Source: Deltaproteobacteria bacterium | Lineage (GTDB): Bacteria > Myxococcota_A > Polyangia > Fen-1088 | Assembly (NCBI GenBank): GCA_033763315.1 | Contig: JANRKS010000040.1 | Coordinates: 192,001-256,000, forward strand | DNA length: 64,000 bases | Direction of reading: 5' to 3' | Shown here: positions 1 to 64,000 of the stretch, piece after piece | How the letters are laid out: the number at the start of each line of letters is the position of its first letter | Numbering within the stretch: position 1 is the first letter of the stretch | Translations under genes and position numbers: made by a program | The notes under the pieces: generated by a model | Told to the model about the DNA's origin: nothing | The model's input: the letters and a program-made list of their open reading frames with translations, nothing else | The model's database searches: none

Positions 1-537
1 ATGAAGTCGTTATCGGTGGCTGAACGTCACGGTTGGAGTCGCTACGTTGTCCATCAGGCCTATTACTCACTGGTGGGCCGCGACTATGAGAACGAGTTGA
101 TGCCACTGGCGCTTGCCGAGAACGTGGGCACGGCTGTGTGGAGTCCGCTTGGTTGGTCGCGCCTCACGGGCAAATTCCGTCGTGGTGCGCCGCTGCCAAG
201 CACAAGCCGACTGCGCAGCGAATTGGCCGTACAGATGGGCCCGCCCATCGACGACGAATATGTTTACAAGGTCGTCGATGCATTAGATCAAGTGGCCGCC
301 GAAACCGGCAAAACGATTCCTCAGATTGCTCTGAACTGGCTGCTATGCCGGCCGACGGTGGCAACCTTGATCATTGGCGCGCGCACTGAAGCGCAACTGC
401 GCGACAACCTGGGCGCCGTGGGGTGGTCGCTTACGCCCGCGCAGATAGCGAAGCTCGATCGCGCCAGCCAACGCTCTCGGCCCTACCCCTACTGGCACCA
501 GGAAGCGTTCGAGGAACGCAATCCCTTCCCGGTTTAG
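1..537 (+). CDS. Aldo/keto reductase (5' truncated by window edge)
   Basis: QAYYSLVGR, WSPLGWSRLTGK, QIALNWLL and IIGART..QL.DNL motifs typical of AKR C-terminal halves. Confidence 0.9.
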   Translation: MKSLSVAERHGWSRYVVHQAYYSLVGRDYENELMPLALAENVGTAVWSPLGWSRLTGKFRRGAPLPSTSRLRSELAVQMGPPIDDEYVYKVVDALDQVAAETGKTIPQIALNWLLCRPTVATLIIGARTEAQLRDNLGAVGWSLTPAQIAKLDRASQRSRPYPYWHQEAFEERNPFPV

Positions 538-752
538 GGCAACGCTGGTGGGTCCTTGGGTGCGTCGACTTGGCTCGCTTCCGAGGGGGGCGCGGCTTCG
601 AGCTTCTTCTTTCCGCGCAGCCAGCGCCACAAACGAAAGAAGATGAATTCCGTGTCGGAACTCCACATGGCTGGGCCCCAAAAGAAAATGACAGGAACGC
701 ACACCACCAACATGAAGATCAAAAACATGGTGAAGTCGCTGATGTCGGCCAT
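534..752 (-). CDS. Small single-pass membrane protein, hypothetical
   Basis: 72 aa with a hydrophobic helix (MFLIFMLVVCVPVIFFWG) then a basic/Pro tail; fills the gap between the AKR and DUF1501 genes; TAAGGT 9 nt upstream of ATG. Confidence 0.5.
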   Translation of the reverse strand: MADISDFTMFLIFMLVVCVPVIFFWGPAMWSSDTEFIFFRLWRWLRGKKKLEAAPPSEASQVDAPKDPPALP

Positions 753-832
753 GACCCCAGCACCTTACTAGGCGGGTGCGGTTTTGTCGTTAGCCCCACC
801 CGGATACGACGCGGCCCACGCAAGAACGCGCC

Positions 833-2254
833 CTATCCCAGCAACCGCTTCGTGAATTCGTGTTCGCCATGCACATCGGTGAGCCGCTGCTCGCGGCTTT
901 GATAAAGGTACGTGAGCTTCAAGTGATCAACGCCGATGAGGCGCAGCAGCGTGGCGTGAACGTCGTGAATTGAGAACGGATCTTCCACAGCGCGTAGGCC
1001 GAATTCATCCGTTGCGCCCAACACCTGCCCGCCTTTGATGCCACCGCCAGCCATCCACATTGAAAAGCCATACGGATGATGGTCGCGGCCGTTCTTACCT
1101 TCCGCCAAAGGCGTGCGACCGAACTCACTGGCCCACACCACAAGCGTTTCATCCAATAAGCCCAACGCCTGCAAATCGGTGAGCAAAGCCGCTATGGGCT
1201 TATCCGTCTTGCCGGCCATCCGTGTATGCGAGCCAACGAGATCGTCGTGTGCATTGTCCCAGTCGTCACCCAAGTGTGTGCCCGAGAACAGTTGCACAAA
1301 GCGCACGCCGCGCTCCACCAAACGCCGGGCCAACAAACATTTGCGCCCGAAGTTATCGGTGAGCGGTTCATCGATGCCGTAGAGCTTCCGGGTGGCGGCG
1401 CTCTCAGACGCCAGATCCACGGCCTCAGGCGCGTGGCTTTGCATCCGGTACGCAAGCTCGTAAGACTCAAGCCGCGCCTCAAGGTCAGAATCCCCGGGCC
1501 GTGTGGCCAAATGCAGGCGATCCAAATCGCGCACCAGCTCCACTGTGTTCTGCTGCGCTTTCGGCGCCACGTGGGGGGGCGTGGCAAGGTTTAGAATCGG
1601 ATTTTTGCCGGCGCGAAGGATGGTGCCTTGGTATCGGCTTGGCAGATAACCCGCGCCATAAGCCTGTGGTCCCGACTTCATCGCGCCGTCGGACATCACC
1701 ACGAAGCCGGGCAGGTTCTTGTTCTCACTGCCCAACCCGTATGAAAGCCATGACCCTAAGCAGGGGCGACCGGGGATCTGAACGCCGGAGCAGCGCAGGT
1801 ACATGGCTGGCGCGTGATCGAACGCTTCTCCGTAGCATGAGCGCACAAGCGCCAAACGATCCGCGTGGGCCGCAATGTTTGGCATCAGGTTGGAGATTTC
1901 CATGCCCGATTGGCCCCATCGCTTGAAACCAAACGGCGAGGGGCGCGCAATCGCCTTGTTGAAATCGATGCGGCTGGTTTTCAGGCCCTTCACCGCCTCG
2001 CCTGTCAACGGCTTGCCTGCCCACTTTTCGAGCGCTGGTTTGGGATCGAAAGTGTCGACGTGGCTGACGCCGCCGTGCATGAACAAATAGATCACGCGTT
2101 TGGCTTTGCCAAACTTCTCAGACGGGCCAAGCCCCGTACCCGCCAGCGTGGTGGCCGCAGCCGTGCTTTCGCCGAGCAGTGCTGATGCGGCCAGCGCGCC
2201 AAAGCCCAGACCTGCGTTCTGCAAGAGGTCGCGACGGTTCATTGCTTTGCTCAT
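833..2254 (-). CDS. DUF1501 family protein (alkaline phosphatase/sulfatase-like fold), Tat-exported
   Basis: Tat signal NRRDLL; AKRVIYLFMHGGVSHVDTFDPKP, LLARRLVERGVRFVQL, SEFGRTP, GRDHHP motifs. Confidence 0.92.
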   Translation of the reverse strand: MSKAMNRRDLLQNAGLGFGALAASALLGESTAAATTLAGTGLGPSEKFGKAKRVIYLFMHGGVSHVDTFDPKPALEKWAGKPLTGEAVKGLKTSRIDFNKAIARPSPFGFKRWGQSGMEISNLMPNIAAHADRLALVRSCYGEAFDHAPAMYLRCSGVQIPGRPCLGSWLSYGLGSENKNLPGFVVMSDGAMKSGPQAYGAGYLPSRYQGTILRAGKNPILNLATPPHVAPKAQQNTVELVRDLDRLHLATRPGDSDLEARLESYELAYRMQSHAPEAVDLASESAATRKLYGIDEPLTDNFGRKCLLARRLVERGVRFVQLFSGTHLGDDWDNAHDDLVGSHTRMAGKTDKPIAALLTDLQALGLLDETLVVWASEFGRTPLAEGKNGRDHHPYGFSMWMAGGGIKGGQVLGATDEFGLRAVEDPFSIHDVHATLLRLIGVDHLKLTYLYQSREQRLTDVHGEHEFTKRLLG

Positions 2255-2256
2255 AA

Positions 2257-4779
2257 CTAATCCACGTACAAAAACGCGTTGAAGTTAAACAGCGCACGTC
2301 CAAGTTCGGCCAAGGCAAGCTCATCCTTCTTGAAGATGCGCTTTTGCTTTTCTAGAAACGAAGCGGCCAGCGCGCGTTCATCGGTGGAAGGCAGGCGACC
2401 CAACGCAAAGGAGAAGGCTTTGTTGATCGACTCCTCCTTTGAAGCGTGACGTTCGACGTTCGCGGTCACGCGCTTCGCAAACACAGCGGCCTGCTGGACA
2501 GCGAACTCGCCGTTTAGAAGCGACAACGATTGCGGCGCCATGGTGCTCGTCTCGCGACGGGGGCAATGCAGCACACCTTCGGGCGAATCAAACACCTCGA
2601 ACAACGGTTGCTGAAAACCGCGCTTGCGAATCAAGTAAACGCTGCGCCGCAGGTGCTCTTGTGGATCGGCTGAAACCACCCAAGCGTCGTTCAAAGGCAC
2701 GCTCAGACCAAACAGCTCCTCCTTCGGCAATGGTGGCACCACCGGCGGGCCGCCCATTTTCAAGTTCAGGCTGCCCGCCGCTTGCAGAACAGCGTCACGG
2801 ATCTCTTCGGCCGTGAGGCGCCGCCGATTCATGTGTGAAAGAGCGAGGTTCTCAGGATCCTTGGCCAGGGCTTCGGCGTTGCCCACCGACGACAACTGAT
2901 ACGCGTGCGAGGTCATCATGAGCCGGTGCATCGCTTTGAGCGAATAGCCCTGTTTCACGAATTCTGTGGCCAGCCAATCAAGCAGCGCCGGATGCGAAGG
3001 CGGCGTGCCTCGTCGGCCGAAATCACTCGGCGTCGAAACGATGCCTCGCACAAAATGCCCCGTCCACAAACGGTTCACAATCACCCGCCACGTCAAAGGG
3101 TGCGAGGGACGCGTGAGCCATTCTGCCAAGGCTTTGCGCCTGCCAGTGCTGTTGGCCGTGGGCGGTGGCGCAGCGATCTCGCCGCCACCCAACGCACCCA
3201 GAAAGCCTGGATTCACGGGCGTGGGCGCACCGCCGCCGCGCGAGGGCATAAAGGCCACCGGCGCCACCGGCCCCGCATCCGTGATCCCCGGTGCCATGGG
3301 GGGTGGGCCAAAGCCCGTGTACATCTGGACCAACTGCTTTTCGATGGCAAGAAGGCGCGCCTTGTCTGCCTTTGAGAAGATGGCTTTGGTTTCGTCGTAG
3401 CCGGGGCGAACCTCATTCATGTGCGCCGCAACGGTGGATTTCTGTTCTGCCGTGCGCTTGCCCTCTTCGACGGCGAACGCCGCTTGGACGTCCTGGGGAA
3501 GCTTGGCGCGTTTGGCCGCCTCAATCTTCTTGTTGTACGGAGCAAACAGGGCGGCCAATTGTTCGCCGATGCCGCGCAACTTGAACTGACGGTAGTTCTC
3601 GCTGATGTCCCAAGTGCGAGACGCGTTGTAGTCCAAGAACACCCGCTGCTTCACCGCTGGAACAAACACGGCCTGCAGGCGGAAATAGTCCTTTTGCGAA
3701 ATGGGATCGAATTTGTGATCGTGGCAGCGTGCGCAGCCCACGGATAAGCCCATGAATAAGGCGCCGGTCGTATCAACGAAATCGGTCAGCGTTTCAACGC
3801 GGTTGGTGTCTTCCACCTTAAACAACATGTCGCGGTTGGCGCCCACTGTGTAAAGGCCCGTGCCGCGTTGGGCCTCTGGATCGTCTGGCCAGAATTCATC
3901 GCCGGCGATCTGTTCTTTGATGAAGCGATCGAACGGTTTGTCGCTGTTTAATGAATTGATCACGTAGTCGCGGTAGCGCCATGCATCCAGCAAATACGGA
4001 TCTTGTTCGTATCCCGAGCTATCACCGTAGCGAGCGAGATCCAACCAATAGCGGCCCCATTTTTCGCCATAGTGGGGCGACGCCAGCAAACGATCCACCA
4101 AGCGGTCGTAGGCATTGGGATCCTTGTCCGCAACGAACAGGTCGATTTCCGCTTGTGTAGGGGCAAGCCCGTGCAAATCAAATGTGGCGCGACGGATCAA
4201 CGTGGGACGATCGGCGGTGGGCGACGGTGTTAGGCCTTGCGCTTGCAGCGTTGCGAGCACGAACGCATCAATCGGGTTCTTGATCCACCTGTCGGGATCC
4301 TTGGGCTGCGGCGGGGCCCCCGCCACCACGGCTCGAAAGGACCACCACTTCGGTTCATCCTTTTTCACCGCCACACCTGGCAACGCAGCGGCGGCCTGCG
4401 GAAACGGTACACCGGCCTCGATCCAGCGACGAAGAATATCGATGTCCTTGTCGCTGAGCTTCTTCTCAGCGGGCGGCATGATGGTTTTGACTTCGTGCCG
4501 CACCATCTTCATCAGAGGGCTTTGCTCTGGATGCCCCACAACAACGGCAACGCCGTGATCGCCTCCCTTCAAAAACGCGGCTCGCTCCAACACGTTCAAA
4601 CCCGATCGCGCCAGATCATCGTGGCATTCACTGCAGCGCTCTTGCAGGAGCGCCAACGCGGACGCTGCCAGCGTGTTCGAATCAGCGGCGGGGGCGGCCT
4701 GCACGAATGAGGCCCTGGCCGTGCATACGATGGCTGCGCCCACAAAAGCCACGAGAGGACGGTAACGGGACGTGCTCAC
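2257..4779 (-). CDS. PSD1/planctomycete cytochrome c protein (PSCyt1-DUF1549-DUF1553)
   Basis: CSECH and CARCHDHKFDP heme motifs; NPIDAFV, YGEKWGRYWLDLARYGDS, PSHPALLDWLA; start taken at GTG 4779 (ORF track extends to 4863). Confidence 0.9.
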   Translation of the reverse strand: MSTSRYRPLVAFVGAAIVCTARASFVQAAPAADSNTLAASALALLQERCSECHDDLARSGLNVLERAAFLKGGDHGVAVVVGHPEQSPLMKMVRHEVKTIMPPAEKKLSDKDIDILRRWIEAGVPFPQAAAALPGVAVKKDEPKWWSFRAVVAGAPPQPKDPDRWIKNPIDAFVLATLQAQGLTPSPTADRPTLIRRATFDLHGLAPTQAEIDLFVADKDPNAYDRLVDRLLASPHYGEKWGRYWLDLARYGDSSGYEQDPYLLDAWRYRDYVINSLNSDKPFDRFIKEQIAGDEFWPDDPEAQRGTGLYTVGANRDMLFKVEDTNRVETLTDFVDTTGALFMGLSVGCARCHDHKFDPISQKDYFRLQAVFVPAVKQRVFLDYNASRTWDISENYRQFKLRGIGEQLAALFAPYNKKIEAAKRAKLPQDVQAAFAVEEGKRTAEQKSTVAAHMNEVRPGYDETKAIFSKADKARLLAIEKQLVQMYTGFGPPPMAPGITDAGPVAPVAFMPSRGGGAPTPVNPGFLGALGGGEIAAPPPTANSTGRRKALAEWLTRPSHPLTWRVIVNRLWTGHFVRGIVSTPSDFGRRGTPPSHPALLDWLATEFVKQGYSLKAMHRLMMTSHAYQLSSVGNAEALAKDPENLALSHMNRRRLTAEEIRDAVLQAAGSLNLKMGGPPVVPPLPKEELFGLSVPLNDAWVVSADPQEHLRRSVYLIRKRGFQQPLFEVFDSPEGVLHCPRRETSTMAPQSLSLLNGEFAVQQAAVFAKRVTANVERHASKEESINKAFSFALGRLPSTDERALAASFLEKQKRIFKKDELALAELGRALFNFNAFLYVD

Positions 4780-4941
4780 CCCGGTAAGATAGAGCAGCGC
4801 GACGCTACAATCAGGTACAAAGTGATATATTATGACACATAGATCACACCCGGTCGCAAGCACGGCCGCCCGTCGCTAGGCAGAGGCGCCGTGCGTCATG
4901 AATTTGCCGCGCGAGCCAGCAGAAGCCATGATGCGGCCACC

Positions 4942-5421
4942 ATGGCAGCCTGGTTGATGAAGTCTGAGCCCGAGGTTTTTTCCATTGATGATCTGGCCAA
5001 AGCCAAAACAACCTTTTGGGACGGGGTTCGCAACTACCAGGCGCGCAACCTCATGCGCGATGACATGAAGCCCGGCGATTTGGTGCTGTTCTATCACTCG
5101 AACGCAAAGCCGCCCGGCGTGGCCGGTGTGGCCGAGGTCATCAAAGCCGCCAGACCCGATCCGTCGCAGTTCGACGCCACATCGGAAAAATTTGATCCTG
5201 GTGCCACACCTGCGGAGCCGCGTTGGTTTGGCGTTGATATCAAATTTCGCAGCAAGTTCGCTACGCCGGTTTCATTGGACACGATCAAAGCCACGCCGGC
5301 CTTGGCGAACATGGTGCTGGTCAAACGCAGCCGGCTTTCGGTTCAGCCCGTCACCGACGCCGAGTTCAAAGCGATAGAGAAACTGGGCGGCTCGGCGAAG
5401 CGCGCCTCGACGTTAAAATAG
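4942..5421 (+). CDS. EVE domain protein (PUA-like, thymocyte nuclear protein 1 family)
   Basis: WLMKSEP..FSIDDL, WDGVRNYQARN, FYHSN, SRLSVQPV; start at ATG 4942. Confidence 0.95.
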   Translation: MAAWLMKSEPEVFSIDDLAKAKTTFWDGVRNYQARNLMRDDMKPGDLVLFYHSNAKPPGVAGVAEVIKAARPDPSQFDATSEKFDPGATPAEPRWFGVDIKFRSKFATPVSLDTIKATPALANMVLVKRSRLSVQPVTDAEFKAIEKLGGSAKRASTLK

Positions 5422-5432
5422 TCGTCCCGCCG

Positions 5433-6023
5433 TTAATCCACGGGCCTGCCTCGAAAATATCGAACGGGCTTTGCGGGCGCTGCAGCCGCAGGCTCAGGCG
5501 CGATGGCCCTCGAGGTCGTCGCGCGTGTGACCGAGGCCGGCGTCGGCCGCGGCACAGGCGGTGGCGTGGCGCGCGTGACAGCCGTGTTGCTGGGCAACGG
5601 CGGTGGCATGGAGCGCATCGTGGGCAAAGTTGTGGGCGTGGGTGAAGCCACAGGCGTTTCAGTTGGCACCTGGCGCGCAATCCGATCGCCCACTTTGCGC
5701 GCCATAAGGTTCACCGCCATGCGCAGCGATGGCGCGTTGACAGCGTGGGTTGTGAGCAAGCACAAAAACCCGTTGGGAAGCCGGCGCGCGTGCAGCGTCT
5801 GCTCTTCGTATTCCAGCACAAACAGTTCGAGGAAGTCCCCTGTTGAGCTCATCGCCTCATGAAAACGGCCGAGCCTGGGGGCCACCTCGCGCAGTGCCGA
5901 ATCGTCCACGTACGCGGCCAAGTCGCGCGCCACCACATCGCCCTGATCAGACACCACGAAGCTGGCCAACACGCCTTCCACGTCACGCAACGACGGCAGA
6001 GCGTTTGTGATTTCCGCGTCCAT
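5433..6023 (-). CDS. Roadblock/LC7 (MglB-like) domain protein with Pro/Thr-rich tail
   Basis: N-terminal L.DVEGVLASFVVSDQG.VVA pattern and alpha/beta spacing like Roadblock domains; low-complexity linker; terminal YFRGRPVD. Confidence 0.65.
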   Translation of the reverse strand: MDAEITNALPSLRDVEGVLASFVVSDQGDVVARDLAAYVDDSALREVAPRLGRFHEAMSSTGDFLELFVLEYEEQTLHARRLPNGFLCLLTTHAVNAPSLRMAVNLMARKVGDRIARQVPTETPVASPTPTTLPTMRSMPPPLPSNTAVTRATPPPVPRPTPASVTRATTSRAIAPEPAAAAPAKPVRYFRGRPVD

Positions 6024-6025
6024 CT

Positions 6026-6454
6026 TTAGCTATCCTTTCGGCCAAAGCGCGCCCTGAATTTTTTCAGATCGTCTTGCCCGGACACCTGGCGTGCCACGAC
6101 ATCGCCGTTGTCAGACACGACCATGGCCCATCGCTGGTTTTTGAACTGCATATCCACAGCGACCAATCGGTCCATCCCCAGCAGTTCCCCCACCAATGTC
6201 CCTAAACGCGCGCCGTACGACAACGCTCCCGAAAATAGCTCTTCGACGGGCGAACTAGAAACCACAGCTCCATCAGGGCTAATCCGCAGCTCCCGGGTCG
6301 AGCTTGGCTCACCTGCCAGTTCAACCACTGAAGTCGATGAGACAGCGCGCTCAACCGGCTGGTTTGAATCCGCGCTGACCGGTCTTAGGGGGTATCCTCC
6401 GCTGCCGCTAAAACGATTTGTTGCCGACATGGCTAAGTCCCTTGGTTGGTTCAT
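6026..6454 (-). CDS. Hypothetical protein, possibly degenerate Roadblock-like fold
   Basis: 142 aa, 2 nt upstream of the Roadblock gene; ISPDGAVV and LVGELLGMD segments. Confidence 0.55.
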   Translation of the reverse strand: MNQPRDLAMSATNRFSGSGGYPLRPVSADSNQPVERAVSSTSVVELAGEPSSTRELRISPDGAVVSSSPVEELFSGALSYGARLGTLVGELLGMDRLVAVDMQFKNQRWAMVVSDNGDVVARQVSGQDDLKKFRARFGRKDS

Positions 6455-6733
6455 CTCACTGGCAAAGCCTAGCGCGGACCCCGTTAACCCCAGGTTTCCG
6501 ACAAGGCAATTGCAAGTGAAAATCCGTTTGGGCCCGGGAACAAATTCACCCTGTTTTTCGGGGTCTGCCCGAGGCGCCGTTTTACTTACATCAGCGCCCG
6601 TCCGCCCCCACGCGTAATGCGTTTTTTACCCCTGCGCCTTCCTTAAATCGACGCAAAGGTTGGCGGACCACGCATTTGCTCGTAACCTTGAAGAATCTTA
6701 TCGCTTTGCACTTAACTTAAAGACTTAGGCACG

Positions 6734-7903
6734 ATGATCGAAGCTTCTTGGGGGATTCGTCGGCATCTGCGCAGGGACCTGGGGCCGCTTGCATTTGCGT
6801 TGGCAATGGCAAGCGTGGCTGTAGGGTGCGCCGGATCTGACGCAACGAGCACCGGCGACGCCATTGCGGACGCCGGCGCTGACACTGGCGCGGCCGCGGC
6901 CGATGTCGACATTCCTGGGCGCACGCGGCCTGAGCAAGGCGACGACGAAGACGGCGCCGGACTGGCGGGAACTTCAGACGGCGGAGCCAACGACGACGGG
7001 CGTGGGCCACCAGCCCTGGTTACGGTCAAACAAGGCTGCGATATGCGCGCGGATCGCTTGTGCTCGAAGTTGCAAGATTGCTCGGAATTTTTCCTGCGCC
7101 TTGTGTTCGGCAAAGCCGATGTGTGCCGCGCGCGCCTCGCCGCTGATTGTATGGCACAGGCCAGTGCACCGGATGTGTCCATCACGCAATACTCCTTGGT
7201 GAGATGTGCACAGGAAATTTCAGCGCAAACCTGCGCCGAAATAATTGATCGGCAAGAGCCAGACGCGTGCAATCCGATGGGCCTGCGTCGTGAAGGCAAA
7301 CGGTGCGGTGGCAACCTGCAGTGTGCCACAGGCTTTTGCGCGGCCAGCGGTGACATGTGTGGCCGCTGCGAAGCCAAGCGTGGCGCGGGCGAATCTTGTG
7401 AAAGCGACGCCGCCTGCATGTCGGGTTTGCACTGTAGCGGCAAGGGGAAATGTGTGCGCCGCGGCTCGTTGGGCGACGCCTGTGGCGGCGAAAATCAAGA
7501 ATGCGGCACGCTGCTGGCCTGCCGCGCGGGCAGGTGTGCTGTGCCCCTCGTCGCCGACGCGCCGTGCACCAACACCGACGAGTGCACGCGAGCCGTGGGG
7601 CAAGTGTGTGCCGCGCCCAACGGAGGCGTGGGCAACGCGCTGGCCTTGCCGGTGCTGCAATGCCGCGCATCAGTGCTGGGTGCCCCCGGAACGATCTGCC
7701 GCGAGGGGAACAGCCTCACAGCGTATTGCGCTGGAGGGCAAGCCAATTGTGTCGAAGACGACAAAGGCATTTTTCGCTGCGTGGCCCCTGCCATGGACGG
7801 GCAGCCGTGCGGCGACAAAGCCAACGGCCGTTCGTGCATAATGCCAGCCGTGTGCGTGGCCGGCGCGTGTCGCTTGGGGCCCGTCACCAGCTGCCAGCCG
7901 TGA
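6734..7903 (+). CDS. Cys-rich secreted lipoprotein (myxobacterial EGF/Dickkopf-like repeats)
   Basis: Lipobox AVGC, acidic Gly/Asp linker, repeated G..C.....C..GL.C units. Confidence 0.75.
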   Translation: MIEASWGIRRHLRRDLGPLAFALAMASVAVGCAGSDATSTGDAIADAGADTGAAAADVDIPGRTRPEQGDDEDGAGLAGTSDGGANDDGRGPPALVTVKQGCDMRADRLCSKLQDCSEFFLRLVFGKADVCRARLAADCMAQASAPDVSITQYSLVRCAQEISAQTCAEIIDRQEPDACNPMGLRREGKRCGGNLQCATGFCAASGDMCGRCEAKRGAGESCESDAACMSGLHCSGKGKCVRRGSLGDACGGENQECGTLLACRAGRCAVPLVADAPCTNTDECTRAVGQVCAAPNGGVGNALALPVLQCRASVLGAPGTICREGNSLTAYCAGGQANCVEDDKGIFRCVAPAMDGQPCGDKANGRSCIMPAVCVAGACRLGPVTSCQP

Positions 7904-8709
7904 GCGATCCGTTTTCGGAAGAGCTGGCGGTGGCGCGCGAGGCCTGCGAGGCGGCCGCAGCGTTGATAAGGCAGATCGGCCCTGACCACATCGTGGCGAA
8001 GCCCGATGGCTCGCCGGTCACGGCCGCCGACCTGCGCGCCAACGAGATCATTCTTGCCACGCTCGCTCGATCGTTTCCTGATGATGGCGTGCTCAGCGAA
8101 GAAAGCACGGACAGTCAAGCCAGGTTGCAAAAGCCACGCGTTTGGATTGTTGATCCGTTGGATGGCACACGCGATTTTGTTCACGGCACCGGGCAATACG
8201 CCGTGCACGTGGGCCTCGCGGTGCAAGGCAAAGCCACGCTGGGCGTTGTGGCTGAACCGGCGGCTTGCCGCGTGTCGTGGGCGGTGCGGGGCCAAGGCGC
8301 GTTTGTAAGCGAAAGCGGCGAACGGCCCCAGCGGTTGGCGGTCTCGAAAATGGCAACGTTCAGCGATTTTCGCATCGGCACCACACGCTACGCCATGTCG
8401 CCCGCGGTGCAGGCGTTCTTGAGCGCAGAGCCGCCGCTTGCCGGCATACCCATGGGCGCTTCAACCAAGCTGATGGCCTTGGCGCGTGCAGAGTTGGAGG
8501 CGTGCGTGTGGCTGTCGGCCGCAGAGAAAGAATGGGACACCTGCGCGCCTGAAGTCATCGTGGAAGAAGCGGGCGGCTGCCTCACAGATGCGCTCGGCCA
8601 TCCCTTCGTGTACAACAAACGCGACGTCGTTCACCGCTTGGGCATCGTCGCAAGTCACGGGCTCGACCACGTGTCTTTGCTGGCCAGAGCCGCACGTTTT
8701 TTTCCATGA
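7900..8709 (+). CDS. cysQ: 3'(2'),5'-bisphosphate nucleotidase / inositol monophosphatase family
   Basis: SPVTAADL, LSEES, WIVDPLDGTRDF, EWDTCAP..IVEEAGG; GTG 7900 overlaps the upstream stop (GTGA). Confidence 0.85.
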   Translation: MSDPFSEELAVAREACEAAAALIRQIGPDHIVAKPDGSPVTAADLRANEIILATLARSFPDDGVLSEESTDSQARLQKPRVWIVDPLDGTRDFVHGTGQYAVHVGLAVQGKATLGVVAEPAACRVSWAVRGQGAFVSESGERPQRLAVSKMATFSDFRIGTTRYAMSPAVQAFLSAEPPLAGIPMGASTKLMALARAELEACVWLSAAEKEWDTCAPEVIVEEAGGCLTDALGHPFVYNKRDVVHRLGIVASHGLDHVSLLARAARFFP

Positions 8710-9401
8710 TTCAGAACCCACCACCACTGCTGCTGTTTGTAGATGGCATTGATGGCAGCGGCAAATCCACGTGGGCGCGCCAAGCAAGCGACGCGCTTCG
8801 CGCCATGGGCACCAGCGTGTGGCCACTTTCCGTCGACGACTTTCGCACGCCGGTGGACTGGCACGCACACGGCGCTGCACAGGCGCAAGCCTACTACGAC
8901 GAATACTTTGATTTGCAGTTGCTCGATGATGTCTTGCGTGACGTAGCCCGGGGCCAACGGAAACTTCGTTTACCCGTGTTCACCGAGGGGCATCCGCGCG
9001 CCTGGCAAGAGGTGCAGATCGAGGCCTGCGATGTGGTGTTGCTGGAGGGTGTCTTCACCCAACGTCTTGCGACGGCGGCAGGCGCAGGCTTGGTGTACGT
9101 CGACGTAGAGTGGGCCCTGGCCCGCGAGCGCATTCTGGTCCGTGATCAAGCGAAAGGCCGGACAGCCAGCGACGTGAACGACCGGATCGATCAACGCTAC
9201 ATACCTGGCCAACGCATGTACGAGGTACAGTGCCGCCCTCGATCAAGAGCGCATTGGGTGGCCACCTTCGATAAGGCAAGCGAGGCACTGCGGCTGACCC
9301 GCACCGCCAACGATCTGCCCCCCCACCCCTTGTGGCCGCAGGTGGAACAGGCGATCTACAAGGCGAGCGCAAGGCCTGCTATGAACGTCGACGACGCATG
9401 A
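8706..9401 (+). CDS. Uridine kinase-like P-loop kinase
   Basis: Walker A DGIDGSGKST, SVDDF, LLEGVF; ATGA coupling to cysQ. Confidence 0.75.
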   Translation: MIQNPPPLLLFVDGIDGSGKSTWARQASDALRAMGTSVWPLSVDDFRTPVDWHAHGAAQAQAYYDEYFDLQLLDDVLRDVARGQRKLRLPVFTEGHPRAWQEVQIEACDVVLLEGVFTQRLATAAGAGLVYVDVEWALARERILVRDQAKGRTASDVNDRIDQRYIPGQRMYEVQCRPRSRAHWVATFDKASEALRLTRTANDLPPHPLWPQVEQAIYKASARPAMNVDDA

Positions 9402-9904
9402 GGATCGAAAACAACAAAGTCGTCACCATCGAGTACAAGTTGATGCTTGAAGATGGCACAGTCGTGGATTCGTCGGCAGGCAAGGCGCCGCACGTGTATC
9501 TGCAAGGCGCTGGCAACATCGTGCCCGGCCTTGAAGTGGCGCTCGAAGGCCACAGTGAGGGCGCAGAGCTGGATGTGAAAGTCCTGCCCACAAGCGCGTA
9601 TGGGCGCCGCAACGATGAACTTGTGCACAAGGTGCCACGCTCCAAGTTTCCGCCAGGCGAGATCAAGATCGGCATGAAGTTTGAAGCTGAGGGCAAGCGC
9701 GGCCCTGCCTTGTTGCGCGTGGTTGGCCTTGATGACAACGACGTAACTGTGGACAGCAACCACCCACTGGCTGGCAAGACGCTTGTGTTCTCGGTGAAAG
9801 TCTTAAACGTGCGCGACGCCACGCCGGCGGAGCTAGCCGACCGACGCGCTCACACCGCAGGCTACGTTCATCCCAACTTTCGCTCCGACGTCAAACCGTC
9901 GTGA
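9398..9904 (+). CDS. slyD: FKBP-type peptidyl-prolyl isomerase SlyD
   Basis: VVTIEY.L, YLQGAGNIVPGLE.AL, DSNHPLAGKTL.F.V, VRDAT..EL; ATG 9398 overlaps the upstream stop. Confidence 0.9.
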   Translation: MRIENNKVVTIEYKLMLEDGTVVDSSAGKAPHVYLQGAGNIVPGLEVALEGHSEGAELDVKVLPTSAYGRRNDELVHKVPRSKFPPGEIKIGMKFEAEGKRGPALLRVVGLDDNDVTVDSNHPLAGKTLVFSVKVLNVRDATPAELADRRAHTAGYVHPNFRSDVKPS

Positions 9905-12351
9905 GGCAAGCGCAGTTCGCGCAGCAATTTGCGAAGGCCGTCGCCGGTCAAGGGCTTGGCCACCACGCCATCCATGCCCGCAGCGATACACGCCGAACGC
10001 TCTTCAGGCATGGCCGAGGCCGTGAGGGCAAACACAGGCACACGGTTGTTGCCTTGGGTCGTCTCCCACGTGCGAATCGAGCGCGTGGCTTGCAGACCAT
10101 CCAGCTCCGGCATCTGAACGTCCATGAGCACCACATCCCACGCGCCTGTCTTGAACATCTCGAAGGCCATGAAACCATTGTCGGCCACCGCCACAGCATG
10201 GCCGTCGCGGCTCAACAGAGATCGCGCCACCAACTGATTGATGGCGTTGTCTTCCGCCACAAGAACACGTAAAGGCCCCGATCGCGCCGGCGGCACCAAA
10301 CAGGTCTGGGGCTGCTGCGATTGCTCGTCCTCGGGCGCGGCCATAAGTTCGATCGTGAACGTGCTTCCGACGCCGTAGGCGCTGGTGACCGACACGCGGC
10401 CGCCCATAGCCGTGATCAATTCACGACTGATGGCAAGGCCCAATCCGGTGCCTCCGAAGCGCCGCGTGGTCGAAGCGTCGCCCTGAGAAAACCGCTGAAA
10501 TAGCCGTTCAAGCTGCGTGGGCTCAATCCCAATGCCCGTATCCCGCACATGCACCAGCCAGCTGCCGTTGGGTGCCTGTGGTGAGGGTGCCGATGACTCG
10601 AGGCGAACCTCAACCTCACCCTGTTTGGTAAATTTGATGGCGTTGCCCACCAAATTGAACAGCGCTTGGCGAATGCGCCCGGCGTCTCCCATCACCTGAG
10701 CGTTTGCTTGTTCGTGCAGGATCAGAGCCACCGACTTTGCCTGCGCTTGTACACCAAGAACCGTCACCACGTCGCGCGCCACGCTATTGAGATCGACGGG
10801 CAAATTCTCGAATTGAATGCGGCCCGCCTCGATGCGCGACCAATCCAGAATGTCATTAAGGATTTGCAGCAGCGCCCGGCCGCTGGCCTGAATCGATTGC
10901 AGCATCTCGCGCTGTTGTGGCAACAAGGGCGTGCTCAACAGAACGTCGGTCAAACCGATCACGCCGTTCATGGGTGTGCGGATCTCGTGGCTCATCGTCG
11001 CCAAGAATTCACTCTTGGCGCGGCCGGCGTCCTCTGCGGCCTGTTTGGCGCGACGCAGATCCTGCTCAGCGGCACGTGCCACCGTCACGTCGTGAGCGAT
11101 CGCGATCAGCAAACGTGTTCCGGGCACGCCCGATGCCACCCAACTCAGCGTGCGCCATGAGCCGTCCTTGCACCGGTAGCGATTCTCGAAATTAATCGTG
11201 GATGCGCCATGGCTTAGACGCTCGGCCTCCGCGATAGTGCTGGCTGCGTCGTCAGGATGAACCAAATCGAGGAACGGCCGCGCCAAGAGTTCAGCTTCCG
11301 TCCATCCCAACACAGCGGTCCACGCGGGGTTTAGACGCACAAAATAGCCATCGGCCGAAGCGATGCACAGGAGGTCCAAGGAGATCGTGAAGAAGCGCTC
11401 CACCTGCTGTTCCGCCCGCGTCCGATCCTCTTCTGCCTTACGCATGCTGGTGACGTCTGTAAAGGAGGCCACCACGCCTCGCGCCTGTTGATCAGACGCA
11501 TCACCCATGGGTTGGGCGTTGATCAGAATCCACCGCAGATCTCCATCGGAGCGGCCCACACCCATGACAACGTTGCGCACCGGCTCACCCGTCGCCAGCG
11601 CCACCATCGCGGGATGCTGATCGATGGGAAAGGGCGAACCGTCTTCGTGAACCGTTCGCCACGGCCCCTCGCGCGAGGTGAGGCCCAGGACCTCATCCTG
11701 GGTCAGGCCCAAAATGCGTTCAGCCGCGGGGTTGCACGAAGAAATATGGCCATCGGCGGCATGCACCACCAAGCCGTCATGCATCGCATGGAAGATGGCC
11801 TTGATCTTGTGTTCGTCATGACGGCTTTCTACAAGCCGTTGTTCAAGCTCACCCTGGCGCAAGCGCAGCTCGAACAGAAGCTCCGCTTGTCGACCGAGCA
11901 GCTTCAGTTGCTTGAGCGCCTGCGCAGAAATGGTACGGGCCTCGTAGCCGGCGATGCACAACGTGCCCAGCGGCAGCTGCATCGGCCCCACACGCAATGG
12001 CACACCGACGTAGAACCTGAGGTGGGGCGGCCCAAGCACCAAAGGGTTGTCGCGAAACCTTTCGTCCTTCGTCGCATCCTGCACCACCAAACAATCGTGT
12101 GCCTGCAAAATGGCGTGGGCACAGAACGACACCGCGCGCGGTGTCTCAGCTACGTCTAGCCCGACCCGCGCTTTGAACCACTGGCGCCCCTCAGCGACAA
12201 GACTGACGAGGGCGATTGGCGCTTCAGCTGCCTCCACCGCCAACTCCACCAAGCCGTCAAAGTCTGGTTCGGCGAGGGTGTCCAAAACCTCGCATCGTTG
12301 GAGCAGCTGGAGTCGCTCGCACTCCTGAAGGTGGAAAGGGGGTGCCGGCAT
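9868..12351 (-). CDS. Cytoplasmic hybrid sensor kinase GAF-PAS-PAS-HisKA-HATPase-REC
   Basis: GAF ([15 protein letters not shown]), two PAS domains, H-box [31 protein letters not shown] (AEDN, LMDVQMP); no TM segments. Confidence 0.93.
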
Positions 12352-12453
12352 TCGTTTAAGCCCATCGGCGGGTCGCCCGGCGCACACAAGACACATCGCG
12401 TCGCAATGCGCATCAACTGACAGCTGGCGAACTCTGCACTAAAGTCGCCCGCC

Positions 12454-13050
12454 ATGATTCATCTCCGCGCCGTCACCTCTTCCTTGATCGCCGCCACGTT
12501 GGCGTTGGCCGTCCAGGCTTGTGCTTCAAGCCCCGCGCCCGCCCCGGAAACGGCCGCCAGCCAAACAACGCCCTCCGGCCCGCCGCCAAAGCTTGGCCCC
12601 GAGGAAATGAAGCAAGCGCGCCTCAACGCCCAAGTTGTGGCCGGCACGTGGCTGCTGCTGGTGGATAAGGGCGAGCTCATCACCAGCTGGGACACGGCCG
12701 CCCGCCGTCTGCAGGATTTCGTGCCCGCGGGCGATTGGAAAGCGGGCCTTGAAAAGGCGCGTGGCCCGTTCGGCGAAATGCAACGCCGCCACTTCGTGAA
12801 GACAAAGTACACCAACAAGCTGCAGCCTCCGGGCCACTACGTGGTGGTGAGCTATCACAGCCAATTCGCCAAATCGCCGGCCAAGGAATCCGTGACGGTG
12901 GTGCGCGAAGCCGACAACCAGTGGCGCGTGGTCATGTATGGCATCGAGAAGACCGATACACCGCCGCCCGCCGAAGAAGCCCCCACCGAGCCACAGAACG
13001 AAGCGGTTGAAGCCACCGAGCCAGGCGCCACGGAAGCGCCAGCACCTTAG
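12454..13050 (+). CDS. DUF4019 family lipoprotein
   Basis: Lipobox VQAC; WL.LVDKG...SW..A, R.PFG...R, PPGHYVVV.Y.SQF, W.V..Y. Confidence 0.75.
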   Translation: MIHLRAVTSSLIAATLALAVQACASSPAPAPETAASQTTPSGPPPKLGPEEMKQARLNAQVVAGTWLLLVDKGELITSWDTAARRLQDFVPAGDWKAGLEKARGPFGEMQRRHFVKTKYTNKLQPPGHYVVVSYHSQFAKSPAKESVTVVREADNQWRVVMYGIEKTDTPPPAEEAPTEPQNEAVEATEPGATEAPAP

Positions 13051-13055
13051 TGGCT

Positions 13056-13841
13056 CTAGCCGTGCACGGCCGCGCCGAATTCGCGCATGAAAGCGAGTTC
13101 GGCGCCCGACAGCGGCCCCCGCTCGATCGCGGTTAGGTTGTTCTGGAGTTGGTCTTCGTCTTTGGGCCCCATTAAAACGATGTCGACGGCCGGATGGCTT
13201 AAACAGAAGCGGTAACAGTCTCCCGCCGTTGGCACGGGGCCATTCCAACCTGAAGGCGGTTTCAATAAACGCCGCCATGCCGTGGCTGTGTAAGCCACCA
13301 CCGCCGGCCCGCGCGTGGCCACATGCGGGAAAATGTCGCGTTCGGCACCCGGGTGAGCGGCGTTGTAGCGGATCATCAGCACGTCAAGCGGACTGTCTTT
13401 GGCGAGCGCGCCCGCACGAACACGATCGTGAATCGACACGCCCAGCGCACCGACTTTGCCCTCGTCTTTGAGGCGCACCATCTCGTCGACCACACCCGCA
13501 CGCCATGCCGACATCTTGCCCAACCAGTAAAGTTGCAAGACATCGAGCCGTTCGGTCTTCAGCACCTTTAGGCAGCGCTCAACGTGCCTGCGCACCGACC
13601 CGGGGAAGAACCCGAAGGTAGGTCCCGTGGCCAACACCAGCCTTTGCCGTTGTGACGACGGCATGTTTTGCAACACCTTGGTTAGCAGGCGGGCCCGCGG
13701 GTTCCAAAACACGTACTGCAGGCCCGCGGCAATAGCGGCGTGAACCCCCACCTCTGTTAACCCAAAGCCCGCAGACAACCCCACCCGATGTAGGCCGCGG
13801 CCCAAGGCTGGCACGTGTTTATGCAGAAAATCTTCAGGCAT
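13056..13841 (-). CDS. Aldo/keto reductase family protein
   Basis: LKTERLDVLQLYW, LKDEGKVGALGVSIH, IRYNAAH, YRFCLSHPAVD.VL.GP. Confidence 0.85.
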   Translation of the reverse strand: MPEDFLHKHVPALGRGLHRVGLSAGFGLTEVGVHAAIAAGLQYVFWNPRARLLTKVLQNMPSSQRQRLVLATGPTFGFFPGSVRRHVERCLKVLKTERLDVLQLYWLGKMSAWRAGVVDEMVRLKDEGKVGALGVSIHDRVRAGALAKDSPLDVLMIRYNAAHPGAERDIFPHVATRGPAVVAYTATAWRRLLKPPSGWNGPVPTAGDCYRFCLSHPAVDIVLMGPKDEDQLQNNLTAIERGPLSGAELAFMREFGAAVHG

Positions 13842-14042
13842 ACACGAGAGCGTACCGCTTGCACCCCATTTTGGCGCGGGCGGGCCGCGGCGCCGCCCGG
13901 CCTACTGCGGCATTTCACCTTGTTCGCAAGGGGCCCCGTGCTAACGTCAGTGCAACTGGTGGGTGGGGCGGGTGATTCGTTATTTCGCGGCAGGGAAGAA
14001 ACCGCCGCTGGCGTGTGTTCTACTTCGCTTTAGGAACAACTC

Positions 14043-16532
14043 ATGGCAACTTTCGGCACGCTGACCCTCCTGTTGGCCTTTGTGGTTGCGACTTATGGCG
14101 GCGTCGCCTCGGTCGTCGGCGCCAAGCGCGGCAACCAACGCCTCATCGCTTCAGGGCGAGGCGCGTCTTACCTGTTGGCGGCCGTTTTGGGGCTGTCATC
14201 GGTGGCCCTGCTGTATGCGTTCGTGTCGCAGGACTATTCGATCAAGTACGTGCAGCATTACAGCGATGCCAGCTCACCGCTGTTTTACCGCATCACCGCC
14301 TATTGGGGCGGGCTCGATGGTTCAATCTTGTGGTGGGTGTTTTTGCTCTCCGTGTTCGGCGCCATCGCCATCCACACCAACCGCCACCGCCACAAAGAGA
14401 TCCTGCCCTACGCCATCGCCACCATCATGGTTGTGGCTGATTTCTTCTTGTTCTTGATCCTGTACCACAAGAACCCGTTCTCCACGTTCATGGGTGATGC
14501 GCCCATCACCGGCAACGGCTTGAACCCGCTGCTGCAAAACGCTTACATGATCACGCACCCGCCGTCGCTTTATGTGGGCTTCGTGGGCATGACGATTCCG
14601 TTCGCGTTTGCGATGGGATCGCTGATATCGGGCCACTTGGATGACGCCTGGATCATGTCTGTGCGCAAGTGGACGATCATCGCGTGGTTCTTCCTATCGA
14701 TGGGCCTCACGCTCGGTATGTTGTGGGCTTACGAAGAATTGGGATGGGGCGGCTTTTGGGGCTGGGATCCGGTGGAAAACGCAGGTGCGTTGCCGTGGTT
14801 CACTGCAACCGCGTTCTTGCATTCGATCATGATTCAAGAGCGCCGGGGCATGATGAAGATCTGGAACTTCACCCTGGTGATCTTGACGTTCCTGCTCACC
14901 ATCTTCGGCACGTTCATGACCCGCTCGGGCATCGTTCAATCGGTGCACGCGTTCGGCCAAGACACCAAGCTGGCGTGGATCTTTGTGGGTTTTATGGCCA
15001 GCGCCATCGTGATCACGTTTGGCATCTTGATCTGGCGCCTGCCCGCGTTGCGGTCACGCGGGCAACTGGATTCGCTGCTGTCGCGAGAGGCCGCGTTCTT
15101 GTTCAACAACTGGATCTTGGTGTTCATCGCGTTCTTCGTGCTGTTCGCCACCATGTATCCCACGCTCTCTGAGGCCATCAGTGGCGAACGTTTGACGATA
15201 GGCCAGCCGTTCTTCAACAAGTGGATGGTGCCGATGGGCCTCACCTTGTTGTTGCTGACAGGCATCGGCCCACTCATCGCGTGGCGCAAAGCCTCGGCCA
15301 GCAACTTCAAGTACCAATTCACTTTTCCTGGGTTGGCCGCGTTGGTCACTTTGGTTCTCTGTTTGGTATTCGGCATGGGCTCGTCCGTTGCCGCCGTTAT
15401 CTGTTTCTGCTTCTGCGCGTTTACGGGCGGCACCATCACGCAAGAGTTCGTGCGCGGCATCCGCATTCGCAAGAAGAACACCGGCAGCGATGTGTTCTCG
15501 GCGTTCTTGGGCATGTTGCTGCGCGGCCGCCGTCGCTACGGTGGGTATGTGGTGCACGTAGGCATCGTGCTGATGTTCATCGGCTTCGGCGGCCAGGCTT
15601 ACAAGAAGGAAAAGCAGGTCGAGATGAAGGCCGGGCAGCAAATTCAGTTCGCTGGTTACACGCTGAAGCTGATCGCCTTGCGCCACGAAGAAGATCGCCA
15701 AAAAGAAATGATCACCGGCGAGATCGCCGTGTTCGTGCGTGGCAAAGAGATCGATCGTCTGCAGCCCGCCATGTGGTACTACGCGAATAAGAACAACGAT
15801 CGAACCACCGAGGTGGCCATTCGACGCTCGCCTGCCGAAGACTTGTACATGACCCTCGGCAACTACGATCTGTCGCAGGGCATCGCGAACCTGGAGTTAA
15901 AGCTGAACCCCCTGGTGGATTGGATTTGGCTGGGCTTCATGATGTTGGCGTTTGGCACTGGCATCGCCCTGTTGCCCGAACGCGTGCTGGCCCCGTTGGC
16001 GGCGAAGGTCAAGGAAGACCTGGGCGCCACAGCCACCACGGCAGCCGTGCTGTTGTTGGCAGGCGCGCTGTTGCTGCCAGGGCGCGCGATGGCGGCACCC
16101 TCGCAGGCGCAGATCGACGCCGAGATGGATTGGTTCGGCAAGAACCTGATGTGTATGTGCGGCTGCCGTCACTTGCTGGGCGATTGTGGCGAAGCGGAAT
16201 GCCAATACGCTCCCAAGGAGTTTGCCATCATCCGGGGTATGCTGGAGCAGGGCAAAACACGGGATGAAGTGATTCAATTCTTCATCGCCAAGTACGATGG
16301 ACAATCAGCGTTGGCGGCTCCTTTGGACAAGGGCTTCAACCGTTTGGCCTGGGCGCTTCCTTACGGCTTTGGCTTGGCAGGGGCGGGCGGTTTGGCCTAT
16401 GGTGCGTGGCGCTTCTCGCGCAAGCCGAAGAGCGCGGGCGATGTTGGGGTTGGCAAGCCTGTGGAGGCGCCTGCGGCGGCAAACCCTGACCTTGAAGACA
16501 AACTGGACGAAGAACTCGACAAGCTAGATTAA
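14043..16532 (+). CDS. ccmF: Cytochrome c heme lyase CcmF fused to a C-terminal CcmH-like domain
   Basis: HPP.LY.G, WAYEELGWGGFWGWDPVEN (WWD), TRSG..SVHAF; C-terminal LMCMCGC..LLGDC, G.TRDEVIQFFIAKY and TM helix resemble CcmH. Confidence 0.92.
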   Translation: MATFGTLTLLLAFVVATYGGVASVVGAKRGNQRLIASGRGASYLLAAVLGLSSVALLYAFVSQDYSIKYVQHYSDASSPLFYRITAYWGGLDGSILWWVFLLSVFGAIAIHTNRHRHKEILPYAIATIMVVADFFLFLILYHKNPFSTFMGDAPITGNGLNPLLQNAYMITHPPSLYVGFVGMTIPFAFAMGSLISGHLDDAWIMSVRKWTIIAWFFLSMGLTLGMLWAYEELGWGGFWGWDPVENAGALPWFTATAFLHSIMIQERRGMMKIWNFTLVILTFLLTIFGTFMTRSGIVQSVHAFGQDTKLAWIFVGFMASAIVITFGILIWRLPALRSRGQLDSLLSREAAFLFNNWILVFIAFFVLFATMYPTLSEAISGERLTIGQPFFNKWMVPMGLTLLLLTGIGPLIAWRKASASNFKYQFTFPGLAALVTLVLCLVFGMGSSVAAVICFCFCAFTGGTITQEFVRGIRIRKKNTGSDVFSAFLGMLLRGRRRYGGYVVHVGIVLMFIGFGGQAYKKEKQVEMKAGQQIQFAGYTLKLIALRHEEDRQKEMITGEIAVFVRGKEIDRLQPAMWYYANKNNDRTTEVAIRRSPAEDLYMTLGNYDLSQGIANLELKLNPLVDWIWLGFMMLAFGTGIALLPERVLAPLAAKVKEDLGATATTAAVLLLAGALLLPGRAMAAPSQAQIDAEMDWFGKNLMCMCGCRHLLGDCGEAECQYAPKEFAIIRGMLEQGKTRDEVIQFFIAKYDGQSALAAPLDKGFNRLAWALPYGFGLAGAGGLAYGAWRFSRKPKSAGDVGVGKPVEAPAAANPDLEDKLDEELDKLD

Positions 16533-16551
16533 AGCGGTGGATTAAAGCCCT

Positions 16552-17034
16552 GTGCCTTCGTCTGAACGTGAGAAACAAGGTCCCAGCTCGCGCTGGTGGC
16601 TGTTAGCGGTGATCGGTGCCGCCATCGGCGTGCTGTTTGGCACTGTGGTGGGGCGCCTGTCCTTCGGATCGCCCTTGGTCATGCTGGCGATCGGTGGCGC
16701 CACTTTGGGCCTGGCCGGCTTGGCCACGTGGCGCGTCTTTCACCCCTTGGTGGACGCGGGCGTCGTTGAGCGCATCAACGCGCCGACGGAGCCTGGCCGC
16801 ATCCGCGACCTGCAACGCGAAAAAGTTTCGGTGCTCAAAGCGATCAAGGAAGTCGAAATGGACTACCAGATGCGCAAGATCTCCGACGACGACTACGAAG
16901 AGATGACCCGCCGGTACCGCACGCGTGCGTTGCGCATCATCGGCGAACTTGAAGCGGGCGACGATTTGCGCACGCTGATTGAGCAAGAGCTCAAGGCGCG
17001 TTTGGCAGCCGACAAAGCGGGAGAGCCATCGTGA
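16552..17034 (+). CDS. Two-TM membrane protein with coiled coil (CcmI N-terminal-like)
   Basis: Two hydrophobic helices, then REK..VLKAIKEVEMDYQMRKISDDDYEEM. Confidence 0.6.
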   Translation: MPSSEREKQGPSSRWWLLAVIGAAIGVLFGTVVGRLSFGSPLVMLAIGGATLGLAGLATWRVFHPLVDAGVVERINAPTEPGRIRDLQREKVSVLKAIKEVEMDYQMRKISDDDYEEMTRRYRTRALRIIGELEAGDDLRTLIEQELKARLAADKAGEPS

Positions 17035-18626
17035 AGCTCGTGGCGAAGCTTGCTTGCGTGGTGCTGCTAAGTGTCCTGGGCGCGCCGCTGGCACACGCAC
17101 AACCGCCCGATTTGCGCCAAATGGCGGGCCGCCCCCTGCCGGTGGCCGATCTTCCGGTGGGCTCGGTGAGCGTGCGTGTGGCGCGCAAGATGCCCGTGAA
17201 CGCGGCCGCGGGTATCAAAGTGGTGGCCACGATTACGCCACCTGGCGGCAGCGCCAAAACCACCGAAGCGACAACCGGTGAAGATGGCCGCGTAATGTTT
17301 TCTGATGTGCCCGTGGGCGCGACGTTTGCCGCCGTGGCCGAAGTGGATGGGGAAACGCTGCAAACGCAGCCGTTCCCGATCCCTGCGCAGGGTGGCGTGC
17401 GCAGCATGTTGATCGCAGGCCTGCCGCCCAGCCCGCCCCCAGGCGCGGATGGTGAAGGTGACGCTGAACAACCGGGGTCTCGCTTTGCGTTTTCGATCAC
17501 TGTGGCCGCACCCGTTGCCGCAGCCGATCTGCCGCCAGGGACTTTGGAAGTGGTGGTTGTGGATGCCGCGGGCAAGCCTTTGCCCGAGCACGAAGTGAAT
17601 GTGGGGCAAGCGGGCGCCGACGGCAAAGTGCAGGCCTTCACGCAGAAAACAAATGCGCAAGGCGTGGCGCGCTTTGTGGATCTGTCCACGGCGCAAGACG
17701 TGGGGTATTTGGTTGTCACGGAGATTGAGGGTTCGCGCATCGGCACGCGCCCCTTTCGCATGGCCACCGATGGCGGCATGCGCGCGCCTCGCTTGGCGCC
17801 ACCCGTGCGCACGAACGATTTGACGGTCTTGAGCCTGGATCAAGGCTCAAGGATCATCTTCGAGGTGCGCGAAGACTTCTTGTTTGTGGGTGAAGTGCTT
17901 TCATTCCGCAATGAATCGGAACGCATTTATGATGGCGGGCCCAAAGGCATCTTTGTGCCTCTGCCCCACGAGATGACGAGCTTCGCGCCGATGGGCGAAG
18001 GCGCCACATTGGAAGAAGTCAAAGGCAAAGGCCTCCTGATGCGTTCGGAGGTGCCTCCCATGGGACCACGTGATCGCAGCGTGCAAGCGCGCTTCGCTTT
18101 TCTGTTACCCACCTACGGCGATGACAGCTTGGACTTCGAGCAGACGCTTGAGGTGCCGATGAAATCGCCGCTGGTGATCGTGCCCGACGCCTACAAGCTC
18201 ACGCTTACGGCCGACGGGCTGCGCACATTGCCGAAAGAAAAGGATTCGCAGGGAAATGCAGTTTCGCTTTACGAACTGGGTGACATCCCTGCGGGTGGCA
18301 AGATCAAGATCCGCATTTCCGGTTTGCCCAAGGTCGATAAGACGGGCCACCTCATCGCCATAATCGTCTGCGTGTTGCTGCTCGGCTGGGGCTTATGGGG
18401 TGTGTTCGGCGGACCAAGGGCCGCCAGCGGCAAAGACGAAAAGGCGAAGCTTGAGCGCAAGAACCAAGAGCTGCGCAACCGCCGCGAGAAGTTGTTCGAA
18501 GAGCTGGTGGCGTTGGAGAAGCGCCGTCGCAGCGGCGCCAGCGTTGACGAAACGAGGCGCGAACAATTGGTGTCGCAGCTTGAGACGGTGTACCGCGACC
18601 TGCACACCACAGCGCCTCGGGTGTGA
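17031..18626 (+). CDS. Exported, C-terminally anchored protein with prealbumin/carboxypeptidase-regulatory-like beta domains
   Basis: Signal peptide ending AHA; two T..DG.V.F / T..QG.A.F repeats; C-terminal TM plus coiled coil; GTGA coupling inside the ccm operon. Confidence 0.65.
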   Translation: MKLVAKLACVVLLSVLGAPLAHAQPPDLRQMAGRPLPVADLPVGSVSVRVARKMPVNAAAGIKVVATITPPGGSAKTTEATTGEDGRVMFSDVPVGATFAAVAEVDGETLQTQPFPIPAQGGVRSMLIAGLPPSPPPGADGEGDAEQPGSRFAFSITVAAPVAAADLPPGTLEVVVVDAAGKPLPEHEVNVGQAGADGKVQAFTQKTNAQGVARFVDLSTAQDVGYLVVTEIEGSRIGTRPFRMATDGGMRAPRLAPPVRTNDLTVLSLDQGSRIIFEVREDFLFVGEVLSFRNESERIYDGGPKGIFVPLPHEMTSFAPMGEGATLEEVKGKGLLMRSEVPPMGPRDRSVQARFAFLLPTYGDDSLDFEQTLEVPMKSPLVIVPDAYKLTLTADGLRTLPKEKDSQGNAVSLYELGDIPAGGKIKIRISGLPKVDKTGHLIAIIVCVLLLGWGLWGVFGGPRAASGKDEKAKLERKNQELRNRREKLFEELVALEKRRRSGASVDETRREQLVSQLETVYRDLHTTAPRV

Positions 18627-18629
18627 TGA

Positions 18630-19346
18630 ATGACGGCGCCGCCAGCGGAGCTTCATCTTGAGGGCGTGGGCAAAACGTATGGACGCCACCGCGCGTTGGT
18701 GAGCGTCACGGCCACGTTTTCGCCAGGACGTATCAACACCATCTTGGGTCCCAACGGTGCGGGCAAGAGCACGCTGCTTGGCATCTTGGCCACCCTGGTT
18801 CGCCCCACCACCGGCAGCATTCGGTGGGGCGACAAACCGCTGGGGCCGACGGCAGCCGCCCGCGCCGCGGTGGGATACGTGGGGCACGACCCAGGCCTTT
18901 ATGGCGACCTCGGTGCGCTCGACAACCTGAACCTGTTTGCCGGCCTTTATGGCTGCGACGTGGATCCCCAAGCGCTGCTCGCGCAAGTGGGGTTGTCTCA
19001 CGTGGAGCCGCTGGCGCCCGTGCGCACTTATTCGCGGGGCATGCAACAGCGTTTGGCCCTAGCGCGCGCCCTTCTGCACCAGCCGGCGATCTTGTTGTTC
19101 GATGAACCCAGCGCCGCGTTGGATCCCACAGGGGCGGCGTGGTTGTCGGCACAGCTGGCGGCGCAACGGGGGGCGGGGCGCATCGTTGTGGTGGTCACAC
19201 ACGATTTGGACGCCGTCGCACCACTTACCGATCACTTGACGATTTTACGCCGCGGGCGCTTGGCTCACCACGCGCCCGTGCAAACGGCGCTCACGGGAAC
19301 CGATCTGCGACGCATCTATACGGAGACCACCGGTGCCTCGACCTAA
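18630..19346 (+). CDS. ccmA: Heme ABC exporter ATPase
   Basis: GPNGAGKST, YSRGMQQR signature, LLFDEP; directly upstream of ccmB. Confidence 0.88.
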   Translation: MTAPPAELHLEGVGKTYGRHRALVSVTATFSPGRINTILGPNGAGKSTLLGILATLVRPTTGSIRWGDKPLGPTAAARAAVGYVGHDPGLYGDLGALDNLNLFAGLYGCDVDPQALLAQVGLSHVEPLAPVRTYSRGMQQRLALARALLHQPAILLFDEPSAALDPTGAAWLSAQLAAQRGAGRIVVVVTHDLDAVAPLTDHLTILRRGRLAHHAPVQTALTGTDLRRIYTETTGAST

Positions 19347-20037
19347 CGGCTTTGTAAGCACCGTGCTGCGGATTGCGGCAAAAGATCTGCGCATCGAATG
19401 GCGCAACCGCGAGATCACCACGACGATGGGGTTCTTTGCGATCTTGATGGTGCTGATCTTCGCGTTTGCGTTTGTGAACCCAGCGGGAGACGCGCTGGCC
19501 CCCGAAGTGACGGCGGGCGTCTTGTGGGTGGGGCTGCTGTTTTCAGGCACCATCGCCTTGGCCCGCACGTTTGATCGTGAACGGGATCTCGAGGCCGTCC
19601 GCGCCTTGCTGCTTTCACCCGCGCCACGCGCGGCCATTTACCTCGGCAAGCTGGTGGGCGTGGTGTTTTTGATGCTCATCGTTGAAACCGCGGTCACGTT
19701 GCTTTCGGCCGTGTTCTTCTCGGCCGCGATCGGGCGTCACGCCGCCTGGTTGGCCGGGTTCTTGGCCTTGGGTACTGTGGGTTACGCCGCCGTAGGAACC
19801 GTGGTATCCGGCGCGCTGCTTCGTTCGAAAAGCCGCGACGCCTTGATTGCCGCGCTGTTGTTTCCCTTGGTTACGCCGCTGGTGATGGCCGGCGTGCGTG
19901 GCACCAGCATGTTGCTCAATCCCGAAACGCCCGATCCTGAATCCATCGTGTTTTGGACGCAGTTTCTGGTGGTGGTTGATGCCGTGTTCCTGCTGATCGG
20001 CCTGTGGGCGTTCGAGCCGGTGATCTCTGGCGAGTGA
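19333..20037 (+). CDS. ccmB: Heme exporter permease CcmB
   Basis: KDLRIEWR, FDRE, IYLGK, LLFPL..PL; multi-pass membrane protein. Confidence 0.9.
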   Translation: MPRPNGFVSTVLRIAAKDLRIEWRNREITTTMGFFAILMVLIFAFAFVNPAGDALAPEVTAGVLWVGLLFSGTIALARTFDRERDLEAVRALLLSPAPRAAIYLGKLVGVVFLMLIVETAVTLLSAVFFSAAIGRHAAWLAGFLALGTVGYAAVGTVVSGALLRSKSRDALIAALLFPLVTPLVMAGVRGTSMLLNPETPDPESIVFWTQFLVVVDAVFLLIGLWAFEPVISGE

Positions 20038-20139
20038 GCCGTGGCCGACGTTGGCCGCACCGAAGCGTTCCTATAAAACGCCGGGGCCGGGAATGCGCGA
20101 CGTGGCGAAAACAGTTATGATGCAACTTCTGTTTTTGCC

Positions 20140-20862
20140 ATGTCGCCCTCAAGCCCAACCTCGAAACCCACATCGTTAGGCCCCTGGCTCATTACCGTCG
20201 CTGTGTGCGTGCTGGGCTTCGCCTGGGTGCCGCAGATGATCGTGAAGGCCCCGGTTGAAATGACGATGGGGCCCGTGCAGAAGATCTTTTACTTTCACGT
20301 GCCGTGTGCGTGGCTCCTGATGCTCTCGGTGTTCGTGTGCGCCGGCGGCAGCGTGGCTTATCTGTTTAAGGGCTCGGAGGCCGGCGATCGGCTGGCGCGG
20401 TCAAGCGCCGAGTTGGCTGTGCTGTTCGGCATTTGCGTCTTGGTGACGGGACCACTGTGGGGCCGCGTGGCGTGGGGTGTTTATTGGCAGTGGGACGCCC
20501 GCCTCACCAGTTCGTTGCTGTTGTGGCTGATCATGGTGGCTTATCTGCTGGCCCGGCGTTATGGCGGCCCGGCCTCACGTAAGTTGGCCGCCGCTCTGGC
20601 GCTGTTCGCGGCCGCCGACGTGCCATTGGTTTATGTGAGCGTGCACATCTGGCGCACCATTCACCCGAGCACGTCTGTGGTGCCCACGTTGGTGCCTGCG
20701 ATGCGCGCCGTGTTTTGGACGTCGTTTGCCCTGTTCACCGTGCTGTGGTTTGTGCTGCTGTCTGTGCGGCTGCGGCTTGAACGTTTGCGCGGCGAGATCG
20801 ATGCATTGACAATCGACGTTGAAGACCTGATCGAAGCGAAATTGGAGACCAAACGCTCATGA
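20140..20862 (+). CDS. ccmC: Heme exporter / cytochrome c assembly protein CcmC
   Basis: FYFHVP, WGRVAWGVYWQWDARLT (WWD), RTIHP. Confidence 0.93.
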   Translation: MSPSSPTSKPTSLGPWLITVAVCVLGFAWVPQMIVKAPVEMTMGPVQKIFYFHVPCAWLLMLSVFVCAGGSVAYLFKGSEAGDRLARSSAELAVLFGICVLVTGPLWGRVAWGVYWQWDARLTSSLLLWLIMVAYLLARRYGGPASRKLAAALALFAAADVPLVYVSVHIWRTIHPSTSVVPTLVPAMRAVFWTSFALFTVLWFVLLSVRLRLERLRGEIDALTIDVEDLIEAKLETKRS

Positions 20863-21146
20863 AACCCATCTTGTCTTTGGCCGCTTTCGTCTTGCGCCGG
20901 TCGTTGCCGTTGCTGGCGGTCGTGGCAGCACTTTTGATCTTACCTTGCCAACTCGCTGTGGCAGCCGATTACGCGAAAGTACCCGACAGAGATCCCACGA
21001 CGATCGCGGCCAACCCGTTCATCGCTGGTGCGTACGGCTTCATCTGGGTGGCACTCCTCGTTTACGTGGTGTTCGTGGCGCGTGGCCTGCAGAAGGCGTC
21101 AAGCGAAGTAAAGTCGCTGCAGCGCAAGCTGGATCAACAGGCGTAG
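20859..21146 (+). CDS. CcmD-like small membrane protein
   Basis: AYGFIW..L..YV TM helix followed by a charged coiled tail; ATGA coupling to ccmC; extra N-terminal signal-like helix. Confidence 0.6.
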   Translation: MKPILSLAAFVLRRSLPLLAVVAALLILPCQLAVAADYAKVPDRDPTTIAANPFIAGAYGFIWVALLVYVVFVARGLQKASSEVKSLQRKLDQQA

Positions 21147-21155
21147 CGTCCTGCC

Positions 21156-21356
21156 ATGGATGTGCCTCCCTCATCGCACTTCATCTACATCCCCGTCATG
21201 TTGGTGCTGGGGATCGTGCTGGGGTTTGTGATGGGCAGCCGCGCCACGCGCGATCAAATTCGCATGGACGAGCAAAAGGCGGCCGAGCGCGAGCGCAAGA
21301 AAGCCGCGCGGCGAGCGGTTGTGGCCGACTCCACGCCTGACGATGCCACCAAATAG
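21156..21356 (+). CDS. Small membrane protein, hypothetical
   Basis: HFIYIP..LVLGIVLGFVMG TM helix and a basic tail; in the ccm operon. Confidence 0.6.
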   Translation: MDVPPSSHFIYIPVMLVLGIVLGFVMGSRATRDQIRMDEQKAAERERKKAARRAVVADSTPDDATK

Positions 21357-21374
21357 TTTTGACACAACCAAGGC

Positions 21375-21403
21375 TTGACCCCGGCGCGGCCTAGGGAAAG
21401 ACT
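21375..21403 (+). promoter_or_regulatory. Putative sigma70-type promoter for the peroxidase gene (probably leaderless)
   Basis: TTGACC-17 nt-AAGACT, ending 7 nt before ATG 21411; no SD sequence. Confidence 0.45.
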
Positions 21404-21410
21404 GCGCGTC

Positions 21411-22466
21411 ATGAAGATGCGGAACGTGTTGTTGTTAGGGTTGTGCTTAAGTGGCTTGGGTGCGTGCAAACAAGAGCCGCCGCCCGCGCCGCCCGTTGAA
21501 ACGAAGCCCGCGCCGCCGCCCCTGCCGCAAGTGCCTCCGGCCCCGCCCTTGCCCGCCACGCCCCAAGGCCTGCCTGACATGGAAGTGCCGGCTGAGGCGG
21601 CGTTGACGCCAGAGAAGGTGGCCCTAGGCAAACAACTGTTCTTCGACAAGCGCCTTTCAGGCAACGCTTCAAAGAGCTGCGAAAGTTGCCATCAACACGA
21701 CAAGGCGTGGACGGATGGCTTGCCGCTGTCAGAAAAGGGCAACGGCCAATTGAACACACGCCATTCGCCCACCATGTACAACATCGGTTACCAGCCGCAT
21801 TGGTACTGGGATGGCCGCGCCAAAAATTTGGAGGCACAAGCCCTCGCGGCGTGGAAGGGCCAAGTGGGAGGCGATCCCGATAAAGTGGCAGGGTTTCTTT
21901 CCGACATTCCGCTTTACAAGGTGCAGTTCCAGAAGGTGTTTGGATCACCGCCCACCGCGGACACCATCTCAGCGGCCTTGGCGGCGTTCATGCGCACGCT
22001 CAACAGCGGAGGGTCGGCGTGGGACAAGCATGAAGCGGGCGACGCCGAAGCTGTGGATGCAGACGTGATCGCTGGGTGGAAAGTGTTCCGCGACAAAGCC
22101 CACTGCACTTTGTGCCACGTGCCGCCGTTGTTTACAGACATGCAATTTCACAACATTGGCGTCGGCATGGAGGCCAAAGAGCCCGACATCGGCCGCGGCA
22201 AAATCACAAACGACGCCAAAGACACGGGCGCCTTCAAAACGCCCACGCTGCGATCAATTACAAAGAGCGGCCCCTATTTTCATGATGGCAGCGTGGCCAC
22301 GCTGGAAGACGCTGTGAAGTTAATGTTGGCGGGTGGCAAGAAGAACAAGAACCTGGATCCGAAGCTCAAGAAGGTGAATTTGAACGCCAAGGAGTTCGGG
22401 CAGCTGATGGCGTTCTTGCGCTCGCTTGAATCCACTGAACCGTTTGAGCGTCCGGCGTTACCGTAA
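21411..22466 (+). CDS. Diheme cytochrome c peroxidase/MauG family lipoprotein
   Basis: Lipobox LGAC; LGKQLFFDKRLS, CESCH, WDGRA, CTLCH, FKTPTLR, PYFHDGS. Confidence 0.9.
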   Translation: MKMRNVLLLGLCLSGLGACKQEPPPAPPVETKPAPPPLPQVPPAPPLPATPQGLPDMEVPAEAALTPEKVALGKQLFFDKRLSGNASKSCESCHQHDKAWTDGLPLSEKGNGQLNTRHSPTMYNIGYQPHWYWDGRAKNLEAQALAAWKGQVGGDPDKVAGFLSDIPLYKVQFQKVFGSPPTADTISAALAAFMRTLNSGGSAWDKHEAGDAEAVDADVIAGWKVFRDKAHCTLCHVPPLFTDMQFHNIGVGMEAKEPDIGRGKITNDAKDTGAFKTPTLRSITKSGPYFHDGSVATLEDAVKLMLAGGKKNKNLDPKLKKVNLNAKEFGQLMAFLRSLESTEPFERPALP

Positions 22467-22480
22467 GTGCGGAATCCGAT

Positions 22481-24646
22481 TCAGGGCCGCGGTCGCGTGC
22501 GGCCCAGGATCTCCAACGCGAAAGCCTGCCAACCAACGATGGGATTCATGGGCGCAGGCACCATGCGATCAAACACCTGCACCTGCGTCCAGCCTTCAGC
22601 GGGCCCCGCCATCGCCGATGAATAACAATCGGGTCCGTTGAAGATCCCGAACGGCACCTGTGGAAAGCGGGCGCTGTGGTTGCGTAAGCTCATGCGCTGC
22701 CACACGTCCACGGCTTCGTTCCACAAGCCCTCTTGCGCAAGCGCCCACACGGCCCAATAAACGGTTTGCGGCCAAATGCCGCCGTTTTCGCCTTCGCCGG
22801 CGGGCAACACGGCAAACGAGAAATGCGGCGGCGGTGGGCTGGCGTAAGGACGCGACAACAGCGTAAGCCCGATCGTCGAAGCGTTCAGCTTCAACATCGC
22901 ACGCAACGCTTGCTGGCGTTGTGCCGGTGTGCCGATCTTGCCAAGCGCAGCCCACACTTGGCTGTTCAGATACAAACGATCATCGCCAAGCGGCGCGCCC
23001 TCGTCGTCGTAGCCCATGAGGAACCACTGGTTGTTCCAAGCATGGGCCGCAGCCGCGCGTAATTGCGTGGCGAACGCAGAAGCTTCATCGGCCAACGCCG
23101 CGGCGCCACGCTTGCGTGCCAGAACGGCGAAGCCCTCACACGCGCGCACTGCCATCGCCGTGTTCATGAACGATTCGCCACGCCCTTGGCGCCCCACACG
23201 CGAAAGGTAATCATTCCAGTCGCCATCCTTCATCAACACCAAACCGTGCGTGCCCACGCCGATGTTGTGCCGCAGCCACGTGAAGGCGCGTGCCAGATGG
23301 TCGAAATAAGGTGCCGACGTGCCATCCCAAAACGGCAAGTCTTCATTGAACAGGTGCGGAAAATGCGCGGCTTGTTCGGCCGACGCCAGCAAGAACCAGA
23401 TCTCGCCGTCCGATTCAAAATGCATGTGGGCGAGATCGCGTTCCGCGCGTAGGTTTGTCGTCTTCGGAATGTCACCTGATTGCAGTTGGCCGCGCGCGAT
23501 CCACCGAAGCGCGTCTGCCGCTGCGGCGGGCGCAAACGGCGCCATCGCAAGCGCGTTCTCGGGCGCTTCACGCACGGGGAAACTCAGATACTCGGGGTTA
23601 TCTGGATTGCGGAACATAGAATAGCCACCCAGTTGGTAGTAGGGGGCGTTCGTGGAAGCGTCGCGGTTGCGAAACGAAAGCATCTGACCGAACGACCACA
23701 CGGCTTCATCGATCATCCACGCCGAGGGGGCCCACAAAGCTTGCACGCGCTGAAGCGGCGAAAGCCAAAGTCCCTTCATTTGCGGGAGCGGCACCTTAAT
23801 AGAGACTTCGGCCCACGCTTCATCGCCATAGCCAACCGACACAGGAACTGTGAAAGATTGCCCCGGCGCCAAATCGATCGGGACCGACAAACGCAAAGAA
23901 TGATCGCGCGTGCTGCCCGCCATGGACAGGGGGCCGCGCAGGTAAACGTTGCCCAGCGCCGGTGTCACCTTTGTAAAACGCGCCCGGCCTCCCGAGGATT
24001 CGGGATGCAAGGTCTTAACGAAATCTGCATAGGCCACGCCAGGCCGCACGAACACATCGCTTTGAACCACGAACGTGGCGTGAACCGATTTGGCGCCTTG
24101 GTTCGTTAGCGAAAATGATCCCGCAAGCGCCGTCACATCTTGCGGCACCGCAACCACTTCCTGCGTGAGCGCCACCCGCTGCCCCTCGATCACTGCGCCT
24201 CCTTCGTACGTGGCGTACCCCGTTCCGTAACGAATCGGGCCGCGTAGCGGCAGCTCGCTGTACGCCAAGCTGACGACGTCATTGGCCGTTTCAAGCAGCG
24301 CGAACAAACCGCCACGCGTGCGCGTGGTGACGGGCGTGATGGTGGTGGTGCCGCCTTCCGTGGTGATGAGCCTGATGTTGCCCCAACGATCTGCCAAGGC
24401 CCCTGCCCGCCCCGCGCTGATTAGGTGTGCGAACGGCGCGTAGGGCGCGGTGGCCAGGGCGCGCGGCTCAAGCTCGTAGGCGGGCAAGCCTTGCGGGTCT
24501 TTAAGCCAATGACCGAATCCCTCCTGTGGCGAGGTCTTGTGCGCTGGCGCGGGGGCACACGCCGTTACAAGCACAGACACGCCCATGAGGCAGCCGAGGC
24601 GACGCAGGCAAAACGGGAAGCAAAACGGGAAGATCAACCTCACCAT
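22481..24646 (-). CDS. GH94-like glycoside phosphorylase/hydrolase ((alpha/alpha)6 domain), possible lipoprotein
   Basis: G.HGL....GDWND, GES, LYLNSQVWA, GENGGIW; lipobox-like VTAC; start at 24646 or 24586 uncertain. Confidence 0.72.
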   Translation of the reverse strand: MVRLIFPFCFPFCLRRLGCLMGVSVLVTACAPAPAHKTSPQEGFGHWLKDPQGLPAYELEPRALATAPYAPFAHLISAGRAGALADRWGNIRLITTEGGTTTITPVTTRTRGGLFALLETANDVVSLAYSELPLRGPIRYGTGYATYEGGAVIEGQRVALTQEVVAVPQDVTALAGSFSLTNQGAKSVHATFVVQSDVFVRPGVAYADFVKTLHPESSGGRARFTKVTPALGNVYLRGPLSMAGSTRDHSLRLSVPIDLAPGQSFTVPVSVGYGDEAWAEVSIKVPLPQMKGLWLSPLQRVQALWAPSAWMIDEAVWSFGQMLSFRNRDASTNAPYYQLGGYSMFRNPDNPEYLSFPVREAPENALAMAPFAPAAAADALRWIARGQLQSGDIPKTTNLRAERDLAHMHFESDGEIWFLLASAEQAAHFPHLFNEDLPFWDGTSAPYFDHLARAFTWLRHNIGVGTHGLVLMKDGDWNDYLSRVGRQGRGESFMNTAMAVRACEGFAVLARKRGAAALADEASAFATQLRAAAAHAWNNQWFLMGYDDEGAPLGDDRLYLNSQVWAALGKIGTPAQRQQALRAMLKLNASTIGLTLLSRPYASPPPPHFSFAVLPAGEGENGGIWPQTVYWAVWALAQEGLWNEAVDVWQRMSLRNHSARFPQVPFGIFNGPDCYSSAMAGPAEGWTQVQVFDRMVPAPMNPIVGWQAFALEILGRTRPRP
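24609..24632. repeat. Perfect 12-bp tandem duplication (CAAAACGGGAAG x2)
   Basis: Read directly; encodes FPFCFPFC at the GH94 N-terminus on the minus strand. Confidence 0.85.
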
Positions 24647-24774
24647 GGAACCCTTGTTACCTTGAAACGCGAAGGCACGCACGCGCCAGGGGCCGCGGGC
24701 CGAGCCAAAGCTGCAGCCAGAACCAGGCACGCGTGCCGAAACCGGAGTATTCTGAACACCCGGAGGGTATTTCC

Positions 24775-25920
24775 ATGGTTGGTTTCGACTTTACAGAAGA
24801 GCAACAGCAACTCATCAGCACGGCCCGTGATTTCACGAAAAAAGAGATCACGCCGGTGGCGTCAGAGCTGGATGAGACCGGGAAATTCCCCGATGAGATT
24901 TGCAGAAAAGCTTGGGAGACCGGGCTGATGAATTGCGAATTGCCCGAGTCCCTCGGTGGGCTGGGGCTCTCGTGCCTTTCTCACTGCTTGGTGCTCGAAG
25001 AGATCTCCTACGGCTGCGTGGGCGTGAACACCACGTTGGCAGGCAACGCCCTTGCCTCTATGCCGCTGCAGATCGCCGGCAGCGAGGAGCAAAAGCGCAA
25101 CTACCTTGGCCGGCTGTTGGAAAAGCCGTTGTTTGCGGCTTACGCCTGTTCCGAGCCCGATGCGGGCAGCGATGTAGCCGGCATGAAAAGCCGTTACCGC
25201 AAGGTGGGAGACGAATACATTCTTACGGGGCAAAAGCGTTGGATCACCAATGGTGGCGTCGCCGATTTTTATGTGACGTTCGCGCGCGCCGAAGGCACCG
25301 ATCGCCACAAGGGCATCACGTGCTTTGTGTTGGATCGTAACCTCCCTGGCGTGTCGGTGGGCAAAAAGGAAAACAAGATGGGCCAACGCGCTTCAAACAC
25401 CACGGACGTGCTGTTCGACGAAGTGAAGTTGAACAAAAGCCATGTGGTGGGCGTGGAAGGCGAAGGCTTCAAAATTGCGATGAAGACCTTTGATCGCAGC
25501 CGCCCTTGGATCGCCGCGGGCGCTGCCGGTTTGATCCGCCGCTGCTTGGATGAATCACGGCAATACGCGCTTGAACGTAAGACGTTTGGCGTCGCCATCG
25601 CGCAACACCAAGCGGTGCAGTTCATGTTGGCAGAGATGGCGATCGCCCACGAGGTCACGCGCCTTCTGTGTCACAAGGCGGCCTGGGCGATCGACAACGG
25701 CCACATCGACTCGGTGGTTTCGAGCTACGCCAAAGCGTATGGCGCCGATGCAGCCATGCACGTGGCCACCGACGCCGTACAGATCTTCGGAGGCTATGGC
25801 TACACGAAAGAATATCCCGTGGAAAAGCTGATGCGCGACGCGAAGTTGCTGCAGATCTACGAAGGCACGAGCCAAATTCAACGCATGGTCATCGCGCGCA
25901 ACGTGCTTAGCGCCAAGTGA
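24775..25920 (+). CDS. Acyl-CoA dehydrogenase
   Basis: SEPDAGSD, GQKRWITNGG, QIFGGYGY.KEYPVEKLMRDAK..QIYEGT; GGAGG SD before ATG 24775. Confidence 0.96.
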   Translation: MVGFDFTEEQQQLISTARDFTKKEITPVASELDETGKFPDEICRKAWETGLMNCELPESLGGLGLSCLSHCLVLEEISYGCVGVNTTLAGNALASMPLQIAGSEEQKRNYLGRLLEKPLFAAYACSEPDAGSDVAGMKSRYRKVGDEYILTGQKRWITNGGVADFYVTFARAEGTDRHKGITCFVLDRNLPGVSVGKKENKMGQRASNTTDVLFDEVKLNKSHVVGVEGEGFKIAMKTFDRSRPWIAAGAAGLIRRCLDESRQYALERKTFGVAIAQHQAVQFMLAEMAIAHEVTRLLCHKAAWAIDNGHIDSVVSSYAKAYGADAAMHVATDAVQIFGGYGYTKEYPVEKLMRDAKLLQIYEGTSQIQRMVIARNVLSAK

Positions 25921-28900
25921 TGCACCCGGTTGCCCACGGCAGGGGCAGGCGGCGCTGGGGTTGCCTCACCATCGTTGGCGCCGTGGTGGCAGCGGCGCCC
26001 GCGTGGGCGCAGGGTCCAAGCGATCGCGTGCTGACGCCCGGCCCACCCCTGCCAGCCGTTTACGCTTTCGCACAAACGGCTGACGGGGCGCTGTGGCTTG
26101 GCGGCCAGCAAGGGCTCAGTCGCTTTGATGGCACACGCACCACAACGTTCGATGGGAACGTCATCAAAGGCCTGACCACAACCCAGGCGTTTCACCTGCA
26201 AGTGGATCGGCAGGGGCGCATTTGGTTGGGAACCGGCTGGGGCTTGCCGTCTTTGTTTGATGGGCCACCCTCCACGGGTGGTCTGCGCGGTGGGCCCGGT
26301 CTGTTTCGGAACGTCGGTGGCCGCTGGGACAACACAACGCTGCCCACAGCATCTGTGCAGGCGCTGTTCGCCGAACCAGGCACGGACAAGCTGTGGATCG
26401 CGACGGACGCGGGCCTGTGGAAGTGGGAGCCGGACAAACTGACCCGCGTGAAAGCGGCCGCCGAAAGCCAGTGGATCACCAGCCTCGTGGCGAACGAACG
26501 CGAGCTGTGGGTGGGCAGCACGCGCGGGCTGTTTCTTAGCGATGCAAGTGCCAGCACAGAGGCAAAGGTTTTGCTGACAGGCGCTGTCACGAAGCTTCTG
26601 CGTGCCACCGAAGGCGGCGTGTGGGCCGGAACAAACGATGGCTTGTTCCACGTTAGCGCCGAGGGACGTTCTCGCGTGATCGGGCTGCCCGACGAACACA
26701 TCCGCGATTTAACCTTCGATCGCGCGGGGCACTTATGGGTGGCCACGTTAGGCGGCGTGTGTGAAGCCGTGCAGGCGAACTGGAGCTGCTGGACCGAAGC
26801 CCACGGTCTGCCGGATCCGCGTGTGTTGTCTTTGTTTGTCGACCGCGACGACGTGGTGTGGTTGGGCACGCGGGCGGCCGGCACGGTAAAGCTGACGCCG
26901 AAGCGCGTACACAACGTGCGCCGCAACAACGGCCTCAATGGTTATGTTGCGCAAGCCATCTGCCCGCGCAAAGCCGGCGGCATGTGGGTGGCAACCGACG
27001 AGAGTTTGTCTTTGCACGATGGCTCATCCGTGCAAACGGTGCTGCGTTGGACCACGCCGCCACAGTGGATCTCGTTGGCCGAAGATGCCAAGGGCACGCT
27101 GTGGGTGGGGCGCGCAGACGGTTCCGTGTTCCGCGTGGTGGGCATGCAGCCGCACGCGGTGGCGTTCGACAAAATGCCCGCCAAAGGCATCCGCACGTTG
27201 CTGCCTGACAAGGCACATGAGCTGTGGATCGGCTGGACTGCGGGTGGAATCTCGAAGGCGACCTACACCTCCGATGGTCAATTGACCGTCACAGATACGC
27301 CACCAGGTGTTTGCCCTGGCAACGTGATGGGAGGCACGACGATGAGCGATGGCACGCGTTGGTTCACGATGGATCAAGGCGGAATTTCGCAGTGGCAGAA
27401 CGGCCGCTTTCGCTGCTTGTCGCCGCGCCCGCAAGATCCAACGCGCCGGCGGTTAAGTACGTTGGTGGCAGACGCCAACAACGACGTGTGGATCGGCAGC
27501 ATCAACGACGACGGCCTTTACCTTTACCATCAAGGGAAGTTCTTTCACGCCGACGAAGCGGATGGGATGGCTTGCGATTCGTTGTTCGCTCTTCTCGATC
27601 ACGGCGATGAATTGTGGACGGCCTGCGGCACGGGCGTGCAGCGGCTGCGGAAGGCCGAGTTGCTTGAGCGGCTACTCAAAGGCGGCCCTTTGCTGCGCCC
27701 CTTGCGCTTTGATGTAAGCGCCGGCATGGCGAGCCAAGAAACAACGTGGATGGGAGGCCCCACCGCGGCCTTCGACGCCGCCGGAAAGTTATGGGTCGCC
27801 ACCTTGTTGGGCATCAGCATCATCGACACGCGCGCGCCACTGCCTCTGCCGCCACTGCCGAAGATTGAAAGCTTGTTGATCAACGGCGTTGTCGACACCA
27901 AAGACGTTCCGCAGGTGCGCGCGTCTCACTTTACGGTCACCGCCTCGTTGACCACGGCGTCGTTGGCCGCGGAGGGACGCCTTTACCACCGTTACCGCGT
28001 TCGGGAAGCGGGGATTGACTGGCGCGCAGCCACGGGTGCCACGGTGACCTTGCCGTCGCTGCGTCCCGGCCTCTATACGCTTGAAGTGATGGCCGCCAAC
28101 GGCTTTGGCGTGTGGTCAACAAGCGTGGACAAACGACGATTCGTGCTGCTACGTCCCCTTTACCAAAACCCCTGGATGATCGGCGCTGTGTTGGCCTGTG
28201 CCGGTGGCCTGGCCTGGGTGTGGCGTCGAGCGCGGCAGGCGCGGCGCAATGAGCGCGTCCGGCTGTTGCGACAAGAGCGCGACCGTATGTCGAGGGATCT
28301 TCACGATGGCATGGGCCAAGGCTTCTCCTCGATTGGTTTTCATCTCGAAGCCATCGAAGAATCCCTCACGCAGGCACCGCAGGATTTGGCGCCCGTGCGC
28401 GGCCTGCTCAAGCGGACACGTGAGATTGTGGATCGCGCCCAAGCTTCGGCTCGCCAAGCCGTATGGGACTTACGCGATCTGCAGGATCAGACGCCGGATT
28501 TGGCGACGGCCATAAGGTCAATGGTGCGCACGCAGATGATGGGACGCAAGAGCCCACAGGTGAGTGTGAACGTAGGCAAAATGGAAGGAAAGCGCGACCT
28601 ATTTGCGGAGCAAGAGCTGGCACTGTTGGCGAAGGAGGCGTTAACCAACGCCTTGCGACACGCACAGGCGCACACGATCAGCATCGATCTTGAACGCGAT
28701 AGTGATTTTGTTCACCTGGCCATCAAGGACGATGGGGTCGGCATGAAGAACCCAGAACAATCGTTGGCATCTGAGGGACATTTCGGCATTCTTGGTATGA
28801 ACGAACGAATTCGACGCTTGGGAGGAACAATCAACATTGTGTCTTCTCCGGGGCACGGCACCGAGATCGCCGTGACGGTGCCCAACAACAAACCCAAGAC

Positions 28901-28922
28901 TGATAGCCACACCCATGATTGA
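25917..28922 (+). CDS. Sensor histidine kinase with periplasmic beta-propeller (Reg_prop) and Y_Y_Y domains, HisKA_3 type
   Basis: Many D..G.LW.GT repeats; PGLYTLEV.A; TM; ERDRMSRDLHD; EALTNALRHA; DDGVG; GILGMNER. Confidence 0.92.
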   Translation: MMHPVAHGRGRRRWGCLTIVGAVVAAAPAWAQGPSDRVLTPGPPLPAVYAFAQTADGALWLGGQQGLSRFDGTRTTTFDGNVIKGLTTTQAFHLQVDRQGRIWLGTGWGLPSLFDGPPSTGGLRGGPGLFRNVGGRWDNTTLPTASVQALFAEPGTDKLWIATDAGLWKWEPDKLTRVKAAAESQWITSLVANERELWVGSTRGLFLSDASASTEAKVLLTGAVTKLLRATEGGVWAGTNDGLFHVSAEGRSRVIGLPDEHIRDLTFDRAGHLWVATLGGVCEAVQANWSCWTEAHGLPDPRVLSLFVDRDDVVWLGTRAAGTVKLTPKRVHNVRRNNGLNGYVAQAICPRKAGGMWVATDESLSLHDGSSVQTVLRWTTPPQWISLAEDAKGTLWVGRADGSVFRVVGMQPHAVAFDKMPAKGIRTLLPDKAHELWIGWTAGGISKATYTSDGQLTVTDTPPGVCPGNVMGGTTMSDGTRWFTMDQGGISQWQNGRFRCLSPRPQDPTRRRLSTLVADANNDVWIGSINDDGLYLYHQGKFFHADEADGMACDSLFALLDHGDELWTACGTGVQRLRKAELLERLLKGGPLLRPLRFDVSAGMASQETTWMGGPTAAFDAAGKLWVATLLGISIIDTRAPLPLPPLPKIESLLINGVVDTKDVPQVRASHFTVTASLTTASLAAEGRLYHRYRVREAGIDWRAATGATVTLPSLRPGLYTLEVMAANGFGVWSTSVDKRRFVLLRPLYQNPWMIGAVLACAGGLAWVWRRARQARRNERVRLLRQERDRMSRDLHDGMGQGFSSIGFHLEAIEESLTQAPQDLAPVRGLLKRTREIVDRAQASARQAVWDLRDLQDQTPDLATAIRSMVRTQMMGRKSPQVSVNVGKMEGKRDLFAEQELALLAKEALTNALRHAQAHTISIDLERDSDFVHLAIKDDGVGMKNPEQSLASEGHFGILGMNERIRRLGGTINIVSSPGHGTEIAVTVPNNKPKTDSHTHD

Positions 28923-29532
28923 CATTCTTCTGGTCGAGGACAATGAATTGGCACGCGCTGGCACCGCCGCGCTTATCGGCACGCAGAACGACATGCGTAT
29001 CGTGGGCGAAGCCACCGACGGCACCTCCGGGTTGGAGATGTTTCGTTCACTGCGTCCACACATAGCCATGGTGGACCTGCGGATGCCATCGTTTGATGGC
29101 GTGCAGTTGACAGCAGCGTTGATGCGAGAGGCGCCACCGGCGCGCGTGTTGGTGTTGACTCACTATGAAGGCGACGCTGATGTGTTCAACGCCATCAAAG
29201 CGGGCGCCCTCGGCTACCTGACCAAAGATGTGGGCCGCACCGAGCTGTTCACGGCGATCCGCACGGTCGCGGAAGGCAAGCGATATTTGCCCGCGGCGAT
29301 CGCCGGAAAACTGGCGGACCGCATGACCCAGCCCGCGTTGTCGCCGCGTGAGCTGCAGGTGCTCGAACACATATTTGCAGGCCGCGCGAACAAAGAAATC
29401 GCCGACACCCTCAAGCTGTCAGAAAAGACCGTGATTATGTACGTGAGCCAAATTCTCTCGAAGATGGGCGCCAAATCGCGGACCGAAGCGGTGTCGCTGG
29501 CGCTCAGCCGCGGCATCTTGCGCGCCTCTTAA
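28915..29532 (+). CDS. NarL/FixJ family response regulator (REC + LuxR HTH)
   Basis: LLVEDN, DLRMP, GYLTK, LSPRELQVL, NKEIA. Confidence 0.95.
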   Translation: MIDILLVEDNELARAGTAALIGTQNDMRIVGEATDGTSGLEMFRSLRPHIAMVDLRMPSFDGVQLTAALMREAPPARVLVLTHYEGDADVFNAIKAGALGYLTKDVGRTELFTAIRTVAEGKRYLPAAIAGKLADRMTQPALSPRELQVLEHIFAGRANKEIADTLKLSEKTVIMYVSQILSKMGAKSRTEAVSLALSRGILRAS

Positions 29533-29639
29533 CGCCTCACGACCAGAAGATCTTCCGGGGTCAGCAGCAGGGCTTTGACCCTGCAGAGGTGCGAGCTTTC
29601 GACACTAACCAAGAGGTGGCAGGTTGTTACCTTTTGTAG

Positions 29640-30632
29640 ATGCATCTGGCCCACGGAAGTTCATCGTGGTTGGCGCTGTTCATCTCGCTCGCGGCATGCC
29701 AAGGCGGAGGCGGCGAGGCCGATAATGCCGAACAATCTGGCGGTGCCGGGGGCCAAGTTGAGAACGTGGGTGGTGAAGCCGGAGGCGCGCCGCCCCAGAG
29801 CGAAGGTGGCGCAGGCGGCGAAGCACGATTGGACGCGATGCCCGCGGCAAAGCAAGATGCATCCGCTCCCGCTCCCGATGGGAGCACAAAAGCGGATGCC
29901 ATGGTGGTGGGCGCGGGTGGCGCAAACGGCAGTTGCAAAGCGCGGATCTGTGATGATTTTGAAGCTCACACCGTGGACCAAGTGCCTTCGGCGCCATGGA
30001 AGCCGTTTCGCCTCGGCGGCACAGTTGTGGTGGACAACCAACGCGCGTGGAGTGGCAAGAACAGCATTCATGCCTTCACCTCTGGAGGCGCGACTCAACA
30101 GCGCGCCTACCTAAGCCTGCAGGGCGCGCCCGTGTTCGACAAGCCGTGGCCGATCATGTTCGGCCGCATGATGTTGTGGGTGGATCATGCGGTCGACGCG
30201 CATTGGAGCCACGTCGAAGGTGAAGGCCGCGTGGTGGGCAAGGACTTCCGTGCCGTCACACGGTACGGTGGGCAGTTCAAACGCCTCATCGCTCAATACG
30301 ACGACGTTGACGGAAACTTTGAGAGCGATTGCGCCAAACGCGCGCCGGCCGTGGCAATGCCCGAAAAGAAGTGGGTTTGCTACGAGTGGCAATTTGATTC
30401 CACGAAGAACGCCATGCGTTTGTGGATAGATGGGCAAGCCATCGACGCCGTTTCGGTCAATGGCCGCGGCGAAACCTGTTTGGGCAATGGCACCGGCGGC
30501 AATTGGTACTTGCCCCAATACGAGGCCATTCGCATGGGTTGGCAGAACTACCAGCAAGTGTCTGGCGCCGACGTTTGGATCGACGACGTCGCCATCGGAA
30601 CAGAACGCATCGGGTGCCCCGCTTCTCGTTGA
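29640..30632 (+). CDS. Lipoprotein with Gly-rich linker and Cip1-like/beta-sandwich carbohydrate domain
   Basis: Lipobox LAAC; CDDFE, KWVCYEWQFD, VWIDDVAIGTERIGC. Confidence 0.65.
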   Translation: MHLAHGSSSWLALFISLAACQGGGGEADNAEQSGGAGGQVENVGGEAGGAPPQSEGGAGGEARLDAMPAAKQDASAPAPDGSTKADAMVVGAGGANGSCKARICDDFEAHTVDQVPSAPWKPFRLGGTVVVDNQRAWSGKNSIHAFTSGGATQQRAYLSLQGAPVFDKPWPIMFGRMMLWVDHAVDAHWSHVEGEGRVVGKDFRAVTRYGGQFKRLIAQYDDVDGNFESDCAKRAPAVAMPEKKWVCYEWQFDSTKNAMRLWIDGQAIDAVSVNGRGETCLGNGTGGNWYLPQYEAIRMGWQNYQQVSGADVWIDDVAIGTERIGCPASR

Positions 30633-30644
30633 AGGACGTTTATC

Positions 30645-32357
30645 ATGCTCACAAATAAGTCGAACGTGTTGTTCTGTTCTGCCGTCAAGCGCGCGGGCCT
30701 GCTGGTGCTGCCATGTTTGGTCGCGTGTTCGGGCGCCGCGTCTCCCGCGGGCGACGGCAGCGGCGGGCAAGGTGGAGACGGCGGCGGCGATCCCACCACA
30801 ACGCCGGAGCCTTCGCTGGGCACATTCAAGCCGGGGCCGGGTGGCTTGCGACGTCTGACGGTGGAGCAGTACAAAAACGCGCTCAATGATCTGCTGGGCG
30901 TGGATCCCACCTCGCCCATCGAAGCAGACGAGGTCATCAACGGATTCGCTTCGATCGCTGCCACGCGGCTGACGCTGTCGGCGCCTTCAGTGGAAGCGTT
31001 TGAGACGGCGGCGTTGGGCACGGCGAGCAAAGCGCTGGGTGACTCAACAAAGCGATCACGCTTTATCACCTGCACACCCAAAGGCAGCACGGATGATGCT
31101 TGCGCGTTGGCGGCTGTGAAGGCGTTTGGTCGACGCGCGTGGCGGCGGCCACTGACCGATGACGAAGCCGAACGGTATGCAGATGTCGCCCGCACGGCGT
31201 CGTCCATGCTGGGCGACTTCTACAAAGGCCTCTCCTATGCGGTGGCCGGCCTGCTGCAATCACCATATTTTCTCTACCGCAACGAGCTTGGCAACATTGA
31301 TCTGGGCGCAAGCGACGGGCGCAAACGGCTTGACGGCTATGAACTGGCGACGAGGCTGTCGTTCTTCTTTTGGAACACAACGCCTGACGATGAGCTATTG
31401 GATGAGGCGGAGGCCGGTGGCCTTGACGACGCCGCGGGTGTGAAGAGACAGATTGGTCGGTTGCTGGCCTCTGACCGCGCCACACGCGCACCGCGCGCCT
31501 TTTTCAATGAGCTTCTGGGTCTCAACGGTCTGGACAAGCTTCCTCACGTCAAAGCGCTGTATCCCAAGGTGACAGATACATTGGGCGCCTCAATGCGCGA
31601 GGAAACGCTGCGCACGCTGGAAGACGCCTTCGTTTCGGGTCAATCCTGGAACGATACGTTCACTCGCCACGACACATTTCTTAACGAAGAGCTCGCGAAC
31701 CTTTACGGCATCAAAGGTGTAAGCGGTTCGGCATTCAAGGCTGCAAAGCTGCCGTCAGACGGCCCACGCATGGGATTGCTCGGCCAAGGCAGCTTCTTGG
31801 CATCGCATGCCCACCCCACGTCCACCTCACCGACTTTGCGCGGCAAGGCCATTCGGCAAACTTTCTTGTGCAATGACATTCCGGCGCCGCCCGCCAACGT
31901 GAAGGCTGAGATCCCGGAAAACGATCCGAACGCCGACCAGAAAACGCTGCGTGAGCGTTTGAGCGCGCATCGTGAGAACGACGCCTGCCGGTCTTGCCAC
32001 GCCATCATGGATCCCATTGGCCTCGCGTTGGAGAACTTTGATGCTCTGGGCGAATACCGCACGATGGATTCCGGCAAGCCCATCGATGCCACGGGTGATC
32101 TGGACGATACCAAGTTTAATGGTGCGGCAGAACTATCGAAGGTCTTGGCGGCGCGCGAAGACGTGAACCAGTGCTTGGTCAACAACCTGTTCCGCTACGC
32201 CCTGGGACACGTCGAGACGGATGACGAAGCGGCAGCGCTTGCGCATCTGGCGCAGCTTTGGAACGACAAGCAGCACGACGTCAAAGCGCTGTTCTCATTG
32301 TTGGCCGCACACGATTCATTCACGTTCGTCACCTCGCCCGAACAAGGAAGCAACTGA
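30645..32357 (+). CDS. DUF1592/1588/1595/1587/1585 (PSD/PSCyt3) lipoprotein with a heme c motif
   Basis: Lipobox LVAC; LRRLT..QY, LQSPYFLYR, ELATRLSFFFWNTTPD, TSPTLRG, CRSCH..MDPIG..LENFD. Confidence 0.9.
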   Translation: MLTNKSNVLFCSAVKRAGLLVLPCLVACSGAASPAGDGSGGQGGDGGGDPTTTPEPSLGTFKPGPGGLRRLTVEQYKNALNDLLGVDPTSPIEADEVINGFASIAATRLTLSAPSVEAFETAALGTASKALGDSTKRSRFITCTPKGSTDDACALAAVKAFGRRAWRRPLTDDEAERYADVARTASSMLGDFYKGLSYAVAGLLQSPYFLYRNELGNIDLGASDGRKRLDGYELATRLSFFFWNTTPDDELLDEAEAGGLDDAAGVKRQIGRLLASDRATRAPRAFFNELLGLNGLDKLPHVKALYPKVTDTLGASMREETLRTLEDAFVSGQSWNDTFTRHDTFLNEELANLYGIKGVSGSAFKAAKLPSDGPRMGLLGQGSFLASHAHPTSTSPTLRGKAIRQTFLCNDIPAPPANVKAEIPENDPNADQKTLRERLSAHRENDACRSCHAIMDPIGLALENFDALGEYRTMDSGKPIDATGDLDDTKFNGAAELSKVLAAREDVNQCLVNNLFRYALGHVETDDEAAALAHLAQLWNDKQHDVKALFSLLAAHDSFTFVTSPEQGSN

Positions 32358-33727
32358 TGAAAACGATTCAGCCCGTGCGCCTATCTCGACGCTCTGTTTT
32401 GCGCGGCAGTGTGAGTGGCGCCAGCATCATACTCGGGTTGCCCGTGTTGGACGCCATGCTCAATTCACACGGCACGGCCTTGGCGGCAGGCCAAGCTTTC
32501 CCCGTGCGCATGGGCGTGTGGTTCTGGGGCAACGGTGTGCGTCTTTCTAAATGGAATCCCACAGCCACGGGGACCAACTGGCAGCTTTCCGAAACGCTGG
32601 CGCCCTTCGCCAACGTCAAAGCCAAGATGACGGTGGTATCGGGCATGAATGTAAAGACGCCCGACCTGCGCGCGCATCACTCGGGGCAAGCGGCGATTTT
32701 GACCGGCGCACCACCCTTGGCGCAGGCGCCAAAGAACGGCGCGCCGTTCGCATCCACGTTCCGCACGGCATCGATTGATCAAATGGCCGCCGCGGTGATC
32801 GGCACACAATCAAAGTTCCGTTCGCTTCAAGTGGGCGTTTCAAACAACGCCAACCGTGGTGAAGGCACCAACCTGCAGCACATTTCGCACAACGGGCCCG
32901 ACAACGCCAACCCTTCTGAATACGACGCGCCCAAGGTCTTCAATCGCCTGTTTTCGGGCCCCCTGCCAACTTCCACGCCCAGCACGCCCGCGCCTGCCGA
33001 TATGACGCTGGCGTTGCGCAAATCCGTACTTGATGCCGTCTTGGCGGATATGAACGCGCTGAAAGCAAAGGTGGGCAGCAACGACCGAAAGCGGTTGGAA
33101 CAACACGCAGAGAACGTGCGGGCGATTGAGCTGCGCCTCGCGGCGCCCAACGGCGGCGGAAGCGTCAGCCTGTCTGCATGCAAAAAGCCTGCAACACCGG
33201 GTGCCCCCAACAGCGTCTCCAGTCGCAACCAGATGATGGCGGATCTCATGGTGATGGCGCTCGCGTGCGATCTAACGCGGGTGTTTACGTATCAATTCAG
33301 CTCAGGCGTTGATTCGACGATTTACAGCGAAGCGGGCGTCAATGGGACGCATCATCAACTGACGCACGACGAAGGCGGCGATCAACCGAATGTGCAGAAG
33401 ATCTGCGTGTTCATGATGAAGCAGTTCGCCTATTTCGCGGAACGGCTGGCGGGCGTGCAAGAGGGCGATAAGACCCTGCTCGACAACTGCAGCATCTTGG
33501 GCACAACGGATTGCGCCGAAGGCCAGCCCCATTCACTGACGGACTACCCGATGATACTGATGGGCGGCGCGGGCGGACGGCTGAAAACCGGATTGCACTA
33601 CCGCTCGAACGGCGAGAACGCCACGATGGTGTTGATGTCGGTGCTCAAGTCTGTGGGTGCCCCTTTGGCAGAACTTGGCGCCGGCAACGGCAAAGCCACC
33701 ACGGGCTTGGCGGCGATCGAAGCCTAA
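32357..33727 (+). CDS. DUF1552 (HxxxH) family Tat-exported protein
   Basis: SRRSVLRG Tat motif, LPVLDAM, SIDQ, ALACDLTRV, HHQLTH, EGDKTLLDN; ATG 32357 overlaps the upstream TGA. Confidence 0.9.
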   Translation: MKTIQPVRLSRRSVLRGSVSGASIILGLPVLDAMLNSHGTALAAGQAFPVRMGVWFWGNGVRLSKWNPTATGTNWQLSETLAPFANVKAKMTVVSGMNVKTPDLRAHHSGQAAILTGAPPLAQAPKNGAPFASTFRTASIDQMAAAVIGTQSKFRSLQVGVSNNANRGEGTNLQHISHNGPDNANPSEYDAPKVFNRLFSGPLPTSTPSTPAPADMTLALRKSVLDAVLADMNALKAKVGSNDRKRLEQHAENVRAIELRLAAPNGGGSVSLSACKKPATPGAPNSVSSRNQMMADLMVMALACDLTRVFTYQFSSGVDSTIYSEAGVNGTHHQLTHDEGGDQPNVQKICVFMMKQFAYFAERLAGVQEGDKTLLDNCSILGTTDCAEGQPHSLTDYPMILMGGAGGRLKTGLHYRSNGENATMVLMSVLKSVGAPLAELGAGNGKATTGLAAIEA

Positions 33728-36114
33728 GAAGCCGAGCGAATCGTGGCGCCGCTTTCAGCTGTGGCGGGTGGAGGCGGCAGCGGCACAAAGTCAGTGTGCG
33801 GATCAAAACCCGGGCCGGCACAGAACACGCGCAGTAGGCCTTCCTGATCCGCATCTTGCGGCGGATGCTGCCAGCGCGCGCAAAAGCGCAACCAACCGGG
33901 CGTCGCTGGTCGACGTGGGTGCACCACAACCCACCTTTCTGGCAAGTGGCCCAAGCTTTCAACGTAGGATTCTGACGCCAGCGCGGCGATGTAGCCGCGC
34001 CTGAGCAGACGAACGCAAAAGTCTTCCACCTCGCCGCCTCCGTCCGCATAGTTTGGATCAAAGCCACCCACGTCATTGATGAGCCCACGCCGCACGAGAA
34101 AGCAGAAGCCGCCAAAGCGCGGCATCGCTCCAAACGCCGCGAAATGGTTTGCGCGGCGGTGATCGGCAAAGGTGGCGATCGTGTCGGGGGTGTCGAAGTA
34201 CTTTGGCCGCGCGCCTCGTTGCGGGCGAGGCCCCACATTTGACACCGGGCACACGACGCCAATGTTTGGGTTCACCCGCATCAACGCAAGCATCGGCAAA
34301 AGCCAGCCCTTGGTCACAACCACGTCGCCGTTCATCACAATGATGTTTTGTGCTGTGGCCATGGCCAAGCCTTCGTTGACGCTCACAGGAAAGCTGCGTG
34401 GCCTTTCATGTCGCACGAACGTGGCGCGTGCCGCTGTGGTGGCCAACACCTTGTCAAAGCATGCACGTAAGGATTCGGCAGAGCCATCGTCGATGACGAT
34501 AAGCTCAAGGCGGGCCTGCGTGTGCTGCAGCAGTGCCTGCAGCGCCTGCGTGAAGGCCACTTCGCCATCGCGCGCGACCATGATCACAGAGACGTCTTCG
34601 GCGCGGGGGTCATCGCATGCGGCGCTGAGGTTCATGAGATACTGCTTGCGTGGTTGCATGCCGCTGTCGGGAAACACCTGCAGAAACGGATAAACCGTGA
34701 CGTCCCGTGCGGCAGACATGGCAAGGCCACGCTCGCCCAAGAGCCGCGACCAAACCTGCGGATGGCCACCAGGCACACCGTCTGGACGCAGGTCAAGCAG
34801 GGTTTCCAGCAGCTCGCGTTGCGCCAGCACGACGCCGCTTGTGAGAAATGGGGTGGCTTCCAATGTGCCTGGTGGCAACGCTGCCGGCAACGACATGCCG
34901 CCCAGGTGTTTAGGAATCGGGGTGAGCAAATCAGGTGTGAAACGGCAGCCACCATCGGCCTGCGATGCACACACAGCGCCCGCCCGCGGGTTCGCCAAGG
35001 CGTGCGCCACCAACCGATCCAGCCAGCCATCGAGCACGCGCCACGCGCACACCACCACGGCGGCGTAAGGTCGCGTCACTTGCGCAAGACCCGCTTGCCA
35101 AGCCGCGGCCAACCCACGATACGTGGGAAGCCGAATCAAGCGGCACCGGTCCGCATGCGCTTGCGCGAACGTCTCAAGGTACTTGGTTAAGGCACCCACG
35201 CCGCCATCGTCAACCACAATGAGTTGATCCTCGACGCTCAATGTGGCGAATACATTCTCAAGGCAAGGTGGCGCTTCGGTCAGCTGATCGTGAACCGCCA
35301 CAACCACGCTAACGCCCGGGCGCCCCGTGCTCACAGGTATGGGTAGGGCGAGCGTGCGAAAGTCGCTTTCAAAACGATGAAAGCGCCCGATCCATTTGCT
35401 GTTCAAAAGCTCTTCGTTGCGTCCCGAATCGGTGAACCGCCCTTCGCTAAGAGACTCATAGTGTGTGACCACGGCGTGCGGCGTGTAGACCACGCGGTAT
35501 CCCGCCTCGCGCACACGCAAGCACAGGTCCACATCTTCATAGCCCATGCGGAAATCTTCATCGAAACCACCCAGACGTTCGAACAGCTCGCGTGGCATCA
35601 AACTGCATGCGGCCGTAACCGCGTTCAGGTCGAGCATCTTTGTACTGACGTCTGCCGGCTGGCCGTAGTGCATGTGAAAGGGCGAAATCGGCCGTGGCGC
35701 ACAGTAAGAAAACGCGACGCCGGCGTGTTGAATCGTGCCGTTGGGAAACAGCAGCTTGCACCCAACCACGCCCACATTGTCTAAGCCCTCAATGGCGGCC
35801 AACATCTCGTCCAGCCAACGTGCTTGCACTTCGGTGTCGTTGTTCAAGAACAGCAGATACTTGCCTGTGGCCACCCTTGCGGCTCTGTTGTTGTTCCAAG
35901 CAAACCCCCGGTTGGTTTCATTGCGCAAAACGCGAATGCCCTCAAGCAAGGGAAGCCCCGCCTTGGTTTCGTCCGTCGAGGCGTCGTCAACGACGATGAC
36001 TTCGTGAGGGATGTGCGCCGTGTGGCGCATGATCGAAAACAGGCAGCGCAGCGTGTACTCCCACAGGTTGAACACCGGGATGATGATTGAAACCAAAGGC
36101 GCCTGCGCGGACAT
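33724..36114 (-). CDS. Multidomain GT2 glycosyltransferase (three GT-A repeats)
   Basis: VSIIIP..VVDDAS..LNND..EDVDLC; second VSVVV..VVDDG; third VSVIM..IDDGS..MNGD..EDFC. Confidence 0.88.
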   Translation of the reverse strand: MSAQAPLVSIIIPVFNLWEYTLRCLFSIMRHTAHIPHEVIVVDDASTDETKAGLPLLEGIRVLRNETNRGFAWNNNRAARVATGKYLLFLNNDTEVQARWLDEMLAAIEGLDNVGVVGCKLLFPNGTIQHAGVAFSYCAPRPISPFHMHYGQPADVSTKMLDLNAVTAACSLMPRELFERLGGFDEDFRMGYEDVDLCLRVREAGYRVVYTPHAVVTHYESLSEGRFTDSGRNEELLNSKWIGRFHRFESDFRTLALPIPVSTGRPGVSVVVAVHDQLTEAPPCLENVFATLSVEDQLIVVDDGGVGALTKYLETFAQAHADRCRLIRLPTYRGLAAAWQAGLAQVTRPYAAVVVCAWRVLDGWLDRLVAHALANPRAGAVCASQADGGCRFTPDLLTPIPKHLGGMSLPAALPPGTLEATPFLTSGVVLAQRELLETLLDLRPDGVPGGHPQVWSRLLGERGLAMSAARDVTVYPFLQVFPDSGMQPRKQYLMNLSAACDDPRAEDVSVIMVARDGEVAFTQALQALLQHTQARLELIVIDDGSAESLRACFDKVLATTAARATFVRHERPRSFPVSVNEGLAMATAQNIIVMNGDVVVTKGWLLPMLALMRVNPNIGVVCPVSNVGPRPQRGARPKYFDTPDTIATFADHRRANHFAAFGAMPRFGGFCFLVRRGLINDVGGFDPNYADGGGEVEDFCVRLLRRGYIAALASESYVESLGHLPERWVVVHPRRPATPGWLRFCARWQHPPQDADQEGLLRVFCAGPGFDPHTDFVPLPPPPATAESGATIRSAS

Positions 36115-36128
36115 GGCCGGTAGCCAAC

Positions 36129-36144
36129 AGCAAGGCGGGTGCCA
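36129..36144 (-). promoter_or_regulatory. sigma54 -24/-12 promoter for the triple-GT2 gene
   Basis: Minus strand reads TGGCACCCGCCTTGCT (GG-N10-GC), just upstream of ATG 36114. Confidence 0.8.
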
Positions 36145-36239
36145 ACCCCCGGGGTCTGGCTCCGGCGGCGCAAGGTAAGCAAATGCCGTCGTTTACGGTG
36201 CTTGAGGGCACCGAGGTGGTTCGGCGGCCTGGGTGGACG

Positions 36240-36272
36240 CGTCACTTCTTTGACGAAGCCATATTTATGACG
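36240..36272. promoter_or_regulatory. Tandem putative enhancer-binding-protein sites (CGTCA-N6-TGACG)
   Basis: CGTCActtcttTGACG at 36240-36255 and aGcCAtatttaTGACG at 36257-36272, between divergent sigma54 promoters. Confidence 0.65.
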
Positions 36273-36327
36273 ACCGAATGCCCCAGGCAAGAGCCCGTAA
36301 TTCGTGAGCTTTACAGACCAGGAGCGG

Positions 36328-36343
36328 TGGCATGTCGATTGCT
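36328..36343 (+). promoter_or_regulatory. sigma54 -24/-12 promoter for the deoxysugar operon
   Basis: TGGCATGTCGATTGCT (GG-N10-GC), 26 nt before ATG 36370. Confidence 0.8.
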
Positions 36344-36369
36344 GTAACGAGGTAGCCGCACCCGCGCTT

Positions 36370-36789
36370 ATGAAGCCATCCATCGACAACGTTCGCCTGA
36401 TTGAGCTGCCGTCCCACGCGGATGGCCGCGGCGTCCTTACGTCGATTGAGCAGATGGAGAGCATCCCGATTGAGATCAAGCGCGTGTTCTACATGCACAA
36501 CATCGTTTCGGACCGCGGTGGCCACGCCCACATCGACACAGATCAGGTGATCATCCCACTGCACGGCAGCTTCTGCGTCAACACGTTCGATGGGGAGCGC
36601 GAGCGGGAACATTTCATGGATGACGCCACCCGCGGTCTTTACACGCCCCGCCTGACATTTTTGACCCTGCATCGGTTCTCGCCCGGCGCTGTGTGTTTGG
36701 TGTTGGCCAACACAAGATACGACATGCGCCGCTCGTTGCGGAAGCGGCAAGACTACCTCGATCATTTGGCTCACGCAGGGATGATTTAG
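36370..36789 (+). CDS. FdtA/QdtA/WxcM-like cupin, dTDP-4-keto-6-deoxyhexose 3,4-ketoisomerase
   Basis: D.RG.LT.IE, IP.EIKRVFY, RGGHAH, CLVLA...YD; start moved to 36370 because the promoter lies inside the longer ORF. Confidence 0.85.
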   Translation: MKPSIDNVRLIELPSHADGRGVLTSIEQMESIPIEIKRVFYMHNIVSDRGGHAHIDTDQVIIPLHGSFCVNTFDGEREREHFMDDATRGLYTPRLTFLTLHRFSPGAVCLVLANTRYDMRRSLRKRQDYLDHLAHAGMI

Positions 36790-36791
36790 TC

Positions 36792-38222
36792 ATGTCGTAC
36801 GGCGTGGTTCGCGGCGGCTTTTTCCATTCGTCCTTGGCGCACGGCAATCGTTTCCAACCGTTCGACGAATTCCTCGCTTGGTTCCACAGCAAGCTGACAG
36901 TCGGACACTTCTCGGTCGTGCGGGCTCCCCTTGACCAACTGGACATGTGGCAATTCGAAGGCGACCGCGACGTGCTTCGGCATACGTCTGGGAGGTTCTT
37001 CCGCATCGAAGGTTTGCGCGTGCGCACGACGTTCGGCAGCACCCCCACCTGGGATCAGCCCATCATCAATCAGCCCGAGATCGGCATACTGGGGATACTG
37101 ACGAAGGTGTTCGACGGCGTTCGCTATTTTCTTATGCAAGCCAAGATGGAGCCGGGCAATGTGAACGTGCTTCAGCTGTCGCCTACCGTGCAGGCCACCA
37201 AAAGCAACTTCTCTCGCGTGCATAAGGGAAAGCTGCCCGCCTACCTTGAATACTTCGTTGAACGCGGCAAAGCCAAAGTGCTGATCGACCAGCTTCAAAC
37301 CGAGCAAGGTGGGCGATTTCTGCGCAAACGCAACCGAAACATCGTCATCGAAGTGAATGATGAGGTTCCGGTGCACGACGACTTCAAGTGGCTCACCTTG
37401 GCCGAGCTTCGCAAACTTCTGTTGATCGACAACTTCGTCAACATGGACGCGCGCAGTGTTTTATCTACGATACCCATGCTGGACGACGAACAACTTGTTC
37501 GGTTGCGCCACACGGGCATCGAAGGTGTGGTGGCAAACGGCGGGCTTTCGCCCTTGGGCCACAGCATCGTGCAATCGTTGTGCGACGAAACAGATGGCTA
37601 CCGCACCCGCGATGAAGTGATTTCATGGTTCACGGAGCAGCTGGTCCGCTATGAACTGGACGTGCAAAAGGTGCCGCTATCGCAGCTTGACGGCTGGACG
37701 ATCAGCGATTGGGAGATCACGCGCGGGCCACGGTTCTTCAGCGTCATCGGCGTCCGCGTGGAGGCGGGTTCGCGCGAAGTGGCGCGCTGGTCGCAACCAC
37801 TGATTGCTGATGCCCACATTGGCCTCTTGGGCTTCGTCGCCAAGAAGATCAACGGCATACTTCACCTGCTGGTGCAAGCCAAGGTGGAGCCGGGCCACAT
37901 CGACGTGGTGGAGCTGAGCCCCACAGTGTCGTGCTCGAACTATGCAGCGGTGGCTGAGCAGGAGCGACGGCCCGCGTTCTTTGATTACTTCATCGGCGCA
38001 CGGGCCGGCAAGATTCATTTGGACGTTCTGCAATCCGAAGAAGGTGGGCGGTTCTTGGCGCTGCAGAACCGCAACATGCTTGTTGAGGTGGGCGAACACG
38101 AGGCGGTGGATGTTCCGGACAACTTTCTGTGGATGACGCTGTCGCAGATCACCGAGCTCATGCGGCACAGTATGTTTAACATCGAAGCCCGGAGCCTCAT
38201 CTCGGGCCTGGGGTTCGGTTAG
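36792..38222 (+). CDS. NDP-hexose 2,3-dehydratase (EvaA/OleV/TylX3 family)
   Basis: Internal duplication QAK.EPG..LSPTV and Q.E.GGRF....NRN (twice); HTSGRFFRIEG, WDQPIINQPEIGILG, NMDARSVLS. Confidence 0.93.
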   Translation: MSYGVVRGGFFHSSLAHGNRFQPFDEFLAWFHSKLTVGHFSVVRAPLDQLDMWQFEGDRDVLRHTSGRFFRIEGLRVRTTFGSTPTWDQPIINQPEIGILGILTKVFDGVRYFLMQAKMEPGNVNVLQLSPTVQATKSNFSRVHKGKLPAYLEYFVERGKAKVLIDQLQTEQGGRFLRKRNRNIVIEVNDEVPVHDDFKWLTLAELRKLLLIDNFVNMDARSVLSTIPMLDDEQLVRLRHTGIEGVVANGGLSPLGHSIVQSLCDETDGYRTRDEVISWFTEQLVRYELDVQKVPLSQLDGWTISDWEITRGPRFFSVIGVRVEAGSREVARWSQPLIADAHIGLLGFVAKKINGILHLLVQAKVEPGHIDVVELSPTVSCSNYAAVAEQERRPAFFDYFIGARAGKIHLDVLQSEEGGRFLALQNRNMLVEVGEHEAVDVPDNFLWMTLSQITELMRHSMFNIEARSLISGLGFG

Positions 38223-38229
38223 GTCAGCC

Positions 38230-39204
38230 ATGCATGTGCTCTTCTTGGGCAATTCGCAGCTGGTCAACCGACGCCTCTTGCCAAGCTTAGCGTCGCTGCC
38301 GCAGATCACGCGCGTGAGCGTGGCACGCTTTGGCGAAAAGCCGTGGCCCACGACGCCGCCGCCCGTGCCGTGCCATCGATATGATGGCTTCGAGGAGGCC
38401 GAACGGCACTGCCAGCCCGACATCGTTTATGTTTCGACTGTCAACAGCGCGCACCACGAATGCGCCGCCCGATGGCTGGAGCGCGGCTGCCACGTGATCG
38501 TGGATAAGCCGGCCACGCTGCGCCCGCAAGACACGCAATCCTTGGTGGCCCTGGCCACCCGGCACAACGTGCTGCTGGCAGAGGCCACTGTTTACACGTA
38601 CCACCCGCAAATCGCCTTGCTGCGGTCGCTTTTTGCACCTGGAGGGCCACGGCAAGCGACGGTGCAATTTGCCTTTCCCCCCCTGGATCCGGGCAACTTT
38701 CGTTACCGTGCAGACCTGGGGGGCGGAGCCGTTCTCGACACCGCCGCTTATGCTGCCTCCGTTGGTCGCGTGTTCTTTGGCAGCCTGCCATCCACCGTGG
38801 CGGCGGTTTGCGGGGAACGTACACCCGAAGGCCTTTGCGTCGCATACAGCACGCTAATGCAATACCCGGGTGGGAAAACGATGATCGGTCACTTCGGGTT
38901 TCGCTCCGAGTACATCAACAGGTTGCACCTCGCAGGCGAAAGCATGAGCGCACAGATCGACCGCGTGTTCACCACACCCGAAGATCTTGGCAACCCGATA
39001 CACGTGCAAAAGCAAAACCTGCGCTCGACGGTCCACGCTGAGCCGGCCAACGCCTTTGCCTGCTTTTTCCGCGCGGTGTTCCGCGCGTTGGAGCAACGCA
39101 GATTTGAAGCGTTCGCTCACGATATGCTTTTCGATGCCACCGTGACCGAGCAGCTGCAGCGGCAGCTTGCCCCAGCCGAAAGAGACGCGACGACATGCCG
39201 ATAA
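38230..39204 (+). CDS. Gfo/Idh/MocA oxidoreductase, probable NDP-hexose ketoreductase
   Basis: VYVST.N..H, HVIVDKP, YHPQ, RY..DLGGGA.LD; follows the 2,3-dehydratase. Confidence 0.8.
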   Translation: MHVLFLGNSQLVNRRLLPSLASLPQITRVSVARFGEKPWPTTPPPVPCHRYDGFEEAERHCQPDIVYVSTVNSAHHECAARWLERGCHVIVDKPATLRPQDTQSLVALATRHNVLLAEATVYTYHPQIALLRSLFAPGGPRQATVQFAFPPLDPGNFRYRADLGGGAVLDTAAYAASVGRVFFGSLPSTVAAVCGERTPEGLCVAYSTLMQYPGGKTMIGHFGFRSEYINRLHLAGESMSAQIDRVFTTPEDLGNPIHVQKQNLRSTVHAEPANAFACFFRAVFRALEQRRFEAFAHDMLFDATVTEQLQRQLAPAERDATTCR

Positions 39205-40301
39205 AGGTTTGGGAATACCTGCAAGAATACGCCACAGAGAAGGACGAAGTCCGCCAAGCCATCAATGAAGTGCTCGACTCCGGCTGGCTGATCCTGGGCG
39301 ACAAGGTGGCCGCGTTCGAGCAGGCATACGCCGCTTACTGCGGCACGACCTTTGGCGTGGGCGTGGACAATGGCACGAACGCCCTATTTTTGGCGCTAAA
39401 GGCTCTAAACGTGGGCGCGGGCGATGAGGTCATCACAGTCGCAAACACGGCGGTGCCTACCGTAAGCGCGATCGTTTCCACCGGGGCCACGCCCGTGTTC
39501 GTAGATGTGGAGCAGGCCACAGCCCTTATGGACGTGGGGCAACTTGAAAGCAAGGTCACGTCGCGCACCAAAGTCTTGTTACCCGTGCACTTATACGGCC
39601 AATGCGTAGACATGGACGCGGTCAACGCCGTAGCAAACCGTCATGCCCTGGCCGTGCTGGAAGATTGCGCCCAAAGCCACGGCGCCGAGTACAAAGGCCG
39701 CAAGGCCGGCAGCTTAGGCACCATCTCGGCCACTTCATTTTACCCCACCAAGATCTTGGGGACGTTCGGCGACGGCGGGATGGTGAACACCTCGTCGGAG
39801 GCCCTCGCGCAAAAGCTAAAACGCTTGCGGTTCTACGGCATGGAGAAGTCGTACTACGCCATCGAGCACGGCTATAACTCGAGGCTAGACGAGCTTCACG
39901 CGAACATCCTGCTGAAGAAGCTGGCGCATCTGCCCACCTACCTTGCGCGGCGGCGCGCGCTCGCAGCCAACTACGATCGGCTGTTGTCCGGATCTGGCTT
40001 GGGGCTACCCAGCGTGCGGACCGACGCCAATCACGCGTACTACCTTTATGTGGTCCGCCACCCGGCACGCGATCGTATTCTGGCGGAGTTGAAGCAACGC
40101 GAGATTCTGCTGAACGTGAGTTACCCGTGGCCGATTCATACAATGACCGGCTATGCACATCTTGGATACAAAGAGGGCGACTTGCCTGTGACCGAGGCCC
40201 TGGCAACCCAGATCTTCTCGCTGCCCATGTACCCATCGTTGACCGATGAACAGCAACGACTTGTTGTGGATGCCTTGCATGCCGTTCTTAAGGGGCTGTA
40301 A
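39195..40301 (+). CDS. DegT/DnrJ/EryC1/StrS PLP aminotransferase, EvaB/DnmJ-like
   Basis: VWEYL.EY start, EDCAQSHGA, SFYPTK.LG.FGDGG, GYNSRLDE, YPWPIHTMTG..HLGY..G.LPVTE. Confidence 0.92.
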   Translation: MPIKVWEYLQEYATEKDEVRQAINEVLDSGWLILGDKVAAFEQAYAAYCGTTFGVGVDNGTNALFLALKALNVGAGDEVITVANTAVPTVSAIVSTGATPVFVDVEQATALMDVGQLESKVTSRTKVLLPVHLYGQCVDMDAVNAVANRHALAVLEDCAQSHGAEYKGRKAGSLGTISATSFYPTKILGTFGDGGMVNTSSEALAQKLKRLRFYGMEKSYYAIEHGYNSRLDELHANILLKKLAHLPTYLARRRALAANYDRLLSGSGLGLPSVRTDANHAYYLYVVRHPARDRILAELKQREILLNVSYPWPIHTMTGYAHLGYKEGDLPVTEALATQIFSLPMYPSLTDEQQRLVVDALHAVLKGL

Positions 40302-40304
40302 CCA

Positions 40305-41567
40305 ATGGCAACTGAATCATTGACCTCGTTGTTGGACCGCGTGAACCGCGATCCCCGCGACTTGCACGCGTACCAAGGCCTGGTGCAGCTGTTCACCGCA
40401 CGCGGACACCTTGAGCAGGCGCGCGCTTTAGAGGAAGCGCTTCACAGGCACGCGTCTGCGTTTGAGGCGCGCGCTCCGATCGCAACCGATTCCGCCCACG
40501 CCCCACGTGATCGAGAGGCTGTCCTCGCCTTCTTACGCGAAGCCGATCCCAAGTCACAAATTGACCTCATCGCCGCCGTGGCGGGTGAGTATCTGGATCT
40601 GAATCTGGAAGACTCCGAGGTGCAGGCCGCCTTGGTCAGGTGCGAGTCTGCTCACTTCGCGGCTTTGCTGCCACGATGCACAGCGCTTCACACGCGCTTT
40701 CGTCAGCGCAGCTACCGTTTGACGTGCCTTGTTTCCACTTACGCTTCCGCCGCGTTCATTGAGGAATGCCTGGACGATCTTGTGGCACAAACCATCTTCG
40801 CGGACACCGAGGTTCTGATCATCGACGCGTGCTCACCGCAGAACGAAGCTGAGCTGGCGCGTCCCTATCTGAACAAATACGACAATATCCGATACTTCAT
40901 CACGCCCGAACGCATCGGGATCTATCCGGCGTGGACGATGGGATCAATGTTCGCGTCGGCCCCCTATGTCACCCCCTTTAGCACAAACGATCGGCTCGTG
41001 CCCCACGCCTATGAGACACTGGTCGATGCACTCGACAACCACCCTGCGGCGACGTTGGTTTATGGCGACAGCTACCTCACGGATAAGCCTCACCAGAAGA
41101 TCGGCGCCGGCCCGCCCAGTGGCTTTTACCGGTGGCCTGACATCGACTATGGATGGCTTATGTTGAACTGCGGCGTCGGACCGCAACCGATGTGGCGCAA
41201 GGCCGCCCACGAGCACGTGGGCTACTTTGATCGCAGATACAAGGCCACGGGCGATCAGGACTTCTTTTTGCGCCACGCCCGCCGCAATGGGCTGCTGCAC
41301 GTACCTGAAATCACTGGCATGGCGTGGATCACGGATGATTCGCTCTCGGGCCACCCAAGCGCGCTTTCAGAGGCTTTAGACATTCATGTCAAACACTTCA
41401 AAAGTGTATGCATGCGTGTGCCCTTGGCCGCGCGCACTGAGGCCTGGCAGATCTTGCGACGCCGGTACGTGGAATACGTGACCAAGTTGCCGCAACAGGG
41501 CTGCGCCAAAGAAGCGCAAGAGTTGCAACGTCGGCACGGCAGCTTCTTTAGCCAAGTGCCCGAGTAG
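40305..41567 (+). CDS. GT2 glycosyltransferase with N-terminal TPR-like helix pair
   Basis: DP.D..AY..L; LVSTY...FIEECL, IIDACS, STNDR, VGYFD....GDQDFFLR. Confidence 0.8.
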   Translation: MATESLTSLLDRVNRDPRDLHAYQGLVQLFTARGHLEQARALEEALHRHASAFEARAPIATDSAHAPRDREAVLAFLREADPKSQIDLIAAVAGEYLDLNLEDSEVQAALVRCESAHFAALLPRCTALHTRFRQRSYRLTCLVSTYASAAFIEECLDDLVAQTIFADTEVLIIDACSPQNEAELARPYLNKYDNIRYFITPERIGIYPAWTMGSMFASAPYVTPFSTNDRLVPHAYETLVDALDNHPAATLVYGDSYLTDKPHQKIGAGPPSGFYRWPDIDYGWLMLNCGVGPQPMWRKAAHEHVGYFDRRYKATGDQDFFLRHARRNGLLHVPEITGMAWITDDSLSGHPSALSEALDIHVKHFKSVCMRVPLAARTEAWQILRRRYVEYVTKLPQQGCAKEAQELQRRHGSFFSQVPE

Positions 41568-41591
41568 GAAGGCCGCTGCCGACCACGCGGA

Positions 41592-42839
41592 TCACATCGC
41601 CGGCAGATTGAACTTGTCTGACCACGGTTTGAACATCTGAGGCACGTTCTGTCGCGGCACCTCGAACATCACCTGCAAGGCCACGCGACATCCTTTGCGC
41701 ACAAGGCCTCCACGGTGAATGAGACGCGATCCATCGAACACAATGCATTGGCCCGCGGGTGCCACCAAAGCCACTTCGTTGCGCTTGATCTCGTTTGCCA
41801 GCGGCGTCCCGGCAACAACGTCGAAGCCAAAATGCGAATTGAGCCGCCAAGCGGCCGGCAGAAGCCCAAAAAACTTGCGCGCCACCTGCGAAGTGAACAC
41901 GCCGCGCGCGGGATCGAGGTCGGTCATGGTGCTGCGGATCTCGGGCGCCGCGAGTGTTGTCAACGTGGCCCGCGACACCGTCCAGGCGAAGCGAGGTCGC
42001 TCCATCGCGTACGAAACCGGCACATACGAAAACGGCCCCAGATCCTCTGTGACGTCCCCTAAGTAGATGATGGCCTTATAAACGTCGCGGCTTTCGTCGT
42101 TGTGGTAATACGTCGCGGGACCGGGCTCGGTGAGGCCAACGTCCTTATAACGTGAGTGCCACCAAGGGTTGTCGTCGGGCGAGATCTCCACGGCGAAGCC
42201 CCAGGCCGCGGCAGGCTCGTGGCGTACGTTCGACACCGCGCGGTCAAGCCCACGCCGCGCAAAAAGCTCTTTGACGTAGTTCATCGAGCGCGGATCCAAC
42301 TGGTTCGTCGAAAGCGCCTCGCGGCCGCGTTGGCCCTGTTTGTAGCGCCGCTGCAGTTCGTCCACGTAGGGCTGCACCTGTACCTGCAGACCCGCGAGTT
42401 CATCGGTTGTGAGGGTGCAATGAATGAACCCGTTGACCGCCAGGCTATTCCGCAGCCCCATCTCGTGCGCGTCGTTGATCACGGGCACGTAACTGTTGCG
42501 CCGATCAAAGTACGCAAGATCATCGAACACAACCCTCAGAAGCTCGTGGTGAAACCGCTTCGCAAACGGCGAAAAATCGTTGTTCACAACTTGGTTCGCA
42601 GACACCAGCAGGTCAGTCACGAGGCCCAGGCCTTGGTTCACTTCACCGATCGCGTCCGTCAAGGACGTCTTCTTCAGCGTCAGATCGGATTCGGCACGCA
42701 ACAGCAGCTGGTTCATCACCTCGCTGGCCTGCGCCACGCGCGCATCGAACGTGGCGTTCCACTTGATGTGCGGCTTGAACGCCGGATGTTGCGCGTAATC
42801 GGGTTGAAACGGAAGGCTTGCGGCCTGCGGCTGATCCAT
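41592..42839 (-). CDS. 2OG-Fe(II)/phytanoyl-CoA dioxygenase-like protein
   Basis: HxD (YYHNDE), KAIIYL.DV....GPFSYVP, AG..IVFDG..L.HRGG; start at ATG 42839, downstream of a sigma54 motif. Confidence 0.7.
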   Translation of the reverse strand: MDQPQAASLPFQPDYAQHPAFKPHIKWNATFDARVAQASEVMNQLLLRAESDLTLKKTSLTDAIGEVNQGLGLVTDLLVSANQVVNNDFSPFAKRFHHELLRVVFDDLAYFDRRNSYVPVINDAHEMGLRNSLAVNGFIHCTLTTDELAGLQVQVQPYVDELQRRYKQGQRGREALSTNQLDPRSMNYVKELFARRGLDRAVSNVRHEPAAAWGFAVEISPDDNPWWHSRYKDVGLTEPGPATYYHNDESRDVYKAIIYLGDVTEDLGPFSYVPVSYAMERPRFAWTVSRATLTTLAAPEIRSTMTDLDPARGVFTSQVARKFFGLLPAAWRLNSHFGFDVVAGTPLANEIKRNEVALVAPAGQCIVFDGSRLIHRGGLVRKGCRVALQVMFEVPRQNVPQMFKPWSDKFNLPAM

Positions 42840-42857
42840 GGTGTGGGCCGGCTCTTC

Positions 42858-42873
42858 AGCAAAAGGGGTGCCA
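42858..42873 (-). promoter_or_regulatory. sigma54 -24/-12 promoter for the dioxygenase gene
   Basis: Minus strand reads TGGCACCCCTTTTGCT (GG-N10-GC). Confidence 0.82.
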
Positions 42874-42902
42874 CCCTGGCACGGGCCCAAGAAGCGTGCG
42901 GC

Positions 42903-42918
42903 CGTCACAGCCTTGACG
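42903..42918. promoter_or_regulatory. Putative enhancer-binding-protein site
   Basis: CGTCAcagcctTGACG, with perfect half-sites. Confidence 0.65.
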
Positions 42919-43008
42919 CACGCAGGCGGTTTGCCTCACCCGCGCCTCGCGTTTCGCCCGCTAGGGTCTCTGAAGAGGCCTGGGAGGAGCGGCCAGAGCG
43001 CCCACCGG

Positions 43009-43024
43009 CGACATAAATCTGACG
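43009..43024. promoter_or_regulatory. Putative enhancer-binding-protein site
   Basis: CGaCAtaaatcTGACG: one mismatch, TAAAT spacer. Confidence 0.55.
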
Positions 43025-43042
43025 AACCCTGCTTAACGCGCG

Positions 43043-43058
43043 CGGCATTGGATTTGCT
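43043..43058 (+). promoter_or_regulatory. sigma54 -24/-12 promoter for the FkbM/GT operon
   Basis: CGGCATTGGATTTGCT (GG-N10-GC), upstream of ATG 43073. Confidence 0.65.
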
Positions 43059-43072
43059 GGATGAAGGCAACC

Positions 43073-43999
43073 ATGTCGCTCGAAGCGTTGGCAAACATCT
43101 TGGGAGGAGAAACGTTGCAGCTTGCCGACGTGGGGGCTTCCTATTTCCTCCCCGACACTTGGGCGTACCTGCTGCCGTTGCCCACGAGCCGATTTGTGTT
43201 GTTTGATCCCGTGGGCACGAACTTGGCTTACGCCTCGAAGCTGCCGCCTGAAAAGGTTCGAGTGGTGCCCACCGCGCTCTCGAAGGATGGCGGCGCCGCC
43301 GAGTTCTTCTTGGCGCACGTCGACTCCGGCAGCTCGTTGTTTCCACCTCACCCTTGGCCAAGCCGCCCCCCGCTGAACCACGATTACTTCTTTCCCTTGA
43401 AGGTGATCGACATCGAAACAAAGACGATGGGCGCGTGCTTGGATGAGCATGGCATCGAAGCCGTTGATGCCATCAAGCTTGACACGCAGGGGTCGGAGCT
43501 GGACATCGTCAAAGGTCTTGATCCCGCGCGGCTTGCGCGCGTGCTGTTGGTTGAGATGGAGGTGAGCATGGACTCTCACCCCACGCAATTGGGCTCCGTG
43601 AAACTACCCGAAGTGATCGCGTTCTTCGAGAGCCATGGCTTTCGCTACATCAACACACGCATCGCCCGACGGTCCCTGAAGGCGACGGGCTGCGAGGACA
43701 ACGGCGCCACCATCGCCGCTCAGCATGAGGCGGACGTGTTGTTTGTCAAAGACATCATGAACATGGAGCACCCAGACACAGCGTCGTTCCTCAAGACGCT
43801 GCGCCGCCTTTTAACCCTTCTGTGCGCGTACTACATGCATGGCGATGCGAAGGAGACGTTGCAGGTCGCAGCGTCGTTCCTGCCCGCCGCACGCCCCACC
43901 CTGGCGGCTTTCGAGAGTTGGATCAACCAAGTGGCGGACGTGCAAGCCGCTCACCTCAAGGCTGGTGGCCAATCTTTGTGGCACCGCGATCACACCTAA
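43073..43999 (+). CDS. FkbM family methyltransferase
   Basis: LADVGA, IKLDTQGSELDI..G, VEMEV, GFRY; start at 43073 or 43061. Confidence 0.85.
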   Translation: MSLEALANILGGETLQLADVGASYFLPDTWAYLLPLPTSRFVLFDPVGTNLAYASKLPPEKVRVVPTALSKDGGAAEFFLAHVDSGSSLFPPHPWPSRPPLNHDYFFPLKVIDIETKTMGACLDEHGIEAVDAIKLDTQGSELDIVKGLDPARLARVLLVEMEVSMDSHPTQLGSVKLPEVIAFFESHGFRYINTRIARRSLKATGCEDNGATIAAQHEADVLFVKDIMNMEHPDTASFLKTLRRLLTLLCAYYMHGDAKETLQVAASFLPAARPTLAAFESWINQVADVQAAHLKAGGQSLWHRDHT

Positions 44000-44005
44000 G
44001 GAACC

Positions 44006-46171
44006 ATGAACCAGCCCACATCGCAACCCACATTGCCCCGCGTCTTCGAGTCGCAACCGCCCGCCACCCAAGCCGCCATCATGGTGGCTCAAGCGCGATC
44101 GCTATTGGCATTTGGTGAACCGGGAGCCGCGGCTCGTCTGTTGTCAGGCTCGATGCATTTGGCGCCGCATTCTGTGGATTTGCTGCAAACGTTGGCCGAT
44201 TGCTTTTTGGCGCAAAGCGATCTTGCTTCCGTGAAAGACACCATGGAGTACGCGCGGCGCTTGCATCCCGACGATGTAGACATCGCCGCGCGCATCGCGC
44301 TGTCGGCTCTCGCAGGCTTGCCGGCGAATGAGCCAGCGGTTCAAGCGCCGCCGATTCAGGCTCAAGCGCACAAACCCACCTGCGTTTTCATCAACACCTA
44401 CTACCCCGCCTTTCTCGCGTCCTTCCGCGCACGTCAGCCAGGCTTGGCAAATGCGCCTTACGAAAAGCAGAAGGCAGACCTGCTTGGCACCTGCTTTGGT
44501 GACAGTGACTTCTATTCTTCGGGCCTGCGCAAAGCGGGCTGGATCGCAGACGAATTGGTGGTGAACGATGTGGACTTGGCCCAAGCATGGAGCCAAGCTC
44601 ATGGCTTCTCATTTACGCAACCGTTAGACGTCGCGGTGGAGCAGATCCGTCGCCTGCGTCCTGATGTTGTGTACCTGCAAGACCTGGGCATCGCCGACAC
44701 GGCTTTTGTGAGCCGCATTCGTCCCTACACGCAACTGATCGTGGGGCAGATTGCGTCGCCCATGCCACCGCAAACGGACTTGCGTGGCTTTGATCTAATC
44801 ATCACGTCTTTCCCCCACTTTGCAGATCGCTTGCGGCAAGCGGGCGTCACCGCGTATTACCAGCCGCTGGCCTTCTCACGTAAGGTCCTCGATCGTGCAA
44901 AGCCAGGCGCGCGGACGCGGCCGTTGACCTTCGTGGGAGGACTGTCGCCACAGCATCCGGCAGGCACCGAGCTGCTTAACAGGTTGGCGCAATCCACCAA
45001 CATTGAAATCTGGGGTTACGGCGCGGCGGCACTGCCACCCGACTCGGCCATTCGCGCCCGCCACCGCGGCGAAGCGTGGGGGGAGGATATGTTCCGCCTG
45101 CTGGCCGAATCACAAATCACCGTGAACCGGCATATCGCGGTGGCTGAGAACCACGCCAATAACATGCGCTTGTTTGAAGCCACGGGCTGCGGGGCTCTGC
45201 TGATCACTGATTACAAGGACAACCTGCAGGACCTGTTTGACATCGGAAAAGAAGTGGTGGCCTACCGCTCGCCACAAGAATGCGAGGCTTTGATTCAGTA
45301 TTACCAAGCGCACCCCGCGGAGGCGGAACAGATCGCAAAAGCCGGCCAAGCGCGCACCTGGCGAGACCACAGCTACGACGCGCGTCTGCAGGACACAGCG
45401 GCGATTCTGGAGCGTCACCTTCGCCACAAGCGTGAGGTGGATGCGTTTGCGGCCGTGGATCTCGGTGCCGTATCCACCGCCTATAGGGCCATGGACGCGG
45501 CCCACGTGACGCCAGCACTGATAGACGCGTGGAAAAACGAACAATTGCCACAACGACAGCGAGCCCTGGTGCACCGCGAGCTTGGCGAAATGTATAAAGG
45601 GCGGGATGTTGTGCCCTTCAAGGTTCTGGCCGACGCCCTCAATCCCGAGCTCGGTCGCATGCCTGCCGGCACCAAATCCCTATTAGAGATTGGTTGCGCC
45701 AGTGGGTACTACTTTGAAGTGCTGCGCTTTTTGTGCAAACAACCCATCGCCTATACAGGCGTCGACTATTCGCCGGCGATGATAGCGATGGCGAAGGACT
45801 ATTACCCGCAGGCGACGTTCAGTGTGGAAGATGGCGCCAAGCTGCCGTTTGCAGACCGCAGTTTTGACGTGGTTGTGTCGTCCTGCGTTTTGCTCCACGT
45901 GCCAAACTATCGTGAGCACATCCAAGAGACGGCGCGTGTGGCGCGCGACCTCGTGGTGGTGCACCGAACGCCGGTGTCGCGACGCCAACCGACCAAGCAC
46001 CTGCACAAGCAGGGCTATGGGGTGGATATGGTGGAGCTGCAGTTCAACGAGACTGAGCTAAACCAACTGTGGAACGCCGCGGGATTTACGCTGGTTTCAG
46101 GCATTCAGTACCACGCCGATGAAGCGGCTGACGAGTATGGCGTGACTTACGTCTACAAAAAGGTGGCGTGA
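44006..46171 (+). CDS. TPR-like + CgeB/GT-B glycosyltransferase + class I SAM methyltransferase fusion
   Basis: Helical N-terminus; NRHI...ANNMRLFEATGCGALLITD; LLEIGCASGYY, GVDYS, LPF.D.SFDVV. Confidence 0.85.
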   Translation: MNQPTSQPTLPRVFESQPPATQAAIMVAQARSLLAFGEPGAAARLLSGSMHLAPHSVDLLQTLADCFLAQSDLASVKDTMEYARRLHPDDVDIAARIALSALAGLPANEPAVQAPPIQAQAHKPTCVFINTYYPAFLASFRARQPGLANAPYEKQKADLLGTCFGDSDFYSSGLRKAGWIADELVVNDVDLAQAWSQAHGFSFTQPLDVAVEQIRRLRPDVVYLQDLGIADTAFVSRIRPYTQLIVGQIASPMPPQTDLRGFDLIITSFPHFADRLRQAGVTAYYQPLAFSRKVLDRAKPGARTRPLTFVGGLSPQHPAGTELLNRLAQSTNIEIWGYGAAALPPDSAIRARHRGEAWGEDMFRLLAESQITVNRHIAVAENHANNMRLFEATGCGALLITDYKDNLQDLFDIGKEVVAYRSPQECEALIQYYQAHPAEAEQIAKAGQARTWRDHSYDARLQDTAAILERHLRHKREVDAFAAVDLGAVSTAYRAMDAAHVTPALIDAWKNEQLPQRQRALVHRELGEMYKGRDVVPFKVLADALNPELGRMPAGTKSLLEIGCASGYYFEVLRFLCKQPIAYTGVDYSPAMIAMAKDYYPQATFSVEDGAKLPFADRSFDVVVSSCVLLHVPNYREHIQETARVARDLVVVHRTPVSRRQPTKHLHKQGYGVDMVELQFNETELNQLWNAAGFTLVSGIQYHADEAADEYGVTYVYKKVA

Positions 46172-47922
46172 TGGAAACCCGGCGAAGCTATTGTACGCAG
46201 TCGGACAGCAATTACCTCACGCGGGGCATTGCGCTGTGCGAATCGATGCAGCGCCATGAGAAACACCCGTACGTTATCTATTACGTATGCCTCGACGAAA
46301 TCACCCGCACAGTGCTTGAAGCGTTGCGGTTGCCCAATGTGATCCCCGTGCCTTTGCACGACGTGGAGCGTGGCAATGAGCCGCTGCGGGTGGCGCGCGG
46401 CAATCGCTCTCTGGTTGAATACTATTGGACGCTGACGGCCACCATCTTGGATTGGGTGATGGAGCAGCACCCCCAGATCCACACCCTCACTTACCTCGAC
46501 GCGGATCTATACTTCTATTCCTCTCCGGATCCGGTTTTTGAGGAGCTCAAGCAGGGATCCGTCGCCATCCATGAGCACCGGTTCTCGCCCGAACTCGCAC
46601 ACTTGGCGGTTGAGAACGGGCGCTTCAACGTGGGCCTTATGAGTTTTCGGCGCGACAGCAACGGCATGGCGGCGTTGCGCTGGTGGCGCGATCGCTGCCT
46701 TGAGTGGTGCTATGCCAAGCCCGAAGATGGCAAGCTAGGCGATCAAAAGTATCTGGAACAATTCCAAACACGTTTTAGTGGCGTGGTGGTGCTGCAACAC
46801 CTGGGCATCGCGTTGGCGCCCTGGAACCAATCGCAGTTCACGATTCAAAGCTCCCCGGGCACCACGCCCACAATCAACGGCCAGCCGCTGGTGTTTTTTC
46901 ACTTTCACGCCTTGGCCGTGCCAGATCCCGATGTGGTGATCGCAGCCAAACACGCCTATGTGGTGGGTGAGTCAGTGGTGCGCGCGTGTTACGTCCCCTA
47001 CTGTGAGGCGCTCGATCGGGCCGCCGCACGCATCAGGGGCGTTGCACCCAGCTCTTCTTTCGGCATGCACGAACCGGTGCCCGTCCGCGCTGAACACGCC
47101 CTGATCGTGAAGCAAGGCGCGCTCGGCGCCAAGCCGGGACTGGCGCCCATTGCCACGCAACGACGGCGGGTATCCATGGGTGCGTGGGACGCCTATTTCC
47201 CTGATCCCGCCGCACGACCGGTGCACACCGAACAGGCTCATGACACCCAAGGCAGCGGCGACGAGTTGCTGCTGTCTTTGCATGGCTTGCTGATCACGCG
47301 CAAGGTTGAGACATTGGTGTTCGCGGGGGCACATCTGTTTCAAGAAGCCTCGTTGCTGTTCACGTTGCTGCCGAAGCTCAAACGGGTTTACCTGTTTGAG
47401 CCGCTGCCTCAGCTCTTCGCCAAGCTCAAGCAATGGGAAGTGCGCGATCCGCGCGTGCGGGTGTTTCCTTATGCGCTCAGCGACGGCGACGGGCAGGCCA
47501 CCTTTCACGTCACCAACAACGACGCGCAATCCAGCTCGCTGCTGCCGTTGGCGAAGCACACGGAGATCTTCCCCGAAGTGGTTGAAGTGGAGAAGATCAC
47601 CGTGGAGCGAAAAACACTGGCCAGTGTGATGGCTTTTCATGATCTTGCGCCGCCAGATATGCTGTTTATCGACACGCAGGGCGCCGAGTACCAAATCCTG
47701 TCGTCGTTGTCTCAAGATCTCTTGCGTGGGGTGTCCCTCATCTACACGGAGGTGAGCACGGAAGAGCTCTATGCCGGAGGCCGCACCTTGGATGACATCA
47801 AAGCCTTGCTGGCACCCGAATTCGTGTTCGTGGCGTTTGCGCCGTTGTTTCCTCACACCCCTACGCACGGAAACGCGCTGTTTGTGAATCAAAATGCGAC
47901 GTGGCTGCTCAAGCAGGGCTAA
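46168..47922 (+). CDS. GT-A glycosyltransferase + FkbM methyltransferase fusion
   Basis: YLDADLYFYS, FNVG, GDQKYL, FFHFH; then GAH, FEP, SSSLL, IDTQGAEYQIL, YTEVS..ELY.G. Confidence 0.82.
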   Translation: MMETRRSYCTQSDSNYLTRGIALCESMQRHEKHPYVIYYVCLDEITRTVLEALRLPNVIPVPLHDVERGNEPLRVARGNRSLVEYYWTLTATILDWVMEQHPQIHTLTYLDADLYFYSSPDPVFEELKQGSVAIHEHRFSPELAHLAVENGRFNVGLMSFRRDSNGMAALRWWRDRCLEWCYAKPEDGKLGDQKYLEQFQTRFSGVVVLQHLGIALAPWNQSQFTIQSSPGTTPTINGQPLVFFHFHALAVPDPDVVIAAKHAYVVGESVVRACYVPYCEALDRAAARIRGVAPSSSFGMHEPVPVRAEHALIVKQGALGAKPGLAPIATQRRRVSMGAWDAYFPDPAARPVHTEQAHDTQGSGDELLLSLHGLLITRKVETLVFAGAHLFQEASLLFTLLPKLKRVYLFEPLPQLFAKLKQWEVRDPRVRVFPYALSDGDGQATFHVTNNDAQSSSLLPLAKHTEIFPEVVEVEKITVERKTLASVMAFHDLAPPDMLFIDTQGAEYQILSSLSQDLLRGVSLIYTEVSTEELYAGGRTLDDIKALLAPEFVFVAFAPLFPHTPTHGNALFVNQNATWLLKQG

Positions 47923-49679
47923 GGGCTGTTGGCAAACGCATAGAGGCGCACAAACAGCCCCGTCAAACTTGTGGGCACTCGCTCTCCGTGCCACGTTTGC
48001 AGGAGTCGACGCATATGCGTTTTGATGAGCGCCAGCTCCTCGGCTTCCGTGGTCAAACGAAACGCCTCAGGATCCAGCAAAGGCAGCAACGAATCTGCCC
48101 CCTGCTCCACCACATCACTCAACAGATCGGCCTGCCGCAGCCGATCGGCGCGCTGGTATACATCAAGCCGAGCCTCGGCCGCGTGAGCGATGCTGCTTAA
48201 CTTGTGGCGACCGTAAACGCCAATCGGTGTGTGTTGCGGCAAGGGATAGCTTTGCCGCAAATCGAATAAGGACCGGTGATGGTCAAAGGCGTACCACCGA
48301 AACGCCTGCACGATCCGTTCGGCCCGCCAGCCGTCCGCCAGCGCGCTTTCAATCGCAGCAAAATAGTGTTCGCGGCTTTCGTCACCCACATAGTTGAGCT
48401 CCGGCGGATAGAACACCAGCTCCTTGGAATAGATGACCGCAGGAATCCCGAGCAGCGCCATCTCCTTGCCCGCGCTTGACCAGGCATTAAGAAAGACGTC
48501 CGTGATCTCTGCCAGATCGAAGATCGAAATCTCGTCTGTGGGCCAGTTAACCCGTACGTTGGCGGGAAGCGTGGCGAAGAGCTGTTTTAGCTTCGCAGCG
48601 TGCTGCGAAACGTTGCCGCGAAACTCACGCGGGTGCACCCGAATGATGAAGAACAAGTCGGGACGATCGGCGACGTATTCGATCACCGCTTGCACCCAAT
48701 CAGCTTGACGGTCAAAGAGCAACCGGCCTGAATAATCAGGCAGGGCATGCACAGCCTCGGCCGCAAACCGTTCATCGTAGCTGCTCATCGTTGCAACCAA
48801 CACGCTGGCGCCGCCCGGCACGCCGAAGCGTTCGCGCAGATCGCCCACATCTTTATTGCGCGCCGATGAATACGCCCAATGACCAATGCCTTGGATCAAG
48901 GTTAGGAAGTGATCCACCGTCTGCGAGATCTCATCGCCCCCCGCGGGAATGCCACTCCACCGGGGCCAGTCGGCAATCTGCTGGGCAAAAAAGTCAAACG
49001 TGTATCGGCGCGTGAGGAAGATGTATTGAATTCGATGCGCAAGATTGGCGCCGGCGTGCAGCGAATAGCAAGGAATGCCTTGCGATTCCACGTAGTGAAG
49101 GAAGATCTGGTTTACGGGGTAAAGCGCGTTGTAAATGATTACGCGCTCGGGCTTTTCCTGTGCCACCAGCTTCTTGGCCGCCGCCAAACCAAGCAGCGTG
49201 TTGAACAGCTCGATGCGGTAGATCGCCATCTCTTCGGCACTGAAATGCAGATCAATACGCTTCGTATCAAGCAGCAGTACATAAAGCGCCGTGCGACCCA
49301 CGGGCATGCCGTCAACGAAGTAATTCTCAACGCCCTCTTTCGGGCACGCTTCGAGCATCTCGTTGGCCCAGGTGACGTCGGCCTCGGTGATGACATCCGA
49401 GAGCCGGCAGCCCGGCAACGCCATATTTGTGCGCAGCAGTTCGCCTTGAAAATGGCAAAGCGCGCACACCCGCGATCGCACCTCAAGCGAACTGCCGTGC
49501 GGCGCGCTGTTGGCGTCCATGGCCTCGCAGTGGTTTTTCAACACCTCGCCGCACGTGACGTAACAAACGTCATGCCCCGACTTCATCAGAGATTCAGCGA
49601 GCACAGCTTCGGGAAACGCATGCACCCAAATCGCTGCGCGCGGGCTTAAAAACAGCACCTTTTTCTTACTTGTGCTCAC
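47919..49679 (-). CDS. Capsule polysaccharide biosynthesis (KpsS/KpsC-like) protein, candidate nonulosonate transferase
   Basis: LFDRQ.DW, IIRVHPRE, WSSAGKE..LLG.P; last gene of the pse operon; GTG 49679 with AGGAA upstream. Confidence 0.6.
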   Translation of the reverse strand: MSTSKKKVLFLSPRAAIWVHAFPEAVLAESLMKSGHDVCYVTCGEVLKNHCEAMDANSAPHGSSLEVRSRVCALCHFQGELLRTNMALPGCRLSDVITEADVTWANEMLEACPKEGVENYFVDGMPVGRTALYVLLLDTKRIDLHFSAEEMAIYRIELFNTLLGLAAAKKLVAQEKPERVIIYNALYPVNQIFLHYVESQGIPCYSLHAGANLAHRIQYIFLTRRYTFDFFAQQIADWPRWSGIPAGGDEISQTVDHFLTLIQGIGHWAYSSARNKDVGDLRERFGVPGGASVLVATMSSYDERFAAEAVHALPDYSGRLLFDRQADWVQAVIEYVADRPDLFFIIRVHPREFRGNVSQHAAKLKQLFATLPANVRVNWPTDEISIFDLAEITDVFLNAWSSAGKEMALLGIPAVIYSKELVFYPPELNYVGDESREHYFAAIESALADGWRAERIVQAFRWYAFDHHRSLFDLRQSYPLPQHTPIGVYGRHKLSSIAHAAEARLDVYQRADRLRQADLLSDVVEQGADSLLPLLDPEAFRLTTEAEELALIKTHMRRLLQTWHGERVPTSLTGLFVRLYAFANSP

Positions 49680-49687
49680 GGCGGTTC

Positions 49688-50743
49688 CTATTCCAGCATA
49701 TCCCAAGTCAATGCCGTGCCCCGCTTTAGCGCCCGCTTGAGCTTCCGCCCCAGCACCTGCTCGAAGTGTTTGGGGGCCATGGCGAACCCCGGACGAATGA
49801 CACGCAAGTTCTGGCGCGTGAGCGGCTCACCCGCGGCCACGTCAGCAACAACATAAAGCGACCGCCGAAACACGCGCGATCCCGCTTCGGCCTTCAATGT
49901 GCCGTACCTCACCTCACCCAACGCCTGCCAGGCACGTTCGGTTTCCACCACCAACGACGCCATTTCAGCAGGCTCAAGCGAAAACGTGGAATCCACCCCG
50001 CCATCGCGCCTCGCCAGCGTGAAGTGCTTCTCCACCACGGTGGCCCCCAGCGCCACCGCCGCCACCGCCGCGCCCACACCCATGGTGTGATCCGAAAGAC
50101 CCACTTCCACATCGAACAACTGGCGCAAATGAGGAATCGTTCGCAGGTGCGAGTTCAGCGGTGTTGCTGGATAGGTGCTCGTGCATTTGAGCAAAATAAG
50201 GTCCCGGCAACCGCCCGCGCGAGCCGTGGTCACCATCTCTTCAAGTTCGGCCAAACTGGCCATGCCGGTGGAGATGATCATCGGCTTGCCCGTGCCAGCC
50301 ACCTTGCGGATCAAAGGCAGATCGGTGTTCTCGAACGAGGCAATCTTGTAGCAAGGCACCGCAAGCGATTCCAAGAAATCAACCGCCGTTTCGTCGAACG
50401 GGGTGGAGAAACACAGCATGTTGCGTTCAGCGGCCCGCGCAAAAAGTGCCGCGTGCCAATCCCATGGCGTGTGTGCTTCTTGGTAAAGCTCGTACAGGGA
50501 GCGCCCCGCCCACAGACTCTTCGGATCGTTGATGCGAAAATCGCCCTCATCAAGATCTATGGTCATCGTATCGGCGGTGTACGTTTGCAGCTTGATCGCA
50601 TGGGCACCCGCGTCGGCCGCGGCGTCTACGATGGCCAACGCCCGCTCAAGCGATTGGTTGTGGTTGCCCGACATTTCAGCGATCACAAACGGCGCGTGAG
50701 CGAGGCCCACGGCGCGCGACCCGATGTGCAAGGTTTTGCTCAT
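49688..50743 (-). CDS. pseI: Pseudaminic acid synthase
   Basis: IAEMSGNHNQSLERA, KLQTYTADTMT, YKIASFE, GLSDHTMG, EKHFTL.R.DGGVDS.FSLEP, C-terminal SAF domain; start 50743. Confidence 0.93.
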   Translation of the reverse strand: MSKTLHIGSRAVGLAHAPFVIAEMSGNHNQSLERALAIVDAAADAGAHAIKLQTYTADTMTIDLDEGDFRINDPKSLWAGRSLYELYQEAHTPWDWHAALFARAAERNMLCFSTPFDETAVDFLESLAVPCYKIASFENTDLPLIRKVAGTGKPMIISTGMASLAELEEMVTTARAGGCRDLILLKCTSTYPATPLNSHLRTIPHLRQLFDVEVGLSDHTMGVGAAVAAVALGATVVEKHFTLARRDGGVDSTFSLEPAEMASLVVETERAWQALGEVRYGTLKAEAGSRVFRRSLYVVADVAAGEPLTRQNLRVIRPGFAMAPKHFEQVLGRKLKRALKRGTALTWDMLE

Positions 50744-51462
50744 GCTTTCCCCGTGTTCTCCAAATGGCGCCCCACCATGAATGCTTCGGCCGCCTCCATG
50801 CCCACAGAAGCGCCCCGCCATAGGGCAAGATGGGTCACGGCTTCAATCGATCGCGCGTGTGGCCAGGCACGCATCTCGCTGCTGTAGCACCGTAAGGCCT
50901 CTTGCTTGCGTGGCAAGGTGGCGCCAACGTCCACAAACCACGTGGGCACAAATGGTGCGCTCGCAGGATTCCATTCGGTGCTCGACGGCACTTCAAAGAA
51001 CAGCAAGGTTTGCACAAAGAAGCCCGGCTGCGGGCGGCAAGCCGTCACCACTGCGTTGTGCACGCACGCGTGATCCACATTGAGATCCGATCGATTGTGC
51101 GTGTAAACCACCGCGGGCCGGTGCGTGGCTAAAAATGCTTCCACCACTTTAACAACGTCGAGAAGCGCCACAGTGTCCATGCGGTTGTCGGGAAAGTCGT
51201 GCAACACCAACGATGACGTTCCCAACACAGCATGCGCGGCTTCGGCCGCCTGCCGCAGTTGAGAAAGGCCGCTTTTGTGCGCCCCCACGTCGCGCGTGGG
51301 ATCTCGGCTCGTCAGCCCTTCCGCCAAAATGAGCACCGCCACGGTATCGCCCTCGGCAACGTGGCGAGCGATCACGCCGCCGCACCCCAACACTTCGTCA
51401 TCGGGGTGTGCCGCGATCACAGCCACGCGGCGAGGGCCTTTGTTGTTGACGATGGAGCTCAT
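50740..51462 (-). CDS. PIG-L/LmbE family N-deacetylase
   Basis: AAHPDDEVLGCGG, FPDNRMD, DLNVDH, FEVPSSTEW; start at 51462 or 51486. Confidence 0.9.
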   Translation of the reverse strand: MSSIVNNKGPRRVAVIAAHPDDEVLGCGGVIARHVAEGDTVAVLILAEGLTSRDPTRDVGAHKSGLSQLRQAAEAAHAVLGTSSLVLHDFPDNRMDTVALLDVVKVVEAFLATHRPAVVYTHNRSDLNVDHACVHNAVVTACRPQPGFFVQTLLFFEVPSSTEWNPASAPFVPTWFVDVGATLPRKQEALRCYSSEMRAWPHARSIEAVTHLALWRGASVGMEAAEAFMVGRHLENTGKA

Positions 51463-51482
51463 GAAAATCTGTGCCTTTGCCT

Positions 51483-52172
51483 TCAAGAGCCTTTGGGTTT
51501 GGGCACCACGCGCACCTGTGCCGTCAGCGATTCGCCCTGCAGGCTGGCATGGCTGAACTCGAACCTCAAGAATTCCGTTTCGATGAACGCCGCTGGATAC
51601 CCCGGGGCGTCCAACATGCGTATGAAGTCGTACGCGGCGTCAATCGATGTGACTTGCGCCATTTCACTTTCGTGCGGCCTGCGCCGGGCGAACGCCACGG
51701 CCTCTCCGGTTTGCGGCATCGGTGTTGGCCTCGTCGCCACAATTTCCGCAATCATGTCCTCGATGAGATGGGTGCCGCGGATGTAGATCTCTTCCGCGCG
51801 CCCCGCAAGCGAAAGCGGCCGCTTGAGGTAGACAGGCCCTGTATCGAGCCCCGCCTCACAGCGCAGCGCCGTCATCTGAGTGTCCTGCACGCCACGCACC
51901 AACAGGTTCTGCAGGGGGCTGCCGCCGCGGCCAAACGGCACGTCGGTCATGTGGAAGATCACGCACGTAAACGTGTCAAACACGCTGGCGGGGATCCGAT
52001 GAGACCAGTGCGGAAAGAACACCCAGTCGGGCGCGAACGCCTTCAGCGCCTCCGCGGTGAGCTGTTCGGGAGCGGTGATGTGCCTTGTGACGGCGCCGCA
52101 CCTGGCAGCCACGCGCTCGGCAAGGCCGGGCACCCAATCCCTCGAAGTGGCGATGACGATCCGTGGCTTCAT
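51483..52172 (-). CDS. Formyltransferase (Fmt-like)
   Basis: FFPHWS, VIFHMTDVPFGRGGSPLQNL, LDTGPVY, YDFIRMLDA.GYP.AF. Confidence 0.88.
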   Translation of the reverse strand: MKPRIVIATSRDWVPGLAERVAARCGAVTRHITAPEQLTAEALKAFAPDWVFFPHWSHRIPASVFDTFTCVIFHMTDVPFGRGGSPLQNLLVRGVQDTQMTALRCEAGLDTGPVYLKRPLSLAGRAEEIYIRGTHLIEDMIAEIVATRPTPMPQTGEAVAFARRRPHESEMAQVTSIDAAYDFIRMLDAPGYPAAFIETEFLRFEFSHASLQGESLTAQVRVVPKPKGS

Positions 52173-53902
52173 GACGACCGCCGGTCCTTCTCAATACGCA
52201 ACACGTACCGCACACCGTGGTGATCGAAGAACGCAGGATAGGCGTCGTTGTCCACCACCCGCAGCAAGTTGAATTGTTCAGCCAACGTGAGCGCAGGATC
52301 GAGGCGGCTGTCTTCGGCGCGCCTTCGGGGATAGGTGCTTGGGGTGCCCCTTTGCTCGCACGCCGTTTGTACAGCCTCGGGGTAATTCTGCACCCACCAC
52401 TGGCACAGGCGCAACGTAGCCTCGGCTTGCAAGGCGCGCAACTCATCGACCAGCTCATGACCTTGCAGCTGCATTTGGGTCTGCGCATAGATCGGCCCGC
52501 TGTCCACGCTGAGCTGTGCCTCGAACAAAGTTACGGGTATGCAAGCCTTGCCCTCAAGAACTTGCCACGTCATCGGTGACCAGCCACGGCCGCGTGGCAG
52601 ATCACTTTCATGCACCACCACATTGTGCACGTTTCGCGCAAGAATCGCCGCGCCAGCCAGCTGGCCGCAACTCAAGAACAGCGCACAATCGCCCATCCCC
52701 AGCGCGTTGACTTGATGCACCCACGTCACCTCGTGGCCAGCCGCCTTCCACCCATCAAGCAAAGGTGGCAGAAAGCGGTTAAGCCAGCTGTGCTCATCGG
52801 AAACAACGTTTAAGCGGAGGCGACGATCAAGCGCCGCCGCCGCGCGCGCGGCGCCCTGCCCGTCGACCAGACGCTGGCCTCGTTGCGACAGGCGCGCAAG
52901 CAACGAGGGCCGCGCCAGCATTCGCGCGATGGCCGAGGCCACAGCGTCAATGGTCAGAGCCTCCGCGTTCCCCAAAAACCACGCAAACCGTTCGGCACCC
53001 GCGCCCTTGCCAATCTCTATCTGGTTGTGGGCGATCGCAATCAGGATCGCAGGCAGCCCCAAACAGCACCGTTCCCACGTGGAGATGCCTGGGGCGCCAA
53101 TCATAAGATCCGCTGCCTGCATCAACGCCGCCATCTGGTCCGTCTGCACGTGAAGTTGCGCACGGGGCAAAGCCGCGCACAAGCGCGCCACCTCTTCCGC
53201 CTGCGGGTGGCTCTTGCCGATCACCACATCGATGTGAAGGTTCTCGCTCGCCACACGCTGCAGGGCCTGCAGCACCAAGCCAGTGACGTTGTGTGGATCG
53301 CCCCCGCCCAGGCTCACCAGCAAGCGACGCGCACTTACGGCTGGGTGTGGCCACAGGCGCGGCTTTTGGCGCCGCAGCTCGAGAAACGCGGGCCGCAACA
53401 GTGCAAAACGTGGCCCCAGCAACAGCCGACAATTCGTGGGCACAAGGCCCTCGTAACGGCGGGGTTGCAACTGCAAATTGGCGTCCAGCAGAACATCGGC
53501 GTCGTGAGGGCGATCGGCCAAATCGTCGATCACAGCCACTTGCTGCGCAAAGGCACGCAGGTTCCGCTCAGCACGCGCGTCGAGCGCGTAGTGATCCACC
53601 ACCGCCCAATCCCAGCTTGACAAGGACCCAAGCGCAGCGTTGACCTGTTGCACTTCTTCGTCGAGGCTCGCGCCTAACCAGCGTGCGTGTCGTGGCCCCG
53701 CCGCCGTCGGATTGCCCAAAGGCAAAGCAATCACTTCAAACCCTTGCGCCTTCACATGCTCGGAAAAGTGCCCAGGATGCAGCCGCGACAGAAACACAAC
53801 TTGGGCACCGCGTGCCCGCAAAGCGGCTGCCAGCGCCAAGCAGCGCATGACGTGGCCAGAGCCAATCTCGGTCGAGGCGTCAGCCCTGACCAAAACCCTC
53901 AT
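52169..53902 (-). CDS. pseG: PseG UDP-sugar hydrolase fused to a C-terminal formyltransferase domain
   Basis: RADAS.EIGSGHVMRCL.LA, VDHY, IDDLADR, LGGGD, G.STWERCCLGLP, DGQGA; then VHESDLPRGRGWSP, VDSGPIY, FNLLRVVDN..YPAFF. Confidence 0.88.
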   Translation of the reverse strand: MRVLVRADASTEIGSGHVMRCLALAAALRARGAQVVFLSRLHPGHFSEHVKAQGFEVIALPLGNPTAAGPRHARWLGASLDEEVQQVNAALGSLSSWDWAVVDHYALDARAERNLRAFAQQVAVIDDLADRPHDADVLLDANLQLQPRRYEGLVPTNCRLLLGPRFALLRPAFLELRRQKPRLWPHPAVSARRLLVSLGGGDPHNVTGLVLQALQRVASENLHIDVVIGKSHPQAEEVARLCAALPRAQLHVQTDQMAALMQAADLMIGAPGISTWERCCLGLPAILIAIAHNQIEIGKGAGAERFAWFLGNAEALTIDAVASAIARMLARPSLLARLSQRGQRLVDGQGAARAAAALDRRLRLNVVSDEHSWLNRFLPPLLDGWKAAGHEVTWVHQVNALGMGDCALFLSCGQLAGAAILARNVHNVVVHESDLPRGRGWSPMTWQVLEGKACIPVTLFEAQLSVDSGPIYAQTQMQLQGHELVDELRALQAEATLRLCQWWVQNYPEAVQTACEQRGTPSTYPRRRAEDSRLDPALTLAEQFNLLRVVDNDAYPAFFDHHGVRYVLRIEKDRRSS

Positions 53903-55059
53903 GCGCCGCTTTCCTTGATCGCCTCTTTTAAGGCTGCGATGCACACGTCTTGCTCGGCAAAAGACAACGACGCATAAAGCGGCATAGATATCGCCTCGGC
54001 ATAGTAGCGTTCCGCTTCAGGAAACATGCCGTCACGGAAGCCCAACGCCATAAAGTCAGGCTGCGTATGCACGGGGATGTAGTGCACATTCACGCCGATG
54101 TCAGCCGCGCGCAATGACTCGAAGATCTCTCGCCGCTGTGCCGCCGGCACGCGCACCACGAACAGATGCCACGAAGGGTCGGCATCGGAATGAACACCCT
54201 GCACGTGCACAAGGGTGTGTGCCAGGGCGGCGCGATAGCGTTCCACCAACACGCGGCGGCGGGTCACGAATGTTTGCAGCCGGTGCATTTGGCTTGCGCC
54301 CAACGCCGCCTGGATGTCGGTCATGCGGTAGTTGAAGCCAAGCTCAACCTGCTGGTAATACCAAGGGCCATGCGACTCCCCCTGCATCAGCGCACGCTCG
54401 CGCGTGATGCCATGGGTTCGCAGCCGCAATAGGCGTTCGAACAACGCTTGGCTCTTCGTGACCACCACGCCGCCTTCGCCCGTGGTCACGATCTTGACCG
54501 GATGAAAGCTGAAGATGGTGGCATCGGAGTGATTGCAGTTGCCTACGGGTGCGCCCTTGTAACTCGCGCCAATGGCATGCGAAGCGTCTTCCAGCAAGCG
54601 AAAGCCGTAACGGTCTGCCAATGCGGCAAACTCGGCCATCGGGCAGGACTGCCCCGCGAAGTGCACGGGGATCACAAGCTTTGGCATCAGCCCGCCGCTG
54701 CGCTGCGTGCGTTCGAGCTTGTCCGCCAAGGCGGCCACGCTCATATTCAAGGTTGCTGGATCAATATCCACGAAGTCCACACGTGCGCCGCAGTAGCGCG
54801 CGCAGTTGGCGCTCGCCACAAACGTATTGGGCGACGTCCACACCATATCCCCTGGCCCCACGTCCATCGCCAAACAAGCCAAATGCAAGGCCGCGGTGGC
54901 AGAGCTCACGGCCACGGCGAAAGGCACCGCGGCGGCCTGCGCCACAGCCGTCTCAAAACGCGCGATCGCTGGACCCTGCGTAAGCCAATCCGAACGCAAC
55001 ACCGCCTCCACGGCTTCAATGTCGTCGTCATCAATGGACTGGCGTCCGTACGGGATCAT
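53899..55059 (-). CDS. pseC: UDP-4-amino-4,6-dideoxy-N-acetyl-beta-L-altrosamine transaminase
   Basis: MIPYGRQSI..DDI, LTQGP, SFHPVKIVTTGEGG, LGFNYRMTDIQAALG. Confidence 0.95.
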   Translation of the reverse strand: MIPYGRQSIDDDDIEAVEAVLRSDWLTQGPAIARFETAVAQAAAVPFAVAVSSATAALHLACLAMDVGPGDMVWTSPNTFVASANCARYCGARVDFVDIDPATLNMSVAALADKLERTQRSGGLMPKLVIPVHFAGQSCPMAEFAALADRYGFRLLEDASHAIGASYKGAPVGNCNHSDATIFSFHPVKIVTTGEGGVVVTKSQALFERLLRLRTHGITRERALMQGESHGPWYYQQVELGFNYRMTDIQAALGASQMHRLQTFVTRRRVLVERYRAALAHTLVHVQGVHSDADPSWHLFVVRVPAAQRREIFESLRAADIGVNVHYIPVHTQPDFMALGFRDGMFPEAERYYAEAISMPLYASLSFAEQDVCIAALKEAIKESGA

Positions 55060-56054
55060 AGGGCGGATCCGTTAAACTCTTTCAGCTCAGCGGTGGTCAA
55101 GAAGTGCGGGTTCGTATCGGAGGCATATTTGAAGCCTTCGTCCACGGGCTTGCCACTTTCACCTAGGGCATTGGTGGAAAACTCCGTGACGTTTGCCAGC
55201 TGCAGCGTGGGAGCGATGACGAAGTGATCTGCAAACTCATACGTGTGTGTGCTGTCGTCGCGGGAGATCATCGTCTCATGCAGCTTTTCACCGGGACGAA
55301 TGCCGATCACACGGTGAGGCATCCCAGGAGCGATTGCCTCCACCAAATCCAAGATGCGCACGGAAGGAATTTTCGGCACGAAGATCTCGCCGCGCCGCAT
55401 GCGTTGAAAATTCTTTAGAACGAAATCTACGCCGACCTGCAGCTTCAGCCAAAAGCGGGTCATGCGTGGATCAGTCACCGGCAGGACTGTGGCGCCTTCG
55501 GCAACCAAGCGCTTGAAGAACGGCACCACCGACCCGCGCGAGCCCACGACGTTGCCATACCGAACCACGGCAAAACGCGTGCGGTGCGTGCCAACGATGT
55601 TGTTGGCCGCCACAAACAACTTATCGGAAAGCAGCTTGGTGGCCCCGTAAAGGTTGATAGGGCTTGAGGCTTTGTCGGTGGATAGGGCGATCACCTTCTC
55701 AACACCGTTTTCGATGGCCGCGGCGATCACGTTTTCAGCACCCGAAACGTTGGTACGAATAAACTCGGTGGGATTGTATTCAGCCGCCGGCACTTGTTTG
55801 AGCGCGGCCGCGTGAACCACAAAATCGACGTCGCGCATGGCTTGGCGCAAGCGGGCGGCGTCGCGAACGTCACCCAAGAAGTAACGCATACAAGGTGCAT
55901 TGAACTCCTGCGACATATCGAACTGTTTCAGCTCGTCGCGCGAGAACACCACCACGCGCCGGGGCTTGTAGCGTTGCAAAATGGTGCGAATGAATTTTTG
56001 ACCAAAGGATCCCGTGCCACCCGTGATCAAGATCGACTTCTCGTTAAGCATCAC
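55056..56054 (-). CDS. pseB: UDP-N-acetylglucosamine 4,6-dehydratase (inverting)
   Basis: ITGGTGSFG, SRDELKQ, HAAALKQVPAAEYNP, LYGATKL.SDK, RYGNVVGSRGSV, GIRPGEKLHE. Confidence 0.97.
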   Translation of the reverse strand: MMLNEKSILITGGTGSFGQKFIRTILQRYKPRRVVVFSRDELKQFDMSQEFNAPCMRYFLGDVRDAARLRQAMRDVDFVVHAAALKQVPAAEYNPTEFIRTNVSGAENVIAAAIENGVEKVIALSTDKASSPINLYGATKLLSDKLFVAANNIVGTHRTRFAVVRYGNVVGSRGSVVPFFKRLVAEGATVLPVTDPRMTRFWLKLQVGVDFVLKNFQRMRRGEIFVPKIPSVRILDLVEAIAPGMPHRVIGIRPGEKLHETMISRDDSTHTYEFADHFVIAPTLQLANVTEFSTNALGESGKPVDEGFKYASDTNPHFLTTAELKEFNGSAL

Positions 56055-56095
56055 ATCCCTACCTGTTGGTCAGTCTCGGCAACCCCGCCGCCCGT

Positions 56096-57223
56096 TCAAA
56101 CCTGGAAATCGCCTTCCAAATAGAAAACTGAATTAAACGTCTTCGCAAACAGCCGGTACCCCTGCGCTCGCATGAAGCCGTGCACGGTTGAACCCAACAC
56201 GGCTGCGACATCCGACTGCAAACACTCCACCACCACACACTGCGGGCGAAAGCGTTCCCAATCGTTTGATTCAAGTACCTTCAGGTCCAAGCCTTCCACG
56301 TCCACCGACATGAAGTGGATGGGCGCCCCAGGTACCAAGCACTGATCCAGGAGATCGGCCAGCGGCACCACATCCAGCTCGCGTGTTTGCACAACGTGGT
56401 ACGCCCCACTCTCGCGGCTACGGGTCAGCTCTTCATCGAACGAATTCAATGCGGGATCATTGAACATGTAATACGTGAGCTTGCCGTAGACGTTCGAAAC
56501 ACCGCAGGCAACGTTCACGTCCCCGGGCCGCACGGCAGCGAACGCCGCCATAAGTTCGGGGTTTGGCTCAATGTTTACGCCCCGCCAGCCTTGCAGATAG
56601 AACCGGTGCGTGTTCGAGAAGCGCAAGGGGTGATGCGCGCCCACGTCCACGTAAAGCCCCAACTTCTGCCGGTCGAATAGGCGCGCCAGAACAAGGTCCT
56701 CGCCCTCCTGGCTGTAAGACACGTTCATAAACTCTGTGTGGGGATGGCTCGTCACCGCGTGAGTTGGAACAGCTAAACGGGGACCACTGTAGATCAGAGG
56801 CTTATCGAGTAGGCCCAGACGTGACACGGCTTGCTCCGGTTGAGCCGCCAAAGCCGCCATCAGGCCCACCACCTGCACATCGAACGGATGACGACGCAAG
56901 AACGTTTGCACCACGTCTGACGCCCGTTCGGGTGCCCCCGCGTTCATGAAACACAACGCCAACAACGCCACGCTTACAGCGTTGTCAGGCTCCAGCTCTA
57001 GGGCCCGCGCCAGCGCAGCGGCCGCGGTATCAAAGTCAGGCGACCGAAGGATGGGTAGTTTACCGCCGGCCGCACGACACAACGACCACGCCAGACCGTG
57101 GTAGGCATGCACGTCGCGCTCGTTTTCTTTGCACGCCTGCAAGAACCGTTCGGCGGCTTTGGCATAGTCGTGCCGGGCCAGTAAGGCGCGCGCCTCAACC
57201 AGCGTGGGGGTTCGTGCAAGCAT
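56096..57223 (-). CDS. TPR + FkbM family methyltransferase
   Basis: TPR helices (ARALELEPDN); SYSQEGED, YVDVGAHHP..FSNT, SVDVEG.DL.VL.SNDW. Confidence 0.88.
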   Translation of the reverse strand: MLARTPTLVEARALLARHDYAKAAERFLQACKENERDVHAYHGLAWSLCRAAGGKLPILRSPDFDTAAAALARALELEPDNAVSVALLALCFMNAGAPERASDVVQTFLRRHPFDVQVVGLMAALAAQPEQAVSRLGLLDKPLIYSGPRLAVPTHAVTSHPHTEFMNVSYSQEGEDLVLARLFDRQKLGLYVDVGAHHPLRFSNTHRFYLQGWRGVNIEPNPELMAAFAAVRPGDVNVACGVSNVYGKLTYYMFNDPALNSFDEELTRSRESGAYHVVQTRELDVVPLADLLDQCLVPGAPIHFMSVDVEGLDLKVLESNDWERFRPQCVVVECLQSDVAAVLGSTVHGFMRAQGYRLFAKTFNSVFYLEGDFQV

Positions 57224-57340
57224 GTCGCCTGTTTACAGTGCGGGATCGGCCGTTACGCTGTCAAAAAATACGCCATGGCACCGCAAGCCACATCACGCAA
57301 TCCACGCCCAAAAGCGTCCATGGTATGACTTTGCCCCACC

Positions 57341-58255
57341 GTGAAGTCGAAACCAAAGACCATCACCGCCCCGGGCGCCGACTATTCCATTCGTGTTCTG
57401 GGCGCGCACAACTCCGCACTCCGCGATTTTTACCATGCCTTGCTGTTGTGGCGTTGGCCCACAACTGTGGTGGCGATCGCCGCCATGTTCATGCTGGCAA
57501 ACACGGTGTTCGCGTTTGCTTACATGCTGACCGACGGCGTGGCCAACGTTCACCCCGGTTCCTTTTTGGACTGCTTCTTCTTCAGCGTGCAGACGATGGG
57601 CACGATTGGTTACGGCTATATGTATCCGGCCACAACGACCGCCGAAGTGGTGGTGGTGGCGGAAACCATCACCAGCGTGACGCTCACAGCCTTGGCCACG
57701 GGCCTCGTGTTCGCAAAGTTCTCGCGCGCCAGCGCTCGTGTGTTGTTCAGCGATACGGTCACCATCAGCCCGATGAATGGCGTGCCCACGCTGCGTTTGC
57801 GCCTGGGCAACCAGCGTAACAACCAGATCATTGACGCCCGGGTGAAGGTGCAGCTGCTGCGCACGGAGAAGCTTAAGGAAGGTGGAGTGTTCTACCGCAT
57901 GGTGGACGTGAACCTCGTCCGTGAAAACATCCTCTCGCTGTCACGATCGTGGACCGCTTTGCACGTGATCGATGAATCAAGCCCGTTGTGGCAGGCTACC
58001 CCAGAGTCATTGGCCTCCGATGAAGCCGAGCTGCACGTGTTGTTGATGGGACTCGACGACACAACGTTGCAGCCCGTCCACGCTCTGCATCGGTATTTTT
58101 CGCAGCAGATCTTGTGGGGTCGGCAACACGTGGACATCCTCACGGAACGCGACAGCGGCGTGCTGGAGCTCGATCTGCGCCGCTTCCACGAACACGCGCC
58201 CACCGAGCCCACGCCCTCGTTTCCTTATCCAAAAACCGTATCAACAAAGCCTTAA
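57341..58255 (+). CDS. Inward rectifier potassium channel (KirBac family)
   Basis: DFYH.LL, FFFSVQTMGTIGYG filter, GLVFAKFSR, R.GNQR.NQI, W...HVIDESSPL. Confidence 0.93.
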   Translation: MKSKPKTITAPGADYSIRVLGAHNSALRDFYHALLLWRWPTTVVAIAAMFMLANTVFAFAYMLTDGVANVHPGSFLDCFFFSVQTMGTIGYGYMYPATTTAEVVVVAETITSVTLTALATGLVFAKFSRASARVLFSDTVTISPMNGVPTLRLRLGNQRNNQIIDARVKVQLLRTEKLKEGGVFYRMVDVNLVRENILSLSRSWTALHVIDESSPLWQATPESLASDEAELHVLLMGLDDTTLQPVHALHRYFSQQILWGRQHVDILTERDSGVLELDLRRFHEHAPTEPTPSFPYPKTVSTKP

Positions 58256-58385
58256 CGTTTGTCCGCGTGGCCACGTTCCCTCGGCCACCCAAGTGTGTAT
58301 TTTCACGACCTGTGCGCTTTGTAACTGTGAAACCGCCATTGGCTGCGCTAGCTTGGACACTCTTATAAAAAAGGAAGAGTGACGT

Positions 58386-61300
58386 ATGCGTGGCTTTCGG
58401 TGTGTGGTGGTTTTTGCGGTGTTGGTGGGGACGGCCGCATGTACGGTCAAGGCAACGCCCACGGGCACACCAGGTCCTGTGGACGGTGGCCAGGTCGTAG
58501 AGGCCGGTGTTCCTGGTCGACCCGATCCGGTCGCGTGCGATCCGTCCGCCGTCCTCAAGGACGTGGCCGAATCATGCACGTGCAACGCAGAGTGCGGCAC
58601 CGGCCGTTGTGTGGATGGCGTGTGCTGCGCCAGCGCTTGCGACGGCCTGTGTGAGGCCTGCAATGTGCCCGGAAAAGTGGGGGCCTGCGCTCCCATCCCC
58701 GCCGGCCTGCCGCCCGTGGTGGCCGGTCAATGCAAAGTCGACGACGTCAGCACGTGCGGCTTTGATGGCACCTGCAATGGGAACCGCGGTTGCAGAAAAT
58801 ATCCCGAAGGCACCGCCTGTAAAAAAGGGATATGTGATGGAGCCACTGTAAAAGGCGAAAAGGTGTGCCGGCTTGGCCAATGCACTGTGGGCCCCGACAC
58901 CGTGTGCAGCCCCTTCGGTTGTGATCCTGCAAAATCGGCCTGCTTTGAGACGTGCACCGACGATGGGCAGTGCTCGGCTTCGCAAAAGTGTGCAAGCGGC
59001 AGTTGTGGCCTACGAAACATCGGCGCCAAGTGCGGTGGCAACACGGAGTGCGAATCAGGATTTTGCGCCGATGGCGTTTGCTGCAACACCGCGTGTGATG
59101 ACGCGTGCGTTACCTGCAACCAATTGTTGACCAAGGGCGAGTGCCGGCCGGTGATGGCCGAGCAACCCGATCCGCACAATGTCTGCAAAGACGAAGGCGC
59201 TGCCACATGCGGACAAAGCGGAAGCTGCGATGGTCAGGGTGGTTGCGCCAAATATAGCGCCTCCACACCTTGCCGCGCGGCACGCTGCGAAGGTGCAAAC
59301 GCGATTCCCGCCAGCACCTGTGATGGCAAAGGTTCCTGCCTGGCCGCCAGCCAAGTGGCTTGCGCCCCTTTCGCGTGTTCGGGCAACGCTTGCAAAACCA
59401 CGTGCAACGACGACACCGACTGTTCGGGCGCCGTCTGCATCAACAACAGCTGCGGGCTGCGTGGCAAGGGACAGAACTGCACGGCCGCTTCCCAGTGCGC
59501 TTCAGGTTTTTGTTCCGACGGCGTTTGCTGTGACAGTGCATGCACAGGGCAATGCAAGTATTGCGCTTCAGCGCAAGCGCGCGGCAGCTGCGTCAACGTG
59601 GCAGCCGACACCGCTGATCCGCGCGCCGCTGGCGCCAACCCATCAGCCGAGGCCTGCGTGGCTTCCGACCCGCGCACCTGTGGTCGAAATGGCATGTGCA
59701 ACGGCAATGGCGCCTGCCAGTTGTGGAACAAGAACACGATGTGCGAAGACCAGAGCTGCTCGGCCGCACAAAACACCTATTACGCGGCCAAAATGTGTGA
59801 CGGCGCAGGGTCGTGCAAACCTCAAGACAACGGCTCGCGCACCTGTTTTCCGAATAAGTGCAACGGCTCAGCGTGTGGCATTGCGTGTGGTTCATCAAAC
59901 GATTGCGTGGCGCCTAACGAATGCGTCAATGGGCGGTGTGGCCCCAAAGCGATCGGCGCCGTGTGTAGCGCCGACAACCAATGTGACAGCGGCTTTTGCC
60001 GCCAAGGCGTTTGCTGCCAAACCGACTGCAAAAGCAGTTGCTATTCATGTGCGCTGGCCAGCACCCGCGGCGTATGTTCGGCCGTACCCGCGGGCGAGCA
60101 GGATCCTGCGAAGGTGTGCACGGCCGATGGCGTGGCCAGCTGTGATCGCGATGGCATGTGCAACGGCTCGGGAGGGTGTCGCCTCTACGCCGCAGGGCAA
60201 GTGTGCGCGGGGGCCACGTGCGTGAACGGCACCGCGACCGGCGTTTCTAAGTGCGACGGCAAAGGCGAATGCCAAAAAGGCGCCGTGCGTGCGTGCGATG
60301 CCTATAAGTGCAATTCCGATGGCACCGCTTGCTTTGAATCCTGCACAGACAACAGCCAATGCGTCAGCCCGCGGGTGTGCGTGGGCACTTCGTGTGGCGC
60401 CAAACCAAACGGCGCCGAATGTCCGAATGGCGCGTCTGAATGCCAATCCGGGATATGCGTGCAGGGGGTGTGTTGCAACGAAGCTTGTGATGGTGTCTGC
60501 AAAACCTGCAAAGGCACAAAAGCGGGCACTTGCAGCAACGTGGCTCAAGGCGCAGCCGATCCCGCAGGCAGGTGTGCCCCTGCGGCGGGCGCGGCCGTGT
60601 GTGGCAACGATGGCACATGCAACGGCAACGGAGCCTGTGCGAAGGCGCCCAACACAGTTGTGTGCCGCAACCAAACCTGCCCCGCCGATTCAAACACCTT
60701 CACCCGATCGGCCAGATGTGACGGCGCCGGGAATTGCCCTGCACCCGCCACCGTGGATTGCGGCTCGATCAAATGCGACGCCACATCAAACGCATGCCTC
60801 ACGGGCTGCCAAAACGACGGCCAATGCGTCTCTGGAAACATCTGTGACGCGGCCACGATGTCGTGCGGAGGGCTCAAACCCAACGGCGCGGATTGCACGG
60901 CAAACCGCCAATGCGCGTCTGCGAAATGTGTAGAGGGCGTGTGTTGCGGCGGCTTGGCCGCGGACCAAAACGCTTGCCCCGCCTGTCAAAGTTGCAAGAT
61001 CGAAGGGCAAAAAGGCACCTGCCGAAGCGCGCCTGCGGGCGCGGCAAACGCGGGCGCGTGCCCCGCAGGCACGGGATTTTGTGGCGCGCAAACGTGCAAC
61101 GGGGCGGGCGCCTGCGTGCAGGCTAACCCGGCCGGCACGAGCTGCGGCGCACAAACGTGCGTTGACGGCAACAAGGTACAAAGCCAAACGTGTAACGCCA
61201 GCGGCATGTGCGTGAACGGTCAGCTCACCACGTGCGAACAGGGCTACCGCTGCGCCGACGGCAAGTGCAAGACCTCTTGCACCGTTGCCACTGCCAGCAC

Positions 61301-61883
61301 CGATTGCACCGCGGGCAACATCTGTATCGCCAACCGCTGCGCACCACCCGTGGTCGACGGAGGTCGCTGCGCAGTCAACACCGATTGTGTAAACGGCGCC
61401 TGCATCAACCAGATTTGTTGCAACCGCGCTTGCAATGGTCGTTGCGAAAGCTGCAGCGCCGCGGGCCAATGCACGGTGGATGCTGCCTGTCTTGCCAAGT
61501 GCACCTCCAACGCCGACTGCGCCAGCAACCAGATGTGCGATCCCAGCACGATGATGTGCGTCGCAAAAGTGACCAAGTTTCCACGCGGAGCCGATTGTCA
61601 GAACGCTGGGCAATGCGAAACCGGCTTCTGTTCACAAGGCGTGTGTTGCGACTCAAATTGTACCGGTATGTGCAAAACATGTGCGGCCGTCGGCGTCGAT
61701 CGGGGGATCTGTAAGAACGTGCCGAAGACGCCAGAGCTCCGCTGTGGCACCGAATGCTCCGCGAATAAAAAGACCGTGATACCGCTGCTTTGCGACGGCA
61801 ACGGCGGATGCACGGCCAAAGGCAAGGGCACGGATTGTGACAAGAACGACCGATGCGATGGCACAATGTGCGTTCCTAAGTAG
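58386..61883 (+). CDS. Large Cys-rich repeat lipoprotein
   Basis: AGGAAGAG SD; lipobox TAAC; eight C..G.C..G.CC...C...C..C units. Confidence 0.85.
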   Translation: MRGFRCVVVFAVLVGTAACTVKATPTGTPGPVDGGQVVEAGVPGRPDPVACDPSAVLKDVAESCTCNAECGTGRCVDGVCCASACDGLCEACNVPGKVGACAPIPAGLPPVVAGQCKVDDVSTCGFDGTCNGNRGCRKYPEGTACKKGICDGATVKGEKVCRLGQCTVGPDTVCSPFGCDPAKSACFETCTDDGQCSASQKCASGSCGLRNIGAKCGGNTECESGFCADGVCCNTACDDACVTCNQLLTKGECRPVMAEQPDPHNVCKDEGAATCGQSGSCDGQGGCAKYSASTPCRAARCEGANAIPASTCDGKGSCLAASQVACAPFACSGNACKTTCNDDTDCSGAVCINNSCGLRGKGQNCTAASQCASGFCSDGVCCDSACTGQCKYCASAQARGSCVNVAADTADPRAAGANPSAEACVASDPRTCGRNGMCNGNGACQLWNKNTMCEDQSCSAAQNTYYAAKMCDGAGSCKPQDNGSRTCFPNKCNGSACGIACGSSNDCVAPNECVNGRCGPKAIGAVCSADNQCDSGFCRQGVCCQTDCKSSCYSCALASTRGVCSAVPAGEQDPAKVCTADGVASCDRDGMCNGSGGCRLYAAGQVCAGATCVNGTATGVSKCDGKGECQKGAVRACDAYKCNSDGTACFESCTDNSQCVSPRVCVGTSCGAKPNGAECPNGASECQSGICVQGVCCNEACDGVCKTCKGTKAGTCSNVAQGAADPAGRCAPAAGAAVCGNDGTCNGNGACAKAPNTVVCRNQTCPADSNTFTRSARCDGAGNCPAPATVDCGSIKCDATSNACLTGCQNDGQCVSGNICDAATMSCGGLKPNGADCTANRQCASAKCVEGVCCGGLAADQNACPACQSCKIEGQKGTCRSAPAGAANAGACPAGTGFCGAQTCNGAGACVQANPAGTSCGAQTCVDGNKVQSQTCNASGMCVNGQLTTCEQGYRCADGKCKTSCTVATASTDCTAGNICIANRCAPPVVDGGRCAVNTDCVNGACINQICCNRACNGRCESCSAAGQCTVDAACLAKCTSNADCASNQMCDPSTMMCVAKVTKFPRGADCQNAGQCETGFCSQGVCCDSNCTGMCKTCAAVGVDRGICKNVPKTPELRCGTECSANKKTVIPLLCDGNGGCTAKGKGTDCDKNDRCDGTMCVPK

Positions 61884-61954
61884 CCCCGCCGTGTGGTGAC
61901 AGTTCGATCCCCGCGCTGGCGAGTGCGGCGACTAAATGACGGGCAGGAGCAAAA

Positions 61955-61996
61955 GCGAAAAAGGCCTCGACGGCAAACACCGCGAGGCCCTTTCGT
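61955..61996. terminator. Probable bidirectional intrinsic terminator between the Cys-rich gene and eno
   Basis: cgaaaaaGGCCTCG...CGAGGCCctttcg inverted repeat with A-rich and T-rich flanks, between convergent genes. Confidence 0.7.
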
Positions 61997-62010
61997 TTCG
62001 TAAACGATCG

Positions 62011-63381
<1,371 letters not shown>

Positions 63382-63425
63382 TTACACGCTGACGAGGTGT
63401 CGAAGGCGTGGGATAATTGGACTTA

Positions 63426-64000
63426 ATGCGCGTTGCACCTCGAGATCTTGAGTCGATCCCCACGCCGCGTCAGATCTTTGAGTACCTAGACCGGTACGTG
63501 GTTGGCCAAGATAAGGCCAAAAGAACGGTGGCCATCGCCGCCTACAACCACTTGAAGCGGTGCCGGCAAAAGCACGCGGGCCCCGGTAAGCGGCTGCTGA
63601 AGAAATCAAACATCTTGCTCGTGGGCCCCACGGGCTCTGGCAAAACACACATCGCGCGCACCCTGGCCGAAATGTTGAATGTGCCTTTGAGCATTGCCGA
63701 CGCCACCGAATTCACTGAAGCGGGTTATTACGGCAAAGACGTTGAGGTGATGGTGGGTGAACTGCTGGCCAAGGCAAACCACGATGTGGAGCGCGCCCAA
63801 CGTGGCATCGTGTTCATTGACGAGATCGACAAGATCGCTCGGCGCAGCCCTGGGGCACGCACGGGCGCTGGCTCGCGCGACATCGGCGGTGAAGGCGTGC
63901 AGCAGTCGCTGTTAAAGCTGTTGGAGGGCCGCGAGATCTATGTTCCGGGCAACGTCACACAACACTGGAACAAACACGATTTTGTGTTGATGGACACGCA
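63426..64000 (+). CDS. clpX: ClpX ATPase paralogue lacking the N-terminal zinc-binding domain (3' truncated; not in ORF track)
   Basis: Manual translation: [73 protein letters not shown]. Confidence 0.9.

Follow-up and report, generated by a model that had tools for sequence, protein, structure and literature searches.

We describe an island of 18 contiguous genes, a 23.5-kb block at positions 33724-57223 of the window (the whole 64-kb stretch of DNA that was analyzed). In the reading that we prefer, to which we give an even chance, it is a sigma-54-controlled and wholly cytoplasmic glycan-building system whose acceptor is most likely the flagellin FliC, so that the island would serve flagellin O-glycosylation. 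The genes were assigned from the open reading frame (ORF) listing, Pfam and NCBIfam, and fall into five strand blocks, namely g01 (-), g02-g06 (+), g07 (-), g08-g10 (+) and g18 to g11 (-), within which neighboring genes abut or share a few bases. An earlier note on this DNA had proposed 17 contiguous genes in five units; the contiguity and the units agree with the ORF listing, but an FdtA-like gene at 36370-36789 had been overlooked and the count is 18. Each of the functions claimed at that time (sugar synthesis, transfer, methylation, formylation and oxidation) has corresponding domains, oxidation through a weak Pfam match that is backed by the protein atlas. The synthesis genes comprise PseB, PseC, PseG and PseI, all above the NCBIfam equivalog cut-offs, a 2,3-dehydratase (481 bits), a GFO/MocA reductase, a DegT aminotransferase and FdtA. 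Transfer domains are found in g01 (two GT2), g06 (GT2), g09 (GT-B) and g11 (GT-B), together with three FkbM and one class I SAM methyltransferase domains and two Fmt-like domains for formylation. The island is a mosaic of a pseudaminic acid (Pse) block and deoxysugar/glycosyltransferase genes; the antibiotic-type deoxysugar and modified Pse pathways named earlier are recognizable in its 2,3-dehydratase branch and in its Pse equivalogs with Fmt-like and PIG-L proteins.

Domain scores in the last block show a set of enzymes, PseB, PseC, PseG and PseI, that together would make a pseudaminic acid. Gene g17 (55056..56054, -) encodes the inverting 4,6-dehydratase PseB (TIGR03589, 544.2 bits; cut-off 407.75), g16 (53899..55059, -) the aminotransferase PseC (TIGR03588, 518.7 bits; cut-off 423.5), and g12 (49688..50821, -) the pseudaminic acid synthase PseI (TIGR03586, 495.7 bits; cut-off 340.25). 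The UDP-sugar hydrolase PseG (g15, 52169..53944, -; TIGR03590, 301.7 bits; cut-off 153.55) carries a formyltransferase-like domain at 406-582, and g14 (51483..52172, -) is a formyltransferase-like protein of 229 aa (PF21553, E 2e-20; PF00551, E 4e-5). PIG-L family de-N-acetylases like g13 (50740..51486, -; PF02585, E 9e-25) have an Fmt-like gene and PseI as neighbors in the genomes G010, G004 and G025 and in a Nitrospira MAG. Pfam detected no GNAT domain in the island that could represent the PseH N-acetyltransferase, and a GNAT on contig C7 reaches 31.6 bits against a cut-off of 93.1; the two Fmt-like domains may replace PseH. The island also contains no PseF CMP-sugar synthetase, and contig C7 encodes a protein that joins a CTP_transf_3 domain with a class III aminotransferase (113.9 bits), a fusion that recurs inside a related island in G016.

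Gene g11 (47919..49706, -) encodes a Pfam-less protein of 595 aa that is a candidate CMP-nonulosonate (Pse) transferase by its AF2 model, motif and neighborhood. The model (pLDDT 93.3) has a GT-B fold whose top structural match is KpsC (6mgd_B, Z 12.8, rmsd 4.8, 267 residues aligned; 6mgb, Z 11.7, rmsd 4.6, 292 aligned), and a sequence-profile search of the PDB returned no match. Likeness to the KpsC beta-Kdo transferases (GT107; 6mgd, 6mgb) is confined to the fold: their lead over generic GT-B folds is just ~1.5 Z, identity is 9-14%, and g11 is extended at its C-terminal end by a helical region. The GT107 family has an HP motif and takes its sugar from a CMP-ulosonic acid. In g11 the motif R347-V-H349-P350-R-E-F, with its VHPREF core, is invariant in 43 sequences; an HP motif in a GT-B fold is also the mark of sialyltransferase-like and GT107-like CMP-ulosonic acid transferases, and g11 may use a donor of this kind. 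The family has 561 relatives at E <= 0.001 in many phyla, with no Pfam domain. For comparison of the Pse module across genomes we used 80 g11-family loci from many phyla.

The remainder of the mosaic begins with g01 (33724..36114, -), a protein of 796 aa with two GT2 glycosyltransferase domains (PF00535, E 8e-59, in three stretches), the first stretch at 9-180 and the second GT2-like region at ~499-720. It is followed by g02 (36370..36789, +), an FdtA/WxcM-like cupin of the sugar 3,4-ketoisomerase type (139 aa; PF05523, E 3.5e-29), homologues of which recur at 9 of the 80 loci, mostly beside DegT and g10-like matches. Gene g03 (36792..38222, +; 476 aa from the ATG at 36792) encodes an NDP-hexose 2,3-dehydratase of the EvaA type (PF03559, E 2e-145), with 481.5 bits in two stretches that correspond to two Nudix-like halves. 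The GFO/IDH/MocA oxidoreductase g04 (38230..39204, +; PF01408, PF22725) is likely a sugar 3-ketoreductase from its position after the dehydratase, and g05 (39195..40301, +) is a DegT/DnrJ/EryC1 sugar aminotransferase (PF01041, E 6e-112). We considered g05 as a second PseC and rejected it at 269.8 bits, below the cut-off of 423.5. In g06 (40305..41567, +) a helical, faintly TPR-like N-terminus (1-135) precedes a GT2 domain (PF00535 at 142-251). The 415-aa product of g07 (41592..42839, -) is a candidate PhyH-like Fe(II)/2-oxoglutarate dioxygenase; its PF05721 match (E 1e-3) is below the cut-off, and the protein atlas gives a feature score of 0.98 to PhyH-carrying clusters. Genes like g07 occur together with g08-like and NeuB genes at 10/80 loci.

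Gene g08 (43073..43999, +) encodes an FkbM-family methyltransferase (PF05050, E 1.5e-11) whose orthologues in G016 and G004 are 66% identical and adjoin PhyH-like genes. The 721-aa protein g09 (44006..46171, +) combines a short TPR region, a GT4-like GT-B domain and a class I SAM methyltransferase (PF14559, PF13524, PF08241). Its AF2 model (pLDDT 85.9) places five N-terminal helices at 19-103, where TPR_19 matches with E 1.3e-4, and the GT-B domain at 122-476, which aligns with PimA over 304 residues (Z 24.2, rmsd 4.0). The N-terminal half of g10 (46168..47922, +) precedes an FkbM methyltransferase (PF05050 at 400-548); residues 1-341 have no match in Pfam or, by sequence, in the PDB, and a DxD-like motif spotted by eye is the sole basis for supposing that they are perhaps a glycosyltransferase. 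The two halves match separate ORFs elsewhere, the N-terminal half mostly in ORFs of ~310-360 aa. Finally, g18 (56096..57223, -) has a TPR N-terminus (~11-131; PF14559, E 2e-10) before its FkbM domain (PF05050, E 4e-19).

Several of these enzymes had been credited with TPR-like N-termini, which stand out in g18 (TPR_19, E 2.3e-10), can be recognized in g09 and are only faint in g06 (TPR_30, E 0.0047). Sequence comparison identifies the TPR N-termini as additions to these enzymes, because homologues elsewhere do without them: all 31 g18-like matches in the 80 loci start at query residue >=133, mostly in ORFs of 227-280 aa, and all five g06-like matches begin at query residue 131-139.

Motifs of the sigma-54 (-24/-12) type stand before four of the five blocks, as the earlier note had stated, at 15-27 nt from the start codon. 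A perfect consensus, TGGCACCCGCCTTGC (36130..36144, -), lies 15 nt before the g01 ATG, and a second, TGGCACCCCTTTTGC (42859..42873, -), 19 nt before the g07 ATG at 42839. The motif before g02, TGGCATGTCGATTGC (36328..36342, +; 27 nt before the ATG), has one mismatch, and that before g08, CGGCATTGGATTTGC (CGGCAT-N5-TTGC; 43043..43057, +; 15 nt before the ATG at 43073), has two mismatches with GG and GC kept. All four sites thus have GG at -24, GC at -12, fixed spacing and the right strand, and rpoN is present in the genome on contig C6; the fifth unit has a poor match only, with the -12 GC missing. The window holds only two perfect copies of TGGCAC-N5-TTGC (0.36 expected; 5 of 100 shuffles reach two), both before island genes (g01 and g07) and on the correct strand. 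Among 3184 unit starts in the genome, 6.9% have a site with <=2 mismatches and 1.9% one with <=1 mismatch, against which background the chance probability is ~1e-4 for four of five unit starts and 6e-5 for three of five, figures that are post hoc and use crude gene calls. Two of the motifs are conserved in the same-genus genome G001, where the g01 orthologue (50% identical) carries TGGCTTGGTCCTTGC 16 nt before its ATG. Because the four motifs span both modules, they argue for co-regulation of the Pse and deoxysugar genes. Sigma54_activat has 59 matches in the genome, 51 of them at E < 1e-40, and no match in the window; sigma-54 control is not flagella-specific, because about 51 activator genes are present. 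Motifs of this type also precede flagellar rod genes in this genome and in G010, G011 and G013, and none was seen at fliC itself.

On the Kyte-Doolittle scale, the most hydrophobic 19-residue stretch stays at or below 1.8 in every island protein, against 2.05 in the neighboring channel gene, and all 18 proteins are predicted to be soluble, with no clear membrane segment. We found no Wzx, Wzy, ABC-2, WaaL or phosphoglycosyl-transferase domain in the 18 island genes and the 24 flanking ORFs scanned, which upholds the earlier statement that wzx, wzy, wzm/wzt, waaL and an initiating transferase are missing. The island and its scanned flanks therefore lack the flippase or ABC transporter and the initiating transferase of an exporter-type locus, and a cytochrome c maturation set at 18630-20037 accounts for all ABC transporter genes that we saw in the window. 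The flanks consist of DUF1552/DUF1592 genes, a K+ channel and proteins without known function. No candidate acceptor gene was found in the island or among these ORFs, and no flagellar genes were found in the window.

The genome itself encodes a complete-looking flagellar cluster with one flagellin of 274 aa and a conserved GT2 adjoining fliS. The flagellin lies on contig C23 and the island on contig C40, so that adjacency fails here; the two contigs are alike in composition (r 0.99). A genome check proposed with the earlier note returned a flagellin and about 51 sigma-54 activator (bEBP) genes but no maf gene: the MAF_flag10/MptE-like domain (PF01973) has no match in this genome, which is 90.85% complete. 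In the same-family genome G010, a contiguous cluster of the same enzyme families (TPR-GT41, Glyco_trans_1_2 with TPR, PseC, PseB, a g11-family GT-B, Fmt-like, PIG-L, PseI and PseG) ends directly at fliC-fliD-fliS, upstream of fliC. Its Fmt-like, PIG-L and PseI proteins are 52%, 48% and 56% identical to those of the island, and its GT-B protein matches g11 by hhalign (probability 99.6%, E 1.8e-23). PseI/B/C and a cytidylyltransferase adjoin flagellin genes in G037 and G031. All six carriers of g09 orthologues among the family genomes have flagellin, which is weak evidence as they represent only three genera. PseI scores above its cut-off with no flagellin match in the relatives G020 (93% complete) and G035 (74% complete), and the related island in G016 follows ftsZ and is not flagellar. 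The claim of flagellin-type protein glycosylation thus stands in part: the soluble enzyme set, the TPR regions, the sigma-54 motifs and the G010 cluster at fliC favor it, and the unlinked contigs, the missing Maf and the 80 module loci, none of which has a flagellin gene beside the g11/Pse module, do not.

Under the flagellin reading, the Pse block would yield an N-formyl (7-N-formyl type), possibly re-acylated Pse derivative, to be activated by the CTP-transferase/aminotransferase fusion from contig C7 and transferred by the KpsC-like, HP-motif GT-B protein g11, which would most likely add it to another sugar as a cap. The FdtA-like protein, 2,3-dehydratase, GFO reductase and DegT enzyme would convert an NDP-4-keto-6-deoxyhexose into a 2-deoxy amino sugar. 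The GT2 domains of g01 and g06, the GT4-like g09 and perhaps the N-terminal half of g10 could then assemble an oligosaccharide, which the four methyltransferase domains and the PhyH-like dioxygenase would decorate. The TPR N-termini of g09, g18 and g06 would dock these enzymes on the protein substrate, and the sigma-54 promoters would couple expression to some activator. A flippase would be unneeded because, in this proposal, the glycoprotein leaves through the flagellar export apparatus.

The docking step has its model in FlmG of Caulobacter crescentus, in which, according to PMC7591256, the TPR domain binds flagellin and the GT-B domain transfers Pse. The flm system resembles the island in its cytoplasmic Pse synthesis (FlmA/B/D, NeuB), with no export genes (PMC7591256; 10.1101/2022.03.25.485807), in short flagellins of ~270 aa, and in the placement of glycosylation genes here and there at a distance from those for flagellin (same sources). 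With an N-terminal TPR and a C-terminal GT-B domain in one soluble protein, g09 is likened to FlmG by domain layout (PMC7591256), but its TPR region is short (~85 residues, against 313 in FlmG) and it also bears a methyltransferase. Unlike flm, the island runs to 18 genes, adds a deoxysugar branch to the Pse pathway, has four methyltransferase domains, and puts formyl/deacetylase steps in the place of PseH. A second candidate for this layout is a separate TPR and GT9-like protein of 583 aa, on contig C32 and away from flagellar genes; the name FlmG occurs in none of the 120 best of its 5956 TPR-GT9-like relatives.

Less probable, though the strongest competitor, is a lipid-linked surface glycan (LPS O-antigen, capsule/EPS, or an oligosaccharide for a periplasmic oligosaccharyltransferase) that would be methylated, capped with Pse by g11 and exported by unlinked genes. 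In other phyla the same module usually lies beside exporters. A NeuB gene occurs within 10 kb of the g11 homologue at 52 of the 80 loci, and an ABC, Wzx or Wzt gene at 37 of 80, or at 29 of the 52 loci with full 10-kb flanks. An ABC half-transporter follows the g11 homologue in Kofleriaceae, Nitrospira and Pseudanabaena loci, a Bacteroidetes locus has a Wzx gene, and a Nomurabacteria locus has a Wzt C-terminal domain. Four of five module-bearing genomes tested (Saccharibacteria, Pseudanabaena, Bacteroidetes and Nomurabacteria MAGs) have no flagellin that we could find. The Pse block is a widespread mobile module, present also in lineages without flagellin and often next to ABC/Wzx exporters, and the earlier description of the system as undescribed does not hold. 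Six or so glycosyltransferase domains would also fit an oligo- or polysaccharide, and several MsbA-like ABC genes elsewhere in the genome could serve for export. Against this, the exporter, initiating transferase, polymerase and ligase are all absent from the island and the 64-kb window; the module-linked ABC transporters, which share 50-72% identity among Kofleriaceae loci, have no orthologue in this genome (best match 37%, ATPase half only); it is hard to see what the TPR additions would do on a lipid-linked substrate; and the G010 cluster adjoins fliC.

The relatives of g11 bear on the same question. The only characterized ones, by family name (Tanf_01245/BFO_1060) and by fold (KpsC, an enzyme acting on a lipid acceptor), use lipid-linked acceptors. 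We tried g11 as a member of the BFO_1060 family (NF046086) and rejected it, since its 28.6 bits fall short of the cut-off of 200 (E 7e-7, residues 335-432 only); it also has 595 aa against ~445 aa in the Tannerella transferases. Tanf_01245/TFUB4_00887 of Tannerella forsythia nevertheless resembles g11 in its gene position, directly after the CMP-Pse genes and next to a methyltransferase, and in its HP motif, its GT-B prediction and its addition of Pse as a terminal cap, the role proposed for g11 (PMC5420450). In contrast to what we propose for g11, that Pse/Leg transferase serves a lipid-linked, flippase-dependent general O-glycosylation pathway (PMC5420450).

A more ambitious form of the flagellin reading, which we advance tentatively and consider rather unlikely, holds that the widespread exporter-linked module was acquired by this lineage and rewired to glycosylate proteins directly in the cytoplasm. 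In other genomes its genes (for Pse, for the HP-motif GT-B protein g11, which has no Pfam domain, and for an FkbM methyltransferase) would cap lipid-linked glycans; here the ABC flippase would have been lost, TPR docking domains grafted onto enzymes, and the genes put under sigma-54 promoters. Relative to the module elsewhere, the island is peculiar in its absent exporter, in two enzymes with TPR N-termini that homologues lack, and in its 2,3-dehydratase branch. If rewiring took place, the g11 family would join Maf and FlmG as a third class of nonulosonate transferase acting on flagellin, and an antibiotic-type 2-deoxy amino sugar would sit on the flagellar filament. The flagellin reading, if true, would itself mean that a mobile sugar-capping module that served lipid-linked export was turned to decorating proteins directly, through transporter loss and gain of protein-docking (TPR) domains, and it would point to g11 as a nonulosonic acid transferase, few of which are known (PMC5420450). 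Current views are not overturned, as all the elements are already established: islands for flagellin glycosylation, Pse pathways, and the control of flagellar genes by sigma-54.

Flagellin glycosylation islands with GT2-TPR or GT41-TPR proteins include that of Listeria (GmaR) and those of Pseudomonas aeruginosa and P. syringae (viosamine-type sugars). They share with the present island soluble sugar-nucleotide enzymes, TPR-bearing transferases, deoxy-amino sugars and O-methylation on flagellin, but they adjoin flagellin genes and the island here does not. We know of no 2,3-dehydratase in flagellin glycosylation islands.

It is improbable that the island glycosylates a non-flagellin protein in the cytoplasm (an adhesin, pilin, porin or spore/coat protein), or that two unrelated modules with separate acceptors are parked together. 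The mosaic structure would suit such an origin: Pse-block proteins are closer to those of other phyla (g11 43-46%, PseB ~70%) than to those of the family (g11 24-29%, PseB 53-57%), and homologues of g01 and g06 occur in G001, where Pse genes are absent. The GT domain of g09 is of the Pfam family Glyco_trans_1_2, one homologue being labeled CgeB-like in its JGI annotation, and the TPR and GT9-like protein on C32 is likewise far from flagellar genes. Neither version, however, finds a candidate acceptor gene in or beside the island, and the four sigma-54 motifs span both modules.

Decoration of a small-molecule natural product by the branch g02-g06 is very improbable, for although characterized 2,3-dehydratases stem from antibiotic pathways (PMC8987622) and g03 is the sole such gene among 89 family genomes, PKS, NRPS or other scaffold genes are missing from the window ORFs scanned, the neighboring transferases belong to GT2 and GT4-like types and not to the GT1 type of natural products, and the branch has sigma-54 motifs and tight spacing in common with the glycan genes. 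In antibiotic 2,6-dideoxy and 3-amino-2,3,6-trideoxy sugar pathways (EvaA, TylX3, OleV, SpnO), as here, the gene for the 2,3-dehydratase precedes those for a ketoreductase-type enzyme and an aminotransferase (PMC8987622), but the branch here is without aglycone genes and is surrounded by glycoconjugate genes whose transferases are of GT2/GT4 type. If such a dehydratase works outside antibiotic pathways, the known chemistry of bacterial surface glycans would become broader. An RmlA-like gene on contig C19 (214 bits against a cut-off of 360.65) is a possible nucleotidyltransferase supplying the branch.

The glycosylation island at window positions 33724-57223 holds 18 tightly packed genes (g01-g18, in window order) in five strand blocks, according to an ORF listing and Pfam and NCBIfam searches. 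An earlier note had described 17 contiguous genes; the contiguous set was borne out, but the count rises to 18 with an FdtA/WxcM-like cupin gene, g02 (36370-36789, plus strand; 139 aa, PF05523, E 3.5e-29), whose position places the true start of g03 at the ATG at 36792. The plus-strand deoxysugar block comprises g02, g03 (NDP-hexose 2,3-dehydratase, 481 bits), g04 (GFO/MocA oxidoreductase), g05 (DegT aminotransferase) and g06 (helical N-terminus plus GT2), and is divergent from g01, which encodes a double GT2. In the middle part lie g07, a PhyH-like dioxygenase by a weak Pfam match (E 1e-3) with which protein-atlas clusters agree; g08, an FkbM protein; g09, a short TPR followed by GT-B and SAM methyltransferase domains; and g10, in which FkbM is fused to an N-terminal half without an assigned domain. 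Sequence-profile searches of the PDB returned nothing meaningful for g07 or the N-terminal half of g10. The pseudaminic acid (Pse) block occupies the minus strand and encodes PseB (g17), PseC (g16), PseG fused to a formyltransferase-like domain (g15), a formyltransferase-like protein (g14), a PIG-L deacetylase (g13) and PseI (g12), with PseB, PseC, PseG and PseI all above NCBIfam equivalog cut-offs. A TPR-FkbM methyltransferase gene (g18) stands ahead of this block, and g11, encoding 595 aa without any Pfam domain, follows it. A hydrophobicity scan of the 18 proteins found no convincing membrane segment. As the earlier note had claimed, export and initiation genes are absent: no gene for a flippase, polymerase, ligase, initiating transferase or glycan ABC transporter lies in the island or among the scanned flanking ORFs.

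Four of the five island units carry sigma-54 motifs, as had been proposed. The window contains two perfect TGGCAC-N5-TTGC sites against 0.36 expected, both on the coding strand, 15 nt ahead of the g01 start codon and 19 nt ahead of that of g07. A site with one mismatch precedes g02 by 27 nt, and one with two mismatches but GG/GC kept precedes the g08 ATG by 15 nt; upstream of the fifth unit, which begins with g18, there is no good site. Sites with at most two mismatches occur in the same position range at 6.9% of 3184 unit starts in the genome, which makes four out of five unexpected (P ~1e-4, in a post hoc test on crude gene calls). Across 7.6 Mb, TGGCA[CT]-N5-TTGC occurs 57 times; 23 sites precede a coding-looking ORF and about 10 of these fall at the ORF 5' boundary, three of them in this island. 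The other well-placed perfect sites precede AOX-like, GGDEF, Crp, DUF2171, CBM and unassigned genes, and none precedes a flagellar or glycan gene. The predicted island motifs are conserved in the same-genus relative G001, where TGGCTTGGTCCTTGC lies 16 nt ahead of the ATG of the g01 orthologue and a perfect site lies 14 nt ahead of that of a g06-like GT2-methyltransferase gene. The related island of G016, from the same family, has a single site with at most one mismatch before an island homologue; it is not convincing because it lies only 1 nt from the start codon.

The Pse block resembles a module found in many phyla. A Nitrospira MAG encodes, in matching order, PseB, PseC, a cytidylyltransferase, a 598-aa protein, an Fmt-like protein, PIG-L, PseI and g11, followed by a g07-like gene, an FkbM gene and an ABC transporter gene; the 598-aa protein has no Pfam match and pairs with g15 in tblastn at 45% identity. 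The island g11 shares 43-46% identity with proteobacterial and Nitrospira versions but 24-29% with the four detected in the remaining 88 of 89 family genomes, and PseB shares about 70% with outside versions versus 53-57% within the family. Because both proteins are closer to those of other phyla than to those of their own family, the block was probably acquired horizontally. We examined 80 public-genome loci encoding g11 relatives with ABC half-transporter, Wzx and Wzt queries and found an exporter-type gene in 37, and in 29 of the 52 with full flanks. Flagellin was absent from all 80, and four of five module-carrying genomes tested had no flagellin match. Given these absences and the frequent exporters, the module in general is not a flagellin system.

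We infer that g11 is a candidate CMP-nonulosonate transferase of the Pse block. Its AlphaFold model (43 homologues; pLDDT 93.3) has a GT-B fold, and KpsC beta-Kdo transferases ranked top in the VIA all-against-representatives search (6mgd_B, Z 12.8, rmsd 4.8, 267 aligned; 6mgb_A, Z 11.7), with generic GT-B enzymes next (Z ~11). Foldseek gave generic GT-B matches alone, with low TM-scores, and the g11 profile found nothing meaningful among PDB sequences (best E 0.55). A VHPREF stretch is invariant in the family alignment, and an HP motif is described as common to bacterial sialyltransferases and Tannerella forsythia Pse/Leg transferases (PMC5420450); g11 matches the NCBIfam family of the latter faintly (E 7e-7, far under the cut-off). 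Within 10 kb of the g11 relative, 52 of the 80 loci encode a NeuB/PseI homologue, 48 PseC and 33 PseB.

Which acceptor this island serves is a separate matter, and we give flagellin glycosylation an even chance. Its strongest support comes from G010, of another genus in the family, in which a homologous run (TPR-GT41, Glyco_trans_1_2+TPR, PseC, PseB, g11-family, Fmt-like, PIG-L, PseI, PseG) ends directly at fliC-fliD-fliS. The g11-family member was recognized by hhalign with 99.6% probability, and the OGT/SPINDLY-type TPR-GT41 protein lies at L022:6032-8248 (G010:C4). Pse genes also adjoin flagellins in the relatives G037 and G031. In Caulobacter, the TPR of FlmG is described as binding flagellin and its GT-B domain as transferring Pse, with the genes dispersed (PMC7591256); on this precedent such a system needs neither fliC linkage nor export genes, and the island would resemble it in lacking both.

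Flagellin occurs in 44 of 89 family genomes. This genome has one rpoN copy, about 51 sigma-54 activator genes (51 strong matches) and, on contig C23, whose composition equals that of the island contig C40, a full-looking flagellar cluster that encodes rod, ring and hook-associated proteins, a single 274-aa flagellin, FliD, FliS and a 430-aa GT2. Of the genes the earlier note had proposed seeking, flagellin and activators were found but Maf was not, which counts against flagellin. Also against it, neither this island nor that of G016 is linked to flagellar genes; two of the eight relatives (among 41) with PseI above cut-off have no flagellin match, although six do; sigma-54 control is widespread in this genome; and fliC has no GG-N10-GC motif upstream. 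In favour of it, sigma-54-type motifs precede rod-protein genes here and in three relatives. Phyletic co-occurrence is uninformative: all six hosts of g09 orthologues and all five of g11-like genes are flagellin-positive, but they span three genera while 14 of 19 genera have flagellin. When g09 residues 1-500 and FliC were modelled as a complex from alignments of the two proteins, without controls, the score was 0.00, which speaks neither for nor against the pairing. The 430-aa GT2 (G000:C23:92038-93330, L006:6038-7330, minus strand) weakly matches SunS-type peptide glycosyltransferases, is kept beside fliS in G011 and G013 (45-47% identity), and is likely an island-independent flagellin glycosyltransferase.

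The module's general biology points away from flagellin to lipid-linked glycans, and a lipid-linked surface glycan exported via unlinked genes is the next, less probable reading; a search of the whole genome found no orthologue of the module-linked transporters. That the acceptor is some other protein, or that the island combines two separate modules, is unlikely. A 583-aa protein on contig C32 (G000:C32:476250-478001, L140:10250-12001, minus strand), the sole Glyco_transf_9 match in the genome, carries TPR repeats at its N-terminus and a GT9-like motif at its C-terminus, and is similar in size and layout to Caulobacter FlmG (596 aa). It neighbors a rhamnosidase-like and a PEGA-domain gene, none flagellar, and FlmG by name is absent among the best 120 of its 5956 relatives; the true flagellin transferase may be this protein, or it may act on some other protein. 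That the island makes a natural-product sugar is very improbable, even with a 2,3-dehydratase of a type that PMC8987622 describes from antibiotic pathways.

The earlier note had proposed an undescribed system. The kind of system is already known; what is new is an exporter-less, TPR-tagged, sigma-54-fronted variant with a 2-deoxy sugar branch. That branch is an addition in this island; its 2,3-dehydratase is found in this genome alone among 89 of the family. The N-terminal TPR-type extensions of g18 and g06 are absent from homologues elsewhere: in the 80 loci, matches start past the extension in 31 of 31 cases for g18 and 5 of 5 for g06. The TPR-like N-termini noted before are clear in g18, present but short in g09 (as in some of its metagenomic relatives) and faint in g06, whose extension is helical and TPR-type.

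Contig C7 (G000:C7:93225-96919, L007:9225-12919) probably supplies the CMP-Pse activation step missing from the island. Besides genes for a GNAT acetyltransferase and an aldo/keto reductase, this region has one that joins a cytidylyltransferase to a class III (GSA-type) aminotransferase. The G016 island contains this fusion too, and g11 loci repeatedly include AKR/GNAT homologues. A second nonulosonate-type cluster (G000:C21:84500-90800, L032) encodes a 310-aa NeuB together with a cytidylyltransferase and a class III aminotransferase of its own; a NeuB ORF of equal length is also present in both island-less same-genus genomes.

An inward-rectifier-type (Kir-like) potassium channel gene (window 57341-58255) abuts the island. 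Two genes just downstream of the island encode proteins without a Pfam match at E <=0.01, one of 1165 aa whose N-terminus is hydrophobic (58386-61883) and one of 496 aa (61936-63426). Elsewhere in the window, a cytochrome c maturation cluster includes one 829-aa ORF joining CcmF and CcmH domains (14043-16532), and ccmA/B/C-like genes lie at 18630-20862.

Follow-up and report, generated by a model that had tools for sequence, protein, structure and literature searches.

The window analysed here, a 64,000-nucleotide stretch of a Deltaproteobacteria genome (contig C40, 192001–256000), carries on its minus strand, at 49688–56054, a six-gene operon for a sialic-acid-like surface sugar, pseudaminic acid (Pse), in which two formyltransferase-like enzymes and a deacetylase appear to stand in for the usual acetyl-adding enzyme. 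We put at roughly 0.5 the probability that the product is a pseudaminic acid with formyl in place of acetyl on its nitrogens, and the most economical prediction of the simplest product is Pse5Fo7Fo (5,7-di-N-formyl-Pse). The initial annotation presented the operon as a special case of rewiring; it is instead an example of a common cluster type, as the formyltransferase-containing gene set recurs in many other bacteria, in about 70 loci.

The genes of the operon and its neighbors are listed in Table 1. All six genes proposed initially (pseB, pseC, pseG::formyltransferase, formyltransferase, PIG-L, and pseI) lie where they had been placed, and PseB, PseC, PseG, and PseI all score above the curated equivalog cut-offs of their family profiles. 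The genes had been described as mostly joined by ATGA overlaps, and the junction sequences agree, with ATGA at PseB/PseC, PseC/PseG, PseG-FT-A/FT-B, and PIG-L/PseI, and TTGA at FT-B/PIG-L. The longest PseG::FT-A reading frame spans 52169–53944, and the overlap with the pseC stop suggests that translation starts at its M15 (53902) to give a fusion of 577 residues, the length of the closest PseG::FT-A homologues. Similarly, the longest PseI frame spans 49688–50821, and the ATGA overlap with the PIG-L stop points to a likely start at 50743 (351 aa). The fused formyltransferase-like domain (FT-A), initially located at about 52169–52830, is computed at 52172–52834. To the other side of pseI, the 595-residue open reading frame (GT595) has a homologue directly after pseI in a syntenic relative, L050 (47% identity), and a second one, at 28% identity, in the Pse gene neighborhood of L030. 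The TPR and FkbM gene upstream of pseB may be part of the same glycan locus; homologues of the other FkbM genes of the window are found beside the Pse genes of L050. The window also carries Planctomycete-type PSD/PSCyt and DUF1552 proteins.

Table 1. Genes of the operon and adjacent genes, in window coordinates.
Feature	Coordinates	Strand	Evidence
pseB, UDP-GlcNAc 4,6-dehydratase (inverting)	55056..56054	-	TIGR03589 544 bits (cut-off 408); PF02719 338 bits
pseC, aminotransferase giving UDP-4-amino-4,6-dideoxy-beta-L-AltNAc	53899..55059	-	TIGR03588 519 bits (cut-off 424); ATGA overlap with pseB
PseG (UDP-sugar hydrolase) domain of fusion	52835..53902	-	TIGR03590 302 bits (cut-off 154), aa 15–312; PDB 3HBM E 3e-12; ATGA overlap with pseC stop
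FT-A, formyltransferase-like C-terminal domain of PseG fusion (221 aa + stop)	52169..52834	-	Invariant His/Asp; AlphaFold2 model; fold and profile matches
FT-B, stand-alone formyltransferase-like protein, 1ZGH/PF21553 family	51483..52172	-	PF21553 72.5 bits (cut-off 27); 1ZGH E 2e-63
PIG-L/LmbE-family N-deacetylase	50740..51486	-	PF02585 88 bits (cut-off 28)
pseI, pseudaminic acid synthase	49688..50743	-	TIGR03586 496 bits (cut-off 340); likely start from junction
GT595, ORF of 595 aa that may encode the glycosyltransferase for the product (weak hint)	47919..49706	-	BFO_1060 glycosyltransferase family 28.6 bits (cut-off 200)
TPR and FkbM-type methyltransferase, 41 bp upstream of pseB	56096..57223	-	PF05050 70 bits; TPR families

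As the family scores show, PseB and PseC convert UDP-GlcNAc to UDP-4-amino-4,6-dideoxy-beta-L-AltNAc, the PseG domain removes UDP, and PseI condenses the hexose with PEP. FT-A would act in the place of PseH, using N10-formyl-tetrahydrofolate to formylate the C4 amine (the future N7) immediately ahead of UDP removal by PseG. PIG-L/LmbE enzymes remove N-acetyl groups from 2-acetamido sugars, and the PIG-L protein would strip the GlcNAc-derived 2-N-acetyl (the future N5), with FT-B formylating the freed amine at the stage of the UDP-sugar, the free hexose, or the nonulosonate. Activation with CMP would fall to the SpsF-like cytidylyltransferase domain of a 693-residue protein encoded on contig C7, in a detached block that also holds a PseH-like GNAT and an aldo-keto reductase. 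The block may tailor the product further, in which case the mature sugar would be more complex.

The slot directly behind PseG is occupied by a GNAT, FT-A, both, or neither, depending on the locus. In L050 it is a PseG-GNAT that stands in place of PseG-FT-A, with the FT-B, PIG-L, PseI, and GT595 neighbors shared, and it is because FT-A fills a slot held by a GNAT in such relatives that we read it as a PseH replacement. Consistent with this, canonical PseH is above cut-off in only two of the 36 FT-A genomes (L013 and L037), and a complete Neptuniibacter genome yields no PseH match at E≤1e-5. FT-A is the only extra gene in 12 loci, in 10 of which canonical PseH is missing from the genome. In L016, L020, and L021, GNAT motifs have disappeared from the insert that separates PseG from FT-A. 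However, FT-A stands alongside a GNAT in 17 of 36 FT-A loci (a fused-type GNAT in 11, a C7-type GNAT in seven), and thus is not always a PseH substitute; given this coexistence with GNATs or PseH, the N-acyltransferases outnumber the amines in many clusters. The replacement of PseH by FT-A, as originally proposed, is supported in part. Among the best 120 matches, 24 of the 53 long forms have a GNAT Pfam match (PseG::GNAT::FT-A), and six of ten long FT-B relatives examined are GNAT::FT-B or PseG::GNAT::FT-B fusions. There are also FT-A::FT-B fusions, including one (P0160) whose FT-A half aligns a Gln at the catalytic His position, hinting at a joint role for FT-A and FT-B rather than separate ones.

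PseH had been reported as absent, and a TIGR03585 profile search finds no PseH-like match within the window and only three weak ones in the genome (36, 33, and 32 bits, at C40:6043, C16, and C7; cut-off 93); a purpose-built HMM for the kind of GNAT that is fused to PseG in other genomes reaches at best 25.6 bits against the genome's open reading frames. The claim is thus sustained for canonical PseH, but there is a PseH-like GNAT at C7:93224–93931 (32 bits), whose best NCBIfam match is PseH. PseF, whose absence from the operon the initial annotation did not mention, reaches at best 29.7 bits in the genome (TIGR03584, cut-off 205.7). As the genome is only 90.85% complete, either gene could be missed. 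Only two CTP_transf_3 genes are present, on C7 and C21. The C7 693-residue protein, which joins a distant SpsF-like CTP_transf_3 domain to a class-III aminotransferase, is the only plausible cytidylyltransferase for the pathway in this genome, and proteins of its type occupy the PseF slot in L050, L025, L027, L033, and L035. Together with the PseH-like GNAT and the aldo-keto reductase it forms the detached C7 block. Homologues of the C7 GNAT (35–43% identity) occur within the Pse clusters of L011, L021, L039, L041, and L066, adjoining PseC or reductase/cytidylyltransferase/aminotransferase genes. In L011 and L041 they directly follow PseC and are the best PseH-like matches in the whole genome (50–55 bits, below the cut-off of 93), and in Rubritalea tangerina (L011) the same ten genes as here are contiguous.

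If the C7 GNAT acetylates N4, as it could, FT-A would be deprived of the substrate proposed for it. We regard as rather unlikely, although it is a serious alternative, that this GNAT acetylates the C4 amine and that PIG-L and FT-B then swap one acetyl to yield a mono-formyl Pse such as Pse5Fo7Ac, with FT-A formylating a further amine introduced by the C7 class-III aminotransferase, acting redundantly to produce a Pse mixture, or working jointly with FT-B. The NCBIfam assignment of the GNAT, the placement of its homologues inside Pse clusters (including the Rubritalea ten-gene row), the several fusions in which GNAT and formyltransferase domains are side by side, and the FT-A::FT-B fusions are all in keeping with it. 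Arguing against it, L017 contains both C7-type and fused-type GNATs, so that the two do not share one function; the C7-type GNAT is mostly found beside the cytidylyltransferase/aminotransferase cassette, suggesting that it serves the cassette; and canonical PseH is missing in those 10 of the 12 FT-A-only genomes. The initial annotation had allowed that a pseH elsewhere might supply the step, and what is found is this GNAT, at only 32 bits against 93. The proposal of formyl on the nitrogens is weakened by the wide distribution of the module, by the frequent pairing of FT-A with a GNAT, and by the C7 PseH-like GNAT block in this genome.

That FT-B and the deacetylase act as a pair, another of the original proposals, is supported by co-occurrence, adjacency, and one fusion. 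PIG-L is present in all 14 FT-A-selected loci that have FT-B and in all 17 FT-B-selected loci whose contig extends 1.5 kb or more to either side; the two genes occur together in 39 loci, no more than 300 bp apart in 33 of them, and are fused in P0149 (FT-B::PIG-L). The AHPDDE motif binds metal in PIG-L/LmbE deacetylases, and its H-P-D-D-E residues are conserved in 95% or more of an alignment of 46 PIG-L sequences that includes the one from the operon. No FT-B without PIG-L was seen where the contig leaves room, whereas PIG-L occurs without FT-B in eight of 36 FT-A loci, a dependence that fits FT-B acting on the product of the deacetylase. FT-B and PIG-L occur without FT-A in 12 of the 17 roomy FT-B loci, and in eight of the 12 without a GNAT on the contig as well, so N5 is not necessarily the only site of FT-B action.

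The eight loci with PIG-L and FT-A but no FT-B would also suit a product in which the deacetylated nitrogen is partly or wholly free, with one formamido group and one free amine, and with FT-A and FT-B as alternatives for the same nitrogen. The Planctomycete-type proteins of the window point the same way, Ca. Kuenenia being a member of that phylum. A 2026 preprint describes, from mass spectrometry, Ca. Kuenenia CMP-nonulosonates in which one amine is free and the other formylated (10.64898/2026.04.20.719630). We nevertheless think such a product improbable here, as FT-A and FT-B are both intact and translationally coupled in one operon, and the strict dependence of FT-B on PIG-L is best explained by use of the freed amine.

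The formylation of both nitrogens also depends on the activity of FT-A and FT-B, which look catalytically intact and have a predicted sugar N-formyltransferase fold, in line with the two formyltransferase-like units first recognized. The catalytic residues (H75 and D111 in FT-A, H74 and D110 in FT-B) and the Gly/Pro-rich loop around them are invariant in alignments of 39 and 37 sequences, respectively. The AlphaFold2 model of FT-A (pLDDT 94.9) includes the C-terminal subdomain and is best matched by 1ZGH (TM 0.81, for the predicted model), followed by the sugar 4-N-formyltransferases Rv3404c and VioF, and by ArnA; an FT-A profile searched against PDB matches 1ZGH at E 8e-19 and PseJ at E 1.7e-7, and FT-B aligns with 1ZGH over its full length (217 bits, residues 4–223). 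It is doubtful, then, that the two proteins are pseudo-enzymes, hydrolases, or transferases that use a different donor or acceptor, the more so as an amine is the obvious acceptor given an N-deacetylase partner, although several features lean in that direction. Formyl_trans_N scores are 24.8 bits for FT-A (aa 419–503 of the fusion) and 23.7 bits for FT-B, below the Pfam gathering score of 26.1. The formyltransferase catalytic triad includes an Asn two positions ahead of the His (N-x-H), which is present in Fmt chains, but FT-A has Val and FT-B has Ile at this place; 10-formyl-THF dehydrogenase likewise lacks it, and in FT-A an Asn at His-4 is nearly invariant. Good fold matches also include two enzymes that pass formyl to thiols, HypX and 10-formyl-THF dehydrogenase, and to these features may be added the Gln in P0160 and the mention of 1ZGH only in an unrelated context in the literature searched, where no functional report for the FT-A or FT-B family was found.

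The notion, raised initially as an objection, that the formyltransferases serve the 3-amino-2,3,6-trideoxyhexose genes of the window (36693–40301; an NDP-hexose 2,3-dehydratase, a GFO-type reductase, and a DegT aminotransferase, encoded on the opposite strand at a distance of 9.4 kb) appears close to refuted by genome comparison, since homologues of the dehydratase and reductase (E≤1e-10) are found in none of the 68 loci with FT-A or FT-B, Pse genes are present in every one of these with a sufficiently long contig, and FT-A is itself fused to PseG.

Compared to the canonical pathway to CMP-Pse5Ac7Ac, PseB-PseC-PseH-PseG-PseI-PseF of Campylobacter jejuni and Helicobacter pylori (with the step order outlined in PMC5109656 and PMC11040635), the operon shares PseB, PseC, PseG, and PseI, and adds two formyltransferase-like units and a deacetylase, whereas PseH and PseF are below cut-off in both operon and genome, with the distant cytidylyltransferase-aminotransferase fusion on C7 instead. 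Precedents for formylated nonulosonates include PseJ, cited in PMC11040635 as the formyltransferase for Pse5Ac7Fo (citing Reimer et al. 2018). PseJ (PDB 6CI2, 6CI4, 6CI5, and 6EDK) has in common with FT-A its superfamily and its proposed job, C4-amine formylation replacing PseH, but is not its orthologue; the profile match is of 34 bits, about 23rd after 1ZGH, ArnA, Fmt, and VioF, and a single-sequence search with FT-A does not find a PseJ chain at E≤10. Moreover, PseJ chains are only 192–217 residues long, and the FT-A match stops at profile position 143, short of the C-terminal subdomain common to FT-A and 1ZGH.

The closest structure, 1ZGH, is a Clostridium thermocellum 'methionyl-tRNA formyltransferase' (PF21553) of which FT-B is a full-length family member and FT-A the nearest paralogue by sequence and fold. 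The family occurs in the approximately 70 loci within Pse clusters, not beside translation genes, and as no functional paper on 1ZGH was found in the literature searched, we take its name to be an annotation rather than an established function. Rv3404c, VioF, WbkC, WbtJ, and ArnA share with FT-A the fold (TM 0.69–0.74) and the His/Asp pair, but at 16–21% identity, and FT-A differs in lacking the Asn at His-2 and in its shorter N-terminal half. The PseG-GNAT ('PseG-PseH') fusions have the same layout, with an N4-acylation enzyme behind PseG, and both PseG::GNAT and PseG::GNAT::FT-A are common relatives; in the operon there is no GNAT and FT-A directly follows PseG, and the fused GNATs themselves score only 28–52 bits on the PseH model (cut-off 93). 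A second precedent is the nonulosonate cluster of Ca. Kuenenia stuttgartiensis, which, according to the SugarBase preprint (10.64898/2026.04.20.719630), contains a deacetylase and a formyltransferase as does the operon, but is of the legionaminic (Leg) type with one formyltransferase, whereas the operon is of the Pse type with two.

The window carries a tightly packed row of minus-strand genes in which family models recognize PseB, PseC, PseG, a PIG-L deacetylase and PseI of a pseudaminic acid (Pse) pathway, together with two formyltransferase-like units: a C-terminal domain fused to PseG, referred to here as FT-A, and a stand-alone protein, FT-B, of the 1ZGH family. Reading frames overlap by ATGA at the PseB/PseC, PseC/PseG, PseG-FT-A/FT-B and PIG-L/PseI junctions and by TTGA at FT-B/PIG-L; these overlaps place the PseG start at Met15, giving a protein of 577 aa, and the PseI start at 50743, and 577 aa is the length shared with the nearest homologues of the fusion. 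Family scores and junction sequences bear out the gene content and coordinates of the initial annotation. Features elsewhere in the window, and on contigs C7, C21 and C23 of the same genome, are included in the table.

Features of the window and of other contigs of the same genome
Feature	Position	Strand	Remarks
Packed gene row	47919-57223	-	includes the next eight features
TPR/FkbM methyltransferase	within 47919-57223	-	row member
PseB		-	TIGR03589, 544 bits
PseC		-	TIGR03588, 519 bits
PseG part of fusion		-	TIGR03590, 302 bits, aa 15-312; C-terminal formyltransferase-like domain is FT-A
FT-B		-	229 aa; PF21553, 72.5 bits
PIG-L deacetylase		-	PF02585, 88 bits
PseI		-	TIGR03586, 496 bits
595-aa ORF		-	faint glycosyltransferase match
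Planctomycete-type protein pair	30645-33727	+	DUF1587, DUF1595, DUF1592, DUF1588, DUF1585, then DUF1552; hints at a Planctomycete-like host
3-amino-2,3,6-trideoxyhexose genes	36693-41567	+	NDP-hexose 2,3-dehydratase, GFO-type reductase, DegT aminotransferase, family-2 glycosyltransferase
Genes 3' of these	43061-47922		several FkbM methyltransferases, glycosyltransferase::methyltransferase fusion
Inward-rectifier-type potassium channel	57341-58255	+	IRK_C 86 bits, Ion_trans_2; adjoins sugar locus
Two long ORFs	58386-63426	+	1165 and 496 aa; no Pfam match for either, no NCBIfam match for the 1165-aa ORF
XPB-like helicase, Bax1-like nuclease	C7:89732-92351		just upstream of the C7 block
C7 block, three adjacent genes	C7:93224-96918 (L006:9224-12918)		GNAT (235 aa), cytidylyltransferase::class-III aminotransferase (693 aa), aldo-keto reductase (300 aa)
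Second ulosonate-type cluster	C21:84528-91591 (L048:8528-15591)		KdsB-like cytidylyltransferase, split transketolase, glutamate-1-semialdehyde-aminomutase-like aminotransferase, short-chain dehydrogenase, KdsC/KDN-9-P-phosphatase-like HAD protein, NeuB-like synthase (310 aa; family models match only to about position 278 of 329), OlsE-like hydroxylase
Two flagellin genes	C23:95916-97305

Both formyltransferase-like units and the deacetylase have the hallmarks of intact enzymes. FT-B matches PDB 1ZGH along its full length (E 2e-63), and 1ZGH is also the nearest solved relative of the FT-A domain (E 1.6e-8 as a single sequence, 8e-19 as a profile). The AlphaFold2 model of FT-A (pLDDT 94.9) superposes best on 1ZGH (TM 0.81), followed by the sugar 4-N-formyltransferases Rv3404c and VioF, and ArnA. 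A His and an Asp aligned with the formyltransferase catalytic pair are invariant in 39 FT-A and 37 FT-B sequences, as is a Gly/Pro-rich loop that follows the His. The Asn found two residues before the His in the aligned Fmt chains is absent from both families, as it is from 10-formyl-THF dehydrogenase. At least 95% of 46 aligned sequences retain the H-P-D-D-E residues of the deacetylase AHPDDE motif.

The initial annotation described a Pse operon rewired for formylation. The comparison gives a different picture, with a tailoring set that recurs at about 70 loci, FT-B relatives alone forming 275 clusters at 50% identity (E≤1e-30 among the representatives); judged by its sequence, the window operon is a clean, intact copy of this widespread set. 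The PseG::FT-A fusion, whose architecture the annotation had suggested searching for, has thousands of relatives, with at least 2744 of 8000 scored candidates reaching E≤0.001. Among the best 120, 67 are two-domain forms of 546–616 aa with the same layout as the window fusion, and the other 53 (678–747 aa) contain an insert, with a GNAT Pfam match in 24 of them. A scan of named genomes recovered FT-A at 36 loci in many lineages, including Gammaproteobacteria, Verrucomicrobiota, Chlorobiaceae, Cyanobacteria, Actinomycetota, Myxococcota, Planctomycetales, Omnitrophota, Patescibacteria and one archaeon, and a metagenome scan recovered FT-B at 33 loci, one of which (L081) is a marginal 28% match.

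The gene associations at these loci show which components travel together. FT-B is present at 14 of the 36 FT-A-selected loci, and each of these 14 also encodes PIG-L; eight others have PIG-L without FT-B, and 14 have neither. Where an FT-B-selected locus has at least 1.5 kb of sequence on each side (17 loci), PIG-L is universal and FT-A is found in only five, and eight of the 12 without FT-A also have no GNAT on the contig. Two of these loci, L061 and L062, are arranged PseB-PseC-PseF-PseG-FT-B-PIG-L-PseI, with neither FT-A nor GNAT. In 33 of 39 loci no more than 300 bp separates FT-B from PIG-L. Ten long FT-B relatives were inspected. Six contain GNAT domains, three of these plus PseG, and one, the 493-aa protein P0149, is a fusion in which an FT-B-type domain (PF21553, aa 175–231) is joined to a PIG-L domain (aa 245–362). 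Co-occurrence, spacing and fusion together argue that FT-B and the deacetylase are a fixed pair and that FT-A is a separate unit. Two further fusions, P0133 and P0160, are FT-A::FT-B, and because such fusions exist a complex of the FT-A domain with FT-B was predicted, with a score of 0.00 in a run without controls, which counts neither for nor against an interaction.

The position directly behind PseG is occupied by GNAT, FT-A, both, or neither. At the metagenomic locus L050, which shares its flanks with the window (glycosyltransferase-methyltransferase, FkbM, and the 595-aa ORF at 47% identity), PseG::GNAT stands in place of PseG::FT-A, and at L016, L020 and L021 the GNAT motifs have been lost from the stretch between PseG and FT-A. 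Since FT-A occurs in just four of 251 sampled genomes of the window's phylum, the window genome included, the comparison of FT-A with PseH used the 36 genomes from which the FT-A loci came; canonical PseH exceeds its cut-off in two of these, and a complete Neptuniibacter genome gave no canonical PseH match at E≤1e-5. However, several observations speak against a simple swap of FT-A for PseH. Of the 36 loci, 11 combine FT-A with a fused-type GNAT and seven combine it with a second GNAT type, and the two PseH genomes (L013 and L037) fall in the group with FT-A but no deacetylase. In the FT-A half of P0160 a Gln is aligned with the catalytic His of the window FT-A and the Asp-bearing stretch differs as well, whereas its FT-B half retains the motif.

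For the window genome itself, we rank the C7 block as the most important argument against the swap. The reported absence of PseH holds for the canonical family and fails beyond it, as the C7 GNAT has PseH as its best family match, with 32 bits where the cut-off is 93. The 693-aa protein has two parts, a CTP_transf_3 cytidylyltransferase (114 bits) and a class-III aminotransferase, and homologues of all three C7 genes sit within Pse clusters at many loci. Rubritalea tangerina (L011) has the exact gene set of the window genome in one row, PseB-PseC-GNAT-reductase-cytidylyltransferase::aminotransferase-PseG::FT-A-FT-B-PIG-L-PseI, and we infer that the pathway consists of the window operon plus this detached block. 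C7-type cytidylyltransferases occupy the PseF position in L050, L025, L027, L033 and L035, so CMP activation, which the operon lacks, is probably provided by the C7 protein. The C21 cluster was rejected as a PseF source; its KdsB-like cytidylyltransferase is part of a separate ulosonate cluster.

PIG-L family proteins deacetylate 2-acetamido sugars. In the reading we prefer, FT-A would formylate the C4 amine (the future N7) made by PseC, the fused PseG domain would then remove UDP, PIG-L would strip the GlcNAc-derived acetyl (the future N5), FT-B would formylate the amine so freed, and PseI would build the nonulosonate, the economical product being 5,7-di-N-formyl-pseudaminic acid (Pse5Fo7Fo). 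We put the probability of this whole chain at roughly one half. In its main rival, the C7 GNAT acetylates N4, the product is mono-formyl and FT-A has another job; we consider this unlikely, the Rubritalea arrangement being in its favour. Less probable still are a free-amine product, such as that reported for Ca. Kuenenia in a preprint (10.64898/2026.04.20.719630), at odds with the constant presence of the deacetylase wherever FT-B has room for it on the contig, and a non-formyl chemistry of the formyltransferase-like proteins, at odds with their invariant catalytic residues. Action on the neighbouring 3-amino-deoxysugar, raised in the initial annotation, is nearly excluded by gene content, since none of the 68 loci has a homologue of its dehydratase or its reductase.

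Flagella, capsules and lipopolysaccharides are coated with pseudaminic acids, whose N-substituents govern charge, antigenicity, and phage and immune recognition. If FT-A and FT-B are indeed two families of nonulosonate N-formyltransferases, the gene combinations across about 70 loci (FT-A by itself, FT-A plus deacetylase, FT-B plus deacetylase, or the full trio) would amount to a simple code that distinguishes Pse5Ac7Fo, free-amine and formyl forms. The operon is a compact example of a tailoring set found in many phyla, and once its enzymes are assigned, genome sequences could be used to predict the N-acyl pattern of such sugars, and the enzymes themselves could serve to synthesise formyl and free-amine derivatives of Pse.

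A literature search of the main texts of largely open-access papers gave nothing relevant for Pse5Fo7Fo, Pse5Fo7Ac, or di-N-formyl or diformamido pseudaminic acid, for PseG-formyltransferase fusions or PseG with LmbE/PIG-L, and no functional study of the tailoring enzymes, the 1ZGH family included. Formyl-Pse and a formyltransferase route to it are already known: Pse5Ac7Fo occurs in, for example, Pseudoalteromonas distincta (according to a reference title in PMC7281560), and the 2026 preprint links a deacetylase plus formyltransferase to formyl and free-amine nonulosonates. The passages of PMC11040635 on the Pse N-substituents name only acetyl, acetamidino and PseJ-type formyl routes, PseJ (PDB 6CI2 and others) being the known Pse formyltransferase. 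It is possible, although doubtful, that FT-A, in many cases a fusion partner of PseG, and the PIG-L-paired FT-B are two uncharacterised nonulosonate N-formyltransferase families that together give 5,7-di-N-formyl-pseudaminic acid and are distinct from PseJ. In the FT-A profile search PseJ ranks about 23rd, with E 1.7e-7, and is thus only a distant relation.
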